From NCBI GenBank assembly GCA_036759345.1, contig DAIOUV010000005.1:56246-120245 (forward strand): 64,000 nt of DNA, read 5' to 3'. How positions within the stretch are numbered: the stretch's first letter is position 1; every line of letters begins with the position of its first letter. The notes below the pieces were generated by a model that had not been told where the DNA came from, made no database searches, and was given only the letters and a program-made list of their open reading frames with translations. The position numbers and the translations under genes were made by a program. Positions 1-64,000 of the stretch are shown here, one piece after another. Source of the stretch: Acidobacteriota bacterium (lineage in GTDB: Bacteria; Acidobacteriota; Thermoanaerobaculia; UBA5066).

Positions 1-61
1 CCGTCACGAACGCTCCCGCGCGCGCCGCCCAGCGGATAAGTCGCAGGGACAGGAGAGACAC

Positions 62-1033
62 ATGTTGTGGAAGGGTTTTCAACGTCCGAACCGTCTCGAG
101 GTCGATGAAGAGAAGGGCAACTACGGCCGCTTCACGGCGCAGCCGCTCGAGCGCGGCTGGGGCACGACGGTCGGCAACGCGCTCCGGCGCGTTCTTCTCT
201 CGTCGATCGAGGGCGCCGCGGTCACCGGGGTGAAGATCGAGGGCGTGGAGCACGAGTTCACGGCCGTCCCGGGCGTCGTCGAAGACGTCACGGACATCAT
301 CCTCAATCTCAAGGGCCTCGCGATCCGCCTGCACGAAGACGGCCCGCGGGCGCTCACGCTCGACGTCAAGACGAAGGGTGCCGTGACCGCCGACGCCTTC
401 GAGGACGATGCGCAGCTCGAGATTCTCAATCCCGACGCCCCCGTCGCGACGCTGGCCGACGGAGGCCGGCTGCGTCTCGAGGCAACGGTCAGCAAGGGCC
501 GCGGCTACGTGCCGGCCGACCGCAACTTCGATCCGGAAGCTCCGATCGGCACGATTCCCCTCGATTCGGCCCACTCGCCCGTCCGCCGCGTGAACTATCA
601 CGTCGAGGCGGCCCGCGTCGGCCAGGCGACGGACTATGACAAGCTGGTCATCGAAGTCTGGACGAACGGCACGATCTCCCCGCGCGACGCCGTCGGCGTG
701 GCCGCGGTCCTGATCCGCGACCATCTCGCGATCTTCGTGAACGTCGAGACGGACGAGGCGGCCCAGGCGGCCGGAGCCGAGATGCCGCAGAGCGAGCTCG
801 ACGCCCTTCTCGACACGAACGTCGAGGAGCTCGAGCTTTCCGTACGCAGCGCGAATTGCCTGAAGAACGCCGGCATCCGCACGCTTCGCGAGCTGGTCCA
901 GAAGACCGAGAAGGACATGCTCGAAACAAAGAACTTCGGGCGGAAGAGCCTGAACGAAATCAAGGACATCCTGCGCGACAAGGGCCTCGCCTTCGGCATG
1001 AAGCTCGAGTCTCCGGCCGGCGCGGGTCGCTGA
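62..1033 (+). CDS. rpoA: DNA-directed RNA polymerase subunit alpha
   Basis: 323-aa ORF with typical alpha NTD and CTD (…[15 protein letters not shown]…); directly followed by rplQ as in the conserved ribosomal cluster end. Confidence 0.95.
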
Positions 1034-1040
1034 GGAATCC

Positions 1041-1694
1041 ATGCAGCACAATCGAGCGGGTCGCAAGCTCGGCCGGACGACGGCGCATCGCAAGTCGCTC
1101 TTTAGGAACCAGCTTTCGTCCCTCATCACCCACGAGCGGATCCAAACGACGCTGCCGAAGGCGAAAGACCTCCGGCCGCTCATCGAGAAGATGGTCACCC
1201 TCGGAAAGCGGGGCGGTCTCCACGCGCGCCGTCTCGCCCTGAAGACCATTCCCGAGGCGACGACCGTCAAGAAGCTCTTCGAGGAGATCGCGCCGCGCTT
1301 CAAGGAGCGCGCCGGCGGCTACACCCGAATCATGAAGCTCGGACGGCGTCAGGGTGACGGCGCCGAGATGGCGATCCTCGAGTTCATCGACTTCGACTGG
1401 GCGCACCGCCAGGCGGAGAAGAAGGTCGCGGCGAAGGCCGCCGAGGAGAAGAAGCAGTCGCTCCTCGAAAGGGCCAAGAAGCTCGTCTCGGGCAAGAGTG
1501 AAGGCAAGAGTGACGCCGATAAGGCCGAGAAGAAGGGCGAGGGCGCCGAAGCCGAAGGCGAGACGGAGAAGGCCGAAAAGAAAGCCAAGGCCCCCGTCGA
1601 GAAGAAGAAGGGTTACACCGCTCCGAAGGGGCCGAAGGGCTCCGGACCGAGGGGCGGCGGCTCTCACGGCGGCAGCAAACGCAAGACAGGATAG
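1041..1694 (+). CDS. rplQ: 50S ribosomal protein L17 with Lys/Ala/Glu-rich C-terminal extension
   Basis: N-terminus [24 protein letters not shown]… is canonical L17; C-terminal ~90 aa low-complexity KAEK-rich tail. Confidence 0.9.
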
Positions 1695-1882
1695 GAATTA
1701 CCCGAGCGCGTTCTCGATTTCGGTCCAAAGCGTACGGGGCACGTACGTCCTCTCCAACATCCGCTTGGCCGACGGCGAAACGTTCGTCTCCTACTCGGCT
1801 CACCGCGATGCACAATCACCGTGGCTGACATCCTCATCGCGCAGGTGAAGAGCCGCTTTCGAGGGATCTGTGAGGAAACGAG

Positions 1883-3325
1883 ATGAGTTGGTCCGACGGC
1901 GAGCTGCGTGCGTTGGCCGAGGCCCATTTTCGTGGGGAACTTCCGAGATGCCCCCGGGACGGAACGCCGGTCCGTGCCGAAGAGATCACGACGTTAGGTA
2001 GAAGGACGGCCGATCTCTATCTTCGGTGTCCTCGGTGTGGGAACTCAGCGACCTTCGAGAACGACGAGCCGACGGGCAGCAGCCCATCGTGGACCGCACC
2101 GCAGCGACAGACAATCGTCGACGACTATTGGCGGAATGGAGCGGCACGGTGCCCGGTGGACGAGACCATCCTACACATTCAGGAGTCGGCTGAGCTCGGT
2201 CACGAGGTCACCGCGATTTTGGTGCACTGCCTTAGGTGTGGGCGTTACTTTTCTAGTGACGAGGAGCAGCAGGACGAGCCGGCCGGCGAGTCGTTTGAAG
2301 GTCGGTACGAAGTCCTTCGGCAGATAGGCAGAGGCGGAATGGGAACCGTCGACCTCGTCAAGGATCGACGGACGGGCGGCCTCTTCGCTGCGAAGACGAT
2401 TCGACCGGATCGAGTCGACGACGCTGATTCTCTACGAAGATTTCAACGTGAAGTGAGACTTCTACGGGGCGTCTCGCATCCGCATGTCGTGAGGATCGTC
2501 GACGACTTCATCGCTGGTGGTACCGCGGTCTACGTCATGGAGTATCTGCCCGGTGGGGACCTGGCCAATGCACTTTCCGATCCCAACCGAGGTCGGCCTG
2601 CCTTGGCGACGCTCTTCAGCGACGCAGCGGAGGCGGTGGAGCACCTGCACGGGGCAGGCGTAATTCATCGCGACCTCAAGCCTCAAAACATCCTTGTCGA
2701 TGCGGAGGGGCGAGGCCGAGTGTCAGACTTCGGCCTTGCTGTCGCGAGCGCGCGCGATACGACGCCCCTCACCGGTACGGACGTGTTTGTCGGAACGAGA
2801 CGTTACGCGGCCCCCGAGCAGCACCGTGGGGCGCGCGATGTCACTTCGCGGGCGGACATCTTTTCGTTGGGGTTGATAGCGATCGAGGTGGTGACGCGCC
2901 TGCCATACCCAGACGACTTCCTCACGATGTGCCGTGGTACGGGCCAGCTCGCAGACGCGCTGAGCAGAGCGTTGGATCTGGACCCGACGAGGCGCACCAT
3001 CCGGCCGCTCGAATTAGCTGAGGCCGTCCGGGCGCACATCGAGCGAGAAATGGGAACGACCGTGACGCAAAAGGCGAGAATTGAGGTCCCGCAGAACGGC
3101 TTCACCTTGTTGAACCGGGTGACGGATGACGATGCAGTCGATACCCACCTCAAAGAGCTCGGCTTCCGCCGAACCGGGAAACGCGGATGGCCGAAGAAGG
3201 GGCAACTCTATTTAGGGCGAGGAAAGCCTTTCGGTCCGTTTCGCGGGATCTATCGCAAAGAGGTCGACCCGCCGGCTGGTGGGTTATCGACGGCTGACCT
3301 TTTCGAACTGCTTGAGGAAATCTGA
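1883..3325 (+). CDS. Ser/Thr protein kinase (Hanks-type) with N-terminal tandem zinc-ribbon modules and uncharacterised C-terminal domain
   Basis: Kinase motifs GRGGMGTV…AAKTI, HRDLKPQNILVD, DFGLA, APE. N-term has two repeated CPxDxT…x18…C(P/L)RCG units. Gene sits in a lower-GC segment. Confidence 0.85.
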   Translation: MSWSDGELRALAEAHFRGELPRCPRDGTPVRAEEITTLGRRTADLYLRCPRCGNSATFENDEPTGSSPSWTAPQRQTIVDDYWRNGAARCPVDETILHIQESAELGHEVTAILVHCLRCGRYFSSDEEQQDEPAGESFEGRYEVLRQIGRGGMGTVDLVKDRRTGGLFAAKTIRPDRVDDADSLRRFQREVRLLRGVSHPHVVRIVDDFIAGGTAVYVMEYLPGGDLANALSDPNRGRPALATLFSDAAEAVEHLHGAGVIHRDLKPQNILVDAEGRGRVSDFGLAVASARDTTPLTGTDVFVGTRRYAAPEQHRGARDVTSRADIFSLGLIAIEVVTRLPYPDDFLTMCRGTGQLADALSRALDLDPTRRTIRPLELAEAVRAHIEREMGTTVTQKARIEVPQNGFTLLNRVTDDDAVDTHLKELGFRRTGKRGWPKKGQLYLGRGKPFGPFRGIYRKEVDPPAGGLSTADLFELLEEI

Positions 3326-3347
3326 CGTCGAGTGCGTCCCTCCGCAC

Positions 3348-3409
3348 GGCGCGATGCGTGCGAGACGGCCATGTGTGACGAGTGCGCCTGGCCGGGCGCG
3401 CATCGCGCC
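3348..3409. terminator. GC-rich inverted repeat between convergent genes (possible bidirectional terminator)
   Basis: Arms GGCGCGATGCG (3348-3358) and CGCATCGCGCC (3399-3409), located between the stop of the kinase gene and the stop of the DUF3800 gene; no clear U-tract. Confidence 0.35.
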
Positions 3410-3443
3410 TCGGTGGAGCTTCTTCCTTTAGTGGTCGTGCGCC

Positions 3444-4187
3444 CTATGCCTCGTCGAACTGCTCGACGAGGGCGCGAAGGGCAGCGTAATTGAAGTACCT
3501 TGGGTTTATCAGCCTTCGCCGGAGCCGCGCCATCGATTTTCTCTCTCCGCGGGTTGGGTCGAAGAGCTTGTGGTCGAGGGCCTTCCGGAGCTCGTAAGCC
3601 ATGAGGTCCGCCGCCTGAAGAGGGATCGCGTCGTGCTTCGAGGCAAAGCGAAGCGAGCCCAGGCGAAATGCTCGCGGCCACTTTCCGCCGGAAGTCAGTT
3701 CGTCGTAGACCTTCTCGGCCCTTGCGTGGAACTCGCCCTGTTGATCGAAGACGAATGCGATTTTCTCGCGCGGATGAACGTCTTCAGCCTGGATGCAGGT
3801 CTCGATGAGGCAGTGCTGAAAGGCCAGGAGGTAGGGATGGCGATACCAGTGCGGTGTCACCTTGCCACGCGCGATGAACTCAGCAGAGATGCGCTCATAG
3901 TCGGCCTTGACGACTCCACAGCCTATGCCCCAGACGTCCGTCGAATTAATGAGCGCCAGCAGGTCCTTGATGAGGCCGATTCGTTTCGCGTTACTCCAGC
4001 CCTCGAACTCGCCGTGCCGAGTCTCGAACTCGGCCATGTGGAAGCAGCTGACGCCAGCCTCGGCGAGGAGTTGCTGCCAAGCCCTCGTCAGCTCGAACCA
4101 GTCCTTGGAATCGGCGACGTAGCCGCCGATGCAGAAGGTCTGGGACTTCTCGTCCAGGCCGCTCTCGTCGAAATAGCCCGCGAGCAC
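3444..4187 (-). CDS. DUF3800 family protein
   Basis: Probable GTG start giving VLAGYFDESG… (the YxDESG N-terminal signature of DUF3800) and C-terminal IPLQAADLMAYEL motif. The ORF-track N-terminal 90 aa (MGGHGRAP…) is Arg/Pro-rich read-through and is ignored. Overlaps the stop of the upstream Mrr gene by a few nt. Confidence 0.7.
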   Translation of the reverse strand: MLAGYFDESGLDEKSQTFCIGGYVADSKDWFELTRAWQQLLAEAGVSCFHMAEFETRHGEFEGWSNAKRIGLIKDLLALINSTDVWGIGCGVVKADYERISAEFIARGKVTPHWYRHPYLLAFQHCLIETCIQAEDVHPREKIAFVFDQQGEFHARAEKVYDELTSGGKWPRAFRLGSLRFASKHDAIPLQAADLMAYELRKALDHKLFDPTRGERKSMARLRRRLINPRYFNYAALRALVEQFDEA

Positions 4188-4195
4188 GCCGGGCG

Positions 4196-5113
4196 CTACT
4201 CCTCGCCGAAGTAGTCGGAGTCGCTGCGCTTGACCTGGTAGGAGGCGACGGGGGCGACGCCGAGGTCGAAGTCGATCATCAGCTCGGCGAGCTGGCGGCC
4301 GTCGATGAGAACGACCTTGGGGTCGATGTGCGAGACGTAGTCCTTGGCATCTGAGGAGAACGTGCCGGTCGTCAGGAAGACGCCCTTCTTGGCCCTCTTG
4401 CCGTGCAGCGCGCCGACAAACTTCTGGATCTCCGGGCGCCCGACCGTGCCCGCCCACTTCTTGGCCTGGATGTAGATCACGTCGAGGCCGAGGCGGTCCT
4501 CATTGATGACGCCATCGATCCCTTCGTCTCCGGACTGTCCGATGGCCTTGCCGGCCTCCTTCCGCGATCCCCCGTAACCCATCTTCACCAGCAGCTCGAC
4601 GACGAGGGTTTCGAAGAAGGCGGGGGAAGTCTTCTTTACCCTTTCGAGGAGATCGGCGGCCAGGTCCGTGCGGATGCGGCTGTAGGAGGCTTCGAGCGCT
4701 TCCTCGGGCGTCTCGTGGTCGGTCGAGGTGGTTTCTGTCCCGGTCTGCTCGTGGTCTGAGGTGTCCTTCTTCGTCCTGAACTCCACGAACTCCGGGAACT
4801 GGTCGAGGAGCTTGATGTCGACCCGCTGGGGCTTCGTCGCGAGCACCTCAAGGCCGCGCGGCGCGATCTGGAAGTGGCCTCTCTTGGGGGAGGCCAAGAG
4901 GCCGGCCCGCTGCAAATACACCTTGGCCCAGGCCACGCGGTTATTGAAGACGGCCTGCCGGCCGCTCGGGAGGAGAAGCGCGCGCTCTTCTTCCGTGACA
5001 TGGAGCTTTTCGGCCAGCCAGTCGCGGGCCTCCTGAAGCGAATGCTCTTTCTGGTCCGCTGCGGCCATCTGCAGCAGGGGGAGCATCAGACTCTGGAAGT
5101 CGGGAACCGCCAC
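4196..5113 (-). CDS. mrr: Mrr-family type IV restriction endonuclease (Mrr_N winged helix + Mrr_cat)
   Basis: N-terminus VAVPDFQSLMLPLLQ… resembles E. coli Mrr N-terminal domain; C-terminal catalytic region …DGVINEDRLGLDVIYIQAKKW… (D…QxK). GTG start chosen at 5113 with GGGAAGAGG RBS; an ATG alternative lies ~27 nt downstream. Confidence 0.75.
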   Translation of the reverse strand: MAVPDFQSLMLPLLQMAAADQKEHSLQEARDWLAEKLHVTEEERALLLPSGRQAVFNNRVAWAKVYLQRAGLLASPKRGHFQIAPRGLEVLATKPQRVDIKLLDQFPEFVEFRTKKDTSDHEQTGTETTSTDHETPEEALEASYSRIRTDLAADLLERVKKTSPAFFETLVVELLVKMGYGGSRKEAGKAIGQSGDEGIDGVINEDRLGLDVIYIQAKKWAGTVGRPEIQKFVGALHGKRAKKGVFLTTGTFSSDAKDYVSHIDPKVVLIDGRQLAELMIDFDLGVAPVASYQVKRSDSDYFGEE

Positions 5114-5349
5114 TACGAGGCCTCTTCCCGTCTGAGCTGATTTCTCTCGACGAGTGCCTCGATGAGCTGGACGACCTGGCACAGCTCGATGGGGGAGAGC
5201 TTCTCGACCTGCCTGAGCTTTCTCTTGCGGATCTTGCCGATCGGCGCCGAGGTTTGGCAGTGATGGAACGAGGCATCCTTCATCATCACGTCGATCCTAC
5301 GTGCTGCGCGCGCAGGGCCGCAATGAAAATTGCCCTGCCGCCCTCCGCC

Positions 5350-5742
5350 CTAGCTCAGCGCTTTCTCGATCTCCTGGATGAGCACCTTCGTCGAGAAGGG
5401 TTTCGTGAGATAGCTCGACGCCCCGAGCCGGATGCCGAGGTCGCGCTCCGACGGCAGCGTGCGCGCCGTGAGCATCACGATTGGCAGGCGCGACGTCGCC
5501 GGATTTTCCTTCAGGATGCGGCAGACGTCGAAGCCGGTGAGGCCGGGCGTGAGGGACACATCGAGGAGGACGAGGTCGGGTGCTTCCTCGCGCACCATGC
5601 GGAGCGCCTCCTCGCCGCCGGTCGCCTCCACCGGCTGGAGCCCCGTCAGGCGCAGCTTGAAGGAGAGGATCTTCAGGATCGTGGGTTCGTCGTCCACGAC
5701 CAGGATCTTTCGACCCGCGAGGCCCGGGGGAAGACTGCTCAT
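5350..5742 (-). CDS. Single-domain response regulator (CheY-like receiver)
   Basis: KILVVDDEP…DLVLLDVSL…MLTAR…KPF receiver motifs, 130 aa, no output domain. Confidence 0.85.
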   Translation of the reverse strand: MSSLPPGLAGRKILVVDDEPTILKILSFKLRLTGLQPVEATGGEEALRMVREEAPDLVLLDVSLTPGLTGFDVCRILKENPATSRLPIVMLTARTLPSERDLGIRLGASSYLTKPFSTKVLIQEIEKALS

Positions 5743-5749
5743 CGGGCTT

Positions 5750-6187
5750 TCATTCTAGCGAGAGCGGCGCGCCGGTCAGCACGACGACGGCGGCGGCCAT
5801 CTCCCGCGTATGGGTGATCGTGACGTGCGCTCCCGTGACGCCGAGGCGCGCCCCGTGGAGGCGCGCCCGCCCGAAGAGGGCGAGCCGGGGCGGCCCTCCC
5901 GGGCTGCGGACGATAGCGAGCTCGCGAAACGCGACGCCGCGCATTCCCGTTCCGAGCGCCTTCATCGCCGCCTCCTTCGCCGCGAAGAGTCCCGCGACGT
6001 GCTCCGCATACGCCGGCGACCCGGGGAGCCGGCGGACCTCGCCCGGCCGGAAAAGCCTCTCGGCGAAACGCGCTCCGTGGCGTTCGATCGCGCGCGCCAC
6101 GCGCGGAATCTCGCAGAGATCGACGCCGAGTCCGACCACTCCCGATCCCGGAGGAAGACCGTCCTCCGGCCCGACGCGGTCGCTCAT
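5750..6187 (-). CDS. acpS: Holo-[acyl-carrier-protein] synthase
   Basis: VVGLGVDLCEIPRV…AAKEAAMKALGTG… matches AcpS 4'-phosphopantetheinyl transferase. Start placed at MSDRV (ATG), overlapping the upstream small ORF stop. Confidence 0.8.
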   Translation of the reverse strand: MSDRVGPEDGLPPGSGVVGLGVDLCEIPRVARAIERHGARFAERLFRPGEVRRLPGSPAYAEHVAGLFAAKEAAMKALGTGMRGVAFRELAIVRSPGGPPRLALFGRARLHGARLGVTGAHVTITHTREMAAAVVVLTGAPLSLE

Positions 6188-6474
6188 GCGGGTTCCCGCG
6201 GGGCCGGCGAAGGAGCATCGCTCCGCGGCTCGCGCGACTCGCGTCTCCATGCCTCGATCTCGGAAGCCGCGGCCCAGAGGTGCAGGAGCCCGAGGCCGAG
6301 AAGGAAGCTCCGGAAATAAGGCGATTCGAGGAAGGGACGCGTTCGTTCGGGGGACCGCCCGACGACGCGCACCATCCAGTACCGGCCCCAGGGTGCGAGT
6401 GTCAGGAAGGCGCCGGCCTCGAGGGCATAGATGACGAAGAGGGCCCTGAGAAGCCGGCTGCCGGTTCGTGCCAC
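6184..6474 (-). CDS. Small hydrophobic protein, unknown function
   Basis: 96-aa ORF with two predicted TM segments (LLRALFVIYALEAGAFLTLAPW…, FLLGLGLLHLWAAA), translationally coupled to acpS. Confidence 0.5.
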   Translation of the reverse strand: MARTGSRLLRALFVIYALEAGAFLTLAPWGRYWMVRVVGRSPERTRPFLESPYFRSFLLGLGLLHLWAAASEIEAWRRESREPRSDAPSPAPREPA

Positions 6475-6505
6475 CCCCGGATTGTAGAGGGAGGTCGCCG
6501 GTGGG

Positions 6506-8407
6506 TCAGGCGCGGCGGTAGGCGGCGCTCTGAGTCGTGCCGTCCAATGTCCGAAGGGCGCCTTCGCGCCGCGCCGGGGGAGCGGCGGGCGCCGCCGGCT
6601 GAGGTGCGGGGGCCGGTGCGGATTGAGGCGCCTCGCGGGGAGCGGGCGCGGATTCCCGGGCCTGGGGCGCCTCGCGCGAGCGCTCGATCACGCGGGGCTG
6701 CGGTGCGCGCCATCCCGAGTCGTCGTGGCGGGCCGGCCGGTCCCCCTCGGCGCGCCGCGGGATCGGTGCGGGGGCCGGCGAGGAAGGGGAGCGCCAGCCT
6801 TCGTCGCGAAGACTCGGCGACGTGCCCGAATTGCGGGAAGAAGACGCCTTTTCGCGGCGCACCGGTGTCTCGGCCTGAGTCGTGCCGCGCGCGAATCCCC
6901 GGTCGGTCGCCTGGCGCCAGGAGTCCGCGGGCGCCGAGCGGTCCGCGCGGCGCGGAACCTCCGCAGGCTTCTGGCGGTAGGCGGGATCCTGGCCGACGCG
7001 CACGACGGTCCTCTTCAGCTCCTCTTCGGCGGCGGGCGAAAGCGTGCGTTCGCGGCGCAGGACCGCCGTCAGGCCCTCGCTCACGGGAGCCTGGCGAACG
7101 CTCTCGGCCCCGGGCCCGCGACGAATCGCGTCCTGGATCGACGCGGCCGGGTTGCTGCCGCGCTCGAAGTGGAGGGGAGTCGTCGCGATCACCCCGATCT
7201 CGCCCGGCCGGAAGTTCACGCGGTCCCCGCGCACGATGTCCCGCGCCGGATCCAGCCGCACGGCGATCCGCCCGGACGGCACGTAGTTCCAGCCACGCGG
7301 ATCGATCTGCGAGACCGCGACGCGCCCGCGAAGGTGGGGGTAGACGGGAACGCGTCCGCCGCCGACGTTTATGCGGGCATGCCGGGAACGGGAATAGGGT
7401 TCCCATGAGCTGTAGTACCCGATCGGGCACCAGCCGACCCAGCCCGGCGTGTAATCCCAATAGACCCACGCGGGTGAGTACTCGTTGCCCGGGCACCACA
7501 TCCAGCCCAGCAGCGCATCGAAGACCCACGTCCCATAGTGATACGGGAGCCATCCCCATGGCTCCGAAGAGACCCACGTGAGACCCGACGGCGTCCACCG
7601 CCAGTAGCCGAGCGCATACGGCGTCCAGCCGGCGGCCACGCGCGGCCGCCAGCAGGTGCAGCCGCACGTCGTGGAGTACGTCCAGCCGCCCCAGTCGTCG
7701 AACGAGGCGTTGTCGTAGTCGTAGGCGAAGTCCGAGGAGACGTAACGGGTCGTGTTGCGGCTGTCGGTCCTCTCGCGCCGCTCCTCGACGAAGCGCGCGA
7801 AGCGGTCGCGCGGCGAAGCGGACACGTCCACCTCGACGTCGCTGTCGCCGCTCACGAACGCGTATTCGCCCGCGCGGACGAGGGCGCGCCCGCCCCGGCC
7901 CGCGACCTCGACCTTACCCGACAGGACGTAGATCTCCGTGCCGCGCCTGCCGGCGTCCACGCGGAACAGGGTGCGGGAAGGCGCGAGGATCGTCACGTCG
8001 TTCGTGTCGAGACGCAAGGCGCGCTCGCGCGTCGTGACGTCGCGCACCTCGACCGCCACCGTGCCGCGCGCGAGGAACAGGAGGTCCCGGTCGTCGTCGG
8101 ATTCGTACGTGTGCGCCATCCGCTCGAAGCGGAAATCCGTGTACCCGTCCACGCGCACGACGTTGCCGTCCGCGAGCACGGCTTCCGCGCGCGACCCCAC
8201 TCCCGTCACGAGGCTGTCGCCGGAAAGAACCGGCATGTTGATCCGGGCCGCCGAGTCGTCTTCGGCCTTCGAGATCAGGGAGACGTCGGGCTGCACATAC
8301 GAGAGATACGTGTAGCCCTCCCGCTGGGCGTCCGCTCGGCCCGGCGCCATGGCCGCGACGAGAAGAGCGGCTGCGAGAGCGGACGGGGTGATCCTGCGGG
8401 CGTTCAT
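6506..8407 (-). CDS. Secreted FecR-domain protein with Trp/Tyr-rich repeat region and Pro/Ala/Arg-rich C-terminal tail
   Basis: True start MNARRITPSALAAALLVAAMAPGRADA (signal peptide) at 8407. FecR-like beta-rich segment (…LVTGVGSRAEAVLADGNVVRVDGYTDFRFER…GTVAVEV…). Then a dense W/Y-rich block (GYWRWTPSGLTWV…WGWLPYHYGTWVFD…GWMWCPG…AWVYWDYTPGWVGWCP). C-terminal ~200 aa is low-complexity. Confidence 0.7.
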   Translation of the reverse strand: MNARRITPSALAAALLVAAMAPGRADAQREGYTYLSYVQPDVSLISKAEDDSAARINMPVLSGDSLVTGVGSRAEAVLADGNVVRVDGYTDFRFERMAHTYESDDDRDLLFLARGTVAVEVRDVTTRERALRLDTNDVTILAPSRTLFRVDAGRRGTEIYVLSGKVEVAGRGGRALVRAGEYAFVSGDSDVEVDVSASPRDRFARFVEERRERTDSRNTTRYVSSDFAYDYDNASFDDWGGWTYSTTCGCTCWRPRVAAGWTPYALGYWRWTPSGLTWVSSEPWGWLPYHYGTWVFDALLGWMWCPGNEYSPAWVYWDYTPGWVGWCPIGYYSSWEPYSRSRHARINVGGGRVPVYPHLRGRVAVSQIDPRGWNYVPSGRIAVRLDPARDIVRGDRVNFRPGEIGVIATTPLHFERGSNPAASIQDAIRRGPGAESVRQAPVSEGLTAVLRRERTLSPAAEEELKRTVVRVGQDPAYRQKPAEVPRRADRSAPADSWRQATDRGFARGTTQAETPVRREKASSSRNSGTSPSLRDEGWRSPSSPAPAPIPRRAEGDRPARHDDSGWRAPQPRVIERSREAPQARESAPAPREAPQSAPAPAPQPAAPAAPPARREGALRTLDGTTQSAAYRRA

Positions 8408-8573
8408 GGCGAGCCTCCGGGCCATCCTATGCGACCTCCGTACCACGCATCGCAGCGCCTCTCTCGTCCCCCCGCGGGGACGCTTGACCGCGCCCGGGAA
8501 GCCATGCAATCTCGACGCGCTGGCCGATGCTCCTGAAAAGGGGAGAGGGGCCATCCCGTCCGCTGGAGTGCAC

Positions 8574-9089
8574 GTGGCCATTCGAGAGATCGTCAAGTAT
8601 GGGGATCCACGCCTCGTCGCGAAGAACCAACCCGTCGACCTGTTCGATGATCCCGCCCTCGCCGCCCTCCTCCAGGACCTGAAGGAGACGTGCTGGGCGG
8701 CGCCCGGCGTCGGTCTCGCCGCCCCCCAGGTTGGCGTGAACCTGCGTGTCGCGATCGTGGATCTCTCGGTCGGGAAGGACCCGTCCCAGGTCCTCGTTCT
8801 CGTGAATCCGGTCGTCGTGGACGCGCAGGGTCTCATCCGGGACGAGGAGGGCTGCCTTTCCTTTCCCGACATGGTGGAGACGGTCGAGCGGCCCGAGAAG
8901 GTGACCGTGGAAGCCCTCGACGAGCGCGGGAAGAAGCGGACGCTCGACGGGCGCGACCTTCTCGCGCGGGCTTTTTGTCACGAAATAGACCACCTCGACC
9001 AGCGGCTCTTCGTCGACCGGCTCTCGTCCTTGAAGAAGGGGCTTCTCCTGCGTCAGGTCATCAAGCGCCAGAAAAAAGGCACCTGGTAG
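8574..9089 (+). CDS. def: Peptide deformylase
   Basis: VAIREIVKYGDPRL…, GVGLAAPQVG, EGCLSFP, HEIDHL motifs. GTG start at 8574 (alternative GTG at 8568); the long upstream ORF-track extension is not coding. Confidence 0.85.
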   Translation: MAIREIVKYGDPRLVAKNQPVDLFDDPALAALLQDLKETCWAAPGVGLAAPQVGVNLRVAIVDLSVGKDPSQVLVLVNPVVVDAQGLIRDEEGCLSFPDMVETVERPEKVTVEALDERGKKRTLDGRDLLARAFCHEIDHLDQRLFVDRLSSLKKGLLLRQVIKRQKKGTW

Positions 9090-9126
9090 ACAGCGCCGCT
9101 ACGCCGCTACGCCGCTACGCCAGCCA

Positions 9127-10029
9127 CTACGCTCCGGCCTTCGCCCGCAGTTCGTCGATGAGGTTCAGCCGGTGCAGCGTCCGGCCGAGGTGCGCCGCGA
9201 AGGCTATGAGGTGCTCGAGCTCGGACGATTCGCCGGGCGGAGGAAGCGGTCCGCGCCGATAGAGGCGCAGGGTACCGAGGAGCTCGCGGCCTCCGAAAAC
9301 CGGGGCGGCGGTGATGGTCCAGTCGGGGCTGACGTCGCCGGCGAGCCGCGGGGCGCGCCCCGTGCGCGGATCCTCCTCAAGGCCGAGCGTCGCGACGAAC
9401 TCCGGAAGGCTCCCGCCCGGCCAGGCGCTGGAGGCCCCGACGAACAGCTCGACGTGGCCCGTGCGCCGAACGTGCAGCGTGACGCCGTCGGCGCCGAACA
9501 CGGACGAGATCCGGTCGAGGATGGGGACGAGCAGGCGCGCCCGAAAGTCCTCGGCCGTGACGCCGTCCTCCTCGACCTTCGCGAAGATCTCCTGCTGCAG
9601 CTCGAGGATCTGGGTGCGGGCCGTGAGGGCGTCCAGGAGCTCCTTGATGCGGAGCGCGTTCTTCACGCGCGCCTTCAATTCGCGGGCGGAGAAAGGCTTC
9701 GTGACGTAGTCGTTCGCGAGCGCCTCGAAGCCCTGCAGGAGATCTTCCTCCTCGGTGCGCGCCGTCACGAAGATAACCTGCGTGCCCGCGGTCGCGGCCA
9801 CGGTCTTGATCCGGCGGCAGACCTCGTACCCGGAGAGATCGGGCATGCGAACGTCCAGGAGGACGACGTCGGGCCGACGGGCGTCCACCTTTTCGAGGGC
9901 CTCGGTGCCGGACAGGGCGCTTTCGAAGTCGCAGCCGAGCTCGTAAGCGATGTACGACGCCACTTCGGCCTGGTACGGGTCGTCGTCCACGAGGAGGAGC
10001 AATGGGGGCGCGGCCGGCGATCGAAACAT
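9127..10029 (-). CDS. Response regulator with N-terminal receiver and C-terminal GAF-like domain
   Basis: LLLVDDDP…DVVLLDVRMPD…VTAR…KPF receiver, followed by ~150-aa domain with GAF-like features. Confidence 0.7.
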   Translation of the reverse strand: MFRSPAAPPLLLLVDDDPYQAEVASYIAYELGCDFESALSGTEALEKVDARRPDVVLLDVRMPDLSGYEVCRRIKTVAATAGTQVIFVTARTEEEDLLQGFEALANDYVTKPFSARELKARVKNALRIKELLDALTARTQILELQQEIFAKVEEDGVTAEDFRARLLVPILDRISSVFGADGVTLHVRRTGHVELFVGASSAWPGGSLPEFVATLGLEEDPRTGRAPRLAGDVSPDWTITAAPVFGGRELLGTLRLYRRGPLPPPGESSELEHLIAFAAHLGRTLHRLNLIDELRAKAGA

Positions 10030-10130
10030 GGAGTTCGAGGATATCGCACTGGGGTCGAGGGGCCCTCGCTGGCGAAATCCCGGGCGGTCGTCGAGAATCG
10101 CCCGTCGTGAGCCTTCGCCTCTACAACACC

Positions 10131-11555
10131 ATGAGCCGCTCCCTCGAGGAGTTCCGCCCCGTCCGCCCGGGAAAGATCGGCCTCTACACGTGCGGTCCCA
10201 CCGTCTACAACCGGGTGCACATCGGCAACCTCAGGACGTTCGTCTGGGAAGACGTGATGTGCCGCGTCTTCCGCGCCCTCGGCTACGAGACGACGCAGGT
10301 GATGAACCTCACGGACATCGACGACAAGACGATCCGGGGCGCCGTGGCCGCCTCTCTGCCGCTTCGCGCGTTCACGGACCCGCACATCGCGACGTTCTTC
10401 GAGGACCTCGGGACGCTCGGCGTCGTGCCGGCGGCGCTCTATCCGCGCGCCACCGAGCACATCCCCGAGATGGTCACGCTCGTCAAGCAGCTCGCCGCCC
10501 GCGGGCACACGTACGAGAGCGACGGTTCGGTCTGGTTCCGGATCTCGACGTTTCCGGGCTACGGGAAGCTCTCGAAGATCGACCTCACGGCCGTGAAGCG
10601 CGGCGCGCGCGTGGCCGACGACGAGTATGAGAAGGAAGACGTGCGCGACTTCGCGGTCTGGAAGGAAGCGAAGGAGGGCGAGCCCGAGTCCGCGACATGG
10701 ACCACACCGCTTGGCCGCGGGCGGCCCGGCTGGCACCTCGAATGCAGCGCCATGGCGATGAAGTACCTCGGCGAAACGCTCGACATCCACACGGGCGCCG
10801 TCGACAACATGTTCCCGCACCACGAGAACGAGATCGCGCAGAGCGAAGGCGCGACCGGAAAGACGTTCGTCAACTTCTGGCTCCACGCCGAGCACCTCCT
10901 TGTCGACGGCGAGAAGATGTCGAAGAGCAAAGGGAACTTCTACACGCTTCCCGACCTCCTCGAGAAGGGCTTCTTTCCGCGCGCGATCCGGTACCTCCTC
11001 ATTTCGGTCCCGTATCGGATGAAGCTCAACTTCACCTTCGACGGACTCAAGGCCGCGACGTCGGCTGTGGAGAGGCTGGAGTCGCTCGACCTGCGCCTTC
11101 GGGAGAATATTTCTTTGAAGGTGAACACGCCCGAGGCAGCGGGCGGGGGCTTCGCGGAGCGAGTGTCGGCGGCGCGCCGGGCGACGTTCGATGCCCTCGA
11201 AGACGACCTGAACACCGCCGGTGCCCTGGGCGCCCTCTTCTCGTTCGTGAAGGCGACGAACGTCGATCTCGAGGCGGGGCATCTCTCCGCGTCGGACGCG
11301 ACGGCCGCGCGAGGTTTACTACGAGAGATCGCCGGCGACATCTTCGGCATCATTCAGGGCACCGCCGCTGCCGAGGCGGTGGACCTCTCCCCCGATGTCG
11401 ACGAGACGTGGATCGACGCGCGCATCGTCGCCCGCAAGGCAGCCAAGAAGGCCCGGGATTTCGGGGCCGCCGATGCGATCCGCGACGAGCTCCTGGGCAA
11501 GGGAATCGTCCTCGAGGACACACCCCAGGGCGTACGCTGGAAGAGGAAGCCTTGA
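10131..11555 (+). CDS. cysS: Cysteine--tRNA ligase
   Basis: MSRSLEEFRPV…LYTCGPTVYNRVHIGNLRT (HIGH), KMSKS present, Cys-binding region. ATG at 10131; the ORF-track upstream extension is ignored. Confidence 0.9.
   Translation: MSRSLEEFRPVRPGKIGLYTCGPTVYNRVHIGNLRTFVWEDVMCRVFRALGYETTQVMNLTDIDDKTIRGAVAASLPLRAFTDPHIATFFEDLGTLGVVPAALYPRATEHIPEMVTLVKQLAARGHTYESDGSVWFRISTFPGYGKLSKIDLTAVKRGARVADDEYEKEDVRDFAVWKEAKEGEPESATWTTPLGRGRPGWHLECSAMAMKYLGETLDIHTGAVDNMFPHHENEIAQSEGATGKTFVNFWLHAEHLLVDGEKMSKSKGNFYTLPDLLEKGFFPRAIRYLLISVPYRMKLNFTFDGLKAATSAVERLESLDLRLRENISLKVNTPEAAGGGFAERVSAARRATFDALEDDLNTAGALGALFSFVKATNVDLEAGHLSASDATAARGLLREIAGDIFGIIQGTAAAEAVDLSPDVDETWIDARIVARKAAKKARDFGAADAIRDELLGKGIVLEDTPQGVRWKRKP
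11102..11125 (+). repeat. AT-rich dispersed motif copy A (forward) inside cysS
   Basis: GGAGAATATTTCTTTGAAGGTGAA; matches the consensus GGAAGATTTCTTWGAAGG…. Confidence 0.6.
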
Positions 11556-11703
11556 CACGGGCGCGCGACTTCGGGTCTACTCCAGCCGTTATGATTTTCG
11601 TTGCGCGCCACTGGCACGTGCATCACAGCTGAGCCGGCCGCGCTTCGCGCCGCCGGCCCATTGAGGTCCGGAGGCGCGCGGGTTTTCCAACGAGTACCCC
11701 CAA

Positions 11704-11733
11704 CCCCCTCCGGCCCGGAGGGGGTTTCGTTTT
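11704..11733 (+). terminator. Rho-independent terminator-like hairpin downstream of cysS
   Basis: CCCCCTCC-GGCCC-GGAGGGGG stem-loop followed by TTTCGTTTT; the U-tract overlaps the TTG start assigned to aroDE. Confidence 0.6.
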
Positions 11734-13258
11734 GGTCCTGACCGCTGGGAAAACGCTTCTCGTCGCGTCCTTCGCGCCGGCTTCGAACGCCGAGGCGCTA
11801 GGGGAGCGCGCGGCTCTCGCCGATCTGCCTCCTTCGGCCGCGGTGGAGCTGCGCCTGGACGCGATGACCGAAGAGCCCGCGTTCGGCGCGCTGCGCGCGT
11901 GCTTCGAGGGTCGGACGCTGATTGCCACCGTCCGATCCGCTGCTGAAGGAGGAGCCTTCCGGGGCAGCGAGGAAGAGGAAAAGCGCCTCCTCGGAGCCGC
12001 ACTGGCGGCGGGTTTCGATCTCGCCGACGTGGAATACCGCGGCGGGGTGCGTGCCACGCTGCTCGGTCTTCCGCCTTCAAAAGCAATTCTCTCTCTGCAT
12101 GACACGGAAGGCATCCCTGCCGACGTGAACGCAGTCGTGGCCCGGATGCTCGCGACACCGGCGCGCTTCGTGAAGGTCGTGGCGACGGCGAACGATTCCG
12201 GCGATGCCCGCCGCCTTCTCGAGCTTCAGGCCGCGAACCCCGGGGGACGCCTCGCGACGTTCGGCATGGGCGAGGCCGGGATCGCCACGCGCGTCCTCGC
12301 GCCGTATCTCGGCGCGGCGCTCGCGTACGGCGCGCTCGTCCGCGGGCGCGCCACGGCACCCGGGCAGCTTCTCGCACGCGACCTCGCCGAAATCTACGGC
12401 GTCGGCCGCGCGCGAGAGGTTTCGCGGCTCTTCGCGCTTGTGGGCGGCGTCGTCTCCCACTCCCTCTCTCCGGCGCTCCACAACGCGAATTTCGAAGCTC
12501 TCGGCCAGGACGCGCTCTACGTTCCGTTCGCGATGCGGATGCTCGGGAGGGAGCTCGAGCCGCTCGTCGCCTCGCTCGATGCGCTCGGTCTTCCCCTCGC
12601 GGGCGCCTCGGTGACGATTCCGTTCAAGGAGGAGGCCGCGCTTCTTTCGGGCTCGGCCGAGGACGGCGAGAGGGCGGTCAACACGCTACTGAGGTCGAGC
12701 GCCCCGGGCCTGCCGCTCCGGCTGCGCGCGGAAAACACCGATCGTGCGGCATTCGAGGCCGTGATTGAAGATGGTGGCGTCGCTCTCGTCCTCGGGGCGG
12801 GCGGCACGGCGAGGATCGCCATGGATGTTCTTGGAAAGAAGAAATATGAAGTCTTTCTGATGAACCGAGGCGACGAGCGCGGCGCGGCGCTTGCGAAAGC
12901 CAAGGGCGCCCATTACCTTTCTCAGAAATCCCCAAGGGCCTTTCCTCAGCCGGATGTCCTCATCAATGCGACCCCGCTTGGTCTGAAAGAGGGCGATCCT
13001 CTTCCGTGCGAGCAGAGTCTTCTTCGCCCCGGGATGCTCGTCATCGACGCACCCTATCGGGCCGGCGGAACGGAGCTCGTCCGGGCGGCGCGCGCCGTGG
13101 GGGCCCGCGTCGTGGACGGCCAGACCCTGCTCCTGCTTCAGGCCGCGGGCCAGGCGACGCTCTTCACCGGGCGGGACACGAGCCCGCGAGAGCTGCTCTT
13201 GCGTCTCGCGCCGCGCCTTCGTTCCCTGTTTTCTTCCGTCGAGGAATTTCTCCCGTGA
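11732..13258 (+). CDS. aroDE: Bifunctional 3-dehydroquinate dehydratase (type I) / shikimate dehydrogenase
   Basis: N-terminal …VELRLDAM…, FVKVV (type I DHQase, Schiff-base Lys region). C-terminal shikimate DH (…GVVSHSLSPALHNANF…, GAGGTARIA Rossmann). TTG start is the only in-frame start. Confidence 0.75.
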   Translation: MVLTAGKTLLVASFAPASNAEALGERAALADLPPSAAVELRLDAMTEEPAFGALRACFEGRTLIATVRSAAEGGAFRGSEEEEKRLLGAALAAGFDLADVEYRGGVRATLLGLPPSKAILSLHDTEGIPADVNAVVARMLATPARFVKVVATANDSGDARRLLELQAANPGGRLATFGMGEAGIATRVLAPYLGAALAYGALVRGRATAPGQLLARDLAEIYGVGRAREVSRLFALVGGVVSHSLSPALHNANFEALGQDALYVPFAMRMLGRELEPLVASLDALGLPLAGASVTIPFKEEAALLSGSAEDGERAVNTLLRSSAPGLPLRLRAENTDRAAFEAVIEDGGVALVLGAGGTARIAMDVLGKKKYEVFLMNRGDERGAALAKAKGAHYLSQKSPRAFPQPDVLINATPLGLKEGDPLPCEQSLLRPGMLVIDAPYRAGGTELVRAARAVGARVVDGQTLLLLQAAGQATLFTGRDTSPRELLLRLAPRLRSLFSSVEEFLP

Positions 13259-14889
13259 AGATCGAGCGGCCCGACCCGAATCTGCCGCGCGGCGTGCAGG
13301 CTTTTCTCTTCGACGCGGCCGAGCGCCGCCGTAAGGCGGAGGATTCCGTCGTGCGCAGGCTTCAGGACGCCGGTCTCCGCGAGGTGATCCTTCCCGTTCT
13401 CGATTTCGCGGCCCCCTATGCGGGCGTGACGGCCGAGGGAGACGAGCGCGTCTACCGGTTTCTCGACCGGCAGGGGAATACCCTCGCGCTCCGGGCGGAC
13501 TTCACGCCGATGGCCGCCCGGGTCGTCGCGCCGCGGCTCGGCGCTCTCTCCGGAGCCGTCTCCCTTTTCTATCGCGGGGACGTCGTGCGCGACGAGGAGA
13601 CCGGCGTCGGTCGCCGCCGCGAGTTCGCGCAGGTCGGCGCCGAGCGTTACGGCGACGGCCGCCCGGAGGCCGACCGCGAGATGCTCGCGTTGGCCCTCTC
13701 GTGCCTCGGCGACCTTCCGGCCACGCGCCTCAGGCTCACGCTCGGCTGGGCGGGCCTTCTCGAACGTCTGCTCACGACGCTCGCGCCGGGGTTCCGAGAG
13801 GACCGAGCGGACGGCGCGGCCGGACTCGCCGGGGCCGTGTCGGCCGCACGTGCCCGGCACGTCACGGAGCTGGAGACGCGGCTCTCTGCTGCGGGCGCCG
13901 CGCCGGTCGCCGCGGCCGAAGCCGCCCGGGCCCTCCTCGTCGGCTTCGAGCCCGCTTCGGATCTCTTCCGCCCGCCGGAGCTCGCGGGCGCGGCCGCGGA
14001 GCTCGCGCGCGCGGTCGCGATCGCGAAAGGCGCCCGGCCCGGCCTGTTGGTCGTCGTCGACCTCGCGGACGCGCCCCAGGCGCCGTATTACACGGGGCTC
14101 ACGTTCAGCGTGGACGCCGCGAACGGAGGCGGCACGATTGCCGGAGGCGGACGGTACGACGGCCTCCTCGGGCGCTTCAGCGCGGCGGCTCCCGCACTCG
14201 GCTTCTGCATCGGCCTCGAGACTCTCGGTGCCGCCACGGAGGCCGGCGACACGGGCACGCGCCCTCTGCGGATCGCGGTGGGGAAGGGCCGGCTCCTGCC
14301 GAAGGCGCTCGAAGCGCTCCGTGCCGGAGGCGCCTCGTTCGGCGAGCCCGACGGCCGGCGCCTCCTCGTGCCCTCTGCGGACGGCGCGTTCGAGCTGCTT
14401 CTCCTCAAGGACGACGACGTCCCGACCTATGTGGCCCACGGCGGAGCCGACCTGGGGATCGTGGGCAGCGACCGGGTCGCGGAAAGCGGCGAGGACGTGA
14501 CCTCTCCCGTGGAGCTTCCCTTCGGCGCCTGCCGCCTTTCCCTCATCGGCCGGGCGGGGGAGGCATTCCGCCCGAACGGCGCGCCCGTGCGTGTGGGCAC
14601 GAAGTACCGCCGCCTCGCGGCCCGTTATTTCGACGAGCGGAAGATCGCCCACGAGATCGTCCCTCTCGCGGGTTCGGTCGAGCTCGCGGCCGCCCTGAAG
14701 CTCACGGACGTCGTCGTGGATCTCATCGAATCCGGGTCCACGATGGCCGCGAACGGCCTCGCCGAGATCGAAACCATCCTCACGAGCTGCGCGACGCTCA
14801 TCCTTGGACGGGCTTCGCTCGTGGCCCGCCGGGCCGAGATCGCGGAGTTTGTCGAGCGCCTCAGGGTTCACGCGGAGGGGCGGGCATGA
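13255..14889 (+). CDS. hisZG: Fused ATP phosphoribosyltransferase regulatory subunit HisZ / catalytic subunit HisG (short form)
   Basis: N-terminal HisRS-paralogue (HisZ) region, then from ~aa 330 a HisG-S domain (…LRIAVGKGRL…, …GGADLGIVGSDRV…, …DLIESGSTMAANGL…). GTG start overlaps aroDE stop. Confidence 0.75.
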   Translation: MKIERPDPNLPRGVQAFLFDAAERRRKAEDSVVRRLQDAGLREVILPVLDFAAPYAGVTAEGDERVYRFLDRQGNTLALRADFTPMAARVVAPRLGALSGAVSLFYRGDVVRDEETGVGRRREFAQVGAERYGDGRPEADREMLALALSCLGDLPATRLRLTLGWAGLLERLLTTLAPGFREDRADGAAGLAGAVSAARARHVTELETRLSAAGAAPVAAAEAARALLVGFEPASDLFRPPELAGAAAELARAVAIAKGARPGLLVVVDLADAPQAPYYTGLTFSVDAANGGGTIAGGGRYDGLLGRFSAAAPALGFCIGLETLGAATEAGDTGTRPLRIAVGKGRLLPKALEALRAGGASFGEPDGRRLLVPSADGAFELLLLKDDDVPTYVAHGGADLGIVGSDRVAESGEDVTSPVELPFGACRLSLIGRAGEAFRPNGAPVRVGTKYRRLAARYFDERKIAHEIVPLAGSVELAAALKLTDVVVDLIESGSTMAANGLAEIETILTSCATLILGRASLVARRAEIAEFVERLRVHAEGRA

Positions 14890-16151
14890 TCAGGATCGAC
14901 GACGCGGAGGCGCGCGCGGGAAAGAAGGAGCTGGAGATTCTGCTCGCGGGCCGCCGAGGAGCCGCTCCCGACTTCGCCACGCTGAAGCAGGTATTGCCGA
15001 TCGTCGAGGACGTTTTGCGAAGAGGGAAACCCGCGCTTAGGAAATACGTGACGCGCTTCGACCCGCCGGCCGTCCGTCGCAACGCCCGTGTCGACGAGGA
15101 GTTCGCGCGCGCGTTCCGCGTCGCGCGGCGGCGCATCGAGGCCTATCACCGCAAGCAACTCGTCTCCATCTCCTCCGAGTTCTCGTTTCGGGATTCTCTC
15201 GGCGTCTCGTTCGTCGAGAAATCCGCGCCGTTCGACTCCGTGGGCGTATACGTGCCCGGAGGCCGCGCGTTCTATCCGTCCTCGCTCCTCATGGGGGTCG
15301 TACCCGCGCGCGTCGCGGGCGTGCGGCGAGTCGTTGTCGCGACGCCGCGCGGGGCGTGGGCGTCCAGCCCCGAGCTCCGCTGGGCGGCGGTCGAGCTGGG
15401 AGTCGACGAGGTGCTGCGCGCGGGAGGGGCTCACGGCATCGCCGGCCTCGTCTCCGTCTCCGGCGTCGCGAAGATCGTCGGTCCCGGAAACCGGTTCGTC
15501 GCGGCGGCGAAGCACCTCGTCTCGGGCCTCGTGGCGGTCGACATGCCGGCGGGCCCGTCGGAGGTCTTGATCGTGGTGTCAGCCGACGCCGACCCGGCTC
15601 TCGTGGCGGCGGATCTTCTCGCACAAGCCGAGCACGACCCCGACGCGAAGTGCCTGCTGTTTACGGACTCTCGGCGACTCGCAACCGCCGTGCAGGATGC
15701 AATCGCCTTGCAATTGGAGACGTTCGAAGAGACCGGTTCTTCGAAGGTGATGAGAGCGGCCCTGCGCCGCGGCGGGCGGGTCTTCCTATTCAAGGAAATC
15801 TCACGCGCCGTGTCCTTCGGTTCTGCATTTGCCGCCGAGCACGTCCAGGTGTTCGGAAAGGCCGCCGAACGCCTCTCGCCGCGGCTCCTTCCGACGGCCG
15901 GCGCCCTCTTCATCGGCGCGTCGACGCCGACCGCGCTCGGAGACTACGTTCTCGGCCCGAACCACGTGCTGCCCACCGGCGGCGCCGCGCGCAGCTTCTC
16001 GGGCCTTTCGGTGCGCGACTTCCTGCGCTGGGGCCGTTCGGTGAGCGCGCCCCCGAAAGCGGCGCGCCGCCTCGCGCCCAAGGCAGCGGTTCTGGCGCGA
16101 TTCGAGGGCCTCGTGGCCCACGCGAGCGCGCTCGACCGGAGGGCCCGGTGA
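14886..16151 (+). CDS. hisD: Histidinol dehydrogenase
   Basis: ATG overlapping hisZG stop (ATGA). …VYVPGGRAFYPSSLLM…, …QAEHDPDA…, …PNHVLPTGGAARSFSGLSV… motifs. Confidence 0.9.
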   Translation: MIRIDDAEARAGKKELEILLAGRRGAAPDFATLKQVLPIVEDVLRRGKPALRKYVTRFDPPAVRRNARVDEEFARAFRVARRRIEAYHRKQLVSISSEFSFRDSLGVSFVEKSAPFDSVGVYVPGGRAFYPSSLLMGVVPARVAGVRRVVVATPRGAWASSPELRWAAVELGVDEVLRAGGAHGIAGLVSVSGVAKIVGPGNRFVAAAKHLVSGLVAVDMPAGPSEVLIVVSADADPALVAADLLAQAEHDPDAKCLLFTDSRRLATAVQDAIALQLETFEETGSSKVMRAALRRGGRVFLFKEISRAVSFGSAFAAEHVQVFGKAAERLSPRLLPTAGALFIGASTPTALGDYVLGPNHVLPTGGAARSFSGLSVRDFLRWGRSVSAPPKAARRLAPKAAVLARFEGLVAHASALDRRAR

Positions 16152-17215
16152 CCGGCCGGCCCATTCCGGTCCGCGAGGAGATCCGGGCGCTGCGCGCGTA
16201 TCGGCTCCGACTCGAGGACGCTCCGCCTCTCCGCGCGAAGCTGGACTTCAACGAGTCGCCGTTCGACGTGCCGGAGGAGATCCGCGCGGAGGTCCTCGGA
16301 CGCATCGCCGCGAAGAGATGGGGCCGCTACCCGGAGTTCGGCGCCCCGCGCCTGAAAAAGGCGATCGCCGAGGCGATCGACCGGCAGCCCGAAGAGATCG
16401 TGGTCGGGAACGGGTCGGGTGAGGTGATTCTCGCGGCGGTCTCCGTCTTCGCGGGGGGCGGCTCTCTCGTCCTTCCGACGCCCACCTTCTCGCTCTACGG
16501 ACAGATCGCGGCGATCGCGGCGGCTCGGATCGTGGAAGTGCCGCGCACGGGGCCGGACTTCGACGTCGCCCTGGAGGCGTTCCTCGCGGCGGCGGCGCAG
16601 CCGGGCGCCGTTCCCCTCGTCTGCTCGCCGAACAACCCGACGGGCGGCGTCGTGCGGCGGGAATTCCTGGAGCGGCTGCTGGAGGCCGCCCCCGTCGTGC
16701 TCCTCGATCAGGCCTACGTGGACTTCGCCGGGCCCGGCGACGACGCCCTTTCGCTCCTCGACTCCCGCCCGAACCTCGTCGTCTTCCGGACGCTTTCGAA
16801 GGCGTACGCGGCCGCAGGATTCCGGATCGGATACGCGGTCGCGCCGCCGGAGCTCGCCCGGGAGATCGAGAAGGCCGTCCTGCCGTTCAGCGTCGACCTC
16901 GCGGCCGAGGAGCTGGCGGTCGCCGTCCTTGCGCGTCCCGACGTCGCGCGTGCCCATGTGGGCGAGATCGTGGCCGAACGGGGGCGCGTGGCCGAGGCGC
17001 TCACGGCGGCCGGCTGCCTCGTGGCCTCGTCCTCCGCGAATTTCCTCTTCGTGCGGCCGCCGGGCGACCATGCGGGGCGCGTGCGCCGGGCGCTACTCGA
17101 CAGGGGAATCCTCGTGCGCGACATGACGTCGGCGGCGCCCGGGCGCCTCCGGGTTTCGATCGGGTCCCGGGCGGAGAACGATCTCTTCCTCGAGGCGCTT
17201 GCGGAGGTTTTATGA
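16148..17215 (+). CDS. hisC: Histidinol-phosphate aminotransferase
   Basis: GTG overlapping hisD stop; class II aminotransferase, …LDFNESP…, PLP-Lys region …FRTLSKAYAAAGFRIGY…. Confidence 0.85.
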   Translation: MTGRPIPVREEIRALRAYRLRLEDAPPLRAKLDFNESPFDVPEEIRAEVLGRIAAKRWGRYPEFGAPRLKKAIAEAIDRQPEEIVVGNGSGEVILAAVSVFAGGGSLVLPTPTFSLYGQIAAIAAARIVEVPRTGPDFDVALEAFLAAAAQPGAVPLVCSPNNPTGGVVRREFLERLLEAAPVVLLDQAYVDFAGPGDDALSLLDSRPNLVVFRTLSKAYAAAGFRIGYAVAPPELAREIEKAVLPFSVDLAAEELAVAVLARPDVARAHVGEIVAERGRVAEALTAAGCLVASSSANFLFVRPPGDHAGRVRRALLDRGILVRDMTSAAPGRLRVSIGSRAENDLFLEALAEVL

Positions 17216-17808
17216 GCCGGACCGGAACGGTCGAGCGGAAGACGAAGGAGACGTCGGTGTCCCTGTCGCTGACGCTCGATGGAACGGGGCGAACGGACGT
17301 GGAGACGTCCGTCGGGTTTCTCTCCCACATGCTCGAGACGATCGCGAAGCACGCGCGCGTCGATCTCACGGTCCGGGCGTCCGGCGACGTGCACATCGAC
17401 GCCCATCACACCGTCGAGGACGTCGGCCTCGCCTTCGGCGAGGCGCTGGATCAGGCCCTCGGATCGCGCGCGGGAATCGAACGCTTCGGCGCGAGCCTCG
17501 TGCCGCTCGACGAGGCTCTCGCGCGGTCGGTCGTCGACCTCTCCGGCCGGCCGTACATCGTTTTCGAGTCGGTGGTCGACAAGGAGCTCCTCCTCGTCAC
17601 GAGCGACTTTCCGTTCGCGCTCGTCGAGGAATTCTGGAAGTCCGCCGCGTTCCGGGGCAAGTTCAACCTCCACGTGGACGTGATCCGCGCCCGGAACGGC
17701 CATCACGCTGCCGAGGCGGTCTTCAAATCGGCCGCTCGGGCGCTGCGCCAGGCCATGGCGATCACGGGTTCCGAGGTCCTCTCGACGAAGGGGACGCTGA
17801 CGGCATGA
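17212..17808 (+). CDS. hisB: Imidazoleglycerol-phosphate dehydratase
   Basis: ERKTKETSVSLSL…DAHHTVEDVGLAFGEAL…AAEAVFKSAARAL canonical IGPD motifs. Confidence 0.92.
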   Translation: MSRTGTVERKTKETSVSLSLTLDGTGRTDVETSVGFLSHMLETIAKHARVDLTVRASGDVHIDAHHTVEDVGLAFGEALDQALGSRAGIERFGASLVPLDEALARSVVDLSGRPYIVFESVVDKELLLVTSDFPFALVEEFWKSAAFRGKFNLHVDVIRARNGHHAAEAVFKSAARALRQAMAITGSEVLSTKGTLTA

Positions 17809-18434
17809 GCGAAGCTTCGGCGCCGGCGGTCACGCTCGTGGACTATGGGGTCGGTAACACGGCCTCCGTCGTTCGCGCGTTCCGCCGGCTCGGCGCCGAG
17901 GTGGACTTCACGGCTGATCTCGACCGGGTGGCGTCCGCCCGCCGCCTCGTTCTGCCCGGCGTCGCCGCGTTCGCCCCGGCGATGAACCGGTTGCTCGAGA
18001 CCGGCCTCGAATCGGCCGTGCGGGCCGCGGTGAAGCGGGGCGGACGCCTCCTCGGGCTGTGCCTGGGGTTCCAGCTCCTCTTCGAGGAGAGCGAGGAACA
18101 CGGCGTTCACAGAGGACTCGGCCTCGTGCCGGGCCGGGTCGGCCCTTTTCCCGGTGGCGTGCGAACGCCTCACGTGGGCTGGAACCAGCTCCTCGCGCGC
18201 CGTTCGGACGGTTTCGTCGAGGGGCTGGCGGAAGGGAGCTTCGTCTACTTCGTGCACTCCTACCGTCCCGAGGGCACCGAAGCCGCCGACGTGGCCGCGG
18301 CCTGCGACCACGGCGGAGAGTTCCCGGCGATCGTGCAGCGCGGGAACGTCTGGGGCTGCCAGTTCCACCCGGAGAAGTCGTCGGAGAACGGCCGGCTCCT
18401 GCTCTCGAATTTCCTCCGGGAGGACGCGGCGTGA
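17805..18434 (+). CDS. hisH: Imidazole glycerol phosphate synthase, glutamine amidotransferase subunit
   Basis: [10 protein letters not shown]…[11 protein letters not shown]…HVGWN…CQFHPEKS class I GATase triad. Confidence 0.9.
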
Positions 18435-19219
18435 GCGGCGGCCGGCTCGCGCTATGGCCCGCGATCGACCTCATGGGTGGACGCGTGGTCCGGCTGCTCC
18501 AGGGCAAGCGCGAGGCCGTTACGTTCTACGACGAGCCGCCGGCCGAGGCCGCGAAGCGATTTGCGGCGGAAGGCGCCGACGGCATTCACGTCGTGGACCT
18601 CGATGCCGCTTTCGGAGCGGAAAACAACCGGAACAACCGGAAAGAGATCGACGAAATTCTTTCTGTTTCGGAGGCTTTCGGGATGGCAGTGCAGGTTGGG
18701 GGAGGTTTCCGGTCGCAGGAGGCAGTGGAAGATTTCTTAGAAGGGGTGAGTACCGCTCGGGCTGTTGTCGGCAGCTTGCCATTCCTCGACCGCCCCGCCT
18801 TCATTCACCTTCTAAGAAAATCTTCCTTTCCTTCTCTGGCGTCCCGCATCGTCGTTGCCCTCGACTGCAAGGATGGCCGCCCGACGGTGCGCGGGTGGAC
18901 CGAGGACGCGGGAGCGGGCGACGCCGTGTCGGTGGCCCGTTCGTTCGCCGCTCTCGGCGTCGGTACGTTGCTCGTCACGGACGTCGCGTGCGACGGAGCG
19001 ATGACGGGCCCGAACCTCGGACTTCTCTCCGCCGTGCGCGCCGTGTTCGCGGGCGAGATTCTGGCGTCAGGCGGCATGCGCGGCGAAGAAGATCTCGCCG
19101 CCGTCGACCGCGCGCTCGCGGGCGGGCCCCGCGGCGCCATCTTCGGCCGCGCGTTGCACGGCGGAGCCACGACCGTGGCGAAGCTCAAGGCGGCGCGGGA
19201 TCTCGGGAGGTCTTCATGA
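18431..19219 (+). CDS. hisA: ProFAR isomerase (1-(5-phosphoribosyl)-5-[(5-phosphoribosylamino)methylideneamino]imidazole-4-carboxamide isomerase)
   Basis: [15 protein letters not shown]…QVGGGFRS…[15 protein letters not shown]…; contains an internal 22-bp inverted repeat pair and a TTA codon (see findings). Confidence 0.88.
18727..18750 (+). repeat. AT-rich dispersed motif copy B (forward) inside hisA
   Basis: GGAAGATTTCTTAGAAGGGGTGAG; contains TTA codon; inverted partner at 18806-18827. Confidence 0.75.
18806..18827 (-). repeat. AT-rich dispersed motif copy C (reverse) inside hisA
   Basis: TCACCTTCTAAGAAAATCTTCC = reverse complement GGAAGATTTTCTTAGAAGGTGA; ~21/22 match to copy B. Confidence 0.75.
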
Positions 19220-20658
19220 CCCTCGCCGTGCGCGTTATTCCGTGCCTGGACGTCGCGGACGGCCGCGTCGTGAAGGGCGTCTCGTTCGAGCACCTCCGCG
19301 ACGCGGGGGATCCGGTCGAGGCGGCCGCGCGCTACGAGGCCGAGGGGGCCGACGAGGTGGCCTTCCTCGACATCGCGGCCGCGCAGGAGAAGCGGGGGAC
19401 GCTCGTGGAGCTCGTGGGGCGCGTGGCCGAGGCGCTGTCGATTCCCTTCACCGTGGGCGGCGGCGTGCGCTCCGTGGAGGACGCGGACGCACTCCTGAGA
19501 GCCGGCGCCGACCGGGTCACGGTGAACACGGCCGCGGTCGAGGACCCCTCCCTTATCACGCGCCTCGCCGAGCGCTTCGGGGCGCAGTGTGTCGTCGTCG
19601 CGATCGACGGAAAGCGGCTGCGCGATCCGAACGGGCTCGCGGTGATGCGCGTGACGACCCATGGCGGGAGGCGTCCGGTCGACCGCACGGTGACGTCCTG
19701 GGCGGCCGCGGCGGCCGCGGCGGGTGCCGGAGAGATCCTGCTCACGTCCGTCGACGCGGATGGCACCTTGGCGGGGTTCGATCTCGAAATGCTGCGCGCC
19801 GTGCGCTCCGTCGTCGACGTGCCGGTCGTGGCCTCGGGAGGCGCGGGCCGGCTCGATGATTTCGCGAAGGCGGTTCTCATCGGGGGCGCCGACGCCGTGC
19901 TCGCGGCATCCGTCTTCCACGACCGTCTCTTCACGGTCGGCGCGGTCAAAGAGGCGATGCGGCGGGCCGGCCTCCCGGTGCGTCCCGCGCCGGCCCACGC
20001 GCGCACGCTGCTTCCCCGCTACGACCAGAACGGGCTCGTTCCAGTGATCACGCGGGACGTTGCGACCGGCAAAGTCCTCACGCTCGCGTGGGCGAACGCG
20101 GACGCGATCGCGAAGACGCGCGAGACTGGCCTCGCGCATTTTTACAGCCGGTCCCGGAAGGCGCTGTGGCGGAAGGGGGAGACCTCGGGGAACATCCAGC
20201 GCGTCGCGGGAATTTCCATCGACTGCGATGCCGACGCCGTGCTGTACGACGTGCGCCCGTCTGGTCCCGCCTGCCACACGGGAGCGGAATCGTGCTTTAC
20301 GCGCGTGGAGAGCTTCGACGCGGTCGACCTTCCGGAGGCGACCTCTTTGGACGCCGATGGGCTCGACCTCACCGAGCTCTTCGCCGTCGTGAGGGACCGG
20401 AAGGAGTCGCCCGTCGCGGGCTCCTATACGAACAGGCTCCTCGACGACGGGGTCGCGCGCATCGCCCAGAAAGTGGGGGAGGAAGCCGTCGAGACGGCGC
20501 TCGCGTCGGTGACGGGCGACGGCAACGCCCTCGCGGGAGAGGCGGCGGATCTTCTCTATCATCTCGTGGTCCTTCTCACGGCGCGCGGGGTCGCGCCGGG
20601 CGATGTCGCCGCGAGACTCGCCGAGCGCCGAGGCGCCGCCAGGCGCGAGAAGCCGTGA
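19216..20658 (+). CDS. hisF-hisIE: Trifunctional fusion: imidazole glycerol phosphate synthase cyclase subunit HisF / phosphoribosyl-AMP cyclohydrolase HisI / phosphoribosyl-ATP pyrophosphatase HisE
   Basis: HisF (…[16 protein letters not shown]…VGGGVRS…) ~255 aa, in-frame continuation into HisI (…[21 protein letters not shown]…GETSGNIQ…CHTG…) and HisE (…LYHLVVLL…) with no intervening stop in the 480-aa ORF. Confidence 0.75.
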
Positions 20659-22031
20659 AGCGCCTCCATCGCCTCGTCGTGGTCGAGCGGCCGGCGGACC
20701 TCACGACTCCGGTGGCCCTCATGCGCGGCCTTCTCGCGGGAGACGGGCCGTGCTTCCTTCTCGAATCGGTCGAGGGCGGCGACCGCGTGGCGCGGTGGTC
20801 CTTTCTCGGGGCGTCGCCCTCGGGAGAGATCTCCGGCCGGGATACGGACCCGTTCGCCGCCCTCAGGGCGCTGCCTCGCGACGAGGCCGCGAGCGGGGAA
20901 GACGACCTTCCGCCCTTCACCGGAGGAGCGGTCGGGTACGCGGGCTACGACGCCGTGCGGCGCCTCGAGCGTCTCCCGGCGACGAACCCCGACCCGATCG
21001 GACTGCCGGACGCGTGGTTCGGGATCTTCGACGCGGTCATCGCCTTCGACCACGTGCGGCACCGCCTCCTCTTCGTGACGCACGCTGCGAATGGCGACGA
21101 AGCCTCCGCGCGCTCCCGTCTGAAAGCGCTCGAGAAGCGGGCGCTCACCCGGAGCGGCAAAACGCGCTCAAAGCCTCTGTCTCCTCTTACTTTCGAAGAA
21201 TCTTCTCCCCGTGCTTTCTACCTCGCCGCGGTCGAGCGAGCGAAAGAGCACATCCGCGCGGGCGACGTCTTCCAGGTCGTCCTCTCGCGCCGCTGGTCCG
21301 CGCCCTTTGACGGCGACCCGTTCGCGGTCTACCGGGCGCTGCGGTCTATCAGCCCGTCGCCGTACCAGTACTTCCTGAGGACGCCGGACGGCACGATCTT
21401 CGGGGCCTCGCCCGAGCGTCTCGTGCGCGTCGCGGCGGCCCCCGGCGGCGCAATCGTGGAGACGATCCCTCTCGCGGGCACCCGCCCGCGCGGCGCGACG
21501 CGTGAAGAAGACCTCGCGCTTGAGAAGGAGCTCCTCGCCGATCCGAAGGAGCGCGCGGAGCACGTGATGCTCGTGGATCTCGGGAGAAACGACCTCGGCC
21601 GCGTCGCGAAGGCCGGGAGCGTGCGCGTGAAAGACTTCTTCCGCGTCGAGCGCTATTCCCATGTCATGCACATCGCCTCGCGCGTGACCGGCGTTCTCGC
21701 CGAGGGGAAGGACGCCGTCGACGCCCTAGTGGCGACGTTTCCGGCCGGGACGCTGACGGGAGCGCCCAAAATACGCGCGATGGAGATCATCGAGGACCTC
21801 GAGCCGGTGAGGCGCGGAGCCTACGGCGGCACAGTGGGCTACCTCGACTTCGCAGGAAACCTCGACGTGGCCATCGCGATCCGGACGGCCGTCGTCGCGA
21901 ACGGCACTCTCCACGTGCAGGCCGGCGCCGGCATCGTCGCCGACTCGGACCCGGAGGCCGAAGCCACCGAGTGCGAGAACAAGGCGCGCGCTCTCATGCG
22001 TGCGGTGGAAGAGGCGGGGACGTACCGATGA
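20655..22031 (+). CDS. trpE: Anthranilate synthase component I
   Basis: GTG overlapping hisF-IE stop; …LLESVEGG…, …SPERLVRV…, …[12 protein letters not shown]… chorismate-binding signature. Confidence 0.88.
21183..21208 (-). repeat. Degenerate reverse-orientation motif copy J inside trpE
   Basis: CCTCTTACTTTCGAAGAATCTTCTCC; weaker match (CCTCTT tail + TTCGAAGAATCTTC core). Confidence 0.35.
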
Positions 22032-22597
22032 TCCTCGTCGTCGACAACTACGACTCCTTCACCTACAACCTCGTCCAGATCCTCTCCATGTTCGACGGCG
22101 ACGTGCGCGTCGTACGAAACGACGCGCTCACCGTGGACGCGGTCCTTGCCGCGAAGCCGGATCGGCTCGTCGTGTCTCCGGGGCCGGGCCGGCCGGAAGA
22201 CGCGGGAATCTCGTGCGAACTGATCCGCCGGAACGACCGCATCCCGCTGCTCGGCGTCTGTCTCGGCCATCAGGCCCTCGGGGCCGTGTTCGGCGGAACG
22301 GTTTCCCGCGCGCCGGTCCTCATGCACGGCAAGACCTCGGAAATCGCGCACGAGGGGACGGGGATCTTCGCGGGGCTCCCGAACCCTTTCACGGCCACGC
22401 GATACCACTCCCTCATCGTGGAGCGGGATTCGGTTCCGGCGGCGCTCAGGATCACCGCCACGACCGAAGACGGGCTCGTGATGGGCCTCGCCCATCGGAC
22501 TCTCCCTCTCGTGGGCGTGCAGTTCCATCCCGAGTCGATTCTCACGAAGGAGGGGGAGCGGCTCCTGAAGAACTTCGTGGACGGGCGGCTCGCATGA
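22028..22597 (+). CDS. trpG: Anthranilate synthase component II (glutamine amidotransferase)
   Basis: [17 protein letters not shown]…GVCLGHQALG…QFHPESI; ATG overlaps trpE stop. Confidence 0.9.
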   Translation: MILVVDNYDSFTYNLVQILSMFDGDVRVVRNDALTVDAVLAAKPDRLVVSPGPGRPEDAGISCELIRRNDRIPLLGVCLGHQALGAVFGGTVSRAPVLMHGKTSEIAHEGTGIFAGLPNPFTATRYHSLIVERDSVPAALRITATTEDGLVMGLAHRTLPLVGVQFHPESILTKEGERLLKNFVDGRLA

Positions 22598-23631
22598 CGA
22601 CGGCCGTCCACAGTGCGCTCCGGACGGTGGCGCGCGGCGCGCGGCTGACGCGAGCGGAAATGCGCGCCGCCGTGTCGGCGCTTCTCGACGAGGACGTCCC
22701 CGGGGCGATCGTGGGCGGCCTCCTCGCGGCGCTCGCGGCCCGAGGCGAAACAATCGAGGCCGTGGCGGGCGCCGTGGACGTCCTCCGGGCGCGAGCGATG
22801 CGGCCGCCCGTGGATGAGGCGCTGGCCGCCCGCTCCATCGACGTCTGCGGAACAGGGGGCGACGGGCTCGGCACCTTCAACGTCTCGACCGCCGCCGCCT
22901 TCGTCGTCGCGGGCGCGGGGACGCCCGTCGCCAAGCATGGGAACCGCGCCGTCTCCTCGGCCTGCGGCTCGGCCGACGTCCTCGTCGCGCTCGGCGTGGA
23001 CATCGAGATGCCTCCGGGCCGCGCCGCCGAGGCGCTCGCGCGCGCGAACGTCACGTTCTTCTTCGCGCCGCTCTACCACCCCGCGATGAAGAAGGTCGGC
23101 CCGATCCGGCGCGAGCTGGGAGTCCGCACGGTATTCAACCTCGCCGGACCCCTTTCGAATCCCCTCGGCGTCACCCGGCAGATCGTCGGGGTGGATCACC
23201 CCGAGCGGGTCCCCGTGATCGCGGGGGCCCTCGCGGAGCTCGGCACCGAGCGCGCGCTGGTTTTCTCTCACGAGACCGGCGGCGACGAGCTGCTGCCCTT
23301 CGGGCGCACGTTCGCGGCGGACGTGCGCGGTCCCCATGTCCAGCTCCTCGAGCTCTCCGCCCTGGACTTCGGCCTCGAGGAGGGGAGCCCCGATCCCCTG
23401 AAGGGCGGGGATGCCGGCACGAACGCGGAGATCCTGCGCGCGATCCTCGGCGGCTTCCGGCGCGACGCGCGGGACGTCGTCCTGATGAATGCCGCCGCCG
23501 CGCTCGTCGTCTCGGGGCTGGCCGCGGACTACCGGGAAGGCGTCGCGCGGGCGGCGCGATCGATCGACGAGGGGAAGGCCCGGGAAGCGCTCGATGCGCT
23601 CGTCCGGATCTCGAAAGGGGGCGCCTCGTGA
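22594..23631 (+). CDS. trpD: Anthranilate phosphoribosyltransferase
   Basis: …DVCGTGGDGLGTFNVSTAAAFV…KHGNRAVSS… canonical TrpD motifs; ATG overlaps trpG stop. Confidence 0.9.
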   Translation: MTTAVHSALRTVARGARLTRAEMRAAVSALLDEDVPGAIVGGLLAALAARGETIEAVAGAVDVLRARAMRPPVDEALAARSIDVCGTGGDGLGTFNVSTAAAFVVAGAGTPVAKHGNRAVSSACGSADVLVALGVDIEMPPGRAAEALARANVTFFFAPLYHPAMKKVGPIRRELGVRTVFNLAGPLSNPLGVTRQIVGVDHPERVPVIAGALAELGTERALVFSHETGGDELLPFGRTFAADVRGPHVQLLELSALDFGLEEGSPDPLKGGDAGTNAEILRAILGGFRRDARDVVLMNAAAALVVSGLAADYREGVARAARSIDEGKAREALDALVRISKGGAS

Positions 23632-23643
23632 ACGCGCCCGAGA

Positions 23644-23670
23644 GGAAGATTTCTTTGAAAGGGAAGAGGG
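23644..23670 (+). repeat. AT-rich dispersed motif copy D (forward) overlapping trpCF RBS
   Basis: GGAAGATTTCTTTGAAAGGGAAGAGGG immediately upstream of the GTG start of trpCF. Confidence 0.7.
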
Positions 23671-23671
23671 C

Positions 23672-25117
23672 GTGAGCGGCTCGATTCTGGGGGAGATTCT
23701 CGCCGCCAAGAGGCGCCGCATCGCGGCGGGCGAGTTCACGGCCGAGACCGCGCGCGCGCGATCTCGCGCCGGGGCAGGCCTGTTCGCCGCTTCGCCGGAT
23801 GGCGCATCCTTCACTGCGGCCCTCTCTTCCTCTTCGAATTCCTTTTCTAAGCAGAATCTTCTGCTTTCTTTTCTTTCTGAAATAAAGCACCGCTCTCCGA
23901 GCGCGGGGCTGATCCTTCCCGACGCGTCCTCGCGAATCGAATCCGTCGCGTGCGCCTATCGCCGCGGCGGGGCGTCGGCCCTCTCCGTCGTCATCGAGCA
24001 GGACTTCTTCGGCGGCGATCCGTCGTGGCTGCCCCGTGCGAAGGCGGCGTCGGGGCTGCCCGTTCTGATGAAGGACTTCGTCGTGGACGAGGTCCAGCTG
24101 GACTTCGCCGCGGCCCTCGGCGCTGACGCGGTGCTGCTCATCGTGTCCGCTCTCGACGGCGAGACGCTCTCGCGGCTGCATGGGGCCGCGCGCTTCCGCG
24201 GGCTCGCGGTCCTCGTGGAGGCGCACGACGAGACCGAGATCCGGCGGGCGCTGGCCGTGGGCGCGGAGGTCGTCGCGGTGAATGCGCGCGACCTCGGGAC
24301 GTTTGCCGTCGACCTGCCCGGAATGGCCCGTCTCGGTGCGCTTCTGCCTCCGTCGGTCGTCCGCGTGGCCGAGAGCGGCATCAAGACCCGAGCGGACGTG
24401 GAGACCCTCTCCGCGGCGGGCTACGGAGCCTTCCTCGTCGGCGAAACGCTCCTCCGTGCTGCGGATCCGGCGCGCGCTCTGCGCGAGCTGCGCGGCGAGA
24501 ACGCGACCGAGATCAAGATTTGCGGCGTCACGCGCGAAGAGGACGTCGACACGTGCATGGAGCTCGGCGTGGACTGGATCGGGCTCATCTTCGCGGCGCG
24601 ATCGACGCGTCGGTTGACGCCGGAAAGAGGGATTTCTTTGAAGGAAAGAGCGCGGGCGGCCAAGGGTGTCGTGGCGGTTTTCGACGAGGAGACGTCCGAG
24701 GACGACGTCTTGAGCATCGTCAAACGTGTCTGCCCCGACGCCATTCAAATGCCGAACCCCCCTCTTCCCCTTCAAGAGAAATTCTCTTCGGTCCTTTCTT
24801 TCTGGAACACCATCCGCGTCGGACGCGATGACCTCGCGTATGTGGGAAATCGCACGGGCGCTGCACTCCACTTCGACACCTCCGTCGCCGGACTCTCCGG
24901 AGGGACGGGCAAGACCTTCGACTGGACTCTTCTATCCGCTGTCGATCGATCGCGCCCGGTGATTCTCGCGGGCGGCCTTAAACCCGAAAACGTGGCGGAC
25001 GCCGTAAGGATGGTGAAGCCCGACGTCGTGGACGTGGCGTCGGGAGTGGAGTCCGCGCCGGGAATCAAGGATCGGGCGAAAATCGCCGCGTTCGTGAGGG
25101 AGGTCCGTGGTGTCTGA
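23672..25117 (+). CDS. trpCF: Bifunctional indole-3-glycerol-phosphate synthase / phosphoribosylanthranilate isomerase
   Basis: GTG start after GGGAAGAGGG RBS; TrpC (…[13 protein letters not shown]…, …NARDL…) fused in frame to TrpF (…IKICGVT…, …FDWTLL…, …[11 protein letters not shown]…). Confidence 0.82.
23829..23861 (-). repeat. AT-rich dispersed motif copy K (reverse) inside trpC
   Basis: CCTCTTCGAATTCCTTTTCTAAGCAGAATCTTC; reverse-orientation copy with a 2-nt insertion, ~185 bp downstream of copy D. Confidence 0.55.
24622..24652 (+). repeat. AT-rich dispersed motif copy E (forward) inside trpF part of trpCF
   Basis: GGAAAGAGGGATTTCTTTGAAGGAAAGAGCG; encodes …[10 protein letters not shown]… (same ISLK reading as copy A in cysS). 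Confidence 0.7.
24761..24791 (-). repeat. AT-rich dispersed motif copy F (reverse) inside trpF
   Basis: CCTCTTCCCCTTCAAGAGAAATTCTCTTCGG; similar to copy G; ~140 bp downstream of copy E. Confidence 0.55.
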
Positions 25118-26330
25118 AGCGACTGGATCCAAATTTCGCCCGCCCGAGGCGGACGCTCAGGGGCGCTTCGGGGCGTTCGGGGGGCGCTTCGTCCCGGAGA
25201 CGCTCATGGCGCCCCTCGAGGAGCTGACGCGCGCCTACAAGGACGCTCGCCGCGATCCCGCTTTCCGGCGCGAGCTGGATGGACTCCTGAAGACATACGC
25301 GGGCCGGCCGACGCCCCTCACGTATGCGAAGCGCCTGTCCGAGAGTCTGGGCGGCGCGAGGATCTTTCTGAAGCGCGAGGACCTCCTCCACACGGGAGCG
25401 CACAAGATCAACAACGCGCTCGGGCAGGCCCTCCTCACGAAGAGGATGGGTAAGACGCGCGTCATCGCGGAGACCGGCGCCGGACAGCACGGCGTGGCCG
25501 CGGCGACGGCGTGCGCCCTCCTCGGCCTCGAGTGCGTCGTCTACATGGGAGCCGTCGACATGGAGCGGCAGGCGCTGAACGTCTACCGGATGAAGCTGCT
25601 CGGCGCGACGGTCGTGCCCGTGACGGGCGGCACGCGCACGCTCAAGGACGCGATCAACGAGGCCATGCGCGACTGGGTCGCGACGACCGCGACGACGCAC
25701 TACATTCTCGGGTCGGTTCTCGGGCCGCATCCGTTTCCGACCATGGTGCGCGATTTCCATTCCGTGATCGGGCGGGAGGCCCTCGCGCAGAGCCGCAAAG
25801 CCCTCGGAAAGCTACCCGACCTCCTCGTCGCGTGCGTGGGGGGGGGCTCGAACGCGATCGGCCTCTTCCGGGAATTCCTGCCGTTCCCGGGCGTCGAGAT
25901 GGTCGGCGTCGAGGCCGGGGGGCGCAGCCTCGCGCCCGGCGAGCACGCGGCCCGTTTCGGGCCGGGTTCCGTCGGCGTCCTCCATGGCACGCGCACTCTC
26001 ATCCTGCAGGACGCGGACGGACAGGTGCTCCCGACGCATTCCGTGTCCGCGGGTCTCGACTATCCGGCCGTGGGACCCGAGCATGCGCGCCTCGCCGAGC
26101 TCGGACGGACCCACTACGTCTCCGTGAGCGACGAGGCGGCGCTCGCGGCGTTCCACCGCCTCGCCGAGACGGAAGGGATCATCCCGGCCCTCGAGACGGC
26201 GCACGCCGTGGCCTGGGCCATCGAGGAGGCGCGCCGCCGCCCGAAGAGCGCCACGATTCTCGTGAATCTCTCCGGCCGCGGCGACAAGGACGTCGTCTCG
26301 GTGGCGCGGCGCGAGGGCGTGGAACTTTGA
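25107..26330 (+). CDS. trpB: Tryptophan synthase beta chain
   Basis: …[10 protein letters not shown]…, …[19 protein letters not shown]…, …GGGSNAIG… PLP enzyme signature. Confidence 0.92.
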
Positions 26331-27145
26331 ATCCTGTGAATCGAATTGGGCGGGCCTTCGCGAAGGCTCGGGCCTCCGGACGGGCGGCGCTGATCGTCTT
26401 CGTCGAGGCGGGCGATCCCGATCTCGGCACGACCCGCCGGCTTCTTCCGGAGCTCGCGGAGGCGGGGGCCGACGTGATCGAGCTCGGGATCCCGTTCAGC
26501 GATCCGCTCGCGGACGGGCCCGTGATCCAGCGCGCGAGCGAACGCGCGCTCGCCGCGGGAACGACGCTTGGAGGCGCGCTCGGCGTCCTCGCCGAGCTGC
26601 GCGCCGCGCGCTTCGCGACGCCCGTCGTGATCTTCAGCTATGCGAATCCGATCCTCGCGATGGGGGAGGCCGAGTTCGCGAACCGGGCGGCGGAGGCGGG
26701 CGCGGACGGCGTTCTCGTGACCGACCTCCCGCCGGAAGAGGGCCGCCCCTTCGCGTCGGTTCTGAAGAGCGCGAAGCTCGATCCCGTCTACCTCGTCGCG
26801 CCCACGTCGCCGGACGAGCGCATCCGCAGGGCCGGGTCGCTCTCGCGCGGCTTTCTCTACGTCGTATCGCGGGCGGGCATAACGGGCGCGCGCGCGGCCC
26901 TGCCCGAGGGGCTCCTTGCTCTCGTGTCTCGCGTGCGGCAGCAGGTGCCGCGTCTCCCGGTCGCGGTGGGCTTCGGCGTCTCGACGCCGGAGCAGGTCGG
27001 AGAGGTCGCCTCACTTGCGGACGGCGTCGTCGTGGGGAGCGCGGTCGTGGCCGCGATGGAAGCGGCCCGCGCGGCCGGCCGGGATCCCGTCGAAGCGGCG
27101 GCCGCCTTCGTCCGCGCCCTCGCGGCGGCCACGCCGAAAGGCTGA
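26327..27145 (+). CDS. trpA: Tryptophan synthase alpha chain
   Basis: …[13 protein letters not shown]…[21 protein letters not shown]… ; TTG at 26327 overlapping trpB stop or GTG at 26336. Confidence 0.85.
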
Positions 27146-27146
27146 C

Positions 27147-27734
27147 GTGTCCGGGGACGACCCGGGGCGGTCTTCCCGGATCTCGAGGGCCGGCCGCAAG
27201 GCCCTCGCGGCGCACCCCCTCACGCCGCGGCATGCGGCGCTGCGATGCCTCGAGGATCTCCTGTGGCGCGACCTGCTGGACGTCGGCCGCGAGGCGCGCA
27301 CGCCTCCGCCCGTGCGGGCCGCGGCGAACCGCAAGCTCGAAGAGGCGCTCCGGTTTCTCGCCATCGGCGAGAAGATCGCGGTGGCCCGGTTCACGTCGTC
27401 CGCGCTCTTTCCGGCTCTCCTCGACGAGCCGGACATCCGCGTTCTCGAGGCGGTCCTCGCGAACTCGAGGCTCACGACCGAGGACCTTCAGCGCTGGCTC
27501 GCCACGGGGCATCCTCGACCGGAAGCGCTCGCTTTTCTCGCGCGCGACCCGCGCTGGGCGAGCCGGCCCGCGATCCGGATCGCGCTTCTGACGCATCGCG
27601 CGACGCCCCGCTCAGCGGCGCTTTCGCTCCTGACGTCGGCCTCGCGCGGCGAGTGGCGGCGGCTCGCGGAAGACCCGAACGTCGACGCTCTGCTCTCCGC
27701 CTGTGCGCGAGATTTGCTCGAAAACGGCCCCTAG
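27147..27734 (+). CDS. Hypothetical alpha-helical protein (last gene of trp operon)
   Basis: GTG overlapping trpA stop; 195 aa, Arg/Leu/Ala-rich helical repeats; no recognisable catalytic motif. Confidence 0.45.
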   Translation: MSGDDPGRSSRISRAGRKALAAHPLTPRHAALRCLEDLLWRDLLDVGREARTPPPVRAAANRKLEEALRFLAIGEKIAVARFTSSALFPALLDEPDIRVLEAVLANSRLTTEDLQRWLATGHPRPEALAFLARDPRWASRPAIRIALLTHRATPRSAALSLLTSASRGEWRRLAEDPNVDALLSACARDLLENGP

Positions 27735-27738
27735 TCCG

Positions 27739-27767
27739 TTGACAGGAGCGGTAAGTCATCTTAAGCT
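27739..27767 (+). promoter_or_regulatory. Sigma-70-like promoter upstream of rodZ-like gene
   Basis: TTGACA (27739-27744), 17-bp spacer, TAAGCT (27762-27767); GGGGA RBS then GTG start at 27788. Confidence 0.5.
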
Positions 27768-27787
27768 AACACGTTACGGGGATTCGG

Positions 27788-28615
27788 GTGACTGCGGAGA
27801 CTGCTCAGGAATTCGGCGAAGAACTTCGCCGCGAACGCGAGCTTCGAGACGTGAGCCGGGAACAACTCTCGGCCGCAACGAAGGTTTCGATGCGGCACAT
27901 CGCCGCGCTCGAGTCCGGCCGTTACGAGCAGCTTCCGGCCGGCGTCTTCTCGAAAGGCTTCGTGAAGGTGATCGCGCTGCATCTCGGTCTCGATGCCGAG
28001 CGCGCCGTCGCCGCCTTCCGGCACGTGCACGCGGGCTGGGAAGAGGACTGGGCGAAGCGTCAGCGCCAGGCGCCGACGAGCACGGCCGGTCTTCGCCTCT
28101 CGACGCCCCGGCGGGCAGTGTCGTCCTCGACGACGCTCCGCGGGATCGCCATCGCGCTGGTCCTCGCCGCCGTGACGGGCGCCGCGGCGTTCCTCAGGTC
28201 GCGCGGCGTTGAGCGCCGCGGTCCTGCCGCCTCGGCGGCCCCGGTCGCGCGCACCGAGAGCGGCCCGGCATCCCTGGCGCTTCCGCCCATGGTTGCGGCC
28301 GCGACGGTGGCCCTGCCGGCGGGCACCTCTCTGCCGAGCGCCTTCTCCTCCGCGGCCCCGTCGCCTGGGAGAACGCTTTCCCTCACCTTTCGTGACGAGT
28401 GCTGGGCCGAAGTCCTCGTGGACGGAAAGCTCGTCGTGCGCGGGCTCTTCCCGAAGGGTTCGCGCCGCGAGTTCTCGAATGGCGGTACGTTCACGCTCAC
28501 GCTCGGAAACGCCGGCGCGGTCGACGTCGTCGTGGACGGTCGTTCCCTCGGCGTGCTGGGCGGCGACCACGAGATCGTCAAGAACTACGTCATCGACGCG
28601 GCCCGGAAGGGTTGA
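27788..28615 (+). CDS. rodZ: RodZ-like cytoskeleton protein (XRE-type HTH + TM + DUF4115)
   Basis: N-terminal HTH (…LSAATKVSMRHIAALESGRYEQLP…), central TM helix (IAIALVLAAVTGAAAFL), C-terminal DUF4115-like beta domain (…EVLVDGKLVVRGLF…TLTLGNAGAVDVVVDG…). Confidence 0.7.
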   Translation: MTAETAQEFGEELRRERELRDVSREQLSAATKVSMRHIAALESGRYEQLPAGVFSKGFVKVIALHLGLDAERAVAAFRHVHAGWEEDWAKRQRQAPTSTAGLRLSTPRRAVSSSTTLRGIAIALVLAAVTGAAAFLRSRGVERRGPAASAAPVARTESGPASLALPPMVAAATVALPAGTSLPSAFSSAAPSPGRTLSLTFRDECWAEVLVDGKLVVRGLFPKGSRREFSNGGTFTLTLGNAGAVDVVVDGRSLGVLGGDHEIVKNYVIDAARKG

Positions 28616-28655
28616 CCCGGGCGGAGCGCCGAAGGACCGGGCGTAAGCTCGACCC

Positions 28656-29681
28656 GTGACCGACGCCGCCCCCGAAAGTGACCTCCTCGACCAGATCGAG
28701 CGGGGCGAAGCCGCGGCGCAAATTCTCGATTTCGCGGCGCGGGGGATGGTCCCCCTGCCCCCCGAAGAGCTGGTCCGCGCGATCGCCAGCATCATGGCGT
28801 CGGGCGACGTCCGCCTGGCCGCCATCGCGGCGGAGTCCTTCAAAAAATTCGACGCAGGGTCGCTGAAGAGCGCTGTTCTGAGCCCGGGGGTTCGGGCCGA
28901 GCAGCTCGCCGCCGTGGCGCAGCACACGGAGGACGCGTCTGTGTTGGAACCCCTCATACGGCACAAAGCCGTTTCGAACGAGACTCTGGCCTGGCTCGCC
29001 GAACGCGTGGACGCTCCGCTCCAGGACATCATCGTCACGAACCAGACGCGGCTGCTCGCGGCTCCGGTCATCGTCGAACGACTCTTCGAGAACCCGAAGC
29101 TCTCGCCCGAGATCCGGCGCCGGGCGGACGAGTTTCTCGAGGAGTTCTTCCTCAAGCAGGAGCGCGAGCGGGACGCCGCCGGGGAAACGGAGGAAGCGGT
29201 CGAGGCGGAAGGCCCGGCGGCGCCGGGCCCGGCAGCGGAAGTGGACGAGGCGGGGCTCACCGAGGCCGCCAAGCGGAGCCTCTTCGCGCGGGTCGCGACG
29301 ATGACCGTCGTCCAGAGGATTCACCTCGCCTACCGCGGCAACAAGGAGGAGCGGATGTTCCTCGTGCAGGACCGCAACCGGCTCGTCTCGGCCGCGGTCC
29401 TGAAGTCTCCGAGGACCCGGGATGGCGACGCCGAAACCGTCGCGAACATGAAAAGCGTCTCGGAGGACGTTCTCCGGGGCATCACGTTCCGGCGCGACTG
29501 GATGCGCCACTACGGGATCATGCGGAACATCGTGAAGAACCCGAGATCGCCGATCGACGTCACGCTTGCGCTCGTCATTCGCCTCAATGCGAAGGACCAG
29601 AAGACTCTCGCGGGCGACCGAAACGTCCCCGAGGCCGTCCGGGCCTTCGCGCGCCGCGAGGTCTCCCGCCGGGAGACGTGA
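28656..29681 (+). CDS. Hypothetical protein
   Basis: 341-aa ORF with good GC3 bias, acidic helical protein; stop overlaps start of next gene (ATGA). Confidence 0.5.
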   Translation: MTDAAPESDLLDQIERGEAAAQILDFAARGMVPLPPEELVRAIASIMASGDVRLAAIAAESFKKFDAGSLKSAVLSPGVRAEQLAAVAQHTEDASVLEPLIRHKAVSNETLAWLAERVDAPLQDIIVTNQTRLLAAPVIVERLFENPKLSPEIRRRADEFLEEFFLKQERERDAAGETEEAVEAEGPAAPGPAAEVDEAGLTEAAKRSLFARVATMTVVQRIHLAYRGNKEERMFLVQDRNRLVSAAVLKSPRTRDGDAETVANMKSVSEDVLRGITFRRDWMRHYGIMRNIVKNPRSPIDVTLALVIRLNAKDQKTLAGDRNVPEAVRAFARREVSRRET

Positions 29682-30433
29682 TCCGGCTCACGGATTGTTT
29701 GAAATGGGGCCCCCGGTGTGAGAATCTGAAGCGTGCCGATAATGATCGTGCGGGCGGGGCGCCCCTCGAGGTTTCGTTGACGAGTTACTACGACGTGCTC
29801 GGGATTCCTCGCGACTCTTCCGAGTCGGAAGTCCGCGTGAAGTTTCGGCTCCTGGCCCGCGAGGGCCACCCCGACCGTTTCCGGGACATTGCCGAAAAGA
29901 AGGCCGCCGAGGAGCGCTTCCAGCTTCTGACGGAGGCGATGAACGTCCTCACGAATCCGGCGCGGCGCAAGGCCCACGACCTCGAGCTCGAGAAGAACCG
30001 CCCCCTGTCCCAGGATCCGGCGGCGCTCGCGCGCCTCTATCTCGCGAAGGGGGTCAAGGCCTATCGCGAGGGCAATTTTCCGAATGCCATCACGCAGTTC
30101 GACCTCGCCGTCAAGCATTACGACAAGGACGCAAAGGCGTTCCACTATCTCGCGCTCGCCTGTATGAAGGTCGTCGGACAGGTGCGCCGGGGCGTCGATG
30201 CCATCGAGGCGGCGATCAGGCTCGACGGCAACAACGCCCTCTTCCATCGCGACGCCGGCAAGCTCTTCATCCTGGCCGGACTGAATTCGAAAGCCGAGCG
30301 TCACCTCGAGCAGGCCCTCTCGTGGCTTCCCGAGGACGCCGAGACCCTGAAGCTTCTTCAGGACGTGCGCCCGAAAAAGGGGCCTAGTGGGGAACGCAAG
30401 ACTCCGAGCGGCATCTTCGGGCGGAAGGGATAA
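29678..30433 (+). CDS. J-domain protein with TPR repeats
   Basis: YYDVLGIPRDSSESEVRVKFRLLAREGHPDRF (J-domain HPD motif) followed by TPR-like helices (…LARLYLAKGVKAYREGNFPNAITQFDLAVK…). Confidence 0.7.
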   Translation: MIRLTDCLKWGPRCENLKRADNDRAGGAPLEVSLTSYYDVLGIPRDSSESEVRVKFRLLAREGHPDRFRDIAEKKAAEERFQLLTEAMNVLTNPARRKAHDLELEKNRPLSQDPAALARLYLAKGVKAYREGNFPNAITQFDLAVKHYDKDAKAFHYLALACMKVVGQVRRGVDAIEAAIRLDGNNALFHRDAGKLFILAGLNSKAERHLEQALSWLPEDAETLKLLQDVRPKKGPSGERKTPSGIFGRKG

Positions 30434-30440
30434 TCGCGGC

Positions 30441-31340
30441 GTGAGCGTCTCTGCATTCGGACTCACCGACGTCGGCCATAAGAGGCGACACAACGAGGAT
30501 GCGTACCTCCTCGACGCCGAGCGCGGCCTTTTCGTCGTCGCCGACGGCATGGGGGGCCACGCGGCCGGCGAGGTCGCCTCGCGGATCACCGTCGAGGCGA
30601 TCCAGGAGTACATCGCCGCCACCGAGGAGGAGCACGAGAGCTCGTGGCCCTTCGGCTTCAACAGCCGGGTGTCCGTCGAGGGAAACCGGCTGACGACGGC
30701 GGTCGAAAAGGCGAACGAGAAGGTCATGCGCGCCGTGCAGAACAAGCCCGAGCTGAAGGGTATGGGCACGACGGTCGTGGCGGCGCTCTTCGACGCCGAT
30801 CGCGCCACGCTCGTCCACGTCGGCGACAGCCGCGCCTATCTTTTTCGCGACGGGGAGCTGCGGCGCCTGACGGACGATCATTCCTGGGTTCAGGAGCAGG
30901 TCAACGCCGGCATCCTCAGCGAGGACGAGGCGAAGAGCCACCCGCTCAAGAACGTCGTGACGCGCGCGCTCGGCGGCGCGGCACACGTCTCGATCGATCT
31001 CATCGAGGTTCCCGTGCGTCCGGGCGACCGGTTCCTGCTCTGCTCCGACGGCCTGACGGGCATGGTTCCCGACGAGGATCTCTTCGCCCACTTCCGCTCC
31101 GACGGGCTCATCGAGAAGACGGTGCGTCAACTGATCGACACGGCGAACGACCGCGGGGGCGTGGACAACATCACGGCGATCGTCGTCGAGGTCCTGGGCG
31201 ACGCCGCGGGCAAGGACGAAGGCTCCGCCGGCACCGAGTCGATCCGGCGGCCCACCCCCACGTCCGGGGAGAGCACGGCCGTCAATCTCGAGCCGCCGGG
31301 AATGCCGCCCCACGATTTCGGCTCCGAGCCGAAGAGCTGA
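30441..31340 (+). CDS. PP2C-family Ser/Thr protein phosphatase
   Basis: GTG start after GGAAGGGA RBS: VSVSAFGLTDVGHKRRHNEDAY…VADGMGGHAAGEVAS…DGLTGMV… PP2C metal-binding Asp motifs. Confidence 0.8.
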   Translation: MSVSAFGLTDVGHKRRHNEDAYLLDAERGLFVVADGMGGHAAGEVASRITVEAIQEYIAATEEEHESSWPFGFNSRVSVEGNRLTTAVEKANEKVMRAVQNKPELKGMGTTVVAALFDADRATLVHVGDSRAYLFRDGELRRLTDDHSWVQEQVNAGILSEDEAKSHPLKNVVTRALGGAAHVSIDLIEVPVRPGDRFLLCSDGLTGMVPDEDLFAHFRSDGLIEKTVRQLIDTANDRGGVDNITAIVVEVLGDAAGKDEGSAGTESIRRPTPTSGESTAVNLEPPGMPPHDFGSEPKS

Positions 31341-33828
31341 TGCCCGTCTCCGGGCGCTGATCGCTCGCGTCGTCGCCGTTCCGCACGGGAAGCTCGCCGG
31401 TCTTCACACGAGCGAAGAATTCCTTCGTGGCCTGGCCGATCTCGATGCAGGCGAGCTCGCTGGGGTCGTCGAGGTACCAGTCGGCCGGCAGGTAGCGGCT
31501 GTAGGGCTCCTGGAGGAAACGGCGGCAGGCCAGGACGACGACGCCGGTATCGGTCCCGGACCGGATGAGGCGTCCCGCGCTCTGGACGACGCGCGTCATG
31601 CCGGGAATGACGTAGGCGTACTCGAACCCGCGCTCGAACCGTTCCTCGAAGTAGCGGCGCATGCGCTCCTGCTCGAAACGGACCATCGGCAGGGCGGGCG
31701 AGACCACGACGACGGCCTGGAGCATTTCGCCGGGATAGTCCACGCCCTCGGCGAAGGCTCCTCCGGAGACGGCGAAGACGAGCACGGGGGCGCCGCCGTC
31801 GCGCATGGCCGCGAGAACCGAATTCCGCTCCAGCTCGGTCGAGCGGTCGGAGGGACGAAGCACGCGGCGGCCCGGGAGCGCGGGCAGGTGGGCGCGCACC
31901 TCGTCGAGAAACCGGTACGACGGAAACAGGGCGAGCACGTTGCCTGGGCACGCCCGCGCCACGTCCGCGACGAGCGCCGCGAGGCGCGGGGCGCCGCGCC
32001 CGCGCGCCGCGTACGTCGTATCGATGTCCGGGGCGATGAAGACGGAACGGTTCTCCCGCGGGAAGGGCGAGGGCAGGCGGAGCACCGTCGTGCGGTCGGG
32101 ATCCAGCCCGAGGAGGTCGCGGTAGAACTCCGGCGGGGAGAGCGTCGCCGACATCGAGACCGTCGCGGCGGCCGCGTTCAGCGTCTCGCCGAGGAGCTTC
32201 GACGGGTCCTTGCAGAGGATCGCGAGGCGCGCGCCGCTCCTTCCGCGCGCCGCGAGGACGTCGAAGGCGGGATCGGGCCGCCCCTCCGCGGGCTGCGCCC
32301 GCTTGCTCACGTCGTGGAAGCGCGCGAACGTGAAGTAGAGGTCGAGGACGGGATCGTCGGGCACCCGTTCGCCTCCGGCGCGCAGGTCCGCGAGGTGGCG
32401 CACGAGAAGCGACTCGAAGTCGAGCCGCAGGTCGTCGAGGCGTGCCTCGTCCAGCGTCACGAGGTCCACGGGCTCACTCTCCTCGTCCGAGAGGCCGGCG
32501 GCGGCGTCGGCGACGAGCCTGCGCAGGCGGCGCGCGGCCTCGCCCGCGTCCCACGCGGTCTTCGCGTTCGAGACGCCGATCCGCTTCTCGAGCGCCTGAA
32601 GCGCGGCGTCGGAAAGTTCGGGCGAGTAGTACCCGCGTCCGCGTTCCACGAGGTTGTGCGCCTCGTCCACGAGGAGGAACGATTGCGAAAGAACCGACGG
32701 GTCGCGCGCCCCCGCGAGCGCGACGACCGGGTCGAAAACGTAGTTGTAGTCGCCGATGACTACGTCCGCCTCTTCCGCGAGCTCGAGTGAGACCTCGAAG
32801 GGGCAGACGACTTCGTTGCGCGCCTCTTCGAAGATCGTGTCCGGGTCGAGGTGACGGTGGCTCTCGAGGAGCCGCTCGCGGAGGCCCGAGGCCTCCATCT
32901 TGGCGCCATAGTCCTTCGCGTACGCGCAGTGGTTCTCGTGGCAGAGGACGACGTCGTTCGCGCACATGCGCTCTTTCGCGCGGAGGCGCACGGAGCGGAA
33001 CGACTCGCCGTCGATGGCCGCGAGCGTCTTCATGTAGATGTCCTGCTGCGTCGTCTTGGCCGTCAGGACGAAGAGGCGACGGTGGGATTCGAGAGCGCCG
33101 ACGAGGAGGGGAAAGAGGGCGGCGGCGGTCTTTCCGATCCCGGTCGGGGCCTGGGCGAGAAGGTGTTCGCCCTGCGCGGCCGCGCGGGCGGCGGCAGCGG
33201 CCATCTCCCGCTGCCCAGGCCGGAACTGCGCGTGCGGGAAGACGAGCGTCGCGGCCTCGGCGGCCTTCGCCTCGGCGAGAGCTTGCTCTTCGAGGAACGC
33301 CTCGAGGAGGATCCGCGTGCGTCGCACGAGGTCGTCGAGCGTCTTCTCGGGCTCGTGAGGCACGTCGAGGAGCTTCGTCGCGCCCGTCTCGATGTCCGCC
33401 AGAACGAGGCGGCCGTGCACGGGGCGGCCCTCGGCCGCCGCGACCGCCTGCATGTACCAGCGGAGCTGGAGGTGGAAGCGTTCGAGGCGCGGGGATCCCG
33501 GCAGCTTCGCGAGGTCCTCGGCGAAATGCAGCGACTTGACCTCGTCCACGACGACGCGCCCGTCCTCCTCGAAGCGGCCGTCGAGGCGGCCCTCGAGCAC
33601 GGCCGTGAAGTCGTCCACGGCGTACGTCAGGCGAATGGATTTCTCCACCGCGTAACCAGGGACATTCGCGAGGTGCTCGCCGAGCACGCGGCGGTGCACC
33701 GCCTGTCCGATCCAGAGCCGCTCGAATCCCTCGCCCCGGTCGAAGCCGGCCCGCCGCGCGACGCCGCCGAGGAGCGCCCCGGGAGAAAGTGCGATCGTTT
33801 TCTTTTCGAGATCAACCGTGAGCGCCAC
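31282..33828 (-). CDS. DinG/XPD-family Fe-S DNA helicase fused to N-terminal RecB-family (PD-(D/E)XK) nuclease domain
   Basis: N-terminal ~200 aa has GRLDG…x14…VVVDEVKS and QLRWYMQAV (QxxxY), typical of Cas4/RecB/AddB nuclease motifs II, III and Q. Then Walker A AQAPTGIGKTAA, four-Cys cluster (ERMCANDVVLCHENHCAY…VVCPFE), DEAH box LVDEAHNL and C-terminal helicase motifs. Confidence 0.7.
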   Translation of the reverse strand: MALTVDLEKKTIALSPGALLGGVARRAGFDRGEGFERLWIGQAVHRRVLGEHLANVPGYAVEKSIRLTYAVDDFTAVLEGRLDGRFEEDGRVVVDEVKSLHFAEDLAKLPGSPRLERFHLQLRWYMQAVAAAEGRPVHGRLVLADIETGATKLLDVPHEPEKTLDDLVRRTRILLEAFLEEQALAEAKAAEAATLVFPHAQFRPGQREMAAAAARAAAQGEHLLAQAPTGIGKTAAALFPLLVGALESHRRLFVLTAKTTQQDIYMKTLAAIDGESFRSVRLRAKERMCANDVVLCHENHCAYAKDYGAKMEASGLRERLLESHRHLDPDTIFEEARNEVVCPFEVSLELAEEADVVIGDYNYVFDPVVALAGARDPSVLSQSFLLVDEAHNLVERGRGYYSPELSDAALQALEKRIGVSNAKTAWDAGEAARRLRRLVADAAAGLSDEESEPVDLVTLDEARLDDLRLDFESLLVRHLADLRAGGERVPDDPVLDLYFTFARFHDVSKRAQPAEGRPDPAFDVLAARGRSGARLAILCKDPSKLLGETLNAAAATVSMSATLSPPEFYRDLLGLDPDRTTVLRLPSPFPRENRSVFIAPDIDTTYAARGRGAPRLAALVADVARACPGNVLALFPSYRFLDEVRAHLPALPGRRVLRPSDRSTELERNSVLAAMRDGGAPVLVFAVSGGAFAEGVDYPGEMLQAVVVVSPALPMVRFEQERMRRYFEERFERGFEYAYVIPGMTRVVQSAGRLIRSGTDTGVVVLACRRFLQEPYSRYLPADWYLDDPSELACIEIGQATKEFFARVKTGELPVRNGDDASDQRPETGISSSARSRNRGAAFPAARD

Positions 33829-33887
33829 AACCGATTGTAGGGTCGCCCCCGGTATCCAAGAACGCGTTGTTCAGCTAAAATGCACCG

Positions 33888-35390
33888 ATGTCACGGGTTC
33901 CTCGGCTTCTGGGTGGCGCGGCCGTCGCCTTCGTCCTCTCATGCGCGATGGCCGCTCAAGTCGCGCATGCGGCGAAGAAGTCCGCGAAGCCTGCGCCGCC
34001 CCAGACCCTCGAGCAGCGTCTGAACGCCTTGCTGCGCAAGGGCCCCGTCCGGCGCTCCGAGATCGGCGTCGTCGTCACCCGGATCGGCGAGGCGACGCCC
34101 CTCGTCTCCTTGAACCCCGCCCGGCCGCTCATCCTCGCCTCCACGACGAAGCTCTTCACGACCGCCGCCGCGCTCGATCGTCTCGGGCCCGACTACAAAT
34201 TCAGGACGCGCCTCTATCGCGACGCGAACATCGGGGAGAACGGCGTCCTGCCCGGGCATCTCGTTGTCATGGGAGGCGGTGACCCGGGAATCTCCGGCCG
34301 CTGGTACGACGACGATCCGCTCGCCGTCTTCCGGCCGTGGGCGGCCTCACTCGCGAAAAAGGGCCTCCGCAGTGTCCGGGACGGGCTGCTTCTGGACGTG
34401 TCGTTTTTCGACGACGTCCAGTCTCATCCCGATTGGCCCAGCGAGCAGGAGCAGCGGTGGTACCAGGCGCCCGTTTCGGCGCTGTCCTACAACGACAACA
34501 TCGTGCTCGTGCGCGCCTCGGGAGGCCTTCGGCCCGGAAGCCCGGCGCTGCTCGGCTTCGACCCGCTCGGGCCGCCCCTCCTGAACCTCATCTCGAACGT
34601 CGTCACCGCCGCGCAAAGGACGTGGGTCGGAGTGCGCCGCGAGGCCGGCAGCCACACGGTCGTGGCGGCGGGACGCGTGGGCCGGAACCGGACGTGGGTC
34701 GGCGACGTGACCGTGCCCGACCCGCCCCTTTATTTCGCGGCGGCCCTTTCGCAGGTCCTGCGCGAAGGCGGCATTCGCGTCGATGCCCCGCCGACCGTGA
34801 AGACCGAGCCCGCGGCCGTGCCTCCTGCGTTTTCGGGGCGCGTGCTCCTGCACACACACGAGACGCCCCTCCTGTCCGCGCTCACCGTGTGCAACAAGCG
34901 CTCGCAGTCCTTCTTCGCCGAGGAGATCCTGAAGACGCTCGGCGCCGAGAAGCGCGGCCGCGGCACGTGGGAGAACGGGAGGGCCGAGGTCGCCGCGTTC
35001 CTCTCCTCGCTCGGGCTCGACGCCTCGCGCTATCAGCTCGTTGACGGATCGGGGCGCGCCCGCACGAATCGCGCCTCCGCGGCGGCATACGTGGATTTCC
35101 TCACGGCGCTCGCCACGCGCTGGAAGCACTTCGAGGCCTTCAAGGGGACGCTCGCCGTTGCCGCGGAACCCGACGGAACGCTTCGCCACCGCCTGCAGGG
35201 GGACGCCACGGCCGGGAAGGTATGGGCGAAGACGGGCTACGTCGACGGCGTCGTGACCCTGTGCGGGTACGTGCAGGCGCAGAGCGGGCAAACCTATGCC
35301 TTCAGCATCCTCCTGAACGGCGGCTGCGAGGATTCGCGCGGCCATGCCTTCCAGGACCGCTTCGTGAACGAACTGGCGAGGTTCGGTTAA
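33888..35390 (+). CDS. dacB: D-alanyl-D-alanine carboxypeptidase/endopeptidase (PBP4, peptidase S13)
   Basis: Signal peptide, ASTTKLFTTAAAL (SxxK), …SYNDN…, KTG-like motif (AKTGYVDGV). Confidence 0.8.
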   Translation: MSRVPRLLGGAAVAFVLSCAMAAQVAHAAKKSAKPAPPQTLEQRLNALLRKGPVRRSEIGVVVTRIGEATPLVSLNPARPLILASTTKLFTTAAALDRLGPDYKFRTRLYRDANIGENGVLPGHLVVMGGGDPGISGRWYDDDPLAVFRPWAASLAKKGLRSVRDGLLLDVSFFDDVQSHPDWPSEQEQRWYQAPVSALSYNDNIVLVRASGGLRPGSPALLGFDPLGPPLLNLISNVVTAAQRTWVGVRREAGSHTVVAAGRVGRNRTWVGDVTVPDPPLYFAAALSQVLREGGIRVDAPPTVKTEPAAVPPAFSGRVLLHTHETPLLSALTVCNKRSQSFFAEEILKTLGAEKRGRGTWENGRAEVAAFLSSLGLDASRYQLVDGSGRARTNRASAAAYVDFLTALATRWKHFEAFKGTLAVAAEPDGTLRHRLQGDATAGKVWAKTGYVDGVVTLCGYVQAQSGQTYAFSILLNGGCEDSRGHAFQDRFVNELARFG

Positions 35391-35418
35391 CCGGGATTCA
35401 GCCGGTTACACTGGGCCG

Positions 35419-36684
35419 ATGGACTATCGCCTCCTCCTGAAGAACGTCGAGAAGACCCTCGAAGCCATCGAGGGTGGCGAGGACGTGCTCGTCACGATCG
35501 TGAGCGTGGGAGAGGCGATCGTCCGGAACTTCCGGAGCGAGCTCGGGATCCTGGGCGGGCGGCTCTATGTGCGGCGGGAGAACCAGTACGTCCTCGAGCG
35601 GGGCTTCGGCCGTTCGCGCCGCGTCCAGACCGGCATCTCCGTTTCCGCCGAGTACGGCCCCATCCGGCGGGCGGAAGAGGACGGGATGGCGCTCGCCGAT
35701 CTCGACGATCCGTCCGTGGACCGGGAGCTCGAGAAGAGCCTCGGCGTTTCGCGCTTCGCCGCGGTCTCCTTCGGCGAGGAACGCTATCTCCTCTCCTTCG
35801 ACGTCCATCCGAAGGCCCGTGAAGAGGACCTCCTCCTCGCGCTCGGCATCATCCGGACCGTCGTCGACTCGAAGGTGCGCACGGAGCGCCTCGAGGGCCT
35901 TCTGCAGGACGCCCGGCGCATCCAGCAGTCGATCCTTCCGCGCGCGATTCCGCAGGTGGGCGACTTCGAGCTCTACGGGCTGTCGGTTCCGGCCGAGGCG
36001 GTCGGCGGGGACTTCTACGATTTCATCCCGCTCGGCGACCTCAGCTTTGGCGCGGCCATTGCGGATGCGTCGGGCCACGGACTTCTCGCGGCGCTCCTCG
36101 TGCGCGATATCTACGTCGGCCTCCGGATGGGGATCGGAAACGACTTCAAGATCGCCCGCACGATCGAGCGGCTGAACCGCATCCTGAACAAGAGCCGCCT
36201 CACGACGAAGTTCGTCTCCCTCTTCTATGGCGAGTTCGAGACGAACGGCGACGTCGTCTACGTGAACGCCGGGCACCCGTCACCGCTTCACCTGCATGCC
36301 GCGACGGGCGCGTTCAGCGAGCTCGCGTCGACGGGAATGGTCCTCGGCCCCGCGCCCGACGCCGTCTACAGCCGGCGGGCGGCGCACATGGAGCCGGGCG
36401 ACCTGATGCTCCTCTACACGGACGGCGTCGTCGAGGCGCACGATTCGAAGGACCGCGAGTTCGGGATGCCGCGGCTGAAGCGTTTGCTCGTCGAGGCGCG
36501 GCGCGAATCGGCGCGCGAGGTCGTGCAGCGCGTGGTCAACGCGGCGCGCTCCTGGTCGCACGGAGCCCCCGTGGAGGACGACATGACGGCCGTCGCGATC
36601 CGGCGCGTGCCGCAGCGCGCCGGCGCACCTTCGCGCGTCAGGCCCGAGACGATGCCTCACGGAACCAAGCCGCGGTCCGGCTGA
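35419..36684 (+). CDS. SpoIIE/RsbU-type PP2C phosphatase with N-terminal GAF-like sensor
   Basis: …GDFYDFIPLGDLSFGAAIADASGHGLLAALLVRD…YTDGVVEA… SpoIIE phosphatase signature. Confidence 0.75.
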   Translation: MDYRLLLKNVEKTLEAIEGGEDVLVTIVSVGEAIVRNFRSELGILGGRLYVRRENQYVLERGFGRSRRVQTGISVSAEYGPIRRAEEDGMALADLDDPSVDRELEKSLGVSRFAAVSFGEERYLLSFDVHPKAREEDLLLALGIIRTVVDSKVRTERLEGLLQDARRIQQSILPRAIPQVGDFELYGLSVPAEAVGGDFYDFIPLGDLSFGAAIADASGHGLLAALLVRDIYVGLRMGIGNDFKIARTIERLNRILNKSRLTTKFVSLFYGEFETNGDVVYVNAGHPSPLHLHAATGAFSELASTGMVLGPAPDAVYSRRAAHMEPGDLMLLYTDGVVEAHDSKDREFGMPRLKRLLVEARRESAREVVQRVVNAARSWSHGAPVEDDMTAVAIRRVPQRAGAPSRVRPETMPHGTKPRSG

Positions 36685-37582
36685 GGCCGTCCGGAAGCGG
36701 TACGAGGCCGGTCAGGCCGAGGACGGTGCGGCTCTTCGTCACGTCGAGAACGCTTCGCCTCTGCTCGCCGGGCTTCGCCGGCCCGCGCACCGCGGGCTGG
36801 GACGCCCCGCACGCGGCGGCGACGAGCTCGTAGAGACGGTTCACGGACGTCTCGACGCCGTTCCCGATGTTGACGACGCCGCCCAACCGGCGCGACACGG
36901 CGGCGAGATTGGCGCGCACGACGTCGCCCACGAAGACGAAGTCACGGGACTGCGTGCCGTCGCCGTTGATGAGGCATTCCTCGCCCGCGAGAAGCTTCTT
37001 CATCCAGATGCCGATGACGCCGGCCTCGCCCCGCCCGTCCTGGCGCGGGCCGTAGACATTCGCGTAGCGGAGGGCCGTCACGAGAAGGGGGGTGCCGTGC
37101 GCGAGACCGAAGAGGTACTTCTCGCCGGCCAGCTTCGCGACGCCATAGGGGGACACCGGATTCGTCGCGTGGCTCTCGTCGGCGGCGAAGCCCTCGGGGT
37201 CGCCGTAAATCGCACCGCCGCTGGACGCGAAGACGATCTGCCTCACACCCGCCTCGAGCGCGGCCTTTGCGATGCGGATCGTGCCGAGGACGTTTACCTC
37301 CGCGTCGAAGACGGGATTCTCGACCGACTTGCGCACGTCGATCTGCGCGGCATGGTGGACGATCGTGTCGATTTTCTCGGCCTTGAGGAGTGCCGCGACG
37401 TCGAAGTTCCGGATGTCGCCTTCCACGAATCGGGCACGGCCGGGGAGACGCGACGCGTGGCCCGTCGAGAGGTCGTCGAGGATGACGACCCGTTTGCCGT
37501 CGGCCAGGAAGGCGTCGGCGAGATGGGAGCCGATGAAACCGGCCCCGCCGGTGACGAGAACGGAACGCGTCTCGGGCATCAT
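36638..37582 (-). CDS. NAD-dependent epimerase/dehydratase (UDP-glucose 4-epimerase family)
   Basis: VLVTGGAGFIGSHL Rossmann motif, YxxxK region; start codon overlaps the divergent mpg start (CATG). Confidence 0.8.
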   Translation of the reverse strand: MMPETRSVLVTGGAGFIGSHLADAFLADGKRVVILDDLSTGHASRLPGRARFVEGDIRNFDVAALLKAEKIDTIVHHAAQIDVRKSVENPVFDAEVNVLGTIRIAKAALEAGVRQIVFASSGGAIYGDPEGFAADESHATNPVSPYGVAKLAGEKYLFGLAHGTPLLVTALRYANVYGPRQDGRGEAGVIGIWMKKLLAGEECLINGDGTQSRDFVFVGDVVRANLAAVSRRLGGVVNIGNGVETSVNRLYELVAAACGASQPAVRGPAKPGEQRRSVLDVTKSRTVLGLTGLVPLPDGLSRTAAWFREASSRA

Positions 37583-38237
37583 GCCTCGAGAGGATAGCGT
37601 GCCCTGCCGCCGACCGCTCCCCGCCTCCTTCTATCGCCGCGACACCGAAGTCGTCGCGCGCGATTTGCTGGGCTGCCGGCTCACCCGGCGGCTGCCGGAC
37701 GGGAGCACGCGGTCCGTGATCCTGGTCGAGACGGAGGCCTACCTCGGCGTGAAGGACCGCGCGGCGCACACGTGGAACGGCCGCCGCACCGCCCGCGTCG
37801 AGCCCATGTGGGGGGAAGGCGGCTACGCCTACGTCTACTTCGTCTACGGGATGCACTTCTGCCTGAACGTCGTGACACGGCGGGCGGGCGTGCCGGAGGC
37901 CGTGCTGCTCAGGGCGGGGGTTCCCGAGGAGCTGTGGAGCGAATCGCGCCGGGCCCCCTCTTTACCTTCTAAGAAAATTCCCGGTTTTCTCCTCGCTGCC
38001 GGCCCCGCGAAGCTCTGCGAGTACCTTCATGTCACGAAGGAGCTGACCGGAATTTCTCTTTCCGGCCCGGAGCTCATTCTGTCCCGCGGTCCGCGCGCGC
38101 GATTCGACGTGCTTACCGGGTCGCGCGTCGGCGTGGACTACGCGGGAGAGACCGCGGCCTGGCCGCTGCGCTTTGCGGTGGCGGACTGTCCGGCGGTGAC
38201 GTGGCGCCGCCGGTTGCTTATTCCTACAGCGTCTTGA
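37581..38237 (+). CDS. mpg: DNA-3-methyladenine glycosylase (AAG/Mpg family)
   Basis: …LPASFYRRDTEVVARDLLGCRL…VILVETEAYLG…DRAAHTWNGRRTAR…GGYAYVYFVYGMHFCLNVV…. Confidence 0.75.
   Translation: MPREDSVPCRRPLPASFYRRDTEVVARDLLGCRLTRRLPDGSTRSVILVETEAYLGVKDRAAHTWNGRRTARVEPMWGEGGYAYVYFVYGMHFCLNVVTRRAGVPEAVLLRAGVPEELWSESRRAPSLPSKKIPGFLLAAGPAKLCEYLHVTKELTGISLSGPELILSRGPRARFDVLTGSRVGVDYAGETAAWPLRFAVADCPAVTWRRRLLIPTAS
37956..37984 (-). repeat. AT-rich dispersed motif copy G (reverse) inside mpg
   Basis: CCCTCTTTACCTTCTAAGAAAATTCCCGG; shares CCTTCTAAGAAAAT core with copy C and CCTCTT tail with copy F. Confidence 0.65.
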
Positions 38238-39939
38238 GGTCGGCGATCGCGGACGCGGTCACGAGGCAGTTCTTGCCGCTGCGTTTCGCCTGGTAAAGGG
38301 CCTGGTCGGCGCGCTCGATGAGGAGGCGCTTCGTGCCCGCATCTTCCGGGAAGCACGAAAGACCGACTGAAATCGTCACGCCGAGAGCGTGATCGAGGTC
38401 CGGAGTGACGAAGAGACGCCCGGCCACGCGATTGCGAAGGCGGTCGGCGACGACCCAGGCCTTCGCGGGCGTCGTTTCGGGAAAGATGAGCGCGAATTCC
38501 TCTCCGCCGTACCGGGCGACCGTGTCCATCTCACGGACGCCCTTCGTCAGCTCCTCGACGAGGCCGCGCAGCACGAGGTCTCCGACCGGGTGTCCCCAGC
38601 GGTCGTTGATCTTCTTGAAGTCGTCGATGTCGAGCATGACGAGGGCGAGCGGCTGCCCGCTGCGCTCGTGGCGGGCGAGCTCGCGCGAGAGCGTCTCCTG
38701 GAAATAGCGGTGGTTGAACGCCTCGGTCAGGGAGTCGCGCACCGACATCTGCCGGGTCGTCTCGTAGGCGCGCGCCGACTGGATCGCCGTCACGGCCTGG
38801 TTCGAGAAGATCTCGAGGGCCTGGACGTCCTCGAGGCGTGGGACGAGTCCGCTCCGAGGCTGGTCGACCTGAAGGGCTCCGACGAGCTGGTCGCCGGCCG
38901 TGAGCGGAACGAAGAGAAGGTCGTCCGGGTGCCAGGCGCCCGCAGCCGTACTGCGCCGGCGGCGTTCGATGCGGCCGGAGTCGTCGACCGCGCTCACGTC
39001 CTTGCGGTCGAGGTAGCTCACGAAGTACGACTTCGAGATCCGGTAGCGCTCGCCGAACCACCGCGCGATTTCCTCGCGCGCGACCTTCCGCGGCGGGACG
39101 CCCGGAGACGTGTCGTCGAGCCCCACCTGCGCGCGGCGCTCGAAGACGTTCTCGGCGGGATCGAAGAGAGAGAGTACGACCACGCGGTAGCCGAGGCTGT
39201 GATGGACGGCCTGCACGATGCTCTGCACGAGGTGCTCGAGGGTCAGGTGCGTCTTCAGCTCGTTGGAGACTTCGAGGATGCGCTGGAGCATCTCGGCGCG
39301 CCCCTGGAGACGCTCGTTCACGGTCTGCATCTGCCGCCTCAGGTTGCGGTCCTGCAGGGCGAGGGCCACGTGATCCGACACGACCGAGAGCTCCTGCAGC
39401 GTCTGCGGCGTTACGAGCGACGGGTCGTCGGATTCGGCGATCAGGACGCCCGCGATCAGGGCGGGAGTCTGGAGCGGCAGGAACACCTGATGGGAGAAAC
39501 GCGGATTGAGGACGAGATCGCGGTCGGGACCGCTTGCGACGCGCGGAGTGGGCGAGGCCGGAAGGAACGGTGACTCGAGGTCTTTCTGCGCGGCGAGCCA
39601 GTCGAGGAAGGGCCGCCGTTCGAGAGTCACGTCGCCGCCGAACGACACGAGCGCCTGCCCGTCCGGGTCCTCCTCGTACGACACGGCGGCCAGCGCGCGG
39701 ATAGGCAGCGCCTGACGCAGCGCCTCGAAGAGTCGCGCGAAGATCTCTTCTCCGGCCGCGACGCTCGAGACGATCGCGGTGAGCTCGCGGAGCGTCGCGA
39801 GCTCGCGGTTCTTCCGCGAGAGCTCGGCGGCGCGGGATCGGGCTTGCCCGAGTTTTCGCGTCACGACGATGACGGTGACGAGGAGGCCGATCGCGACAAA
39901 CGCGACCAGGGCGGGCCGGAGATCGAGGCTCCACATCAC
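38224..39939 (-). CDS. Membrane-anchored GAF-GGDEF diguanylate cyclase
   Basis: N-terminal TM, two GAF-like regions, C-terminal …NHRYFQE…LVMLDIDDFKKINDRWGHPVGD…RYGGEEFALIF (GGEEF). Confidence 0.8.
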   Translation of the reverse strand: MMWSLDLRPALVAFVAIGLLVTVIVVTRKLGQARSRAAELSRKNRELATLRELTAIVSSVAAGEEIFARLFEALRQALPIRALAAVSYEEDPDGQALVSFGGDVTLERRPFLDWLAAQKDLESPFLPASPTPRVASGPDRDLVLNPRFSHQVFLPLQTPALIAGVLIAESDDPSLVTPQTLQELSVVSDHVALALQDRNLRRQMQTVNERLQGRAEMLQRILEVSNELKTHLTLEHLVQSIVQAVHHSLGYRVVVLSLFDPAENVFERRAQVGLDDTSPGVPPRKVAREEIARWFGERYRISKSYFVSYLDRKDVSAVDDSGRIERRRRSTAAGAWHPDDLLFVPLTAGDQLVGALQVDQPRSGLVPRLEDVQALEIFSNQAVTAIQSARAYETTRQMSVRDSLTEAFNHRYFQETLSRELARHERSGQPLALVMLDIDDFKKINDRWGHPVGDLVLRGLVEELTKGVREMDTVARYGGEEFALIFPETTPAKAWVVADRLRNRVAGRLFVTPDLDHALGVTISVGLSCFPEDAGTKRLLIERADQALYQAKRSGKNCLVTASAIADLKTL

Positions 39940-41252
39940 TTGAAGGTAATGACGCCGCTCTTGTGGAGCTTGTGGAAGATGCGGGTCACCTCGGCCTCGG
40001 GGAAGGGCGAGATGCGGCCGATCGAACGCACGTCCCAGGTCCCGTTGATACGCGACACGATGAAGGCCTCGGAGGGCGTGAACGGGAAGTCCATGAGCTG
40101 TTCCATGGGCTTGCCGAGGACGGGGATCGACCCGGGAGGGATTCGGGGCAGGGGCTCGGAAAGGGGTGCCTGGGAAAAAGCCGCTTCGACGGTTTCAGCG
40201 GCCTGAGCCGCGGGCGGCGCCTTGACGGCGGGCCCCGGCGCGGGAGGCGCCTCGGTCCGAACGGCCTTCTCGGTCTTGTCGGTTTTCACGTTGGGCAGCG
40301 TGTTCGCGCTGTCGGCGAGCCGCGGAGCCGGACGCCTCGACAGGGTGGCCCCGGAATCGCGTTTGAGGAACTGGTTGAAGTCGGTCGGGACGAGCGTGCG
40401 CGACCCGGGAGGAGCGAGCCGGAACTCTTCCCCCTGCGCGGCGAAAAGGGCGCTCTCGGGGATCGTGTGCAGATCGCCCGACATCAACGGGTCGAACGAG
40501 GACGAATCTTCCTCGATCGGCTCGACCTCGGCGAACACGGGCTCGGCGGTCGTCTCCTCCCGTTCGCCCACGAGCATCACGTGGCCCGTGAGCATGAGGT
40601 CGTAGATCAGCTTGGCGACGTGGAAGTCCGGATTGTGGGTCTCGAGGGCGATCTGGTCGATCGCGCGCCGGCCGTTCGTCGCGCCGAGGATCATCTTGTC
40701 GCGCTCGGGCAGCTCTTCCTCGACGGGCATGACCACCGCGGGAATGGCCCGCATGGTGGGGATGCGCGTCTTGATGCGTTGCCACTCGTCGTAGCGGCGC
40801 AGGCCCTCCATCACGATGCCCGTGACTTCGGAGGAGATCGGGACCATCGGAAGGCTCGGGATCTCGCCGTCGATGAACGCGAAGGAGCCTTCGGTCCACA
40901 GGAACATGTCGTAGATCGTCTCGGCGGCCTTCACCCGGACGAGGTTCGCGAGCTCCTCTTCCTTGATGGCGCCGATCATCACGAGAATCTTGCCGAGGAG
41001 GATGCGGGACTCCTGCTGGACTTCCAGCGCGCGGATGAGCTCTTCCTCGGTGATGAACCCGAAACCCACGAGAAAACGGCCGAGGTGCTCGCGCTCGAGA
41101 GTGGACGAGGACGACGTGACTCGGCCGTTGTCGAAGTAGATTCGCTTCTCGCCGGGTGCGCCACGCACGACGAGCGTGCCGGTCTTGAGGCCCGCCGAGA
41201 GCCACTGGAGCAGCTCCGACAACTGCATCGTGCGCAGATTTCCTGCGATGGC
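39936..41252 (-). CDS. DUF4388 domain protein with Pro-rich linker and C-terminal domain of unknown function
   Basis: MAIAGNLRTMQLSELLQWL… DUF4388 N-terminus; translationally coupled to the GGDEF gene downstream. Confidence 0.55.
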   Translation of the reverse strand, partial: AIAGNLRTMQLSELLQWLSAGLKTGTLVVRGAPGEKRIYFDNGRVTSSSSTLEREHLGRFLVGFGFITEEELIRALEVQQESRILLGKILVMIGAIKEEELANLVRVKAAETIYDMFLWTEGSFAFIDGEIPSLPMVPISSEVTGIVMEGLRRYDEWQRIKTRIPTMRAIPAVVMPVEEELPERDKMILGATNGRRAIDQIALETHNPDFHVAKLIYDLMLTGHVMLVGEREETTAEPVFAEVEPIEEDSSSFDPLMSGDLHTIPESALFAAQGEEFRLAPPGSRTLVPTDFNQFLKRDSGATLSRRPAPRLADSANTLPNVKTDKTEKAVRTEAPPAPGPAVKAPPAAQAAETVEAAFSQAPLSEPLPRIPPGSIPVLGKPMEQLMDFPFTPSEAFIVSRINGTWDVRSIGRISPFPEAEVTRIFHKLHKSGVITFK

Positions 41253-41296
41253 CATGCAATGCAATTGTAACTCGTAAGAGCCTGACGGGAGCGGAT

Positions 41297-42484
41297 TTAC
41301 TCCATTGGCGGGTTGTAGGAGGGAATCCCCGTTACGGCCTGGCCGAGCACGAGCGTGTGGATGTCGTGCGTGCCTTCATACGTGAAGACCGACTCGATGT
41401 TCGCGAGATGCCGGAAGACGGGATACTCGCCGACGATCCCGTTCGCGCCGAGGATCTCGCGGGCCAGCTTCGCGCACTCGCGCGCGACCCACACGTTGTT
41501 TCGCTTCACCATCGAGACGTGCTCGGGCTTCATCGTGCCGGCGTCCTTCATCCGGCCCAGGCGCAGGGCGAGGAGCTGACCCTTCGTGATCTCGGTGATC
41601 ATGAACGCAAACTTCGCCTGCACCAGCTGGTGCGACGCAATTGGCCGGTCCTTGAACTGCTTGCGGCTCTTCGCGTAGTCGAGCGCGCACGTGTACGTGG
41701 CCATCGCCGAGCCCAGGGCGCCCCAGGAGATGCCGTACCGCGCCTGCGTCAGGCACGAGAGGGGGCCCTTGAGGCCCAGGGCGCCCGGCAGGACGCTGGC
41801 GGCCGGCACGCGAACGTCCTCGAAGGCGAGTTGCGACGTGACCGAGGCTCGGAGGGACATCTTCATCCGGTGCTCGGGCGCGAAGAAACCCTTCATGCCC
41901 TTTTCGACGAGGAAGCCGCGCACGGGGCCGTTCACGTCGCCGACCTTCGCCCAGACGACGGCCACGTCGGCGATCGAGCCGTTCGTGATCCATGCCTTGG
42001 CGCCGTTCAGTATCCAGTCGCTCCCGTCCTTCTTCGCGACGGTGCGCATGCCCCCGGGGTTCGAGCCGAAGTCCGGCTCCGTCAGGCCGAAGCAGCCGAT
42101 CTTCTCGCCCTTCGCGAGGGCCGGAATCCAGCGGTCCTTCTGCTCCTTCGAGCCGTACGTGAAGATCGGGTACATCACGAGCGACGACTGGACGGACACG
42201 AACGAACGCAGGCCGGAATCGCCGCGCTCGAGCTCTTCCGTGATGAGCCCGTAGGCGACGTTGTTCAGTCCGGGCAGGCCGTACTCCGAGATCGTGGACC
42301 CGAAGAGGTTCATCGCGGCCATCTTCGGGATGAGCTCCTTCGGGAACCGCCCCTCGTAGGCGCACTGTTCGATGATGGGAAGGACGTCTTCGTCCACGAA
42401 GCCGCGGACGAGGTCGCGCACGGCCCGTTCGTCCTCGGACAGCATGTCTTCTATCCCCAGAAAATCGACTCCGGAAAAGCCCAC
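41297..42484 (-). CDS. gcdH: Glutaryl-CoA dehydrogenase (acyl-CoA dehydrogenase family)
   Basis: High similarity to GCDH along the whole length (…SVQSSLVMYPIFTYGSKEQKDRWIPALAKGEKIGCFGLTEP…YEGTHDIHTLVLGQAVTG…). GTG at 42484 or ATG at 42445. Confidence 0.85.
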   Translation of the reverse strand: MGFSGVDFLGIEDMLSEDERAVRDLVRGFVDEDVLPIIEQCAYEGRFPKELIPKMAAMNLFGSTISEYGLPGLNNVAYGLITEELERGDSGLRSFVSVQSSLVMYPIFTYGSKEQKDRWIPALAKGEKIGCFGLTEPDFGSNPGGMRTVAKKDGSDWILNGAKAWITNGSIADVAVVWAKVGDVNGPVRGFLVEKGMKGFFAPEHRMKMSLRASVTSQLAFEDVRVPAASVLPGALGLKGPLSCLTQARYGISWGALGSAMATYTCALDYAKSRKQFKDRPIASHQLVQAKFAFMITEITKGQLLALRLGRMKDAGTMKPEHVSMVKRNNVWVARECAKLAREILGANGIVGEYPVFRHLANIESVFTYEGTHDIHTLVLGQAVTGIPSYNPPME

Positions 42485-42534
42485 AAGTCCTCCCGCGGCC
42501 GAAGAGTACCGTCTCCCGGTGCTAATGTCTCCGC

Positions 42535-42792
42535 ATGGCAAATCCCGCATGGAAGGTGGCGGCGGACGTGGCGGACGGTTACGTCTCGCTCAACCCGGTG
42601 GTCCTCAAGAAGTACGAGAAGCACGAGGTGGACGCGCTTCTCAAGGAGCTCGAGAAGCTCACGCGGGACACGCGCTCACAGGTCGTTCCGCAGGACGACT
42701 CCGAGGCGAGCGCGACCCGGAGCCGCAGGCTCCTCCGCCTCTCGCAGGCGAACGTCGTCCTGCAGAGCTGGAGAATGAGGATGCTGAGGTGA
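42535..42792 (+). CDS. Small coiled-coil hypothetical protein (possible leader ORF of asnS)
   Basis: 85-aa ORF with high GC3 and stop overlapping the asnS ATG (ATGA); no homolog recognised. Confidence 0.35.
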   Translation: MANPAWKVAADVADGYVSLNPVVLKKYEKHEVDALLKELEKLTRDTRSQVVPQDDSEASATRSRRLLRLSQANVVLQSWRMRMLR

Positions 42793-44078
42793 TGATTTCC
42801 GAGCTGCCCGGCCACGTGGGCGCGACCGTCAGTCTCAAGGGATGGCTCTACCACTGGAGAAAGGGCGGGAAGATCTGGTTCCTCGTGCTGCGCGACGGCA
42901 CCGGGTATCTCCAGGCCGTCGTCTCGAAGGCCGACGTGCCCGAGGCCGTGTGGGAGGCGGCGACGGGCGCGACGCAAGAGTCCACGCTCGAGGTGACCGG
43001 TCTCGTGAAGGCCGACCCGCGCTCGCCGGGCGGCGTCGAGCTCGGCGTCACGGACGTGAAGATCCTCGACCTCTGCCACGACTGGCCCATCACGCCGAAG
43101 GAGCACGGCGTCGACTTCCTCATGTCGCAACGCCACCTCTGGCTGCGCTCGTCCAGGCAGGTCGCCGTCCTCAAGGTGCGGAGCGAAGTCGAGAGCGCGA
43201 TCCACGATTTCTTTTACACCCGCGACTACACCCGCCTCGATTCCCCCATCCTGACGCCGGCGGCGTGCGAGGGCACGTCGAGTCTTTTCGAGACACAGTA
43301 CACCGAGGACGAGAAGGCCTACCTCTCGCAGTCCGGCCAGCTCTATCTCGAGCCCGCGGCCGCGGCGCTCGGCAAAGTCTACTGCTTCGGCCCCACGTTT
43401 CGCGCCGAGAAATCCAAGACGCGGCGGCACCTGCGCGAGTTCTGGATGGTCGAGCCGGAGGTCGCGTTCCTCGAGATCGACGGCCTGATGGACCTCGCCG
43501 AGGAGTTCGTGAAGGAGCTCACCGCCCGGGTTCTCGACCGCCGCAAGGAGGACCTCAAGCGGCTCGAGCGCGACGTCGCGAAGCTCGACCCCGTCGCTTC
43601 CAAGCCGTTCCCGCGCATCTCCTACCGCGAGGCCGTCGAAATCCTCCAGAAGAAAGGCTTCCCGGTGAAGTTCGGCGACGACCTCGGTGGAGACGAGGAG
43701 ACCGCGCTCACGGAGGGCTTCGACACGCCCGTCATGGTCACGCGCTACCCGTCGTCGATCAAGGCGTTCTACATGCAGCCCGACCCGCAGAACCCGGACG
43801 TCGCCCTCTGCCTCGACATGCTCGCGCCCGAAGGCTATGGCGAGATCATCGGCGGGTCGCAGCGCATCCACGACCACGACCTCCTGCTCTCGCGCATCCA
43901 GCAGCACAACCTGCCGCTCGAGGCCTTCCAGTGGTACCTCGACGTGAGGAAATACGGCACATTCCCGCACTCGGGCTTCGGCATGGGCCTCGAGCGCTTC
44001 GTCGCCTGGATGTGCGGCGTGCCGCACCTGCGCGAGTGCATCCCGTATCCGCGGATGCTCTATCGGATTTATCCCTAG
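42792..44078 (+). CDS. asnS: Asparagine--tRNA ligase (class IIb; could alternatively be archaeal-type AspRS)
   Basis: N-terminal OB-fold anticodon-binding domain, motif 2 …FRAEKSKTRRHLREFWMVEPEVAF…, motif 3 …GFGMGLERFV…; ~429 aa. Confidence 0.8.
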   Translation: MISELPGHVGATVSLKGWLYHWRKGGKIWFLVLRDGTGYLQAVVSKADVPEAVWEAATGATQESTLEVTGLVKADPRSPGGVELGVTDVKILDLCHDWPITPKEHGVDFLMSQRHLWLRSSRQVAVLKVRSEVESAIHDFFYTRDYTRLDSPILTPAACEGTSSLFETQYTEDEKAYLSQSGQLYLEPAAAALGKVYCFGPTFRAEKSKTRRHLREFWMVEPEVAFLEIDGLMDLAEEFVKELTARVLDRRKEDLKRLERDVAKLDPVASKPFPRISYREAVEILQKKGFPVKFGDDLGGDEETALTEGFDTPVMVTRYPSSIKAFYMQPDPQNPDVALCLDMLAPEGYGEIIGGSQRIHDHDLLLSRIQQHNLPLEAFQWYLDVRKYGTFPHSGFGMGLERFVAWMCGVPHLRECIPYPRMLYRIYP

Positions 44079-44092
44079 TCTGGGCGTAACAT

Positions 44093-44308
44093 TTGGACGT
44101 GGGCGAAAAGGCACCAAGTCCCGACACGGTCCCGCTGACGGCAGTCGGGCGTGCGCGCGCTTTTGGCGTCGACATCGGCCTTCTCGTGGAAAACCTCCGC
44201 TTGACGCCGAAAGAGCGCCTGGAAAGGGCTCAAGAGGCAGCCCGCTCCCTGGCAGCGCTTCAAACCGAAGCCGAGAAGAGTCGGAAGGGGACTCTGAAGG
44301 CTGAATGA
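44093..44308 (+). CDS. Small protein, putative antitoxin-like partner of the nucleotidyltransferase
   Basis: 71-aa ORF overlapping next gene by 4 nt; lower-GC than surroundings. Confidence 0.4.
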   Translation: MDVGEKAPSPDTVPLTAVGRARAFGVDIGLLVENLRLTPKERLERAQEAARSLAALQTEAEKSRKGTLKAE

Positions 44309-44793
44309 TCGCGGCCAACTTCGAGGCGATCCTCGAGAGGCTTGCGAAGAACGAAGTGGACTTCATCGTGATCGGAGGGCTGGCGGCGGCGCTTCACGGC
44401 TCGGCGTACGTGACGAAGGACATCGACGTCTGCTACAGCCGATCCCAATCGAGCATCGAGCATCTCTGTCGAGCGCTCGCCGACCTCCATCCGACACTTA
44501 GAGGGGCGCCGGAAGGCCTCCCGTTCCGCTTCGATCCCGCCACTGTGAAGGCCGGCCTGAACTTCACACTCTCGACGGATCTCGGTCCCTTGGACGTCCT
44601 CGGCGAGGTCACTCCATTTGGTGAGTTCGAGAAGTTGAAACCTCACGCGGTCGCGATGAGTCTGGGCGGTCATTCCGTGCTCGTTCTCTCGCTCCCGGCC
44701 CTCATCCGCTCGAAGCGATCCGCGGGGCGTCCGAAAGACATGCTCGTCGTGCCGGAGCTGGAAGCTCTCCTGGAGATGTCGAAGAAGCGTTGA
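44305..44793 (+). CDS. Minimal nucleotidyltransferase-fold protein (toxin-antitoxin / Abi-type NTase)
   Basis: …VDFIVIGGLAAALHGSAYVTKDIDVCY… = hG[GS]…D[IV]D NTase signature; lower-GC two-gene islet between asnS and the amidase. Confidence 0.55.
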   Translation: MIAANFEAILERLAKNEVDFIVIGGLAAALHGSAYVTKDIDVCYSRSQSSIEHLCRALADLHPTLRGAPEGLPFRFDPATVKAGLNFTLSTDLGPLDVLGEVTPFGEFEKLKPHAVAMSLGGHSVLVLSLPALIRSKRSAGRPKDMLVVPELEALLEMSKKR

Positions 44794-44806
44794 TTTCGAA
44801 CCGGAC

Positions 44807-46201
44807 TCAGGCCGCGAAAGAAACCGGCCTGCGCCGGTGCCAGTCCGTCTCCTTCTGATACGCCTTCGCGGCGGCGAGGCAGAGCGACTCGTTTCCGGCG
44901 GCCGCCATGAACGTGATGCCCAGCGGGAGCCCGGTCGCGTCGAAGCCGCAGGGCACGCTCACCGCGGGCAGGCCGCACAGGTTGCCCGGCGCGCCGAGCG
45001 GATCCGTGGGGAGCGCGTACCACGTCTCGAGGTTCGCTTCGATCGGGCTCGCGGAGCTTGGAAAGCTCGGTCCCGCGACGACATCGACCTTCGTGAAAAG
45101 CTCTGCCATCGCGCGGATCGCGAGCGAACGGCGCCGAAGCGCGTTCACGTAGTCGGCAGCGGGAATGGTGGTCCCTGCGAGAAGGCCAATTTTCGAGAGC
45201 GGGTCGACGAGCTCGAGATGGCGTCCGCTCGAGATGAGCGGCTCGAAGGTCGCCGACGCCTCCGACGCGAGGATCGTGCCGAGCACCGCGTCGAAGGGAA
45301 AGTTCGGGAGTGTGACAGGCACGAGCCGGTGTCCCTTTGCCTCGAGCGTCTTCAAGGCTGCCGCCCCGAGCGTCACAGCTTCTTTCTGAGATCCGTCCCA
45401 GGTCTTGTCTGGAAGGATTCCGATCCGAAGCCTTTCGGGAGCGGGAGAGCCCTTCCACGCGCCGCGCAGCGTCGAGGGATCGGCTGGATCCTCGCCGGCG
45501 ATCGCGTCGAGCACGGTTTCAAGGTCTTCGGCCGTGCGCGCGAGAGGGCCGATCTTGTCGAGCGTGAAGCAGAGCGGCATCGCGCCGTGCCGGCTGACGC
45601 GCCCGTACGTGGGCCGGAGCCCCGAGATGCCGCAGTAGCTGGACGGGCACGCGATCGAGCCCCACGTCTCCGAGCCGAGCGCGAAGGGCACGAGGCCGGC
45701 CCCCACGGCGGCACCCGAGCCGCTGGAAGAGCCGCCCGTCCAGTGTTTCGGGTTCCAGGGGTTTTTCCCGGGCCCCTGCGCCGAGGCGGACGCGAACCGG
45801 TAGCCCGCGCCCCCGGCCAGCTCGACCATCGCGAGCTTGCCGACGAGGATGGCGCCGGCCTCGGCGAGCCGGGAGATCGCGGTCGCGTCGGCCGACGGAA
45901 CGCGGTCTTTGAAGAGCGGAGAGCCCCACGTCGTCGGCACGCCCTTTGTGTCGAGGAGGTCCTTGGCGGCATACGGGATCCCGTGCAGCGGCTGGCGCGG
46001 GATGCCCGACTTCCGCTCCGCGTCCGCGCGCCGCGCGGCGGCGAGCGCGCCGTCTCGCATGAGCGTCGCGACGGCGTTCAGTTTCCGGCCCGGCCCGTCG
46101 AGGCGCGCGAGGCATTCTTCCGTGAGTGCGACGGACGTCGTCTTGCCCGAGGCGAGGGCCGCGGCCAACTCGGGGATCGTGGCGAAGGCGAAGTCGCTCA
46201 C
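44807..46201 (-). CDS. Amidase signature-family amidase
   Basis: …GGSSSGSGAAVGAGLVPFALGSETWGSIACPSSYCGISGLRPTYGRVSRHG… (GGSS[GS]G AS signature, Ser-cisSer-Lys triad region); no signal peptide. Confidence 0.85.
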   Translation of the reverse strand: MSDFAFATIPELAAALASGKTTSVALTEECLARLDGPGRKLNAVATLMRDGALAAARRADAERKSGIPRQPLHGIPYAAKDLLDTKGVPTTWGSPLFKDRVPSADATAISRLAEAGAILVGKLAMVELAGGAGYRFASASAQGPGKNPWNPKHWTGGSSSGSGAAVGAGLVPFALGSETWGSIACPSSYCGISGLRPTYGRVSRHGAMPLCFTLDKIGPLARTAEDLETVLDAIAGEDPADPSTLRGAWKGSPAPERLRIGILPDKTWDGSQKEAVTLGAAALKTLEAKGHRLVPVTLPNFPFDAVLGTILASEASATFEPLISSGRHLELVDPLSKIGLLAGTTIPAADYVNALRRRSLAIRAMAELFTKVDVVAGPSFPSSASPIEANLETWYALPTDPLGAPGNLCGLPAVSVPCGFDATGLPLGITFMAAAGNESLCLAAAKAYQKETDWHRRRPVSFAA

Positions 46202-46524
46202 GGCTTCGCCTGAAAGACGGTCGCAGGATCGACGCCGTAGCCGAGGCCGACCTTCCGGACGTCGAAAAGCGCCTTCTGCGTGTCGCGCACGGCGTGCCTC
46301 ACCTCGAGGCGCTGCTCGGGGGTGAGGCGGGCGGGCGTCGCGGAGAGCGCCGCTTCGATGAGCGCTTCGGTACGAGCATCCGCGATTTCCCGGGAGGACG
46401 CCGCGGACGGGTCAGCGGCGTCGGTACGCCTTGGGAGCCAAACCGCGGCTGCGGCGCCTCCGAGGGTCTTCGCGAGCGCGCGGCGGGAGATTCCGGTGGG
46501 CTTCGAGGTGCCGGATTCGTTCAT
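46198..46524 (-). CDS. Small Tat-signal protein, translationally coupled to the amidase
   Basis: MNESGTSKPTGISRRALAKTLGGAAAAVWLP… twin-arginine motif SRRxLAK + hydrophobic stretch; an upstream in-frame ATG at 46554 is the alternative start; stop overlaps amidase start. Confidence 0.55.
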   Translation of the reverse strand: MNESGTSKPTGISRRALAKTLGGAAAAVWLPRRTDAADPSAASSREIADARTEALIEAALSATPARLTPEQRLEVRHAVRDTQKALFDVRKVGLGYGVDPATVFQAKP

Positions 46525-46611
46525 GGAGGGAATCCTATTCGATATAGAATCCATTGTTCGCCGCCGCGCATGGGCCGCCCGCGCGCGAGGTTGGACCCCT
46601 CTTCACTTTCA

Positions 46612-47985
46612 ATGAAACACCCTCTTCCTCTTTCCCTTCCCTCCGTGGGCATCGTGTCGCTCGGATGCCCCAAGAACCTCGTAGACACCGAGGTGATGCT
46701 GGGGCATCTGCAGCGCGAAGGATTGACCCTGACGGATCCGGAGAGATCGCGCGTCGTCATCGTGAACACCTGCGGCTTCATCGACTCGGCGAAGGAGGAG
46801 TCCGTCAGCGCGATTCTCCGCGAGGTCGCGCGCAAGGAGGCGGGGGAGATCGATCGCGTGATCGTGGCGGGCTGCATGGTGCAGAAGTACGGGAGAGAGC
46901 TCGCCGCCGAGATCCCCGAGGTCGATCACTTCATCGGCCTCGACGAGCTGGAGAAGGCGCCGGCCGCCGCGCTCGGCCTCCCGTCGCTGCCGCGCTTCAG
47001 CGACAAGCCGCTTGCGACCCGGCTCTACGACGACCTCGCGCCGCGCGTCCTCACGCACCGCAAGGGCTACGCGTATCTGAAGGTGGCCGAGGGCTGCAAC
47101 AACCCGTGCACGTTCTGCACGATTCCCCAGATGCGCGGCCTCATGCGCTCGCGCACGATTGCGTCGCTCGTGAAAGAAGCGCAGAGCCTCGAGGAGAGGG
47201 GCGTGAAGGAGCTCGTCCTCATTTCGCAGGACACGACCCGCTACGGCGAGGACCTCGGGCTTGGCCGGACCGGGCTCACGGCGCTCGTGACGGCCCTCCT
47301 CGCCGAGACGTCGTTCCCGTGGGTCCGCTTCCTCTACGCGTACCCGAAGACGCTTCACGCCTCGGTGTTCGAGCTGATGTCGAAGTCGCCCCGATTCGTC
47401 CCCTACGTCGACATGCCGCTCCAGCACGTCTCGAAGAAGATCCTCACGGCGATGAAGCGCGGCGGCGACCCGGCGAGCTACCTCAAGCAGTTCGCCCGGA
47501 TCCGTGAGGTCGTCCCGGACATCGCTCTTCGCTCGACGTTCATCGTGGGCTTCCCCGGGGAGAAAGACGAAGATTTCTTGGAAGTGAAAGAGTTCCTCGA
47601 GGCCGTGCGCTTCGACAACGCGGGCGTCTTCACATACTCACCGGAACCGGGCTCGGGAGCCGAGCCGCTCGGGGACCCAGTTCCTTTCGAAGAAAAATCT
47701 TCGCGCCGCGTGGCCCTCATGGAGCTCCAGCAGAAGATTTCCCTTTCGAAGAATCGCGCGAAGCGCGGCAAATCGTTCGACGCCCTCCTCGAAGGGCCCT
47801 GTGAGGAGACCGAGATGCTCCTCGAGGCCCGCCTCGGGAGCCAGGCCCCGGAGATCGACGGGCGCGTCCTCATCAACGAAGTGCCCGAGGGCTGGACGCC
47901 GCGCGTCGGGGAGATCGTGCGCGTGAAGATCACCGAGGCGCACGCCTACGATCTCGTTGGACGGGTCATCGCCCCGGTCGCTTAA
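46612..47985 (+). CDS. rimO: Ribosomal protein S12 methylthiotransferase
   Basis: …VGIVSLGCPKNLVDTEVM…, radical-SAM …VAEGCNNPCTFCTIP…, …FPGEKDEDF…, C-terminal TRAM domain. Confidence 0.88.
   Translation: MKHPLPLSLPSVGIVSLGCPKNLVDTEVMLGHLQREGLTLTDPERSRVVIVNTCGFIDSAKEESVSAILREVARKEAGEIDRVIVAGCMVQKYGRELAAEIPEVDHFIGLDELEKAPAAALGLPSLPRFSDKPLATRLYDDLAPRVLTHRKGYAYLKVAEGCNNPCTFCTIPQMRGLMRSRTIASLVKEAQSLEERGVKELVLISQDTTRYGEDLGLGRTGLTALVTALLAETSFPWVRFLYAYPKTLHASVFELMSKSPRFVPYVDMPLQHVSKKILTAMKRGGDPASYLKQFARIREVVPDIALRSTFIVGFPGEKDEDFLEVKEFLEAVRFDNAGVFTYSPEPGSGAEPLGDPVPFEEKSSRRVALMELQQKISLSKNRAKRGKSFDALLEGPCEETEMLLEARLGSQAPEIDGRVLINEVPEGWTPRVGEIVRVKITEAHAYDLVGRVIAPVA
47566..47592 (+). repeat. AT-rich dispersed motif copy H (forward) inside rimO
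   Basis: GACGAAGATTTCTTGGAAGTGAAAGAG; encodes the conserved DEDFLE of the MTTase. Confidence 0.6.
47683..47703 (-). repeat. AT-rich dispersed motif copy I (reverse) inside rimO
   Basis: CCTTTCGAAGAAAAATCTTCG = reverse complement CGAAGATTTTTCTTCGAAAGG; ~90 bp downstream of copy H. Confidence 0.55.
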
Positions 47986-47996
47986 GATCCGTCCGC

Positions 47997-48941
47997 TTGC
48001 AGGTCGTCAAGGATCCCTTTCGCCCCGTCGACCTTCCGCGAGGTGGCGTCGTCACCGTCGGTAACTTCGACGGCGTGCATCGTGGTCATCAGGCGATGCT
48101 GAAGGCCGTCTCGACCCGTGCCCGGGAGCTCGGCGCGCCGAGCGTCGTCGTGAGCTTCGATCCGCATCCTCTCAAGGTCCTGCACCCCGAGCGCGCCCCG
48201 AAGATGATCCAGACGCTCCGCCAGCGCGAGGAGGCGATCGAGGCCTCGGGCATCGATGCTCTCGTCCTCGTGCCTTTCACGCGGGACTTCTCGCTCACGC
48301 CGGCCGAAGTCTTCATCAAGGAGCTTCTCGTGAAGCGGCTCGCGGTGCGGGAAGTGCTCGTGGGTGCACGTTTCATTTTCGGAAGAGACCGTCTCGGAAC
48401 GCTGGACCTCCTCCGCGCGGCCGGTGAGGCCGCGGGATTTCGCGTGAGTGGTCTCGGGGACGTGAGTGACGCCGGCGGTGCCATTTCGTCGACGCGCATC
48501 CGAAACGCCCTCCACGATGGAGACGCCGTCACGGCGCGGGAGCTGCTGGGGCGACCTTACGCGATGGACGGGATCATCGCGAAGGGCGACCGGATGGGGC
48601 GCAAGATCGGATTCCCGACGATGAACCTCATGGCCGACAACGAGCTGTTTCCGAAGGATGGCGTCTACTTCACGTCCGTTCGGATCGACTCGTTCGAGCG
48701 TACCTTCCCCTGCGTGACGAACATAGGGTGCCGGCCCACCGTGTACGAGGAGTACGCGACGACCATCGAGTCGTACATCCTCGATTTTTCGTCGGACGTT
48801 TACGGCGAGCGCGTGCGCCTGTCGTTCTACGGCCGGGTGCGCGACGAGCAGACCTTCCCGTCCATGCTGGACCTCACGGCCCAGATCCGACGGGACGTGG
48901 AGGCGACGCGCCTCTATTTCCTCAGGAATCCGTTGCCATGA
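47997..48941 (+). CDS. ribF: Bifunctional riboflavin kinase / FMN adenylyltransferase
   Basis: …VVTVGNFDGVHRGHQAML… adenylyltransferase N-term; C-terminal riboflavin kinase (…GFPTMNL…, …YGERVRLSFYGRVRDE…). Confidence 0.88.
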   Translation: MQVVKDPFRPVDLPRGGVVTVGNFDGVHRGHQAMLKAVSTRARELGAPSVVVSFDPHPLKVLHPERAPKMIQTLRQREEAIEASGIDALVLVPFTRDFSLTPAEVFIKELLVKRLAVREVLVGARFIFGRDRLGTLDLLRAAGEAAGFRVSGLGDVSDAGGAISSTRIRNALHDGDAVTARELLGRPYAMDGIIAKGDRMGRKIGFPTMNLMADNELFPKDGVYFTSVRIDSFERTFPCVTNIGCRPTVYEEYATTIESYILDFSSDVYGERVRLSFYGRVRDEQTFPSMLDLTAQIRRDVEATRLYFLRNPLP

Positions 48942-49840
48942 CCGCGGAGGTCGTCCTTCGGGCCACGGCCGTCGTGCTCGCTCTCCTTTTCGCGAGAGGG
49001 ACGGGGAATCGGGCCGCGGCCTTCGCCATGGGCGTCCTTGTGGGATTCGCGGTCTTCGGAGCGCGTGTCGCGTCGATGCCTCTCGCCGGCGAGACGGCGT
49101 TCCTCGCGGCGTGCCTCGTGGCTCTCATCGCGATCGGCGCCGCGCGCGCCTGGCCCCCCATCACCGGCGACGGCCTGTCGGCGGGCACGCTGGCCGCGAC
49201 GGGCGCCGCCTGCGCCGCGGCCGTTTCGGGGCGCCACCTGCCGGGCTGGCAGGAGCCCGCGCTCGTCGCGATCGTTCTGGTCGCCGTTTCGGCCTTCGCC
49301 GCGGAGGCCACGCGCGCGAGCGCGGAGGCCGGCTGGCGCGAGTGGATCGCCTGGACCTCCGCCCTACTCTTGCCTGTCTTACTTGCCGCCGCCCTCGCGG
49401 GACTCTTTTCCGGCATGCCCCGCCGGTTCCAGCCCCTCGCCGTCGCGGGGATGCTCGTCGTCGCCGTGCTCGTCTGGGCGCCCGCGGTGCTCGCCGAGCG
49501 CGCGCGGGCCTCGCGCGAGCTCGCCGAGGAAGTGACGCTCGGGCTCCTTCCGGAGGAGGACGCCGTTGCGCTGCGCCTCCCCTGGACGCGCGGCTTCGAG
49601 AAGAGATTCGGCCGGCCGGACGAGCGCCGTGAATACGTGAGGAGCGCGCTTCTCCTCGCGGTCGCGCGTCACCAGCAACGGCACCGCACGGGAGAGGCCG
49701 AGCGGCTGAGGCAACTCGAGGTCCTGACGTTTCGGACGCGGCTTCGAAGGATGCAGGATGCGCGGGCCTCCCGGTTCGACAGGCGGGAGCCGGGCGAATT
49801 CGCGGAGGCGCCGGCGCCGGAGAGCCCGGGTTCGCTTTAA
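48938..49840 (+). CDS. Integral membrane protein, unknown function
   Basis: ATG overlapping ribF stop; ~6 predicted TM helices in N-terminal 200 aa, Arg/Glu-rich cytoplasmic tail. Confidence 0.5.
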   Translation: MTAEVVLRATAVVLALLFARGTGNRAAAFAMGVLVGFAVFGARVASMPLAGETAFLAACLVALIAIGAARAWPPITGDGLSAGTLAATGAACAAAVSGRHLPGWQEPALVAIVLVAVSAFAAEATRASAEAGWREWIAWTSALLLPVLLAAALAGLFSGMPRRFQPLAVAGMLVVAVLVWAPAVLAERARASRELAEEVTLGLLPEEDAVALRLPWTRGFEKRFGRPDERREYVRSALLLAVARHQQRHRTGEAERLRQLEVLTFRTRLRRMQDARASRFDRREPGEFAEAPAPESPGSL

Positions 49841-49862
49841 GGCGGGAGGGGCGCCGCGCCCG

Positions 49863-51224
49863 TCACGATCGCGGGCCGTCCGCATCCCAGAGCGTCGTTT
49901 CCCCGAACGACTCCAGGACGGGCCGGATCAGTTTCGCGTCGCCGACGGCGGCCAGTATCCCGGTCGCCGGGTCGAAGAATTCCTGGGCGGTCAGGAACGC
50001 CTCTTCTCGCGACACGTCGTTGACGCGGTCCCGCCACGTGGCCCACTCGTCTTCGGGCAGTCCGTGGAGGAGCCTCGTGATCTCGTCCTGGGCAACGCCG
50101 CCCGGGGTCTCGCGCGGAATGGGAAAGCTGCCCAGAAGATATTTCCGCGAGCGGTCGTGTTCCTCGGCCGTCGGCCCCTCCGAGGCATAGGCGCGGATCA
50201 GGTCGAAGAGTCCGGCACAAGCCTCGCGCGTCACCTCGGTCCGGCAGTCGATCGAGGCCCCGAACTGCCCTCCCGCGACGCGCGCCGAAACGGAAGAGTA
50301 GGCGCCGTAGGTGAGGCTGCGCTCTTCCCGAAGGACGTGGAAGAGGCGCGAGGACGCGCCCCCTCCGAGCGATTGGTTAGCGACGAGAGCCGTCGTGAAG
50401 CGCGGGTGCCGGCGGGCGAGCGCGGGCCTCGCGAAGAGCAGATTCGTCTGCACCGAGCCGGGCCGGTTCACGAGGTGAATCGAGAAACCGGGGATGGCCG
50501 GCGGGGGAGGAACGGCGGCGGGCGGCGAGAGGATCCCGGCGGGAAGGCCCCCGAAGGCGCGCTCGGCCGCGTAGAGGAGCGCGTCGGGATCCGCGGCGCC
50601 CGCGAGGATCAGCGTGGCGTTCGCGAGGGAGAAGCGCGAGGCCGCGAAGGCGGCGATGTCGCCCTGGCTGAGCGACGCGAGGCCTTTTTCCGTCGACGTG
50701 AGGCGCCCGTACGGGTGGCCGGGGTAGAGCCGGTCGAGGAGGCGCTCGCGCGCGAGGAAGTCGGGCTCGGAGCGCTGCTCGGCCAGCACGTCGATCTGGC
50801 GCCGGCGGTTCTTCTCGAATTCGTCCTCGGGGAACGTGGATTCCGTGAGGACCTCGGCCAGGAGGGCGAGCCCTTCGTCGAGATCCTTCTCGAGCACGAA
50901 GAGGCGCGCGACGGACGAATCGCTCCCGGTGGAGACCTCGAGGATCGCGGCGAGGTCGTCGAGCGCTTCCCCGAGCTCGCGCGCGTTGCGCCGGCGCGTT
51001 CCGCCGAGAAACGTGTCGCCGGTGATCTCGGCCATGCCCTCGCGCGCGGGCGGATCGGCCGCGCTGCCCGCTCCGGGAAAGAGCACGGCGACGGCCACCG
51101 TGGGACGGCGGCCCCAGCGGGCCGCACGCACGGCGACGCCGTTCGCCAATCGCGTGCCGGTGAACGTGGGCAGAGAGAAGGGGAGCGGGGCCCTAGGCGG
51201 CGGGGGCAGGCGCCTCGCGCTCAT
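49863..51224 (-). CDS. M16-family peptidase, non-catalytic (M16B-type) subunit
   Basis: Insulinase-like fold without HxxEH; start overlaps stop of upstream M16A gene. Confidence 0.7.
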   Translation of the reverse strand: MSARRLPPPPRAPLPFSLPTFTGTRLANGVAVRAARWGRRPTVAVAVLFPGAGSAADPPAREGMAEITGDTFLGGTRRRNARELGEALDDLAAILEVSTGSDSSVARLFVLEKDLDEGLALLAEVLTESTFPEDEFEKNRRRQIDVLAEQRSEPDFLARERLLDRLYPGHPYGRLTSTEKGLASLSQGDIAAFAASRFSLANATLILAGAADPDALLYAAERAFGGLPAGILSPPAAVPPPPAIPGFSIHLVNRPGSVQTNLLFARPALARRHPRFTTALVANQSLGGGASSRLFHVLREERSLTYGAYSSVSARVAGGQFGASIDCRTEVTREACAGLFDLIRAYASEGPTAEEHDRSRKYLLGSFPIPRETPGGVAQDEITRLLHGLPEDEWATWRDRVNDVSREEAFLTAQEFFDPATGILAAVGDAKLIRPVLESFGETTLWDADGPRS

Positions 51225-52510
51225 GCGGCCTCCCGGGACTCTTGCGGCACGACGGTGACGACCGACCGGCGGGCGGCCACGAGGAGGCGCGCCGCGGCTT
51301 CCCGGACGGTGGCCGCATCCAGCGCGAGGACGGCTTCAACGTCGCGGGGAAACAGGCCGGGATCCCCGTCGTAGAGGCCGTACTCGGACAGCAGGAAGGC
51401 GATGGCATGCGTCGTCTGCGTGGCGCGCACGGCACTCGCGAGGATCATGCGCCGGATCCGCTCCATTTCGCGCGGCGTGGGGCCGTCGGCGGCGAAGCGT
51501 TCGAGGTCGAGAAGGATTTCCGCCTCGAGGCGCTCGAGCGTGACGCCGGGCCGCGCGAGCGCGAAGACGCGGAAGAGCGAGGGACCGCGGCGCTCGTCGA
51601 GTGACACCGACAGCGACAGGGCGAGCGATTCGTCCTTCACGAGACGGCGCCAGAGCCGGCCCGATTCGCCCGCTCCAAGGATGCGCTCCACGACCGCGAG
51701 CGCGAAGAAGTCGGGGTGGCGGCGCTCTTTCACCTTGAAGTTGACGTGCAGGGCCGGCATCGCCGCATGCTTGTCCGTAACCTCCAGGCGCCTCTCACCG
51801 GTGGGGGCCGGCTCTTCGAACGCGAAGTGCGGCGGTGTCTCCCGCGCGGGAACCTCCTCGAACGCGATCTTCACGCGGCGGAAAGCGTCGCCGGGGTCGA
51901 CGTCGCCGACCACGGCGAGAAGCGCGTTTCCGGGAGCGTAGTAGCGGCGGTAGAAGTCCCGCGCGTCGTCGAGAGAGGCCGCGCCGAGGTCGTCCATCGA
52001 CCCGATGACGGGGTGCTTGTATGGAAACGCGTCGTACGCGAGGTCGTCCGCGGCCTCGAACGACGCGGCATAGGGCTGGTTGTCCACGCGCATCCGCTTC
52101 TCTTCCTTCACGGCCTCCCTTTGGTTGTCGAGCTTCTCCTGCGTGAGGACGAGAGCCCGCATCCGGTCGGATTCGAGGAAGAGCCCGAGGTCGAGACATT
52201 CGGCCGGAAGCGTCTCGAAATAGTTCGTCCGGTCCTCGGACGTCGTTCCGTTCATCGAGCCGCCCGCCTCGGCCACGAGCCGGAAGTGCTCGCCCTTGCC
52301 GATGTTCTCCGAGCCCTCGAACATGAGGTGCTCGAAGAGGTGCGCGAATCCAGTCTTTCCGGCCGGTTCGACCCGGCTTCCGACGTCGTAGGTCACGTCC
52401 ACCGTCACGAGAGGGATTCCACGCTGCGGAGACACGACGACCGTGAGCCCGTTCGCGAGGCGCTCGACGTGAAACGGAATTTCGAGATCGAGGGAAGAAC
52501 TGATGGGAAC
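51221..52510 (-). CDS. M16-family zinc peptidase (HxxEH)
   Basis: …FAHLFEHLMFEGSENIG… inverted zincin motif, …NGTTSEDRTNYF… Start not resolved: conserved N-terminus begins near …LDLEIPFHVERLANG… but no ATG/GTG/TTG is in frame between ORF residues 84 and 131, so the 5' end given is approximate. Confidence 0.6.
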   Translation of the reverse strand, partial: VPISSSLDLEIPFHVERLANGLTVVVSPQRGIPLVTVDVTYDVGSRVEPAGKTGFAHLFEHLMFEGSENIGKGEHFRLVAEAGGSMNGTTSEDRTNYFETLPAECLDLGLFLESDRMRALVLTQEKLDNQREAVKEEKRMRVDNQPYAASFEAADDLAYDAFPYKHPVIGSMDDLGAASLDDARDFYRRYYAPGNALLAVVGDVDPGDAFRRVKIAFEEVPARETPPHFAFEEPAPTGERRLEVTDKHAAMPALHVNFKVKERRHPDFFALAVVERILGAGESGRLWRRLVKDESLALSLSVSLDERRGPSLFRVFALARPGVTLERLEAEILLDLERFAADGPTPREMERIRRMILASAVRATQTTHAIAFLLSEYGLYDGDPGLFPRDVEAVLALDAATVREAAARLLVAARRSVVTVVPQESREAA

Positions 52511-52518
52511 CCCCTGCG

Positions 52519-53601
52519 GTGAAACCCCTCGCGGGACTCGTTCGTAATATAACGATTGTGTTGAGGTGCCGTGCTCTCGCGCTTTCCGCGCTCCTCGCCG
52601 TGAGCATCTTCCCCGCCGCGCGGGGACAGGAAGCGAGCGTGAAAACGGATTCGGACCTCCCGAAATTCCGCGTCGAAGCGGTCCTCCTCGATTACGAACC
52701 GGTCCTGGAAAGGCACGAAAGATTCGCGGAGTTCTTCTATGGCGCACTTTCGGCGGAATGGGCCCGCGGCGATTTCGCCGCGAAGGCCGAGGTGCGCGGC
52801 CATGGGGGGCGATTCCGCCCGTTTTACGACGGGTCCGTGTGGCTGGAAGAGGGTTGGGCTTCTCTCGCGACACCGATCGGCGCCGTGAGGGTCGGAAAGC
52901 TCGAGCGGGACTTCGGACTCCAGGACGAGTCCTTCCTCGGCACCCTCTTCACCGTGAACGGCGTCACGCGCAACCCCGACTGGGGCGCGGGTCTCGCGGG
53001 CGAGAAGCGGCTCGGGTTCGACACGCTCGGGTGGAGCGCCCGCTACTACGGCCAGAACGACCACGTCTCGTGGGAAGACGACGGCCGCGGCGTGGAGTCG
53101 GACCCGCTGCGCGTCCTCAGGGACGGCCTGGAGGCACGGGTCTTCTATCTCGTGAACAAGGGCCTCTGGTCGCTCAAGCCGGCGGTCTCCGTCGCGTCCG
53201 CCGCGCTCGATCAGAGGGACGGCCCGGCCTCCTTCCGAAGGACGGACGGCGCCCTCGACGTCACCGCGACCTTCGGGCCGATCGCACTCCTCCTGGAGGG
53301 CTTCACGAGGTCGGGAGAACGCTGCGTCGCGGGAGCGCCCTGTCGCCTAAGCTACGACGACGCGACGGCCGGCCTCGTCGGGTTTCGCGCCGAGTTCCCG
53401 ACCGTCACCTATCGCTATCTCTATTCGGTCTGGCGCTATCGCGGAGCCGAAGCCACTGAGCAGCTTCATCTGCCGGGTGTCGTCTGGACGCCGCGGAAGG
53501 GTCTGGCGGCCACGATCGAGTACAGTGCCCGGTCGATGAAGACGCTTTCGGGCACGGCGGTCGTGAAGGCCTTCCAGCTCGGCCTGTCGGTGGTTTTTTG
53601 A
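52519..53601 (+). CDS. Outer-membrane beta-barrel protein (porin-like)
   Basis: Signal peptide (…ALALSALLAVSIFPAARGQEA), alternating amphipathic strands, C-terminal …LGLSVVF ending in Phe; alternative GTG start at 52558. Confidence 0.6.
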   Translation: MKPLAGLVRNITIVLRCRALALSALLAVSIFPAARGQEASVKTDSDLPKFRVEAVLLDYEPVLERHERFAEFFYGALSAEWARGDFAAKAEVRGHGGRFRPFYDGSVWLEEGWASLATPIGAVRVGKLERDFGLQDESFLGTLFTVNGVTRNPDWGAGLAGEKRLGFDTLGWSARYYGQNDHVSWEDDGRGVESDPLRVLRDGLEARVFYLVNKGLWSLKPAVSVASAALDQRDGPASFRRTDGALDVTATFGPIALLLEGFTRSGERCVAGAPCRLSYDDATAGLVGFRAEFPTVTYRYLYSVWRYRGAEATEQLHLPGVVWTPRKGLAATIEYSARSMKTLSGTAVVKAFQLGLSVVF

Positions 53602-53635
53602 GGATTTCTGCGTCTCACGCACTCTCGAGGAGCTC

Positions 53636-54958
53636 ATGAAGAAAAGGGTCCTGATCATCGGAATCGTCGTGGCGGTCGCCGCTCTCGTCGGCGCTTTCTT
53701 TTACACGCGCCGCGGTTCGGCCGAGCCGAAGTTCCGCAAGGGGAAGATCGACAAGGGCGACGTGGTCGCGACGGTGACCGCCACGGGGACGCTGTCGGCG
53801 GTCACGACGGTCAAAGTGGGCAGTCAGGTCTCGGGCATCATCGCGAAGCTCTACGTCGACTTCAATGCAGTCGTGAAGAAGGGGCAGCTCCTCACCGAGC
53901 TCGATCCGACGCCGTTCCAGCAGACGGTCGACCAGCGTCGCGCGGATCTCGAAAAGGCGAAGGTCGAGCTTCGCAACGCCGAGATCTCACTCACCCGCTC
54001 GAAGAATCTCGCGAAGCAGCAGCTGCTCGCCCAGTCCGATCTGGACGGCGCGCAGACGGCGCGGGATTCGGCCGCGGCCGCCGTCGCGCAGTCGCAGGCG
54101 GCGCTCAAGCAAGCCGAAACGAACCTCTCCTACACGCGGATCACGTCCCCCATCGACGGCGTCGTCGTCGACCGGCAGTACGACGTCGGCCAGACCGTGG
54201 CGGCGTCCTTCCAGGCGCCCGTCATCTTCACGATCGCGCAGGACCTCACGAAGATGCAGGTCCTCACGAACATCGACGAGGCAGACGTCGGCCGCGTCAA
54301 GGTCGGTCAGGAAGCGTCCTTTTCGGTCGACGCCTTTTCCGACCAGCCTTTCAAGGGAGCCGTCTCGCAGATTCGCCTCTCGCCGCAGACCGTGCAGAAC
54401 GTCGTGACCTATCCCGTCGTGCTCGACGTCGCGAACCTCGACCTCAAGCTGAAGCCCGGCATGACCGCGAACGTGCAGGTTCCCGTCGACGTGCGCAAGG
54501 ACGCCCTGCGCGTCGCGAATTCGGCGCTGCGTTTCCGGCCGGACAACTCGGATCTCGTGGCCGAGGTCCGCAAGGTCAAGTCGACAGACGCGGGGAAGGG
54601 CGGGACGGCCTCGTCCGCGCCGCCGGCGCCCGGATCTGCGGCGGGCGCGCCGGCGACTTCCGAGCGAACCGGTCCTCCCAGATCGGGCGCGCCCGGCGCG
54701 ACGGGCGGACGGCCCGGCGCCGGCGGCGCACGCCCCTCGGGCGGGACGGGCACCCTCTATGTCGAGGTCCCGAATACGGGCGGCAAGCTGAAGCCCGTCA
54801 CGGTGCGGACGCTGATCACCGACGGAAACCTTACGGCCATCCGCACGGACGAGCTGAAGGAGGGCGACGAGGTCATCGTGGGTCTCGCAACGGCCCGGGC
54901 CGGCGCGCCGAGCAGCGGCGGCCAGGCCGCTCCCGGCGGCGGACGCCGCCCGTTCTGA
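53636..54958 (+). CDS. macA: Efflux pump periplasmic adaptor (MacA/HlyD family)
   Basis: N-terminal TM anchor, …VTATGTLSAVTTVKVGSQVSGII… lipoyl/hairpin region, C-terminal Pro/Gly-rich tail. Confidence 0.8.
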   Translation: MKKRVLIIGIVVAVAALVGAFFYTRRGSAEPKFRKGKIDKGDVVATVTATGTLSAVTTVKVGSQVSGIIAKLYVDFNAVVKKGQLLTELDPTPFQQTVDQRRADLEKAKVELRNAEISLTRSKNLAKQQLLAQSDLDGAQTARDSAAAAVAQSQAALKQAETNLSYTRITSPIDGVVVDRQYDVGQTVAASFQAPVIFTIAQDLTKMQVLTNIDEADVGRVKVGQEASFSVDAFSDQPFKGAVSQIRLSPQTVQNVVTYPVVLDVANLDLKLKPGMTANVQVPVDVRKDALRVANSALRFRPDNSDLVAEVRKVKSTDAGKGGTASSAPPAPGSAAGAPATSERTGPPRSGAPGATGGRPGAGGARPSGGTGTLYVEVPNTGGKLKPVTVRTLITDGNLTAIRTDELKEGDEVIVGLATARAGAPSSGGQAAPGGGRRPF

Positions 54959-54969
54959 AGGCCGAACAC

Positions 54970-55713
54970 GTGACACGCCCCGTCATCGAGATCGAGAACC
55001 TCACGCGTGTCTACCAGATGGGCGAGACGGAGGTGCGCGCGCTCGACGGCATTTCACTCACCGTCGAACCGGGCGAATTCCTCGCGGTCATGGGCCCGTC
55101 CGGATCGGGCAAGTCCACGTTCATGAACATCGTCGGATGCCTCGACCGCCCGACCGCGGGACGCTACGTGCTCGAAGGCGTCGACGTGTCGGGTCTCGAC
55201 CGCGACCAACGCGCGAGCATCCGGAACGACAAGATCGGTTTCGTCTTCCAGAGCTTCAATCTGCTCTCACGGACGAACGCGCTCGAGAACGTCGAGCTGC
55301 CGCTCCTCTATTCCACGAAGTCGAAGATCACCGAAGAGCAGGTCCGCGCGCAGGCGATGAAATGCCTGGAGCGCGTGGGTCTCGGCCCCCGATGGGACCA
55401 CACGTCCGCCCAGCTCTCGGGCGGGCAGCAGCAGCGCGTCGCCATCGCGCGGAGCCTCGTGAACGACCCCGCGATCGTCCTCGCCGACGAGCCGACGGGC
55501 AACCTCGACTCGAAGACTTCCGTGGAAGTCATGGCAATCTTCCAGGAGCTGAACGACGGGGGAAAGACCGTCGTGCTCATCACGCACGAGCCCGACATCT
55601 CCGAGCACGCCAAACGCGTCGTGATGTTTCGTGACGGGAAAATCCTCTCGGACGTTCCCGTGACGAAGAGGCGCGTCGCCGCGCGGGCGGTGGGCACGGG
55701 TGGCGCTCCATGA
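54970..55713 (+). CDS. macB: ABC transporter ATP-binding protein (MacB-type)
   Basis: Walker [10 protein letters not shown], signature [13 protein letters not shown], Walker [12 protein letters not shown]. Confidence 0.9.
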
Positions 55714-56936
55714 CGAAGACCGGCAACATCCTGAAGGTCGCGTTTCGCGCGCTCTCGCGCAACAAGCTGCGCTCGCTCCTGACGGCTCTCGGCATCATCA
55801 TCGGCGTCGCGTGCGTCGTCGCGACGATCGGGATCGGGGAAGGGGCGCGCCTGCAGGCGGAGAACCAGCTCAAGTCGCTCGGGACGAACTTCCTCATGAT
55901 CTTCCCGGGCACGACGACGTCCTCCGGCGCGAGGACGGGCTGGGGCGGCAGCTCGCGCCTCTCGGGCGATGACGTCGAGGCGCTCAAGCGCGAGGTCTCG
56001 ACGGTCGCGTACGTCTCCGCGACGATCCGCACGGTCGCGCAGGTCATCTACGGCAACCAGAACTGGTCGACGTCCATTCAGGGCGGCGAGGTCGACTGGC
56101 CGCTCATCCGGTCGTGGAACCTCTCGGGCGGCCAGTTCTTCACGGATCAGGACAATCGCTCGGCGAGCAAGGTGTGCGTACTCGGGCAGACGGTGAAAAC
56201 GAACCTGTTCGGCGACGAGGACCCGATCGGCAAGACGATCCGCATCAAGAACATCCCGTTCAAGGTCGTGGGTGTCCTCGAGTCCAAGGGCGGCTCCACG
56301 ATGGGGCAGGACCAGGACGACATCGTCATCGCCCCCTACGAGACCGTGCGCAAGAAGATCATGGGGACGACGGCGGTGGGCGCGATCCTCGCGTCGGCGT
56401 CCTCGAACGAGCTCGTCGGACGCGCCCAGGAGGAAATTACGGCCCTCCTCCGCCAGCGGCACCGCATCAACAAGGCGACCGGCCAGGACGACGACTTCAT
56501 GATCCGCTCGCAGACCGAGATGCTGGAGCAAGCCAAAGAGCAGAGCCGCACGATGAGCGCGCTCCTCTGGTCGATCGCGGGCGTGTCGCTGCTCGTGGGC
56601 GGCATTGGAATCATGAACATCATGCTCGTCTCGGTGACCGAGAGGACGCGTGAGATCGGCGTTCGCATGGCGATCGGCGCCAAGGGCGGAGACATCCGCG
56701 CGCAGTTCCTCGTCGAGGCCGTCGTCCTCGCGGTCACGGGCGGCGCCGTGGGGATCGGGCTCGGGATCGGGATCCAGCGCACCGTGGCCCGCTTCGCGGG
56801 ATGGCCCGTCTCCGTGCAGCCGAGCGCCATCTGGCTCGCGTTCGTGTTCTCGGCTCTCGTCGGAATCGCTTTCGGCTTTTATCCGGCCCTGAAGGCCAGC
56901 CGGCTCGATCCCATCGAGGCCCTGCGATACGAGTGA
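55710..56936 (+). CDS. ABC transporter permease (MacB/FtsX family)
   Basis: N-terminal TM, large periplasmic domain, C-terminal 3 TM FtsX-like region; ATG overlaps ATPase stop. Confidence 0.85.
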
Positions 56937-56961
56937 GCCCAAACCGCGCTAACCTTTCCGG

Positions 56962-59598
56962 GTGAATCCGGACATCTCGGACATCTCGGACCCGAGCGCC
57001 GCCGTCTCCGGCCTAATCCGCTCGGGCGAGACGCAGGCCGTTCGGGATGCCGGAGCGTGGAACCCCCGCCGGTCTCTCGTGGCGCGGCTTCTCTGGTACG
57101 TCGTTCCGGTCGCGCTCGTTCCGGCAGCCGTCTACTGGCTTTCCGTGGACCGGATCGGCCGCGAGCAGCAGCAGAGCATTCGTGCCACGCTCCTCCGCGA
57201 AGCGAGCCAACACGAGGAGCAGGCGCTTTCCGAGGAGGCGGCCGATCGGATCCGGCAGATCGCCGACGCCACGCGCGACATCGTCGCGATCACTCACCGC
57301 GCGGCCGAGCACGCGCGGAGCGCGCTCGAGGACGGTCCGGACCCGAAGCTTCCGGCGGAGCCGCTCGTGGAAGACGCGGGCGGGTTGCTCCACACGACGG
57401 GGCACGGGGTCAGTGCCGCGATCGTGAGCCGGGCGACGGGACTGGGGACTCAGGCGCGCCGCGACCTCGCCGCGACCCGGCGCCTCGAGGCGCCGTTCGT
57501 CGTCCTCGGTCTCGGCCCGATTGATCTGTCCGCGCTCTCGATCCGGACGGCCTCGGGCATCCTCAGGGTCGTACCCGGCCTCGACCTGAGTCCGGGCGGG
57601 AAGCCCGTCGTCGATCCGGCCTTCCGTTTTCCGAGCGCCTCGGCGCGGCCGCTCGTGGACGGGACCGGGGTGGTGGACCGGTCAGACGTCATCTGGTCCG
57701 ACGTCTATGACGACTCCTATGCCGGAAACGGCAACATCGTTTCGGCTGTCGCCCTCGTGAAGGGGAAAGACGGCCGGCTTCTCGGCGAGGTCGCCGCCGA
57801 CTGGGTTTTTCCGCGGTTGTTCCAGGGGTCGGAGGATCCCAAGCTGCCGGACGACGTCGAGTTCGTGTTCACGGCGGACGGCAAGGCGGTCGTCTCGGCG
57901 CCCGCGAGGCGGACGACCCCCGAACAGGTCCACGAGGTCGGCGCGGTCGTGGCGAAGCGGGGCGACGGCGTTCTCGCGACGGAGATCGGGGGCCGGGCGT
58001 TTCTTCTCGTCGTGCGCCGCGTGCCGGATCTCCGGTGGACGTACGTGAGGATGACGCCGAGAGCGGCGCTCGAAAAGAAGATCGCCGCCCAGATCGATCC
58101 CATTTTCGCAGTGGCCGAGCGCAAACGAAACGAATTGCGACTGCTCTATCTCGCCCTCGTCGGGGTCTTCGCCGCCGCCGTCGTCGTCGCCATGCGCCGG
58201 GCCCTCATGCCCCTGCGCCGCGTCGCCCGCGTCGCCGACGCCATCGCGTTCGGGCGGCCGACGCCGCGCCTCCCCGAGGGGGATCGTCTCGACGAGGTGG
58301 GCCGGCTCTATCGCGCCATGACGAACCTCGACCGGCGCGTGCGGTGGCGCATCGCCTCGATGGAGGGAGTCCACCGGCTCGCGCAGACGGCCGCCCTCAT
58401 GACGCGCCCGGAGGAGACCTTCGCGCAGATCACGCGCCAGATCGCGGCTCTCGTCGGCGCCACGAAGGCCTGGATCTGCCTCTGGGAGCCCGAGACCCGT
58501 TCTCTCGTGCTGACGCCTCCCGGGTTCGGCGTGTCCGACGACGCGCTTCGCGGCCGCCGCCTCGGGCTGAACGATGAGAGCCTGGCGATTTTCTGTTACC
58601 GGACGGGGGAGACGTGCCTCAGGAACGACGTGCCTTTGGACCCAAGGCTGTCGGAGGCCCTCGTGGGCGCACTCGGCATCGAGAAGAACGTCGTCTTCGC
58701 GCCGCTCAAGGCGGAGGTCGGGATCCTTGGAGTCCTCGCGGTGGCCGACAAGCCCGGCGGCTTCGACGCCGAGGATCAGTCCGCGATCGACGGATACGCC
58801 GGCGAAGCGGCCCTTCTGCTCCGGAACGCGCGCCTCTACGAGGAGCTGCAGCGCAGCTACGAGAGGCTGCGGGACGCGCAGCGGAACCGCAATTACTTTC
58901 TCCAGAACATCAACCACGAGCTGCGCACGCCGCTCACGGCCATCCTCGGATGGAGCGAGGTTCTCGCGGAGGACCGGCCCGACAAGGAGACGGTGAAGAT
59001 CGCGGTCGACCAGATCAACCGCTCCGCGCAGTTTCTCCTCGCCCTCATCGGCGACCTTCTCGACCTGTCCCGGTTCGAGGAGGGGCGCACGCGTCTCGAA
59101 CCCGAAGTCGTGGATCTCGGCCTCCTCGTCTCGGACTCCGTCGAGCCCGTCTTTGTCATGGCCGAGGCCAAGGGAATCCGGATGTCGCTCGTGGTTCCGA
59201 CCCAAAAGACGCCAGTCCGGCTCGATCCGCTGCGCATCCGGCAGGTCCTCTGGAACCTCGTTCACAACGCGGTGAAATTCACCCAGAAGGGGGGCGAGAT
59301 CCGCGTGGAGGCCGAAGCCGACGATCGCGAGATCTCCTTCTCGATCGCCGACAACGGCGTCGGCATCGACGCGAAGGACCTTCCTCTGATTTTCGAGCGC
59401 TTCCGCCAGATCGACGGGTCGGCGACGCGCGCCTATCGCGGCATGGGGATCGGCCTCGCGCTCGCGAAGGCGTTTGTCGAGCTCCACGGCGGCACGATCC
59501 AGGTCGACAGCCAACCGGGTCGGGGCACCACGTTCCGCGTCCGGCTGCCGCGCATCGCGTCCGGCCCCGAGGCGCCGCCGGAGAAATCAGGAACGTGA
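56962..59598 (+). CDS. Sensor histidine kinase (TM, GAF, HisKA, HATPase_c)
   Basis: …LQNINHELRTPLTAILGW… H-box, …HNAVKFTQKGGEIRV… N-box, …DNGVGIDAKDLPLIFERF…, G2 box GMGIGLALAK. Confidence 0.85.
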   Translation: MNPDISDISDPSAAVSGLIRSGETQAVRDAGAWNPRRSLVARLLWYVVPVALVPAAVYWLSVDRIGREQQQSIRATLLREASQHEEQALSEEAADRIRQIADATRDIVAITHRAAEHARSALEDGPDPKLPAEPLVEDAGGLLHTTGHGVSAAIVSRATGLGTQARRDLAATRRLEAPFVVLGLGPIDLSALSIRTASGILRVVPGLDLSPGGKPVVDPAFRFPSASARPLVDGTGVVDRSDVIWSDVYDDSYAGNGNIVSAVALVKGKDGRLLGEVAADWVFPRLFQGSEDPKLPDDVEFVFTADGKAVVSAPARRTTPEQVHEVGAVVAKRGDGVLATEIGGRAFLLVVRRVPDLRWTYVRMTPRAALEKKIAAQIDPIFAVAERKRNELRLLYLALVGVFAAAVVVAMRRALMPLRRVARVADAIAFGRPTPRLPEGDRLDEVGRLYRAMTNLDRRVRWRIASMEGVHRLAQTAALMTRPEETFAQITRQIAALVGATKAWICLWEPETRSLVLTPPGFGVSDDALRGRRLGLNDESLAIFCYRTGETCLRNDVPLDPRLSEALVGALGIEKNVVFAPLKAEVGILGVLAVADKPGGFDAEDQSAIDGYAGEAALLLRNARLYEELQRSYERLRDAQRNRNYFLQNINHELRTPLTAILGWSEVLAEDRPDKETVKIAVDQINRSAQFLLALIGDLLDLSRFEEGRTRLEPEVVDLGLLVSDSVEPVFVMAEAKGIRMSLVVPTQKTPVRLDPLRIRQVLWNLVHNAVKFTQKGGEIRVEAEADDREISFSIADNGVGIDAKDLPLIFERFRQIDGSATRAYRGMGIGLALAKAFVELHGGTIQVDSQPGRGTTFRVRLPRIASGPEAPPEKSGT

Positions 59599-60458
59599 TC
59601 GCGCTCTTGTGCTTCGGCGCCGTGTTTCTCGCGCTCTGGGGGACGACGCACGCGTTCTTTCCACCACTGATGCGGAGCGTCCGATCCGGTGTCGGCCGGC
59701 TCGCCCGATGGCTTCGCGGCCACTCCCGGCTCGGACCGCTGTTCGGGCGTCTCGAGACGTGGCGCTCGTATCTCCCGCTCGTCATCGCTCTCGCGATCGG
59801 AACGCTCATCATCGTGTGGACGGCCGATGCGTTTACCGATATCGCGGCCGCGCTCAAGGAGAAGAGCCCGACCGTCCAGCGAATCGACGCGGCTGTCTAT
59901 GAATGGTTCGGTTCCCGGAGGACGCCCTTCACGAGCGCGCTCTTCGTGGCCATCACGACGGTGGGGGGAACCGTGGGAATGGGAGCGCTCGTCGCCACCG
60001 TGCTCGCCGTCCTGATGGCGCGCCGCCGATTTCGCTGGGCGGCATATCTCGCGATCACGTCGGTGGGCGGCGCTCTTCTCAATCAATTGCTGAAGTTTCA
60101 TTACCTGAGGCAGCGTCCCGACCTGAAGGCGGCCGTTCTCGGCGCGATGGGTTATTCGTTCCCCAGCGGACACGCCATGAGCGGCACGATCATCCTCGGC
60201 GCGCTCGCCTATCTCGCGGCCCGTTCGATACGGGAGTGGAAGAACAAGTCCGCCGCGCTCGCCGCCCTCGCGACCTTTGCCCTCGCCATCGGGATCTCCC
60301 GTGTTTACCTCGGAGTCCACTGGACCTCCGACGTCGGCGCCGGCTTTGCGGCCGGATTGCTCTGGGTGACGGCGACGACGACGGGTTACGAGCTCTTCCG
60401 GCAGTACCGCCTCGGCCAGGCGGACATGGCGCAGCGTCGGGCGGCGGCCACGGCGTGA
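59595..60458 (+). CDS. PAP2-family membrane phosphatase
   Basis: GTG overlapping HK stop; KxxxxxxRP (…LRQRPD…), PSGH (…FPSGHAMSG…), SRxxxxxHxxxD (…SRVYLGVHWTSD…) motifs. Confidence 0.8.
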   Translation: MIALLCFGAVFLALWGTTHAFFPPLMRSVRSGVGRLARWLRGHSRLGPLFGRLETWRSYLPLVIALAIGTLIIVWTADAFTDIAAALKEKSPTVQRIDAAVYEWFGSRRTPFTSALFVAITTVGGTVGMGALVATVLAVLMARRRFRWAAYLAITSVGGALLNQLLKFHYLRQRPDLKAAVLGAMGYSFPSGHAMSGTIILGALAYLAARSIREWKNKSAALAALATFALAIGISRVYLGVHWTSDVGAGFAAGLLWVTATTTGYELFRQYRLGQADMAQRRAAATA

Positions 60459-60534
60459 GCGGAGGGGTGGGGTGCGCTCCGCCTGACGTAGAATCCCGGC
60501 CCGTGACGTTTTTCACAAGTGTCAGGGGTGCGCA

Positions 60535-61224
60535 ATGAAGACTCCTCCGCCTCAGCCCCCGCTTGGTCCCGGAATGCCTTCGACGTCGGGCGCGGACTTC
60601 CTGACCACGAAACTCGACGTCGCCGTCCAGTGGGCGCAGTCGAATTCGCTCTGGCCGATGCCCTTCGGAACGGCCTGCTGCGCGATCGAGTTCATGTCCG
60701 TCGTCTCGTCCCACTACGACCTGGCGCGTTTCGGCGCCGAGGTCGTGCGGTTCTCGCCGCGCCAGGCGGACCTCCTGATCGTGGCCGGCACCGTGGTCGA
60801 CAAGCTCGCGCCGGTCCTCAAGAAGATCTACGACCAGATGTCCGAGCCGAAGTGGGTCATTTCCATGGGTGTCTGTGCCTCGACCGGCGGCTTCTACCGC
60901 GCGTACCACGTCGTGCAGGGGATCGACGAGATCGTCCCCGTCGACGTCTACGTCGCGGGCTGCCCGCCGACGCCCGAGAACCTCATCCACGGAATCATGG
61001 AGCTCCAGAAGAAGATCCAGTCCGGCGAGCTGGCCCGCCACCGCGCGTCGAAGACATTCGTCCCGATCCGCGTCGGCACGGACCCGGACCTCTCGATCCC
61101 CGCCTACTCCGACGCCGTCATGGCGCATATGACGGGAAAGAAAGAGCTGCCCCAGATCGGTGAAACGGCCGAGTCCGAGCTCAGCGCGAAGGCCAGGGGC
61201 CAGGCGGGAGAGGGGCACCGATGA
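60535..61224 (+). CDS. nuoB: NADH-quinone oxidoreductase subunit B
   Basis: …[11 protein letters not shown]…, …[11 protein letters not shown]…, …[13 protein letters not shown]… (N2 cluster ligands). Confidence 0.92.
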
Positions 61225-62954
61225 GCGCGACCCTGACGCGCCCTTCCCTCTCGTTCGGACCCTTGCTCGAGCAGAAGCTCGAGGGCCGCGTCACCGTCGA
61301 AGAGCGCCCGGCATCCGACATCGCGACGCTCGTCACGGACGCCGCGACGCTGAAAGAGGCGGCCCTCTTCCTGCGCGACGACCCGGCCGCCGCGTTCGAC
61401 CTCTTCCTCGACCTCGTATCCGTCGACCGGTCGAAACTGCCGGGCAACCTCGCGCCCGGGAAAGACGGCCGCTTCCAGGCGAACTACATCCTGTACTCCA
61501 CGAAACGGAACGAGCACCTGAGGCTCCGCGTCAACCTGCCCGAGGAGGCCCCGGCCGTCCCGTCGCTCACCGGCGTCTGGCCGGCGGCGAACTGGTTCGA
61601 GCGCGAGGCATGGGACCTCATGGGGATCCGTTTCGAAGGCCACCCGAACCTCCAGCGGCTGCTCACGCACAACGGCTTCGTCGGCCATGCGCTGCGCAAG
61701 GACTACGACAAGGGCCAGCGCTGGCTGTGCACCGAGGAAGACCTGCTCCAGACCGAGCTCGCCGCGAAGACGGACGACCCTGCGGACATGTTCGAGACGA
61801 TGACGCTGAACTTCGGCCCCTCCCATCCCACGACGCACGGCACGCTGCGCGTCGTGATGCGCGTGGACGGGGAGAGGATCGTCGCGGCCGAGTCCGAGTG
61901 CGGCTACCTCCATCGGTGCTTCGAGAAGATGTCCGAGAGCCACACGTGGGTGCAGGTCATCCCGTACACGGACCGGCTGAACTACTGCTCGCCCATGATC
62001 AACGGCAACGGTTACGCCCTGGCGGTCGAAAAGATGCTCGGCATCGACGTGCCGCCGCGCGCGAAAGCCGCGCGCACCGTCCTGAACGAGTTCAGCCGCA
62101 TCATGGATCACCTCGTGTGCATCGCGGCGAACCTCGTCGACATCGGGGCGCTCACGAACTTCTGGTACGCGTTCCAGCCTCGCGAGGAGATTTACGGCCT
62201 CCTCGAAGCCTGCTGTGGCGCGCGCCTCACGTCTTCATACGCGCGCATCGGCGGTCTCGCGAAGGACGTCCCGGACAACTTCGTGGAGTGGTCCCGGTCG
62301 CTTCTCCCGGGAATCCGCGACCGGGTCGCCGACGTCGACGGCCTCATCACGAAGAACAAGATCGCCTGGAACCGCCTGCGCGGAACCGGCGTCGTAACGA
62401 AGGAGCAGGCCTTGGCCTGGGGCTTCACGGGCCCGTGCCTACGTGCCTCCGGCGTCCCTTACGACGTTCGCAAGGACAAGCCCTACGAGATGTACGGCGA
62501 GGTCGACTTCGACGTCCCCATCGCGACCGACGGCGACAATTTCGCGCGGTACATCGTGCGCGTCGAAGAGATCCGCCAGTCGATGAGGATCATCGAGCAG
62601 ATCCTCGCGCGGTTCCCGAAGGGGCCCGTCAACACGGACGACTATCGGGTCATCCTGCCCCCGAAGGAGATGGTCTACAACGAGATGGAAGGGCTCATCT
62701 ACCACTTCAAGCTCGTATTCGAGGGCGTGAAGGTGCCGGCGGGGGAGATCTACTCCTTCACCGAAGGCGCGAACGGAGAGCTCGGTTACTCGCTCGTGTC
62801 GGACGGCAGCGGTTTCCCATATCGCGTCAAGGTGCGGCCCCCGTGCTTCCCGCTCTTCGCCGCGTACGAAAACATCATCAAGGGCGGCATGGTGTCCGAC
62901 GCCGTCGCCACGCTCGGCTTGCTGAACATCATCGCCGGCGAGCTGGACCGTTAG
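61221..62954 (+). CDS. nuoCD: NADH-quinone oxidoreductase subunit C/D fusion
   Basis: NuoC N-terminal ~170 aa fused to NuoD (…[16 protein letters not shown]…, C-terminal …[11 protein letters not shown]); no NiFe CxxC motifs. Confidence 0.9.
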
Positions 62955-62968
62955 GCAGGAAAAGGAAA

Positions 62969-63649
62969 ATGGCCGCACGCGTCGTCACGCTCACGAGACC
63001 CGAACCCACGATTCTCGAGCGCCTGTATCTTCCCGAGATCTTCAAGGGCCTCGCGCGGACGTTCGGCCACCTGATGAAGAACCTCGGGAACATGAAGGGT
63101 CTTCCGACCATCCAGTTTCCCGAGATGCGCAGGAAATACTCGGAACGGTTCCGCGGGCGCCACATCCTCAAGACCCGCGAGGACGGCTCGCTCCGGTGCG
63201 TCGCCTGCTACATGTGCGAGACCGCCTGTCCGGCCGACTGCATCAAGATCGAGGCGGGGGAGCACCCCGTCCTCGCCTACGAGAAGTATCCGACCCTCTT
63301 CGAGATCGACCTGCTTCGCTGCGTGATGTGCGGCTACTGCGTCGACGCGTGCCCGAAGGACGCAATCTGGATGACGAAAGACTATGAAATGGCGTTCTTC
63401 GACAGGAAGAGCGCGATCCTCGGCATCCCCGAGCTCACCGAGAAGCCCTCCGACACGGACGCGTCGGGCCCCGGCTACGGTTACCGGCCGTACGAGGGCG
63501 AGAGCCCGATGAGGAAGGCCGGGCAGTTCGAGCCCTCGGGCATTCCGCTGCTTCCGGCGCTCCTGGCGCGCGGGCTCGCGATCAACCGCATGCCGCCCCC
63601 TCCTCCGCCGAAGCCGGCGGCAACGCCTCCGGCGGCGAAGGCGGGCTGA
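62969..63649 (+). CDS. nuoI: NADH-quinone oxidoreductase subunit I with Pro-rich C-terminal extension
   Basis: AGGAAAAGGAAA RBS then ATG; two CxxCxxCxxxCP ferredoxin motifs (CVACYMCETACP, CVMCGYCVDACP); ~70-aa extra C-terminal tail ending PPPPPPKPAATPPAAKAG. Confidence 0.85.
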   Translation: MAARVVTLTRPEPTILERLYLPEIFKGLARTFGHLMKNLGNMKGLPTIQFPEMRRKYSERFRGRHILKTREDGSLRCVACYMCETACPADCIKIEAGEHPVLAYEKYPTLFEIDLLRCVMCGYCVDACPKDAIWMTKDYEMAFFDRKSAILGIPELTEKPSDTDASGPGYGYRPYEGESPMRKAGQFEPSGIPLLPALLARGLAINRMPPPPPPKPAATPPAAKAG

Positions 63650-63783
63650 GGGATGGAATTTTCGGGCAGGGATACCCACGCGGATTCGGTCATCCCTGCT
63701 CGATTGCGTGGAAAATCGAATAGAGATGACCGATTTCGATGACGTCTAATACTAGTTAGGTGCGCCTTGGGAGGTGGTCGTTG

Positions 63784-64000
63784 ATGAAAGAGCCCACTAC
63801 TGCCAGCCGGCTTCAGACGTCGCGGATCGTGCTTGCCTTCCTGCTCGGCCTCGCAATCGCCGGGCCGCTTCTGTTAAGCAATGCCAGTTCTGCAGGCGTG
63901 CCTGAATGGGTAGGCGGCGTCATCGGTGTCGCCGCATTGCTAGGCGCGCTATCAGTGTTTTGGCGCGAGGGCGCGCTCCGAGGCAGCTTCGTGGTGCTCT
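63784..64000 (+). CDS. Partial ORF (5' part) for a hydrophobic protein in a low-GC stretch
   Basis: MKEPTTASRLQTSRIVLAFLLGLAIAGPLLL…; runs off the window end; local GC clearly lower than genome average. Confidence 0.35.
   Translation, partial: MKEPTTASRLQTSRIVLAFLLGLAIAGPLLLSNASSAGVPEWVGGVIGVAALLGALSVFWREGALRGSFVVL

Follow-up and report, generated by a model that had tools for sequence, protein, structure and literature searches.

Why a stretch of conspicuously lower GC content between rplQ and a regulator gene should bring together a Ser/Thr kinase with zinc ribbons, a DUF3800 protein and an Mrr restriction enzyme is the question raised by this contig of an Acidobacteriota bacterium. A first-pass annotation made from the sequence had regarded the segment as a candidate defence island, with the three genes possibly acting together as one sensing or abortive-infection system. 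The stretch of DNA analysed here (hereafter the window) is 64 kb long, and all coordinates of the islet are window positions.

The lower GC content is real, the segment 1700-5300 having 62.2% GC against 68.4% in the rest of the window, the minimum among all 3.6-kb segments. Codon usage follows this deviation only in part, as the kinase gene is the only strong GC3 outlier (0.69, z = -3.5 versus 39 background ORFs), while the DUF3800 gene deviates less (0.77, z = -1.7) and the Mrr gene is host-like (0.88). The extent of the islet given earlier (1700-5300) is corrected here, its true borders being placed at 1698/1705 and 5355/5373 by the blastn break points and by alignment with the empty site of a relative with 97.2% nucleotide identity (L094). 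In this relative, the rplQ stop, 3 nt and the regulator stop follow one another, the islet is absent, and both window flanks align onto the site with a 14-nt overlap. The two genes are directly convergent, with the insert absent, in L013, L095 and L099-L102 also. The neighbouring regulator proved to be a response regulator made up of one receiver domain only (130 aa). The insert spans 3,652 bp and is flanked by an imperfect 17-bp direct repeat (15/17 matches, the copies 3,652 bp apart), which duplicates the 3' end of the regulator gene; its left copy (1705-1721) lies within the left border, and the final codons of the regulator are now insert-derived, reading EIEKALS* in place of EIEKALG*. The islet carries the kinase gene on the plus strand and the DUF3800 gene, the Mrr gene and the remnant of an XRE-HTH gene on the minus strand, the last of these having been overlooked in the earlier count of three genes.

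Table 1. Features of the islet and its insertion site (window positions)
Feature	Position	Strand	Basis
Left border: displaced former 3' end of the response-regulator gene, TTACCCGAGCGCgTTCTCGATtTC (reverse complement EIENALG*)	1698..1721	none	Repeat search, three-way alignment with L094, blastn break points
Tandem zinc-ribbon Ser/Thr kinase, 480 aa	1883..3325	+	Pfam, family alignment, AF2 of N-terminus, GC3
Inverted-repeat element (88 bp, GC-rich) separating the kinase and DUF3800 genes, which are convergent	3343..3430	none	blastn, RNA folding
DUF3800 protein of 247 aa with a GTG start codon; RNase H2-like nuclease by prediction	3444..4187	-	Pfam, alignment, AF2, Foldseek, dN/dS
Restriction endonuclease of the Mrr type IV family, predicted to be modification-dependent; 305 aa from a GTG start codon	4196..5113	-	Pfam, PADLOC, identity to L007/L008
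58-codon ORF, truncated XRE-HTH gene	5113..5289	-	BLASTP, DNA alignment, sequence reading
Target gene: single-domain response regulator (receiver only), acpS upstream	5350..5742	-	Pfam Response_reg 2.9e-23
Right copy of the 17-bp direct repeat, AGCGCTTTCTCGATCTC, within the response-regulator 3' end	5357..5373	none	Repeat search, L094 alignment, blastn

Because the site is empty in a 97%-identical relative, direct repeats flank the insert and its composition is deviant, the islet is, on these sequence comparisons, a horizontally acquired insert into the end of the response-regulator gene beside rplQ. Of the hallmarks of an integrated islet, the empty site, the direct repeats and the GC minimum are present and a recombinase of its own is absent, as Pfam and gene annotation gave no integrase, excisionase or transposase in the insert (1698-5355) or adjoining it. 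Since no recombinase gene lies in or beside the insert, the mechanism of integration is read from the repeat alone, and homology-facilitated illegitimate recombination, instead of site-specific recombination, could also have produced the imperfect 17-bp repeat. Integrase-less islets with att-like flanking repeats, resembling cis-mobilisable elements, share with the present one the insertion at a gene 3' end, the rebuilt gene end, direct repeats, an empty site, deviant composition and defence-type cargo; the present islet differs in its target, a response-regulator gene and not a tRNA, in its short (17 bp), imperfect repeat and in having no recombinase. Only for the Mrr cassette is there a known intact relative that bears an integrase (L008, see below); none is known for the whole islet.

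The kinase consists of two zinc-ribbon units (aa 1-62 and 68-128), a Hanks domain (aa 142-342; Pfam Pkinase, 3.7e-45) and a tail (aa ~390-480). The N-terminal duplication described in the first-pass annotation is genuine, as the two units share 30% identity (E 2e-10) and the structure prediction proposed there yielded a duplicated zinc-ribbon fold, with a helix and a three-stranded ribbon in two copies (AF2, pLDDT 88); the best PDB fold match, a weak one, is the double zinc-ribbon protein Rpb9 (E 6.6e-3). Each unit carries C-x2-D...C-x2-C, but the motif CPxDGT...CPRCG, earlier ascribed to both, does not describe the second, which reads CPVDET...CLRCG. The C-terminal tail (~90 aa, Lys/Arg/Gly-rich), earlier said to be devoid of a recognisable domain, indeed gave no Pfam match and no homologue in a word-indexed search. 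GRGGMG, AAK171, E190, H262-R-D264-L-K-P-x-N269, D282-F-G and P311-E312 are invariant in 17 members of the kinase family and cover the Gly-loop, VAIK Lys, alphaC Glu, HRD, DFG and APE elements; with every catalytic motif present, the Hanks kinase is, as judged from its motifs, catalytically complete.

The best PADLOC matches of the kinase, mad6 (2.7e-57) and PD-T4-6 (3.8e-52), are limited to the kinase domain (aa ~135-345 for PD-T4-6) and, as they cover this generic domain only, do not make it a defence kinase; the PD-T4-6 models also match housekeeping PknB-type (PASTA) kinases (PMC11514479). Stk2 of Staphylococcus, PD-T4-6, MAD6 of MADS and PglW of BREX resemble the islet kinase in combining a complete Hanks kinase with sensor-like non-kinase domains and in being carried on mobile or defence-type DNA. 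However, its matches to them do not extend beyond the kinase domain and score under the curated cut-offs, and neither the zinc-ribbon module nor the tail matched the profiles of these families that were searched. Assignment to the PD-T4-6/Stk2 type by full-length similarity was therefore rejected, the N-terminus and the tail being unmatched. A MADS system was likewise rejected, as NCBIfam antiphage_MADS6 scored 135.7 bits against a cut-off of 460 and the window has no mad7, mad8 or methyltransferase neighbours; in MADS (mad1-mad8), MAD7 and MAD8 are mandatory with the MAD6 kinase, in addition to methyltransferase and specificity genes (bioRxiv 10.1101/2023.03.30.534895).

The HMM searches suggested by the first-pass annotation recovered Pkinase, DUF3800, Mrr_N and Mrr_cat as it had described. 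In the Mrr family, an N-terminal winged helix recognises modified foreign DNA and a PD-QxK domain cuts it, and in E. coli the enzymes of this family function as single proteins. The islet protein matches Mrr_N (2.8e-29, aa 6-92), Mrr_cat (8.2e-36, aa 160-279) and the PADLOC profile mREase_IV (5.9e-93, profile positions 2-315 of 317), by which it belongs to this bona fide type IV restriction enzyme family. Read by eye, GIDGVI...LDVIYIQAKKW would fit the D...QxK configuration of the Mrr site; no homologue of solved structure was found by sequence. Like the E. coli enzymes, it combines the Mrr_N winged helix with an Mrr_cat nuclease domain of the predicted PD-(D/E)xK type in a single polypeptide of ~300 aa, with no cognate methyltransferase nearby; it differs from them in the translationally coupled XRE-HTH gene (truncated) that precedes it, in the DUF3800 gene that follows after 8 nt and in that the unit moves as a cassette.

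The DUF3800 protein (PF12686, 1.4e-11) has its N-terminal DE and C-terminal QxxD motifs intact; among 40 aligned homologues D7, S9, Q191, A193 and D194 are invariant and E8 and H50 conserved in at least 90%. Its AF2 model (pLDDT 93.8, pTM 0.91) retrieved nearly exclusively RNase HII/H2/H3 structures among the top 20 Foldseek PDB matches (best 1eke, E 2.8e-5, prob 1.0, TM 0.47-0.50), and the protein thus models as an RNase HII-like, presumably metal-dependent nuclease. DUF3800 is an RNase H-fold nuclease for which an accessory role has been reported in retrons and in some CRISPR loci, and the DUF3800 nucleases of the retron type VII and Cas12a2/type VI-F loci have the same Pfam family, DE/QxxD motifs and predicted RNase H2-like fold (PMC7736814, PMC10910872, PMC12669027). 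Unlike in these loci, neither a reverse transcriptase nor a Cas gene nor a TPR domain lies nearby, and the partner is a restriction enzyme; the more remote relatives of this DUF3800 stand alone or next to IS1595 transposases. As regards retron type VII, no reverse transcriptase was found among the insert genes and no msr/msd RNA in an Rfam E-value scan of 1500-5800, which gave three chance-level matches to unrelated families, no retron RNA and no DUF3800-associated RNA motif (DUF3800-I to -XI considered).

In its last 36 codons (about 5113-5223), the 58-codon ORF preserves the 3' portion of an XRE-family HTH gene, the DNA-binding part being missing; these codons show 89% identity (BLASTP) to residues 81-116 of a 116-aa HTH_3 protein in L008. 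Its TAG stop overlaps the GTG start of Mrr (TAGTG). The Mrr and DUF3800 genes, earlier described as overlapping, are separated by 8 nt with the homology-supported GTG start at 4187, a gap equal to that in L007 and L008. These two contigs align to window positions 3439-5224 with 89-90% nucleotide identity (blastn), the similarity extending from the stop codon of DUF3800 to a point within the HTH remnant. The gene order in L008 is integrase-primase-HTH-Mrr-DUF3800, with a Phage_integrase gene, and in L007 the cassette has a CoA-ligase-like gene on one side and a PemK toxin-antitoxin pair on the other; both contigs lack the kinase. The Mrr proteins share 96-98% amino acid identity with the islet copy (dN/dS 0.03-0.05), the corresponding values for DUF3800 being 0.11-0.24. 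These dN/dS values, together with the conserved motifs of DUF3800 and of the kinase, the RNase HII-like fold and the full-length mREase_IV match, favour a probable function for the retained modules.

The cassette could be viewed as a genuine multi-gene restriction system, in which HTH is the controller and DUF3800 an obligate or enhancing partner of Mrr that might, for example, degrade RNA:DNA hybrids or process the ends left by Mrr, the kinase being unrelated. The gene order, the 8-nt gap and the TAGTG overlap are constant over three genomic contexts, purifying selection acts on both genes at dS values of 0.26-0.58, and such togetherness with an invariant spacer is what a two-gene system too would be expected to show; the accessory role reported for DUF3800 in retron type VII, Cas12a2 and type VI-F loci points in the same direction. 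Nevertheless, the pairing is limited to one shallow clade (DUF3800 at least 83% identical), Mrr occurs within 6 kb of none of 80 distant DUF3800 relatives (25-44% identity), of which 26 adjoin an IS1595 transposase, PADLOC has no model that fits the islet DUF3800, and Mrr-family enzymes are established as acting singly in E. coli. Such a system is accordingly considered rather unlikely.

For the kinase, six other contexts were available and for the cassette two independent ones, all of them metagenomic contigs. Neither Mrr nor DUF3800 occurs at any of the other six kinase-family loci, and the kinase, which belongs to a rare family and is a stand-alone gene, is the only gene common to its seven loci; its neighbours include EcoRII-Dcm-Vsr with a primase and HTH, a Phd antitoxin, DUF87/HerA ATPases, Replic_Relax, a serine recombinase and HicB. 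Conversely, the kinase is absent from all five independent Mrr-DUF3800 contigs, and only one of the 80 distant DUF3800 loci has any kinase-domain match nearby (29% identity). The three genes occur together elsewhere only in L268-L270, which represent the same strain (99.98-100% nucleotide identity). In favour of a joint sensing or abortive-infection system are the adjacency of the genes, convergently transcribed in one insert, the occurrence of all three domain types in defence contexts (PADLOC; PMC7736814) and the two nearest kinase relatives whose downstream context could be read, which face restriction or toxin-antitoxin genes as well, EcoRII R-M in L001 and Phd in L002. These are outweighed by the confinement of the co-occurrence to a single strain, the differing composition (GC3 0.69 for the kinase versus 0.88 for Mrr) and the nucleotide similarity to other cassette copies, which ends exactly between DUF3800 and the kinase; co-conservation in independent genomes was thus not seen among these loci, an outcome that the first-pass annotation had itself named as refuting, and the three-gene system was rejected as highly improbable. 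What stands of the candidate defence island is an acquired segment with defence and mobile-element content, probably a decayed integrative element in which two modules of defence type are present independently of each other; with no three-gene system, the island is real but fairly ordinary.

The defence role of the kinase is itself debatable, as it might be a gene that a mobile element uses for its own ends, for instance to manipulate the host, to control transfer or replication, or for exclusion; the islet would then be element debris with one working restriction gene. The kinase genes have a GC3 under that of the host locus at every locus examined, the short-type family members adjoin DUF87/HerA/TrwB-like ATPases, a Replic_Relax protein and a serine recombinase, and the PADLOC and NCBIfam matches, limited to the kinase domain and lying far under the curated cut-offs, and the cross-reaction of PD-T4-6 models with PknB-type kinases described above agree with such a role. 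The tailed subfamily, to which the islet kinase belongs, however, adjoins restriction and toxin-antitoxin genes and not transfer genes, its sensor-like N-terminal module is also found fused to a predicted pPIWI-associated nuclease, and the gene is intact inside a remnant stripped of mobility genes; this role is possible, though somewhat unlikely.

We therefore consider it probable that 1698-5355 represents what is left, after decay, of a small, site-specifically inserted integrative element, with two independent cargo modules retained and not one machine. The element would have entered the last codons of the response-regulator gene by site-specific recombination and subsequently have been stripped of the genes for its recombination and replication, as well as of half the HTH regulator gene. 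The first module would be the mobile (HTH)-Mrr-DUF3800 cassette, in which Mrr, by family knowledge, would act as a type IV restriction enzyme against modified foreign DNA, and DUF3800, presumably co-transcribed 8 nt downstream, would most likely be a second, autonomous or accessory nuclease and not an obligate Mrr partner. The second would be the solitary kinase, whose double C-x2-D/C...C-x2-C zinc-ribbon head most plausibly senses a ligand or partner and which would phosphorylate host or invader proteins in a manner similar to Stk2. The two probably adjoin through shared mobility and the accretion of defence-type genes.

The tandem C-x2-(C/D)...C-x2-C module extends beyond the kinase, with 407 matches at E 1e-3 or better among 1.84 billion representative proteins. 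It mostly forms a stand-alone protein of ~125 aa, but there are also N- or C-terminal fusions with Hanks kinases and, in one case, a fusion with the predicted pPIWI-associated nuclease. The module may represent an undescribed sensor or adaptor of conflict systems, gating the kinase as a new single-gene abortive-infection or defence kinase, and HTH-Mrr-DUF3800 would, independently, constitute a novel variant of type IV restriction that includes an RNase H-like partner; this bolder proposal is regarded as improbable.

The inverted-repeat element between the convergent genes has a copy in L001 (5941-6028, 84% identity by blastn), 3.2 kb downstream of the kinase homologue, where the stem is apparently not maintained, as read by eye from the alignment. 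The element occurs once in the window, with an RNA fold of -60.5 kcal/mol (z -1.7 on the plus and -2.4 on the minus strand).

The islet between rplQ and the response-regulator gene (window 1698-5355) is an insertion with exact borders. In a relative's locus that lacks it (L094, 97.2% identity), rplQ and the regulator gene are convergent with their stops 3 nt apart, and window 1-1718 and 5357-5445 both map to this locus with an overlap of 14 nt. The regulator gene directly follows rplQ in a second such locus, L013, whose flanks are 94% and 89% identical to the window at the nucleotide level, and follows it within a few hundred bases in six further relatives. The left border retains what was once the regulator gene's 3' terminus (TTACCCGAGCGCgTTCTCGATtTC), and at the right border the gene is completed by insert sequence, its product now ending in ...EIEKALS* instead of ...EIEKALG*, with a change of the stop codon from TAA to TAG and of the last residue from Gly to Ser (window 5350-5355 against L094:4949-4955). 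Copies of a 17-bp direct repeat (15/17 matches) lie 3,652 bp apart. No recombinase was found inside the insert, no tRNA or tmRNA gene as an integration target anywhere in the 64-kb window, and the att-like 17-bp core is absent from the other kinase, cassette and DUF3800 loci (L001-L093). An identical islet is present in L268-L270, which represent the same strain from other samples (99.98-100% nucleotide identity). In this uncultured Acidobacteriota lineage, it provides a clearly bounded case of a very small islet that has no integrase and has a ribosomal-protein operon on one side and a regulator gene on the other.

The island seen in the first-pass annotation is real, as judged by its exact borders and by a GC count of 62.2% in 1700-5300 against 68.4% elsewhere in the window, the minimum among all 3.6-kb windows. 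The composition signal is uneven across the islet genes, with GC3 values, compared with 39 background ORFs, of 0.69 for the kinase (z = -3.5), 0.77 for DUF3800 (z = -1.7) and 0.88 for Mrr (z = +0.6). The proposed gene content (kinase, DUF3800 and Mrr) is borne out by Pfam, as listed in the table.

Features of the islet and its flanks, in window coordinates
Feature	Position	Strand	Pfam match (E-value)
rpoA	62-1033	+	
rplQ	1041-1694	+	
Kinase, 480 aa	1883-3325	+	Pkinase (3.7e-45)
88-bp GC-rich inverted-repeat element	3343-3430		
DUF3800 gene, GTG start	3444-4187	-	DUF3800 (1.4e-11)
Mrr gene, GTG start	4196-5113	-	Mrr_N (2.8e-29), Mrr_cat (8.2e-36)
58-codon ORF	5113-5289	-	
Single-domain response regulator	5350-5742	-	
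acpS	5750-6250	-	

Mrr is a full-length match to PADLOC mREase_IV (5.9e-93), and no PADLOC match was obtained for DUF3800 in the scan of the islet proteins. The two genes had been described as overlapping; with the starts supported by homology (4187 and 5113) they are separated by 8 nt, and the longest-ORF starts, GTG 4457 for DUF3800 and GTG 5182 for Mrr, were dropped. In the string TAGTG, the stop codon of the small ORF (TAG) overlaps the Mrr start codon (GTG). Scan counts for promoters and terminators in the islet are not above the shuffled expectation, and the only PHROGs matches are to families of generic kinases and restriction enzymes. Following the insertion, 60 nt separate the Mrr cassette from the acpS-regulator genes, which lie upstream of it on the same strand, so that read-through transcription is possible. 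The adjacent rplQ encodes a 217-aa product; more distant relatives, at identities of about 60% or below, align over about residues 1-117 only, and the remainder is a tail rich in Lys, Glu, Ala and Gly that is characteristic of this lineage alone.

Comparison with cassette copies elsewhere indicates that the islet is a composite of parts with separate histories. Window 3439-5224 shares 89-90% nucleotide identity with L008/L009 and L007, the similarity stopping at the DUF3800 stop codon and within the small ORF. In L008 the gene order is integrase, a 1,042-aa primase-like protein, a 116-aa XRE-HTH protein, Mrr and DUF3800; in L007 the cassette is flanked by a CoA-ligase-like gene on one side and a PemK toxin-antitoxin pair on the other. 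The only part of the HTH protein in L008 to which the small ORF aligns is residues 81-116 (89% identity), and the DNA-binding domain has therefore been lost. Among the three cassette copies dN/dS is 0.03-0.05 for Mrr and 0.11-0.24 for DUF3800 at dS of 0.26-0.58, and selection therefore maintains both. In one parsimonious scheme, an integrase-primase-HTH-Mrr-DUF3800 element, possibly with the kinase, would have integrated at the 3' end of the regulator gene and would then have lost, by deletion, its att-proximal integrase, its primase and the 5' half of its HTH gene. The islet is probably a decayed integrative element with two independent cargo modules. From domain identity, conservation and context, one is a putative type IV restriction cassette that includes an RNase H-like companion, and the other a putative solitary sensor-kinase.

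It had been proposed that the zinc-ribbon Ser/Thr kinase, DUF3800 and Mrr act jointly in sensing or abortive infection, and the three genes do stand together in the islet. The kinase family is very small, with about 16 relatives in a search of 5.8 billion proteins, and the six other kinase loci read (L001-L006) carry neither Mrr nor DUF3800 (0/6). The kinase neighbours are EcoRII-Dcm-Vsr, a primase and an HTH protein in L001, a Phd antitoxin in L002, DUF87/HerA-like ATPases, Replic_Relax and a serine recombinase in L003-L005, and HicB within a split carboxyltransferase in L006; in an all-against-all comparison the kinase is the sole common gene, with no conserved neighbour. In view of this lack of co-conservation, which had been named beforehand as a refutation of the proposal, a three-gene system is very improbable; adjacency within one islet is not proof of a system where two modules have separate histories. 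That the kinase serves the element rather than defence is a separate question, and is a possible if doubtful reading of the same neighbourhoods.

The Mrr-DUF3800 pairing is real but restricted to one shallow clade; none of the 80 distant DUF3800 loci (species-representative genomes, 25-44% identity) has Mrr within 6 kb. A truly coupled Mrr-DUF3800 system, nested within the decayed-element reading and consistent with the conservation of both genes, is unlikely on this distribution. The commonest neighbour of the distant DUF3800 genes is an IS1595-family transposase (26/80; Pfam DDE_Tnp_IS1595, 7.9e-40), and IS1595 insertion sequences may carry DUF3800 as a passenger. The transposase lies a few hundred bases from the DUF3800 gene, for example at L082:7257-8273 and L088:8434-9378, both on the minus strand.

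Residues D7, S9, Q191, A193 and D194 are invariant in 40 DUF3800 homologues, and E8 and H50 nearly so. AF2 models the protein confidently (pLDDT 93.8), with RNase HII, H2 and H3 as the best PDB fold matches of the model (top 1eke, E 2.8e-5, prob 1.0), in agreement with the RNase H fold predicted for DUF3800 of retron type VII, Cas12a2 and type VI-F loci (PMC7736814, PMC10910872, PMC12669027). Sequence searches of solved structures with DUF3800 and Mrr gave no matches, and an Rfam scan of 1500-5800 detected no retron RNAs and no instance of the eleven RNA motifs associated with DUF3800. The DUF3800 nuclease family is widespread and biochemically uncharacterised, and its role could be studied in a tractable context in the mobile (HTH)-Mrr-DUF3800 cassette.

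All the Hanks motifs are invariant across the kinase family, hence the kinase should be active. The tandem duplication described at its N-terminus was confirmed (units 30% identical, E 2e-10), and this region is modelled confidently by AF2 as two repeats of a helix and a three-stranded ribbon, the only fold match, a weak one, being Rpb9, itself a double zinc-ribbon protein. A putative ligand pattern C-x2-D...C-x2-C occurs in both units; D93 is invariant throughout the family, and the unit-1 position is mostly Cys in relatives. The N-terminus is thus predicted to bind zinc. The C-terminal tail, likewise reported earlier as lacking a recognisable domain, has no match in Pfam or in the 5.8-billion-protein search and is common to P0001 and P0002 only. 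The PADLOC and NCBIfam matches (mad6, PD-T4-6, PknB, MADS6, PglW) span the kinase domain only and are far below the curated cut-offs; PD-T4-6 models also match housekeeping kinases (PMC11514479). MADS needs MAD6, MAD7 and MAD8 (bioRxiv 10.1101/2023.03.30.534895), whereas MAD7 and MAD8 are absent from the islet. Neither the cassette nor the kinase lead overturns the current ideas on defence islands.

The double zinc-ribbon module of this rare kinase family belongs to a far larger stand-alone family, for which no Pfam or NCBIfam model matches. At E 1e-3 or better, its profile retrieved 407 representatives from a set of 1.84 billion proteins; stand-alone proteins of <160 aa account for 126 of the best 150 matches, the rest of which are mostly kinase fusions with the module N- or C-terminal. 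One fusion is to a predicted pPIWI-associated nuclease (P0377). Matches to window kinase residues 1-138 (P0260-P0406) are mainly a stand-alone family of ~115-140 aa. The module had no tblastn match in plasmids and phages, and a viral scan with the kinase-family alignment found generic kinase domains only. In L174 (328-1108) a stand-alone module gene is followed 2 nt on by a 129-aa gene; a GIY-YIG reading of the latter from a by-eye motif (GNYALGY...YVGRSD...RLHKH) was not borne out by Pfam, which gave no match.

Short-type kinase relatives that lack the C-terminal tail (L003:4582-6021, L004:3087-4976, L005:1055-2578) immediately follow genes for DUF87/HerA-like ATPases matching the PADLOC mad8 model (4e-16, 2e-9 and 4e-13, respectively), and L005 also contains the Replic_Relax protein and the serine recombinase. 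The setting may be that of a conjugative element, or else a distant MADS-like pairing. In L006 (6318-10403) the kinase and a HicB-like antitoxin gene have a 108-aa carboxyltransferase fragment on one side and a complete carboxyltransferase gene (552 aa) on the other, an arrangement that resembles a further small insertion with duplication of its target. The 88-bp element downstream of the window's kinase is 84% identical to L001:5941-6028, compared with ~64-67% DNA identity for the two kinase genes, and in L001 the EcoRII-Dcm-Vsr module separates the kinase from this element. Its hairpin was rejected as a conserved RNA, the stem not being kept in L001 and the z-scores being weak. Further downstream (L001:6100-7100), the same peptide strings (ADKRVYRP, PINAFIG...) recur in several reading frames, indicating a short DNA repeat family.

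Follow-up and report, generated by a model that had tools for sequence, protein, structure and literature searches.

Lineage-specific split inverted repeats, genome-wide in genes and spacers of Thermoanaerobaculia

The genomes of a soil Acidobacteria lineage in the class Thermoanaerobaculia carry about a thousand copies each of an asymmetric, AT-rich motif of ~27 bp, with the arm consensus (GAAGAG)n-GAAGATTT(T)CTTAGAAGG-TGAAGAGGGG. We find that these copies belong to one family of split inverted repeats, which is lineage-specific and spread throughout the genome. Approximately 74% of the sites lie in convergent pairs, 63-196 bp apart, in a fixed geometry in which the purine-rich outer ends point outward, often continued on the outer side by a GAAGAG-type purine microsatellite, and in which the pair encloses 50-200 bp of unique, locus-specific DNA. 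The abundance of the motif, its facing pairs and its location in essential genes form a combination that matches no described bacterial repeat family. We tentatively propose, at somewhat less than even probability, that the arm pair is a recognition site on double-stranded DNA for a putative lineage-specific protein.

The motif is far more frequent than expected by chance. In the window, which is the whole 64,000-nucleotide stretch of DNA that we analysed, a 24-nt weight matrix with a cut-off of 9 bits finds 18 motif sites, or ~1 per 3.6 kb. The same matrix finds 413 sites in ~900 kb of Thermoanaerobaculia DNA, in a sample mostly gathered by exact consensus match and thus biased to well-kept copies, compared to 2 false positives in ~900 kb of shuffled sequence. 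The sequence GGAAGATTTCTTWGAAGG, with up to 3 mismatches, has 6 matches in the window and none in 100 dinucleotide shuffles. In the chance test suggested by the initial annotation, synonymous codons were shuffled within each gene, which preserves both protein sequence and codon usage, and the observed counts were exceeded in none of 300 shuffles: we observed 6 matches to GGAAGATTTCTTWGAAGG (mean of shuffles 1.7, maximum 5; 0/300 reach 6) and 14 matches to the 11-mer core (mean 5.7, maximum 12; 0/300 reach 14). The copies are also not confined to the window, since the motif is present in at least 26 Thermoanaerobaculia/Acidobacteriota assemblies.

The initial annotation described a single dispersed motif; its copies are real, but the convergent pair, which is the unit of the family, had been overlooked. 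Neighbouring sites in the weight-matrix scan form 142 convergent pairs, but only 8 divergent and 33 tandem pairs. Among 106 copies scored as unpaired, 56 have a partner of at least 12 bits at the convergent position, whereas none of the 106 has one at the divergent position used as control (P = 5e-17). Pairing extends to genic sites, 70% of which are paired at 50-300 bp. The spacing has a sharp lower bound near 60 bp (minimum about 50-60 bp, 5th percentile 63 bp) and a mode of 72-77 bp, and we found no pairs closer than about 50 nt. This profile is the expectation if a protein mediates synapsis or looping; hairpins, in contrast, would favour short loops. Looping would also predict a spacing periodicity of ~11-12 bp, but the signal for one (P = 3e-4, 119 clusters) does not withstand a stricter removal of orthologues (P = 0.23) and is not robust.

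The sites in the window were assigned to genes by Pfam for cysS, aroD-aroE, hisD, trpE, mpg, a rimO-like gene and an Mrr gene, and by precomputed Pfam families of syntenic loci and TrpCF homologues for hisA and trpCF. The strong copies listed in the initial annotation are all present where it placed them; its inventory left out the aroDE, hisD and Mrr sites and the one at the rimO start codon. Several of the genes and spacers hold pairs. In the aroE half of the aroD-aroE fusion gene, a convergent pair at 12822-12933, found by the weight matrix, has a forward arm centred at 12833 (14.1 bits) and a reverse arm centred at 12922 (26.0 bits). A weak pair in hisD (15731-15803; centres 15742 forward, 11.6 bits, and 15792 reverse, 9.3 bits) has strong orthologous pairs in loci L001 and L007. 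The hisA pair (18728-18824) consists of the forward arm GGAAGATTTCTTAGAAGGGGTGAG (centre 18739, 28.9 bits) and the reverse arm CACCTTCTAAGAAAATCTTCC (centre 18813, 40.8 bits), with a centre spacing of 74 bp and an interior that encodes native HisA residues. Upstream in hisA lies a tentative, degenerate reverse-type arm, GATCGACGAAATTCTTTCTGTTTC (18641-18676, minus strand), which encodes 10 residues and retains AT-ending codons in 5/5 genomes. The forward partner of this arm, where hisH meets hisA, is clear in L001 and decayed in the window. The forward arm at 23645-23671 (centre 23656, 35.0 bits), listed at 23644 in the initial annotation, is intergenic, in the trpD-trpC spacer, and carries the trpC ribosome-binding site: its inner end GGGAAGAGGG is the Shine-Dalgarno sequence of the trpC GTG start at 23672. 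Its partner is a reverse arm region in trpC (23833-23890), with two overlapping weak sites (centres 23848 and 23878; 11.5 and 11.8 bits), which encodes 14 residues and, compared to the outgroup, amounts to 10-16 inserted residues. The trpF half of the trpCF gene contains a pair found by the weight matrix at 24628-24785 (forward centre 24639, 26.8 bits; reverse centre 24774, 15.9 bits) that encloses a native TrpF beta-alpha-beta unit. Finally, the rimO-like gene has a weight-matrix pair at 47569-47700, with a forward arm centred at 47580 (21.6 bits) that encodes DEDFLEVKE and a reverse arm centred at 47689 (18.9 bits) that encodes PFEEKSS; a further weak copy reported at 47731 is unsupported (<9 bits, nhmmer E = 1.4).

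Among the remaining sites, those in the Mrr gene, cysS, trpE and mpg are single arms. A minus-strand arm (4631-4657, centre 4646, 13.8 bits) lies in a gene for an Mrr-type restriction endonuclease (4196-5113, minus strand; Pfam Mrr_cat/Mrr_N). The forward arm in cysS (Pfam tRNA-synt_1e), AGAATATTTCTTTGAAGGTGAACA at 11105-11131 (centre 11116 in the PWM scan), has no partner within 260 nt and has the TTG variant because TAG would fall in frame. The reverse arm in trpE (21180-21206, centre 21195), listed among the weaker copies, scores 18.9 bits and is conserved in position in L001, L003, L005 and L007. The best-scoring match of the window, at 42.1 bits, is a reverse arm in mpg (37955-37981, centre 37970; Pfam Pur_DNA_glyco), likewise with no partner within 260 nt. 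A reverse arm of 22.2 bits at 46596-46622 (centre 46611) lies over the start codon of the rimO-like gene, where its centre is altered to TTCAATGAAA and thus supplies the ATG.

The sites are not distributed evenly with respect to genes. The motif had been described as embedded in coding sequences, and indeed ~60% of sites are within ORFs, often of essential genes, but the family belongs to spacers no less than to genes and is denser in 3' spacers: site density per kb is 8-10x higher in spacers at gene 3' ends than within genes, declines in the order convergent, co-directional and divergent spacers and then coding sequence, and is greatest directly after stop codons and between cistrons. Orientation relative to the gene is 53:53, which speaks against base pairing as the constraint. 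In operons without spacers, arms occupy tolerant loops of ORFs, replacing or adding a few codons. The claim that the encoded residues are native rather than inserted holds for the hisA forward arm, which adds 1 residue relative to the outgroup, and for the trpF forward arm of the window, which causes no length change; other arms add 3-16 residues and have poly-Ser or purine microsatellite tracts of variable length relative to the outgroup. Frames in which the motif makes a stop codon are under-used, and arms in those frames always have TTG or TCG in place of TAG; the arm sequence in ORFs is altered only as far as stop avoidance requires.

Conservation acts at the level of the nucleotide sequence, as the initial annotation had concluded. 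The motif is translated in different frames, TTG/TCG substitutes for TAG in the stop-making ones, and A/T-ending codons are retained. Such codons are kept in 4/4 compared genomes in 13/40 arm columns, compared to 39/2040 elsewhere (odds ratio 24.7, P = 2e-12). Orthologous identity is 83.7% in genic arms, 74.4% in coding interiors and 77.4% in flanks. Codon identity is 55% in arms and 44% in the background, a difference that is not significant (P = 0.20), and the conservation signal is therefore moderate. The motif is at identical positions in hisA, trpC and trpF across relatives, and motif loci are scattered over contigs of 2.4-3.9 Mb. In an outgroup with TrpCF identity of 59%, we found no AT-rich patch with the motif and one weak PWM site (10.1 bits) in 21 kb.

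If the pairs were instead long-range hairpins of RNA or single-stranded DNA, the purine-rich arm of a transcript would pair with the pyrimidine-rich arm downstream of it. Between or within genes, the hairpin would then be a signal for processing, stability, termination or translational coupling, as established for REP, ERIC and Correia elements. We consider this unlikely, although a number of observations point to it. Either strand gives a purine arm followed by a pyrimidine arm, which would account for the use of convergent pairs only; density peaks in DNA that follows stop codons and in spacers of the convergent and co-directional types, and is lowest, among spacers, in divergent (promoter) ones; and the trpC Shine-Dalgarno sequence within one arm, with the partner 190 nt into trpC, is a classical translational-coupling layout. 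In folds of isolated pairs, the two arms form stems of 17-26 bp ~95% of the time. However, covariation between the arms is absent, and this speaks against a selected RNA hairpin: identity within pairs is 0.614 and between pairs 0.615 (permutation P = 0.54, n = 136), and Watson-Crick complementarity extends to only 61% of arm positions. The excess of G.U over A.C mismatches in the mRNA sense is weak (210:174, P = 0.07). Pair interiors have no greater structure than shuffles, and the AU-rich arms give no detectable folding gain in their GC-rich context (trpF region of L007, z = 0.39). Loops of 30-150 unstructured nt make poor intrinsic terminators, and canonical terminators are present in the same window (11702-11726); hairpins favour short loops, yet pairs under about 50 nt are lacking; ribosomes would melt hairpins in translated ORFs, yet it is the intragenic pairs that are conserved; and the motif pairs have no match in Rfam. 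The proposal that the motif is a selected RNA structure is thus disfavoured, given the lack of arm-arm covariation, of significant G.U bias and of excess folding energy in context.

We think it quite improbable that the motif is a selfish or mutational by-product without cellular function. Here, the arms would be left behind or made by a sequence-specific enzyme, for instance a transposase (RAYT-like or other) that works in trans, or would stem from patch repair on a template or from template switching, in either case with biased gene conversion. Inverted copies near existing ones would thereby be made and homogenised, and selection would only purge harmful copies, such as those that introduce a stop or lie in a promoter. 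The geometry, with fixed outer and inner ends, resembles terminal inverted repeats, and sites cluster locally, with 12 of the 18 window sites (10 by the list of site centres) in hisD-trpCF at 15.7-24.8 kb and 12 sites in 8 kb in L022. The outer microsatellite tracts differ in length between orthologues, the host genes have no common function, and REPIN-RAYT systems are reported to be vertically inherited and persistent at orthologous positions. Against this, no transposase-sized element lies between arms, and convergent pairs 0.4-3 kb apart hold ordinary genes; we detected no copies in viral contigs of matching GC content. The interiors are unique, so that the pair is not a replicating unit, and target-site duplications are absent, since each outer flank is the inverted complement of the other. 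Moreover, arms evolve slower than adjoining coding DNA and keep AT-rich codons against GC pressure, and template switching alone predicts divergent pairs as often as convergent ones.

The initial annotation also proposed a DNA uptake signal, which the competence machinery would favour and which would have spread through the core genome by uptake bias and homologous recombination; we regard this as improbable to a still greater degree. Neisseria and Haemophilus have about 1 uptake sequence per kb, a density above that of the motif (1 per 3.6 kb). Several features are shared, namely copy number, clade specificity, intergenic inverted repeats and choice of frame: DUS/USS occur in hundreds to thousands of copies with a clade-specific sequence, are enriched between genes and at terminators, often in the form of inverted repeats, and in coding sequence use only permissive frames, avoiding stop-encoding ones (bioRxiv 10.1101/2025.10.24.684340). 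In addition, the window and a relative with 98.5% identity share a recent recombination tract of ~350 bp that begins at the trpF forward arm, but it is the single tract seen and its other end is off any arm. Pairing holds within ORFs (70% of genic sites), which is predicted by no uptake model and argues against an uptake sequence; convergence is near-exclusive (142:8), whereas relative orientation is no known factor in uptake; and known uptake cores are shorter than the conserved part of the motif by a factor of 2-3.

It is very doubtful that the arms are sites of a global site-specific invertase, each pair being an inverton that, within genes, recodes or switches them off: inverted repeats do flank short unique segments in spacers as well as in genes, a minimum spacing of about 50-60 bp suits the limits of recombinase synapsis, and the deletion-prone tandem arrangement is rare (33 versus 142 convergent), but inversion of the interior in hisA, trpC or trpF would wreck conserved catalytic barrels, every assembly examined has the coding orientation, known invertons concentrate in promoter regions whereas divergent spacers are, of all spacer types, the least dense in motif sites, and the excess of convergent over divergent pairs is left unexplained. 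An inverted hisA junction was not found, in a search without power because the normal junction itself is on only 2 contigs.

Of known repeat families, the REP/BIME elements and REPINs (with RAYT transposases) of Proteobacteria are similar in several respects: they have hundreds to ~a thousand short copies per genome at similar density, form inverted doublets of fixed polarity, accumulate downstream of genes and in the gaps between cistrons but are scarce in spacers with promoters, and are inherited vertically and kept at orthologous positions; REP/BIME have been proposed to be protein-bound (gyrase, IHF) or mRNA-stabilising. The Thermoanaerobaculia arm differs in that it is not itself a palindrome, has no GTAG or CGTC tag and is AT-rich in a 70% GC genome, with ~60% of sites within ORFs, some replacing codons at constant length, and the spacer is unique and variable (about 30-150 nt), whereas in a replicating unit it would be a part that is conserved. 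The DNA examined showed no RAYT gene. The unique interiors, and the replacement of codons at almost constant length by the hisA and trpF arms, argue against a MITE or REPIN, and we agree with the initial annotation that this is not a classical MITE/RPE. Rickettsia palindromic elements and in-frame MITEs are likewise tolerated in protein genes, where translation in several frames gives surface-loop peptides, but an RPE is inserted and conserved as a whole unit of 100-150 bp, whereas only two short arms are conserved here, with the gene's own DNA between them. The USS of Pasteurellaceae and DUS of Neisseriaceae are likewise clade-specific oligonucleotides of the core genome, including coding sequence, with a similar reading-frame bias against stops and intergenic copies often inverted at gene ends; their conserved part is 9-12 nt compared to 18-27 nt here, their density is higher, and the near-obligate convergent pairing, also in ORFs and with long unique interiors, sets the motif apart. 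HIP1, the highly iterated palindrome of cyanobacteria, is similarly lineage-specific, over-represented in coding sequence and kept at the nucleotide level, but is an 8-bp perfect palindrome, GCGATCGC, which has no pair architecture, does not favour the 3' ends of genes and occurs in far greater numbers.

Among the three functions suggested by the initial annotation, uptake signal, selected RNA structure and protein binding site, a putative protein site on DNA fits the sequence patterns best. Several observations count against it: the density gradient across spacer types is equally expected of a transcript-level 3'-end element, the arms can pair in isolated folds, the spacing periodicity lacks robustness, and codon identity in arms does not significantly exceed the background. 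The arms are conserved to one consensus without mutual compensation, which points to constraint on arm sequence and relative orientation rather than on base pairing between arms. A putative sequence-specific and lineage-specific protein would engage two arms at once on double-stranded DNA. It could be a nucleoid or topology factor of the sort suggested for REP/BIME elements, or else a transposase- or recombinase-like protein that has been domesticated and brings ends into synapsis. The arms might then be maintained by selection or by conversion-type homogenisation, and not by transposition of a unit.

The dispersed AT-rich motif reported in the initial annotation is found more often than chance or codon usage would predict. 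The string GGAAGATTTCTTWGAAGG, with up to three mismatches, matches six times in the window compared to zero times in 100 dinucleotide shuffles. Similarly, in within-gene synonymous-codon shuffles, the codon-preserving control proposed in the initial annotation, the mean was 1.7 matches and the maximum 5, such that the observed 6 was reached in 0 of 300. The two controls rule out both chance and a codon-usage artefact. AT-rich patches are indeed present where they had been claimed, except that a putative copy at 47731 is unsupported. Sites were called with an nhmmer profile and subsequently with a 24-nt weight matrix; the copies behind it were 146 non-identical ones, and in ∼900 kb of shuffled sequence it yielded 2 false positives. 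In the window it reports 18 sites, roughly one every 3.6 kb, and adds sites in aroDE (12833 and 12922), hisD (15742 and 15792, weak), an Mrr gene (4646) and across the rimO start codon (46611; centre TTCAATGAAA), where the arm, as we call one copy of the motif, supplies the start codon. Host genes checked with Pfam were cysS, an aroD-aroE fusion, hisD, trpE, mpg and a rimO-like radical-SAM gene, while hisA and trpCF were identified from precomputed Pfam families of syntenic loci and TrpCF homologues. An AT-rich near-palindrome upstream of the rimO-like gene (46531–46559, AATCCTATTCGATATAGAATCCATTGTTC) has no match to the family, and a promoter or operator is one possible identity for it; AT-rich patches at 52541–52564 (TTCGTAATATAACGATTGTGTTGA) and 60079–60104 (TCAATCAATTGCTGAAGTTTCATTAC) also have no match.

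Each arm is an oriented site of ∼27 bp that is conserved around a common consensus, GAAGATTT(T)CTTAGAAGGTGAAGAGGGG, or more fully (GAAGAG)n-GAAGATTT(T)CTTAGAAGG-TGAAGAGGGG. The arm is asymmetric: its outer side carries a purine microsatellite that varies in length, and its inner end is rich in G. Self-complement within the consensus is at most 4 bp (AAGA/TCTT), and a GTAG or CGTC tag is absent. The unit of the family, overlooked in the initial annotation, is a pair of facing arms. Neighbouring sites up to 300 nt apart comprise 142 convergent, 8 divergent and 33 tandem pairs, and convergent pairs account for 74% of sites, although pairing frequency and copy quality are biased upward, since most comparative loci were picked by exact consensus match. 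Moreover, 106 copies seem to lack a partner at the profile threshold; for 56 of them a partner of at least 12 bits lies at the convergent position, compared to 0 of the same 106 at a divergent control position (P = 5e-17). As a convergent pair shows the same order of arms on both strands, the purine-rich arm comes first on either strand. The centres of paired arms are separated by a median of 94 bp (5–95% range 63–196 bp, mode 72–77 bp), and the spacing analysis found no pairs closer than ∼50 bp. The interiors of more than 50 pairs are unrelated sequences of ∼30–150 nt, with no more structure than their shuffles. In one comparative locus (L007, 10960–11270), the trpF pair is doubled on each side in nested order, with forward-type arms reading GRLLRMKAKGE and RGFLRMKDE and reverse-type arms reading SQESFSS and PSKKSFSS; the window has one of each.

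The sites prefer gene 3′ ends and are tolerated within ORFs. Based on gene calls that, outside the window, come from a home-made codon-usage caller, 247 of the 407 classified sites (∼60%) lie inside ORFs, and the number of sites per kb is 0.31 in coding sequence, compared to 2.41 in co-directional, 3.27 in convergent and 1.13 in divergent spacers. The forward arm in a spacer typically starts 0–40 nt past the upstream stop codon, and in some spacers that stop appears to come from the TAG of the motif itself. The trpC ribosome-binding site is provided by the arm at 23656. Genic arms are evenly divided in orientation relative to the gene (53:53), and 70% of genic sites are in convergent pairs 30–300 bp apart. 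Few genic copies occupy a frame that would create a stop: there are 7 forward arms in the TAG-reading frame, compared to 31 and 15 in the other frames, and 8 reverse arms in the TAA-reading frame, compared to 31 and 14. Every copy in a stop-making frame has TTG or TCG, while TAG is retained in 78% of intergenic copies and in 74–100% of copies in other frames.

Conservation of the arms at the nucleotide level is moderate but clear, and it persists against strong GC3 pressure. At columns with an identical amino acid in seven his-trp genes from four genomes, the codon ends in A or T in all four genomes at 13 of 40 arm columns compared to 39 of 2040 columns outside the arms (odds ratio 24.7, P = 2e-12); full codon identity, at 55% in arms and 44% outside, does not differ significantly. 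In orthologous comparisons, genic arms are 83.7% identical, compared to 74.4% for coding interiors and 77.4% for flanks, and non-genic arms are 77.4% identical, compared to 70.9% for their interiors. The hisA reverse arm (CACCTTCTAAGAAAATCTTCC) is the same in all five genomes. Thus, both the retention of A/T-ending codons and the excess of arm identity over interiors and flanks argue for constraint on the nucleotide sequence, and, together with the under-use or editing of stop-making frames, they bear out the earlier view that conservation acts on the nucleic acid. The related proposal that the motif was written into existing codons applies to some arms: relative to the outgroup locus (L008), the hisA forward arm adds one residue and the trpF forward arm in the window adds none. 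Others are small insertions of 3–16 residues, including poly-Ser runs of variable length, and inserted arms expand by slippage. Within both the hisA and the trpF pair, the interior can be aligned with the outgroup residue by residue, and the HisA interior also with E. coli.

TrpCF homologues assign the window to an Acidobacteriota MAG of the class Thermoanaerobaculia. The same AT-rich patches are found at the same positions (hisD, hisA, trpE, the trpD-trpC junction, trpC and trpF) in the his-trp loci of relatives with 92, 77, 73 and 66% TrpCF identity. The outgroup (59% TrpCF identity, GC 73%) has no AT-rich patches in this locus, and the weight matrix reports one weak site in its 21 kb. The search of relatives that the initial annotation had suggested shows that the motif recurs in at least 26 assemblies: an exact-match scan with one genome per species returned at least 119 loci, and among the matches listed, 94 of 119 are in high-GC Thermoanaerobaculia/Acidobacteriota contigs from these assemblies, while the remaining 25 are chance matches in AT-rich genomes. 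The Thermoanaerobaculia/Acidobacteriota loci are dispersed along contigs of 2.4–3.9 Mb. Outside the selected matches there is one site per 3.8 kb, a density that agrees between the window and the non-selected parts of loci and that corresponds to ∼1,000 sites per 4-Mb genome. All of the sequences are MAGs, but the motif is present in assemblies of three kinds (Illumina, hybrid and Nanopore) that come from independent projects, which excludes an assembly artefact. One genome labelled Deltaproteobacteria (CP070783.1, GC 0.61) has a single exact core match (14.9 bits) without a partner, which could be due to chance or to a mislabelled genome. An early sample of host genes seemed enriched for RsmE, PrmA, TsaC, MnmA, QueA, PheT, CysS, RimO and his/trp. 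A regulon for translation and amino-acid genes was rejected, since, among the extra loci, sites are densest in a molybdate-transporter/ApbE region and the remaining hosts are of miscellaneous kinds; we claim no functional enrichment of the host genes.

The his-trp genes of the window (13255–27734) form a single packed supraoperon with 4-bp gene overlaps and hisZ-hisG, hisF-hisIE and trpC-trpF fusions, with aroD-aroE immediately upstream; gene order is kept in all relatives examined, including the motif-less outgroup. A number of TrpCF protein clusters (P0029, P0072–P0083 and P0086–P0094; 377–436 residues) are without the N-terminal 79–103 residues, such that interrupted genes, bypassing or recoding were suspected. 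We rejected these, as in one relative (L153, 2652–3000) the frame is intact from a GTG directly after the forward arm, and the gene caller began downstream of the arms; the DNA that was read for one of these clusters, P0074, has an intact ORF. This late start past AT-rich arms implies that the arms cause systematic mis-annotation, making gene callers truncate or split genes in these MAGs. In a Nanopore-derived locus (L154, 1–7245), the trp genes are fused or split, with a 734-residue TrpE-G-D product and TrpB and TrpA fragments, most likely due to frameshift errors, and such assemblies are therefore unfit for judging ORF integrity at arms. The window is 98.5% identical to the L003 locus over 21.5 kb, with 89 of the 319 differences in one ∼350-bp block of ∼25% divergence (24600–24990) that starts at the trpF forward arm and extends beyond the reverse arm. 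This block resembles a short tract imported by recombination from a diverged relative.

The most economical, if tentative, reading of the arm pair is that it is a putative paired dsDNA recognition site, at which a lineage-specific protein would engage two sites at once; the floor in spacing, near 60 bp, resembles a constraint on the joining of two duplex sites. We put this reading no higher in part because the helical phasing, a spacing periodicity of ∼11–12 bp, has P = 3e-4 with 119 clusters but P = 0.23 after stricter removal of orthologues, which may over-merge loci via low-complexity purine tracts.

A hairpin formed in the transcript would fit both the distribution of sites at gene 3′ ends and the trpD-trpC layout, but we consider it unlikely, since it fails the tests of covariation. 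Structured RNAs are recognized by compensatory change, by folding above shuffles or by a match to a curated family. If arms were kept for mutual pairing, matched deviations from consensus would be expected, and none were seen: arms of one pair are no more alike (identity 0.614) than arms of different pairs (0.615; permutation P = 0.54, n = 136). Complementarity extends to only 61% of arm positions, and mRNA-sense mismatches show a small excess of G•U-compatible over A•C (210:174, P = 0.07). The trpF region of L007 in its GC-rich context folds no better than shuffles (z = 0.39), and a known RNA family was dismissed, as Rfam gave no match at gathering thresholds. The selected RNA structural element proposed in the initial annotation is thus not supported, and we infer that the sequence and mutual orientation of the arms matter, but not their complementarity. 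In an intrinsic terminator, a U tract comes immediately after a GC-rich stem with a short loop. This role, including a bidirectional form, was rejected, as the interiors of 30–150 nt are unstructured relative to shuffles and a scan of 10.5–25.5 kb is near background (12 matches, 9.6 expected, one small match within an arm region). An ordinary terminator does lie 3′ of cysS (11702–11726; 11-bp GC-rich stem, 3-nt loop and T-rich tail), and thus such terminators coexist with the family. A promoter role was rejected, as no sigma-70-like sites were found in 10.5–25.5 kb.

Local clustering of sites and a geometry like that of terminal inverted repeats could indicate a selfish element or a mutational by-product; this we consider quite unlikely, since arms diverge more slowly than coding DNA and interiors are unique. 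Dispersed bacterial repeats are usually extragenic (REP, REPIN and most MITEs) or single short genic words (USS/DUS, HIP1 and Chi). A REP unit is a short imperfect palindrome that forms a hairpin and is tagged by GTAG or CGTC at one of its ends, and a REP doublet replicates whole, such that its spacer is conserved among copies; the motif arm, in contrast, is neither palindromic nor tagged, most of its sites (247 of 407) are inside ORFs, and the interiors of pairs are unique and, in hisA and trpF, are the coding sequence of the gene itself. REPs have a cognate RAYT (Y1/HUH transposase), single-copy and usually repeat-flanked. In the 8–21 kb genome pieces covered here, 0 of ∼50 proteins scanned with Pfam is a transposase. 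MITEs are conserved as whole elements with terminal inverted repeats, target-site duplications and an autonomous IS relative, whereas here only the arms are conserved, and their outer flanks are inverted complements (purine versus pyrimidine tract) instead of direct repeats. The RPEs of Rickettsia are also conserved whole and add an in-frame peptide segment, whereas the hisA and trpF forward arms overwrite codons around native interiors. The initial annotation was thus correct that this is not a classical MITE or RPE: the family lacks a conserved unit and a target duplication, and it replaces codons. A phage or mobile origin was rejected, as all 25 matches in viral contigs are chance (GC ≤0.56) and no transposase or unit of that size lies between arms 0.4–3 kb apart. 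By analogy, the family behaves most like a REP/BIME-type element that would have spread into coding sequence under USS-like constraints.

For USS/DUS, whose carrier DNA is taken up preferentially by a competence system, a single short motif is sufficient; genic copies are single, in either orientation, and only terminators have inverted pairs. As described for DUS/USS (bioRxiv 10.1101/2025.10.24.684340), the motif is biased in reading frame, avoids stops in coding sequence, is enriched in intergenic sequence where genes end and forms inverted repeats there, and to this extent the resemblance suggested in the initial annotation stands. However, an uptake sequence does not predict pairs inside ORFs (70% of genic sites) or the 142:8 ratio of convergent to divergent neighbours, and it is improbable that the arms are one. 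Invertons are highly improbable: an inverton would be present in both interior orientations within a population, whereas all assemblies examined have only the coding orientation, and inversion would break enzymes; a search for inverted hisA junctions found 0 inverted alleles, but had no power, as the normal junction is in just two contigs. Further likenesses were set aside for want of support: heat-shock-element-like GAA/TTC spacing, CodY, ArgR and Fur boxes, integron attC, splice-site-like AG|GTGAGT, TRAP/Hfq (ARN)n binding, Topo I/primase sites, and the IS5 terminal repeat, which shares GAAGGTG.

Under the reading as a paired protein site, the arms would be maintained by selection or conversion rather than transposition, with a REP/BIME-like role, or they may represent a footprint left by a transposase- or recombinase-like protein that was domesticated. 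The family has a fair chance of being a new class of cis-element; searches of full-text literature on the motif string, Thermoanaerobaculia repeats, Acidobacteria REPIN/RAYT and coding-sequence repeats found no description of it. It is conceivable, if doubtful, that the ∼400–500 'bracket' pairs per genome are a previously unrecognised class of chromosomal cis-element with two oriented putative protein sites per pair. Such sites would be overlaid on coding sequence where needed and would mark or clamp chromosome segments of 50–200 bp, with a domesticated transposase/recombinase or a loop-forming nucleoid protein as the candidate reader. If this is true, there is a second layer of DNA-level information inside essential genes, class-wide.

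The family combines a long oriented site, strict convergent pairs around arbitrary DNA and routine residence in essential genes, where retention at the nucleotide level spans genera. The arms also provide a simple sequence marker for an uncultured soil lineage. If a protein reads the pairs, they would constitute a new mode of organising or marking the bacterial chromosome and a clear case in which information other than that for protein constrains the sequences of enzymes.

Follow-up and report, generated by a model that had tools for sequence, protein, structure and literature searches.

The Rickettsia palindromic element (RPE) is a single contiguous insertion of 100 to 150 bp that lies in frame in housekeeping open reading frames (ORFs). 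The Correia/NEMIS hairpins of Neisseria are cut by RNase III. HIP1 of cyanobacteria is an 8-bp perfect palindrome that occurs unpaired and genome-wide. Known uptake signals occur roughly once per kb with a fairly even spread, and where two of them form an inverted pair, it is mostly an intergenic terminator. In Firmicutes, the CodY box, AATTTTCWGAAAATT, can act as a roadblock inside amino acid metabolism genes; to our knowledge, no CodY-like factor has been described in Acidobacteriota. REPs are extragenic, and every unit is palindromic and bears a GTAG or CGTC tag (PMC3733652).

The window analyzed here is a 64,000-nt stretch of Acidobacteriota bacterium contig DAIOUV010000005.1 with a GC content of 68%. 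A preliminary description of this DNA had proposed that an inverted repeat within hisA forms a long intragenic hairpin. We show that the repeat is not particular to that gene and that its arms are two convergent copies of a dispersed element, conserved as sequence and specific to one Thermoanaerobaculia clade. Copies adhere to the family consensus independently of one another, and their rare AT-ending codons are fixed against strong GC3 pressure. No description of the motif was found in literature searches that also covered repeats of Thermoanaerobaculia and acidobacterial MITEs.

Results

The inverted repeat within hisA

The hisA coding sequence (18431 to 19219, + strand; 262 aa; Pfam His_biosynth, 8.5e-51) has the same model in public gene calls, and its GTG start overlaps the stop of hisH. 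Both arms of the repeat lie within it, separated by 55 nt, as first described. The left arm, GGAAGATTTCTTAGAAGGGGTGA, occupies 18727 to 18749, where the preliminary description had placed it; the right arm, TCACCTTCTAAGAAAATCTTCC, occupies 18805 to 18826 and ends one base to the left of its earlier placement. By nhmmer, the left arm belongs to a forward copy of the element (18718 to 18755, + strand; 26.1 bits) and the right arm to a reverse copy (18796 to 18832, - strand; 23.1 bits).

The forward copy has the core TTTCTTAGAAGG (18733 to 18744) and the head GGTGAGT (18745 to 18751), a variant that replaces the usual one. Alignment to PriA/HisA structures shows that this copy codes for the end of HisA helix alpha3, and relatives keep its codons GAA GAT TTC TTA GAA (A/G)GG GTG AGT. 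The TTA codon was confirmed to be rare, accounting for 2 of 445 Leu codons. A likeness of the hisA head GGGGTGAGTACCGC to a T-box sequence or a 5' splice site was put down to chance; other copies are without it, and it is half conserved in hisA orthologues. The reverse copy has the core CCTTCTAAGAAA (18808 to 18819) and codes for FIHLLRKSS in helix alpha4, with codons that are likewise kept in relatives (CTT in 24/24, CTA in 20/24, AGA in 21/23, and AAA in 14/15). Protein and codon alignments define its purine-rich tail (18820 to 18844, - strand; pyrimidine-rich on the + strand), which codes for a Ser-rich stretch of 0 to ~30 aa among relatives. The 55-nt interior (18750 to 18804, + strand) is native hisA sequence, comprising beta4 and the next loop, and is not repeat. 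It aligns residue for residue with the motif-free outgroup HisA and with solved HisA/PriA, and its synonymous sites vary freely among relatives.

The arms had been said to pair at 21 of 22 positions. This count is reached only when a 1-nt bulge (TTT versus TTTT) and a 2-nt bulge (GGGG versus GG) are allowed; ungapped perfect complementarity extends over 12 nt only (18733 to 18744 with 18808 to 18819), and beyond this core the arms pair over 6 plus 3 to 5 bp more across the two bulges. RNA folding nevertheless bore out the prediction of a long duplex in the his-trp mRNA. In a 126-nt context, the arms are paired in the RNAfold minimum free energy (MFE) structure (-51.1 kcal/mol; z score, -3.96), giving segments of 12, 6, and 5 bp across the two bulges and an extension by GGAGG/CUUCU, and they are also paired in a 361-nt context (z score, -2.15). 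Perfect 12-nt inverted repeats no more than 400 nt apart are common in the window (19 seen versus 11.3 ± 4.4 simulated), and the energy of the hisA duplex ranks 675 of 63,899, which is unremarkable for a GC-rich genome. For an A+T-rich inverted repeat of the hisA type, the chance expectation is 0.04, and the hisA 12-mer, with one mismatch allowed, was counted 5 times versus 0.06 expected. Rfam returned no match at gathering score across the window and none at E values up to 10 in 18500 to 19000. A promoter or terminator was looked for at the hisA arms, and none was found.

A dispersed element limited to one clade

The element runs from a purine-rich tail of variable length through GATTTCT-NN-GAAGG to a purine-rich head, usually GTGAAGAGGGG. 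Its usual form is two separate copies of 35 to 60 nt; a copy taken alone is non-palindromic and has no GTAG or CGTC tag. The window and its relatives contain 95 strict copies. Among ~25 related Thermoanaerobaculia genomes, each 20-kb his-trp locus gave 10 to 16 nhmmer matches at orthologous positions, and 10 sister-lineage loci gave 0. There were 54 perfect cores in 477 kb and 138 in 663 kb, and neither the core nor any of its 36 one-mismatch variants was present in 179 kb of outgroup DNA. Mismatches in the core are tolerated at positions 1, 7, and 11 only. Exact matches to the 19-mer numbered more than 120 in metagenomes, almost all of them on contigs with 63 to 74% GC. Within the window alone, where copies are few and degenerate, k-mer enrichment was uninformative.

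Most copies lie inside long ORFs, in either orientation and in whichever frame avoids a stop codon. The same DNA motif is found in two frames per orientation and also between genes. A protein-level or codon bias cause is ruled out by the several frames, the intergenic copies, and the disfavored codons fixed at synonymous sites. An altered anti-Shine-Dalgarno sequence mimicked by the motif was also rejected, since no purine pentamer is commoner before starts than GGAGG, as judged by a crude start prediction.

Elsewhere in the window, cysS carries a forward copy (11101 to 11132, + strand; 19.9 bits; RENISLKVNTP) inserted relative to the outgroup; most relatives have its reverse partner, which the window genome lacks. 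There is a weak reverse copy near the 3' part of aroDE (12905 to 12942, - strand; 11.3 bits). The degenerate forward copy in hisD (15737 to 15758, + strand; 5.9 bits) occupies the site orthologous to that of the 7293+/7350- pair in relatives. A degenerate reverse copy in trpE (21183 to 21200, - strand; 4.8 bits) falls within a low-GC3 patch (21165 to 21224), where GC3 drops to 0.17 to 0.25, and orthologous copies are stronger in L001, L003, L005, L012, L013, and L020. The methylpurine-DNA glycosylase gene (Pfam Pur_DNA_glyco) also holds a copy (37953 to 37984, - strand; 19.4 bits).

The same forward-then-reverse arrangement had been noted at trpC, trpF, and rimO. This recurrence is real, except that the forward copy assigned to trpC lies in the trpD-trpC spacer and that the reverse copy is degenerate. 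The spacer copy (23636 to 23671, + strand; 24.9 bits) ends at the trpC GTG (23672), and in relatives, too, a forward copy precedes the trpC start at this position. Its partner within trpC (23822 to 23880, - strand; GC3, 0.25) is, compared with the outgroup, a Ser/Leu-rich insertion; it lies beyond the reach of the nhmmer model and was identified by eye in the sequence. Within trpCF, the trpF part has a forward copy created by substitution relative to the outgroup (24618 to 24655, + strand; 21.1 bits) that faces a reverse copy (24759 to 24794, - strand; 9.8 bits and alignment). The rimO forward copy (47561 to 47584, + strand; 12.6 bits; EKDEDFLEV) is conserved in L173, L174, and L176 and has moved 21 nt in L175. 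The rimO reverse copy (47680 to 47707, - strand; 6.7 bits; PFEEKSSR) is conserved in L174 to L176, with GC-rich codons instead in L173, and a second weak reverse copy lies at 47738 to 47753 (- strand; 4.0 bits).

Conservation of sequence rather than of base pairing

HisA identity among the genomes is 65 to 77%, and the hisA arms keep the rare AT-ending codons TTA, CTA, AGA, and AAA. When the same residue was compared between genomes, the codon was identical in 80% of cases in the arms (AT3, 62%) versus 63% elsewhere in hisA (AT3, 13.5%). At cysS, nearly all differences between orthologous reverse copies fall on the two center bases, within a linker that has no fixed length. These two bases drift uncompensated, and the partners of a pair do not share them.

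The pair in hisA is conserved among relatives, but the compensatory synonymous changes suggested as a sign of a maintained stem were not found. Across 24 hisA genes, 83% of cells were paired versus 81.5% in column shuffles, and double changes affected 6 pairs versus 4.5 expected, a number reached in 103 of 500 shuffles. One core pair is A.C in 13/24 genomes. G.U was not clearly favored over A.C in hisA (47 versus 34; in the core, 21 versus 21). Arms from the same genome paired no better than arms from different genomes (-31.5 versus -32.2 kcal/mol), true partners paired no better than random partners, and about -40 kcal/mol is available to any combination of a forward and a reverse copy. In one of 7 tests, that of the cysS site, arms from a single genome paired better than arms from different genomes (P = 0.008). 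Since rare codons are kept while partner arms show neither covariation nor co-adaptation, it is the sequence of the copies and their paired arrangement that are conserved, not base pairing.

These results make it unlikely that the object of selection is a structural hairpin, which in the his-trp mRNA and in other genes would be kept for its pairing as an RNase III site, a decay barrier, or a ribosome pause. Such a hairpin would be consistent with the z scores of the MFE folds, with the uniform pairing energy and the fact that pairs are the rule, with the enrichment of copies in a 17-kb polycistronic cluster, with the position of one forward copy over the trpC ribosome-binding region and its partner within trpC, and with the cysS result. 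It would predict covariation beyond column conservation, a preference for G.U over A.C in the core, and partners co-adapted at their center bases, none of which is seen in the data above. A structure would also need neither one sequence in all genes nor convergent order (150 versus 5 pairs; see below), its duplex energy is unremarkable, and no Rfam family corresponds to it.

Origin and turnover of copies

Copies have arisen by substitution at pre-adapted sites in hisA, fmt, and trpF and by short in-frame insertions of 10 to 25 aa in cysS, trpC, and RNase R. In alignments with the outgroup and with PDB HisA/PriA, hisA has +1 aa at the 5' arm and a variable Ser run at the 3' arm. A palindromic in-frame insertion in hisA was rejected on this basis, as the arms and interior align with the outgroup and with PDB HisA. 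Genomes differ in the presence or absence of copies, and at rimO, one genome has lost the forward copy and regained it 21 nt downstream while the reverse copy stays. In some hisA genes, the whole arm-spacer-arm unit is duplicated; tandem copies and variable tails were also seen, and the tails blur the ends of the copies. Two widely spaced convergent copies (L154 and L119), the one lead to an autonomous element flanked by the motif, proved to lie in ordinary genes such as fmt. A phage origin was rejected on the 0 matches in viral contigs.

A selfish or neutral in-frame repeat, RPE- or MITE-like, could have spread ancestrally, been kept uniform through ectopic gene conversion, and survived without host function wherever an added Glu/Lys-rich or Ser-rich peptide is tolerated. 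The insertions in cysS linkers, trpC, and RNase R, the differences in presence between genomes, and the tandem copies, variable tails, and duplicated hisA units all point in this direction, as do the compact hairpin forms and the combination of high copy number with a sharp consensus. We nevertheless consider this origin rather unlikely. Disfavored AT-ending codons are kept despite saturated synonymous divergence, under which neutral relics would decay. Many copies are overwritten native codons rather than insertions, and the interiors of pairs are native gene and not element. The one lead to an autonomous element with these ends came to nothing, no viral match was found, the copies cluster strongly in one operon, and the center bases of partners differ, unlike the prediction of local conversion.

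Arrangement, hosts, and clustering of pairs

In total, 150 pairs were convergent, with tails outward, versus 5 divergent. Metagenome loci contributed 67 convergent, 4 divergent, and 14 tandem arrangements, and his loci contributed 83, 1, and 7, respectively. Convergent partners lie 24 to 350 nt apart, usually with 55 to 350 nt of native coding sequence between the arms. What they enclose belongs to the host gene (the HisA beta4 region, the CysS DALR domain, and the TrpC N terminus). Compact pairs make up 3 of 52 distinct metagenome pairs, and all others are spaced by at least 67 nt. Pair spacing was tested for helical phasing and showed none, which argues against simple DNA looping. Sorting of pairs into one or two transcription units by ORF and GC3 calls was too noisy.

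Inverted repeats flanking a segment inside a gene might alternatively be intragenic invertons, with the segments between convergent copies flipped by a master recombinase. The constant polarity (tails out, heads in) resembles that of the sites of a single recombinase, one sequence is found at all sites, and, the three compact forms aside, no pair is closer than 67 nt. This explanation is nonetheless extremely improbable. Only the native orientation was found in ~200 site-genome combinations and in 12 contigs of the window's hisA, where assemblies represent the majority state; a flipped hisA interior would, as read from the sequence, meet a stop right after EDFLEGE; and at least 8 switches in one essential biosynthetic cluster are implausible.

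Hosts in translation and RNA processing include rimO, fmt, RNase R, and ybeY, as well as an aminoacyl-tRNA synthetase (aaRS) operon leader and the nusG-rplK spacer, where the pairs are non-coding. In the metagenome sample, the commonest host of exact 19-mers was a ComEA-like protein (8/99), and further hosts were NlpC/P60, FG-GAP, and MFS proteins. Because of these additional hosts, the set is not a clean regulon.

Enrichment was assessed from two regions in four genomes, the window, and the metagenome sample. In the window, 7 of 10 nhmmer matches fall within 14 kb. A further comparison of copy density gave 0.59 versus 0.14 per kb. In the same four genomes, 83 kb of his-trp loci gave 67 matches (33 strong; 0.81 per kb), whereas 85 kb around rimO gave 14 (2 strong; 0.16 per kb). 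The cysS-aro-his-trp cluster is thus 5 to 16 times richer than the other region of the same genomes. Within this distribution, hisC/B/H, hisF/IE, trpG/D, and trpB/A had no copies in 25 genomes.

This clumping bears on a drive resembling the uptake signals of Pasteurellaceae (USS) and Neisseria (DUS), in which the motif would be preferred in DNA uptake and would accrue by point mutation. A sharp, lineage-specific 12-nt core, found in both orientations and in tolerated frames within genes, would fit such a drive, as would creation in place by substitution, stable orthologous sites, and the ComEA-like protein whose gene is the commonest exact-19-mer host. We judge it quite unlikely, as the distribution is strongly clumped, whole genes of the cluster are empty in 25 genomes, the background density is only ~0.14 to 0.16 per kb, and known uptake signals have neither variable purine tails nor convergent pairs that flank coding sequence.

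Discussion

A putative paired cis-acting module

The most likely explanation, which we hold tentatively, is that the pairs form a cis-acting control or processing module for amino acid supply and translation genes, its function being putative. Each copy would be a site recognized sequence specifically by a hypothetical, clade-specific trans-acting factor, and the convergent pair would be the working unit. The evidence leans toward recognition of sequence over structure, and DNA and RNA targets both fit. On DNA, the pair may present two inverted binding sites; in RNA, a GA-rich 5' arm and a CU-rich 3' arm may form a duplex of 20 to 35 bp with a constant sequence. The hairpin in hisA would then be a by-product of the paired arrangement and not the selected object.

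Several observations count against a cis-acting module. Its hosts form no clean regulon, its spacing has no helical phasing, and every ribosome would unwind the arms in the sense transcript. A drive free of host function, such as biased uptake or ectopic gene conversion, could also keep the consensus, and the variable tails and tandem duplications resemble selfish or slippage-prone DNA.

A bolder proposal, possible but doubtful, is that the pairs belong to a previously undescribed, dedicated recognition system in which hundreds of convergent pairs of an invariant motif within ORFs would be read by one trans-acting factor, coordinating amino acid supply and translation genes. The factor might bind DNA and occupy two inverted sites, or it might be a protein that binds or cleaves double-stranded RNA in a sequence-specific way. 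If such a system exists, dozens of housekeeping enzymes have been bent to a nucleic acid signal, through EDFLEG, LLRKSS, poly-Ser, and poly-Glu stretches.

Should the element prove to be a functional signal, it would be an uncommon instance of cis elements written systematically into coding regions, able to fix rare codons and to reshape surface helices and linkers of enzymes such as HisA, TrpC/F, CysRS, and RimO across the clade, and an uncultured, environmentally widespread group of Acidobacteriota would become directly testable. If it is instead a drive or a selfish repeat, it is of a new type, with split convergent copies around native sequence that overwrite coding sequence without destroying it. 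The low-GC patches will be misread by gene callers, codon usage analyses, and detectors of horizontal transfer, and the motif is a sharp taxonomic marker of the clade.

Comparison with described systems

The element shares with HIP1 a short motif kept in coding regions clade-wide and far above chance, and HIP1 too is without an agreed function. The Thermoanaerobaculia motif differs in being at least 12 nt long, asymmetric, paired, and clumped. With the CodY box it shares a T-rich/GAA-type motif within amino acid biosynthesis genes, at sites that turn over while the neighborhood is retained. It is unlike AATTTTCWGAAAATT in sequence, however, is far less degenerate than typical operator sets, and occurs in convergent pairs.

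REP, BIME, and REPIN sequences are also short, high-copy repeats whose unit is a hairpin-capable inverted doublet, and roles in mRNA stability have been proposed for REPs. The copies described here are mostly intragenic, non-palindromic, and untagged, and the spacer is native gene, whereas the REP spacer belongs to the element. MITEs differ on the same point, since the interiors here are host gene sequence and not element-specific DNA. Correia/NEMIS elements are likewise inverted repeats that are cotranscribed with genes and fold into hairpins, but they are contiguous insertions of 100 to 155 bp and mostly intergenic. Their cleavage by RNase III is the role that the preliminary description had suggested for the hisA duplex.

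The likeness to USS and DUS lies in the sharp, lineage-specific core, the two orientations, the in-gene frames, the origin by point substitution, and the stable orthologous sites, and known uptake signals also sometimes occur in inverted pairs. The element differs from them in its 5- to 16-fold clumping in one cluster, its pairs spaced 67 to 350 nt apart around coding sequence, its variable purine tails, and the origin of some copies by insertion.

With RPE, the element has in common its in-frame position in housekeeping ORFs, its mRNA hairpins, the hydrophilic peptide that it adds at tolerated places, and its orthologous sites in related species; the compact RNase R copy, DFLEGSPSSPSKKSSSS, adds to this likeness. 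The Thermoanaerobaculia form is distinguished from RPE by its GC-rich acidobacterial host, by two copies split by native coding sequence, by many overwritten codons, and by a core that is invariant at synonymous sites.

The hisA inverted repeat

The window (68% G+C), which belongs to a Thermoanaerobaculia (Acidobacteriota) genome, carries the gene cluster cysS-aroDE-hisZG-hisD-hisC-hisB-hisH-hisA-hisF/IE-trpE-trpG-trpD-trpCF-trpB, with rimO farther along. Within it, hisA occupies 18431-19219; its GTG start overlaps the hisH stop, and public gene calls agree on its 262 aa. Fused genes were found at 11732-13258 (aroD-aroE), 13006-14889 (hisZ-hisG), 19216-20658 (hisF-hisIE, which public gene calls give as 480 aa), and 23672-25117 (trpC-trpF). 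In the ORF listing, the long ORFs of aroDE and hisZG overlap each other. Low-GC patches, with about 45% G+C in 40-nt windows, follow one another at 2200-3520; one of them, TAATTCATCGCGACCTCAAGCCTCAAAACATCCTTGTCGAT, encodes IHRDLKPQNILVD, which corresponds to the catalytic-loop motif of Ser/Thr protein kinases, and the gene here may be of foreign origin.

The preliminary description reported a 22-bp near-perfect inverted repeat in hisA. Both arms are present with 55 nt between them, arm B (5' arm, GGAAGATTTCTTAGAAGGGGTGA) at 18727-18749 and arm C (3' arm, TCACCTTCTAAGAAAATCTTCC) at 18805-18826, the end of the repeat having been placed 1 base too far. Ungapped complementarity covers only 12 nt (18733-18744 with 18808-18819), beyond which come a 1-nt bulge, 6 pairs, a 2-nt bulge, and 3 to 5 pairs. 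As had been proposed for the mRNA, RNAfold predicts pairing of the arms within 126 nt of sequence (-51.1 kcal/mol, z -3.96) and also within 361 nt (z -2.15).

Considered alone, the repeat exceeds chance only moderately. The window contains 19 perfect 12-nt inverted repeats no more than 400 nt apart versus 11.3 ± 4.4 in simulations, and the hisA duplex energy ranks 675th among 63,899 arm pairs of equal spacing. Its unusual features are composition and recurrence: for an A+T-rich 12-mer inverted repeat like this one the expected number is 0.04, and the hisA 12-mer occurs 5 times with at most one mismatch versus 0.06 expected. Other perfect inverted repeats of 13 to 14 nt (≤400 nt apart), all GC-rich, are located at 54617-54730, 12561-12880, and 9583-9747 (GCGCCGCCGGCGCC, CGCTCGTCGCCTCG, and GAAGATCTCCTGC), and their tally falls within the simulated range.

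Conservation of the hisA arms

Alignment with solved HisA/PriA structures and relatives shows that the arms code for ordinary barrel parts. The arm B peptide, AVEDFLEG, forms the end of helix alpha3, the arm C peptide, FIHLLRKSS, belongs to helix alpha4, and the spacer codes for beta4. An insertion of about 100 bp in hisA was excluded, since HisA/PriA and relatives align through arms and spacer. The TTA codon in the 5' arm is indeed rare, accounting for 2 of 445 Leu codons; the arms also contain other codons avoided by this genome, namely CTA (7/445 Leu), AGA (3% of Arg), and GAA (22% of Glu), and GC3 drops there to 0.25-0.5 from a hisA mean of 0.77.

A codon alignment of 24 hisA genes from the ingroup (motif-bearing Thermoanaerobaculia) revealed that both arms are conserved down to the single nucleotide, and this extends to the rare codons. 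The conserved codons are GAA GAT TTC TTA GAA (A/G)GG GTG AGT in the 5' arm and CAC CTT CTA AGA AAA TCT TCC TCT in the 3' arm, where CTT is retained in 24/24, CTA in 20/24, AGA in 21/23, and AAA in 14/15; flanking synonymous sites are variable and G/C-ending. When the same residue was compared, the codon was identical in 80% of cases within the arms (AT3 62%) and in 63% in the remainder of hisA (AT3 13.5%), in a set with HisA identity as low as 65%. HisA proteins of sister lineages read VEAALAS... and ...ALLAEF at these sites, with GC-rich codons and near-equal length (the ingroup 5' arm has one additional residue), and the motif has therefore overwritten native codons.

Among relatives, a Ser run 3' of arm C (18820-18844 and its equivalent in loci L004-L020) ranges from 0 to about 30 residues, and the Glu/Lys-rich tails of cysS forward copies are unstable in length in the same way. 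Relatives also retain another stretch of AT-ending codons, the third in hisA (18641-18676; AAA GAG ATC GAA GAA ATT CTT TCT ..., KEIEEILSVS), which does not match the repeat model; GAAGAAATTCTTTC within it is nearly palindromic. HisA of some relatives has about 40 additional aa in frame right behind the first pair (locus L011, 3553-3800; proteins P0030, P0053, and P0074); this addition, for example ...LLREYSDKDFLERVSAATALPRGPALFERGVLTHPLRRSSS, represents the entire arm-spacer-arm unit, duplicated in tandem and since diverged. In the nanopore-derived hisA of locus L033 (10230-10350), apparent indel errors disrupt the reading frame close to the 5' arm, and the arms are intact and in native orientation.

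A clade-specific family of paired repeats

Loci of 20 kb spanning his-trp were fetched from 48 genomes using six peptide patterns, one of which spans the 5' arm; about 25 are ingroup and 10 are sister lineages with identical gene order. All relatives are metagenome-assembled genomes, some with indel errors (L033). A strict core search of the window and ingroup loci yielded 95 copies, from which the anatomy was derived: a purine-rich tail of variable length, GATTTCT-NN-GAAGG, and a purine-rich head, most commonly GTGAAGAGGGG. An nhmmer model built from these copies found 10 to 16 matches per ingroup locus, at positions constant between genomes, and no match in the 10 sister-lineage loci. In ingroup loci (477 kb) the perfect 12-mer core was counted 54 times, and in metagenome loci (663 kb), among the matches listed, 138 times; appreciable variation is limited to positions 1, 7, and 11, and neither the core nor any of its 36 one-mismatch variants was found in 179 kb of sister-lineage DNA. 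The 19-mer TTTCTTAGAAGGTGAAGAG is present in at least 120 metagenome loci, nearly all on contigs with 63-74% G+C. A viral scan for the motif gave no match, and literature searches on the motif sequence, Thermoanaerobaculia repeats, and acidobacterial MITEs returned nothing relevant. These data establish that the hisA hairpin is a single pair, fixed at orthologous positions, of a paired repeat that is sharply defined, specific to one clade, and mostly intragenic.

Between neighboring matches no more than 500 nt apart, orientation was convergent in 83 pairs, divergent in 1, and tandem in 7 at his loci, and 67, 4, and 14, respectively, among the matches listed for metagenome loci. Polarity is constant, heads facing inward and tails outward. 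Conservation lies in the sequence of each copy and in the convergent arrangement. Intragenic invertons, the last-ranked alternative and a very improbable one, would explain the polarity, but the assemblies examined showed no inverted form, and a flip would truncate HisA. Three compact hairpins have a pair spacing of 24-36 nt, all other pairs are 67-350 nt apart, and spacing shows no helical periodicity. Copies lie mostly within long ORFs, sense or antisense (gene context at metagenome loci rests on ORFs and GC3 only), and the seventh core base shifts with reading frame, so that TAG/TGA is avoided. In all genomes, a forward copy lies directly 5' of the trpC start, with its partner within trpC. 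The compact form occurs in frame in RNase R, encoding DFLEGSPSSPSKKSSSS, and also in the nusG-rplK spacer, and a split pair lies in the leader of a small-ORF/aminoacyl-tRNA synthetase operon; coordinates for these compact and leader forms are 150-230 in locus L110, 3503-3570 in L076, and 5392-5519 in L176.

Origin and turnover of copies

Copies arise both by substitution and by short in-frame insertion. Substitution at preadapted sites is seen in hisA, fmt (LVETLNFLEGEW), and the trpF forward copy. In rimO of locus L175 (10925-11000; compared with L173, L174, L176, and the window at 47561-47584), the forward copy is gone from its usual place, now GAAGACGTGAGAGAA, and a new one, GAAGATTTCTTGGAAAG, has arisen at an EEFLEA-type sequence 21 nt farther downstream. 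The reverse copy there is unmoved and unchanged; another single genome has lost the rimO reverse copy. In CysRS, both linkers flanking the native DALR domain contain in-frame insertions of 10 to 25 aa, as does TrpC, and the resulting copies vary by genome in tail length and in presence. The cysS reverse copy (11380 region of the window) is absent from the window genome and L006 and present in most relatives, and the forward copy is absent from L024. Orthologous copies in the cysS linker, whose protein sequence is barely constrained, differ almost exclusively at the two center bases. A selfish in-frame repeat homogenized by conversion, the first-ranked alternative and an unlikely one, would explain the insertions, tails, and duplications. 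It does not explain why rare codons are fixed, why sites are overwritten, and why copies are clumped.

Base pairing between partner copies

The hisA repeat had been read as a structural RNA hairpin, and a lack of covariation among relatives had been named as evidence against that reading. Across the 24 hisA genes there was no compensatory signal: 83% of cells pair versus 81.5% in within-column partner shuffles, and 6 pairs show double changes versus 4.5 expected, a value reached by 103 of 500 shuffles. One core pair is A.C in 13/24 genomes, and G.U (47) is not clearly preferred over A.C (34; core, 21 versus 21). Partner center bases are identical in 15/45 pairs versus 21 expected if independent, and duplexes of true partners are no better than those of randomly assigned ones (-40.2 versus -43.1 kcal/mol). 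At orthologous sites, the same holds for hisA arms from the same genome versus different genomes (-31.5 versus -32.2); cysS is the only site with a difference (-40.6 versus -37.2, p 0.008, one of seven tests). Essentially no covariation preserving pairing is apparent, as the hairpin reading had not foreseen; no sign of selection on pairing was found at hisA and little elsewhere, low variation limiting the power of the test. Both arms fit one consensus and are therefore complementary. A structural hairpin would explain the operon bias and why copies come in pairs; it would not explain why they share one sequence and one polarity or why covariation is absent, and we regard this second-ranked alternative as doubtful.

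Distribution and interpretation

The copies are clumped. Seven of the 10 window matches fall between 11 and 25 kb, and density is 0.59 per kb at his-trp loci and, among the matches listed, 0.14 per kb at metagenome loci away from the seed match. In four genomes, 83 kb of his-trp DNA contains 67 matches (33 strong) and 85 kb around rimO contains 14 (2 strong); the strict pattern gives about 35 versus 4. At his-trp loci, no genome has a copy in hisC/B/H, hisF/IE, trpG/D, or trpB/A. Matches around rimO lie in rimO, in an aminoacyl-tRNA synthetase leader, and after one gene; none falls in the neighboring sensor kinases, peptidases, or transporters, and the amidase gene has one weak match in one genome. 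In metagenomes, among the matches listed, the exact 19-mer lies in genes such as those for RNase R, YbeY, aroB, CysRS, and a Thr/Ala-tRNA synthetase domain, as well as for ABC, NlpC/P60, FG-GAP, and MFS proteins. Hosts are biased toward amino-acid supply and translation, not exclusively, and few regions lie behind this bias.

These patterns point to a persistent sequence-specific force on every copy. Each copy may be a cis element read in pairs by a trans-acting factor, which would recognize either DNA or an RNA duplex of constant sequence. The cis-element reading fits best because polarity is constant, positional turnover keeps the neighborhood, and clumping occurs in one functional gene group. 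A drive like that of uptake signals, third in rank and improbable, would explain the sharp core, in-place origin, and stability but leaves the clumping and pairs unexplained. ComEA is the DNA receptor of natural transformation, and the commonest host of the exact 19-mer among the matches listed is a ComEA-like protein with an HHH_3 domain (L049 and seven other metagenome loci). This host is suggestive, being in line with the uptake-signal idea, yet it represents a single orthologous site.
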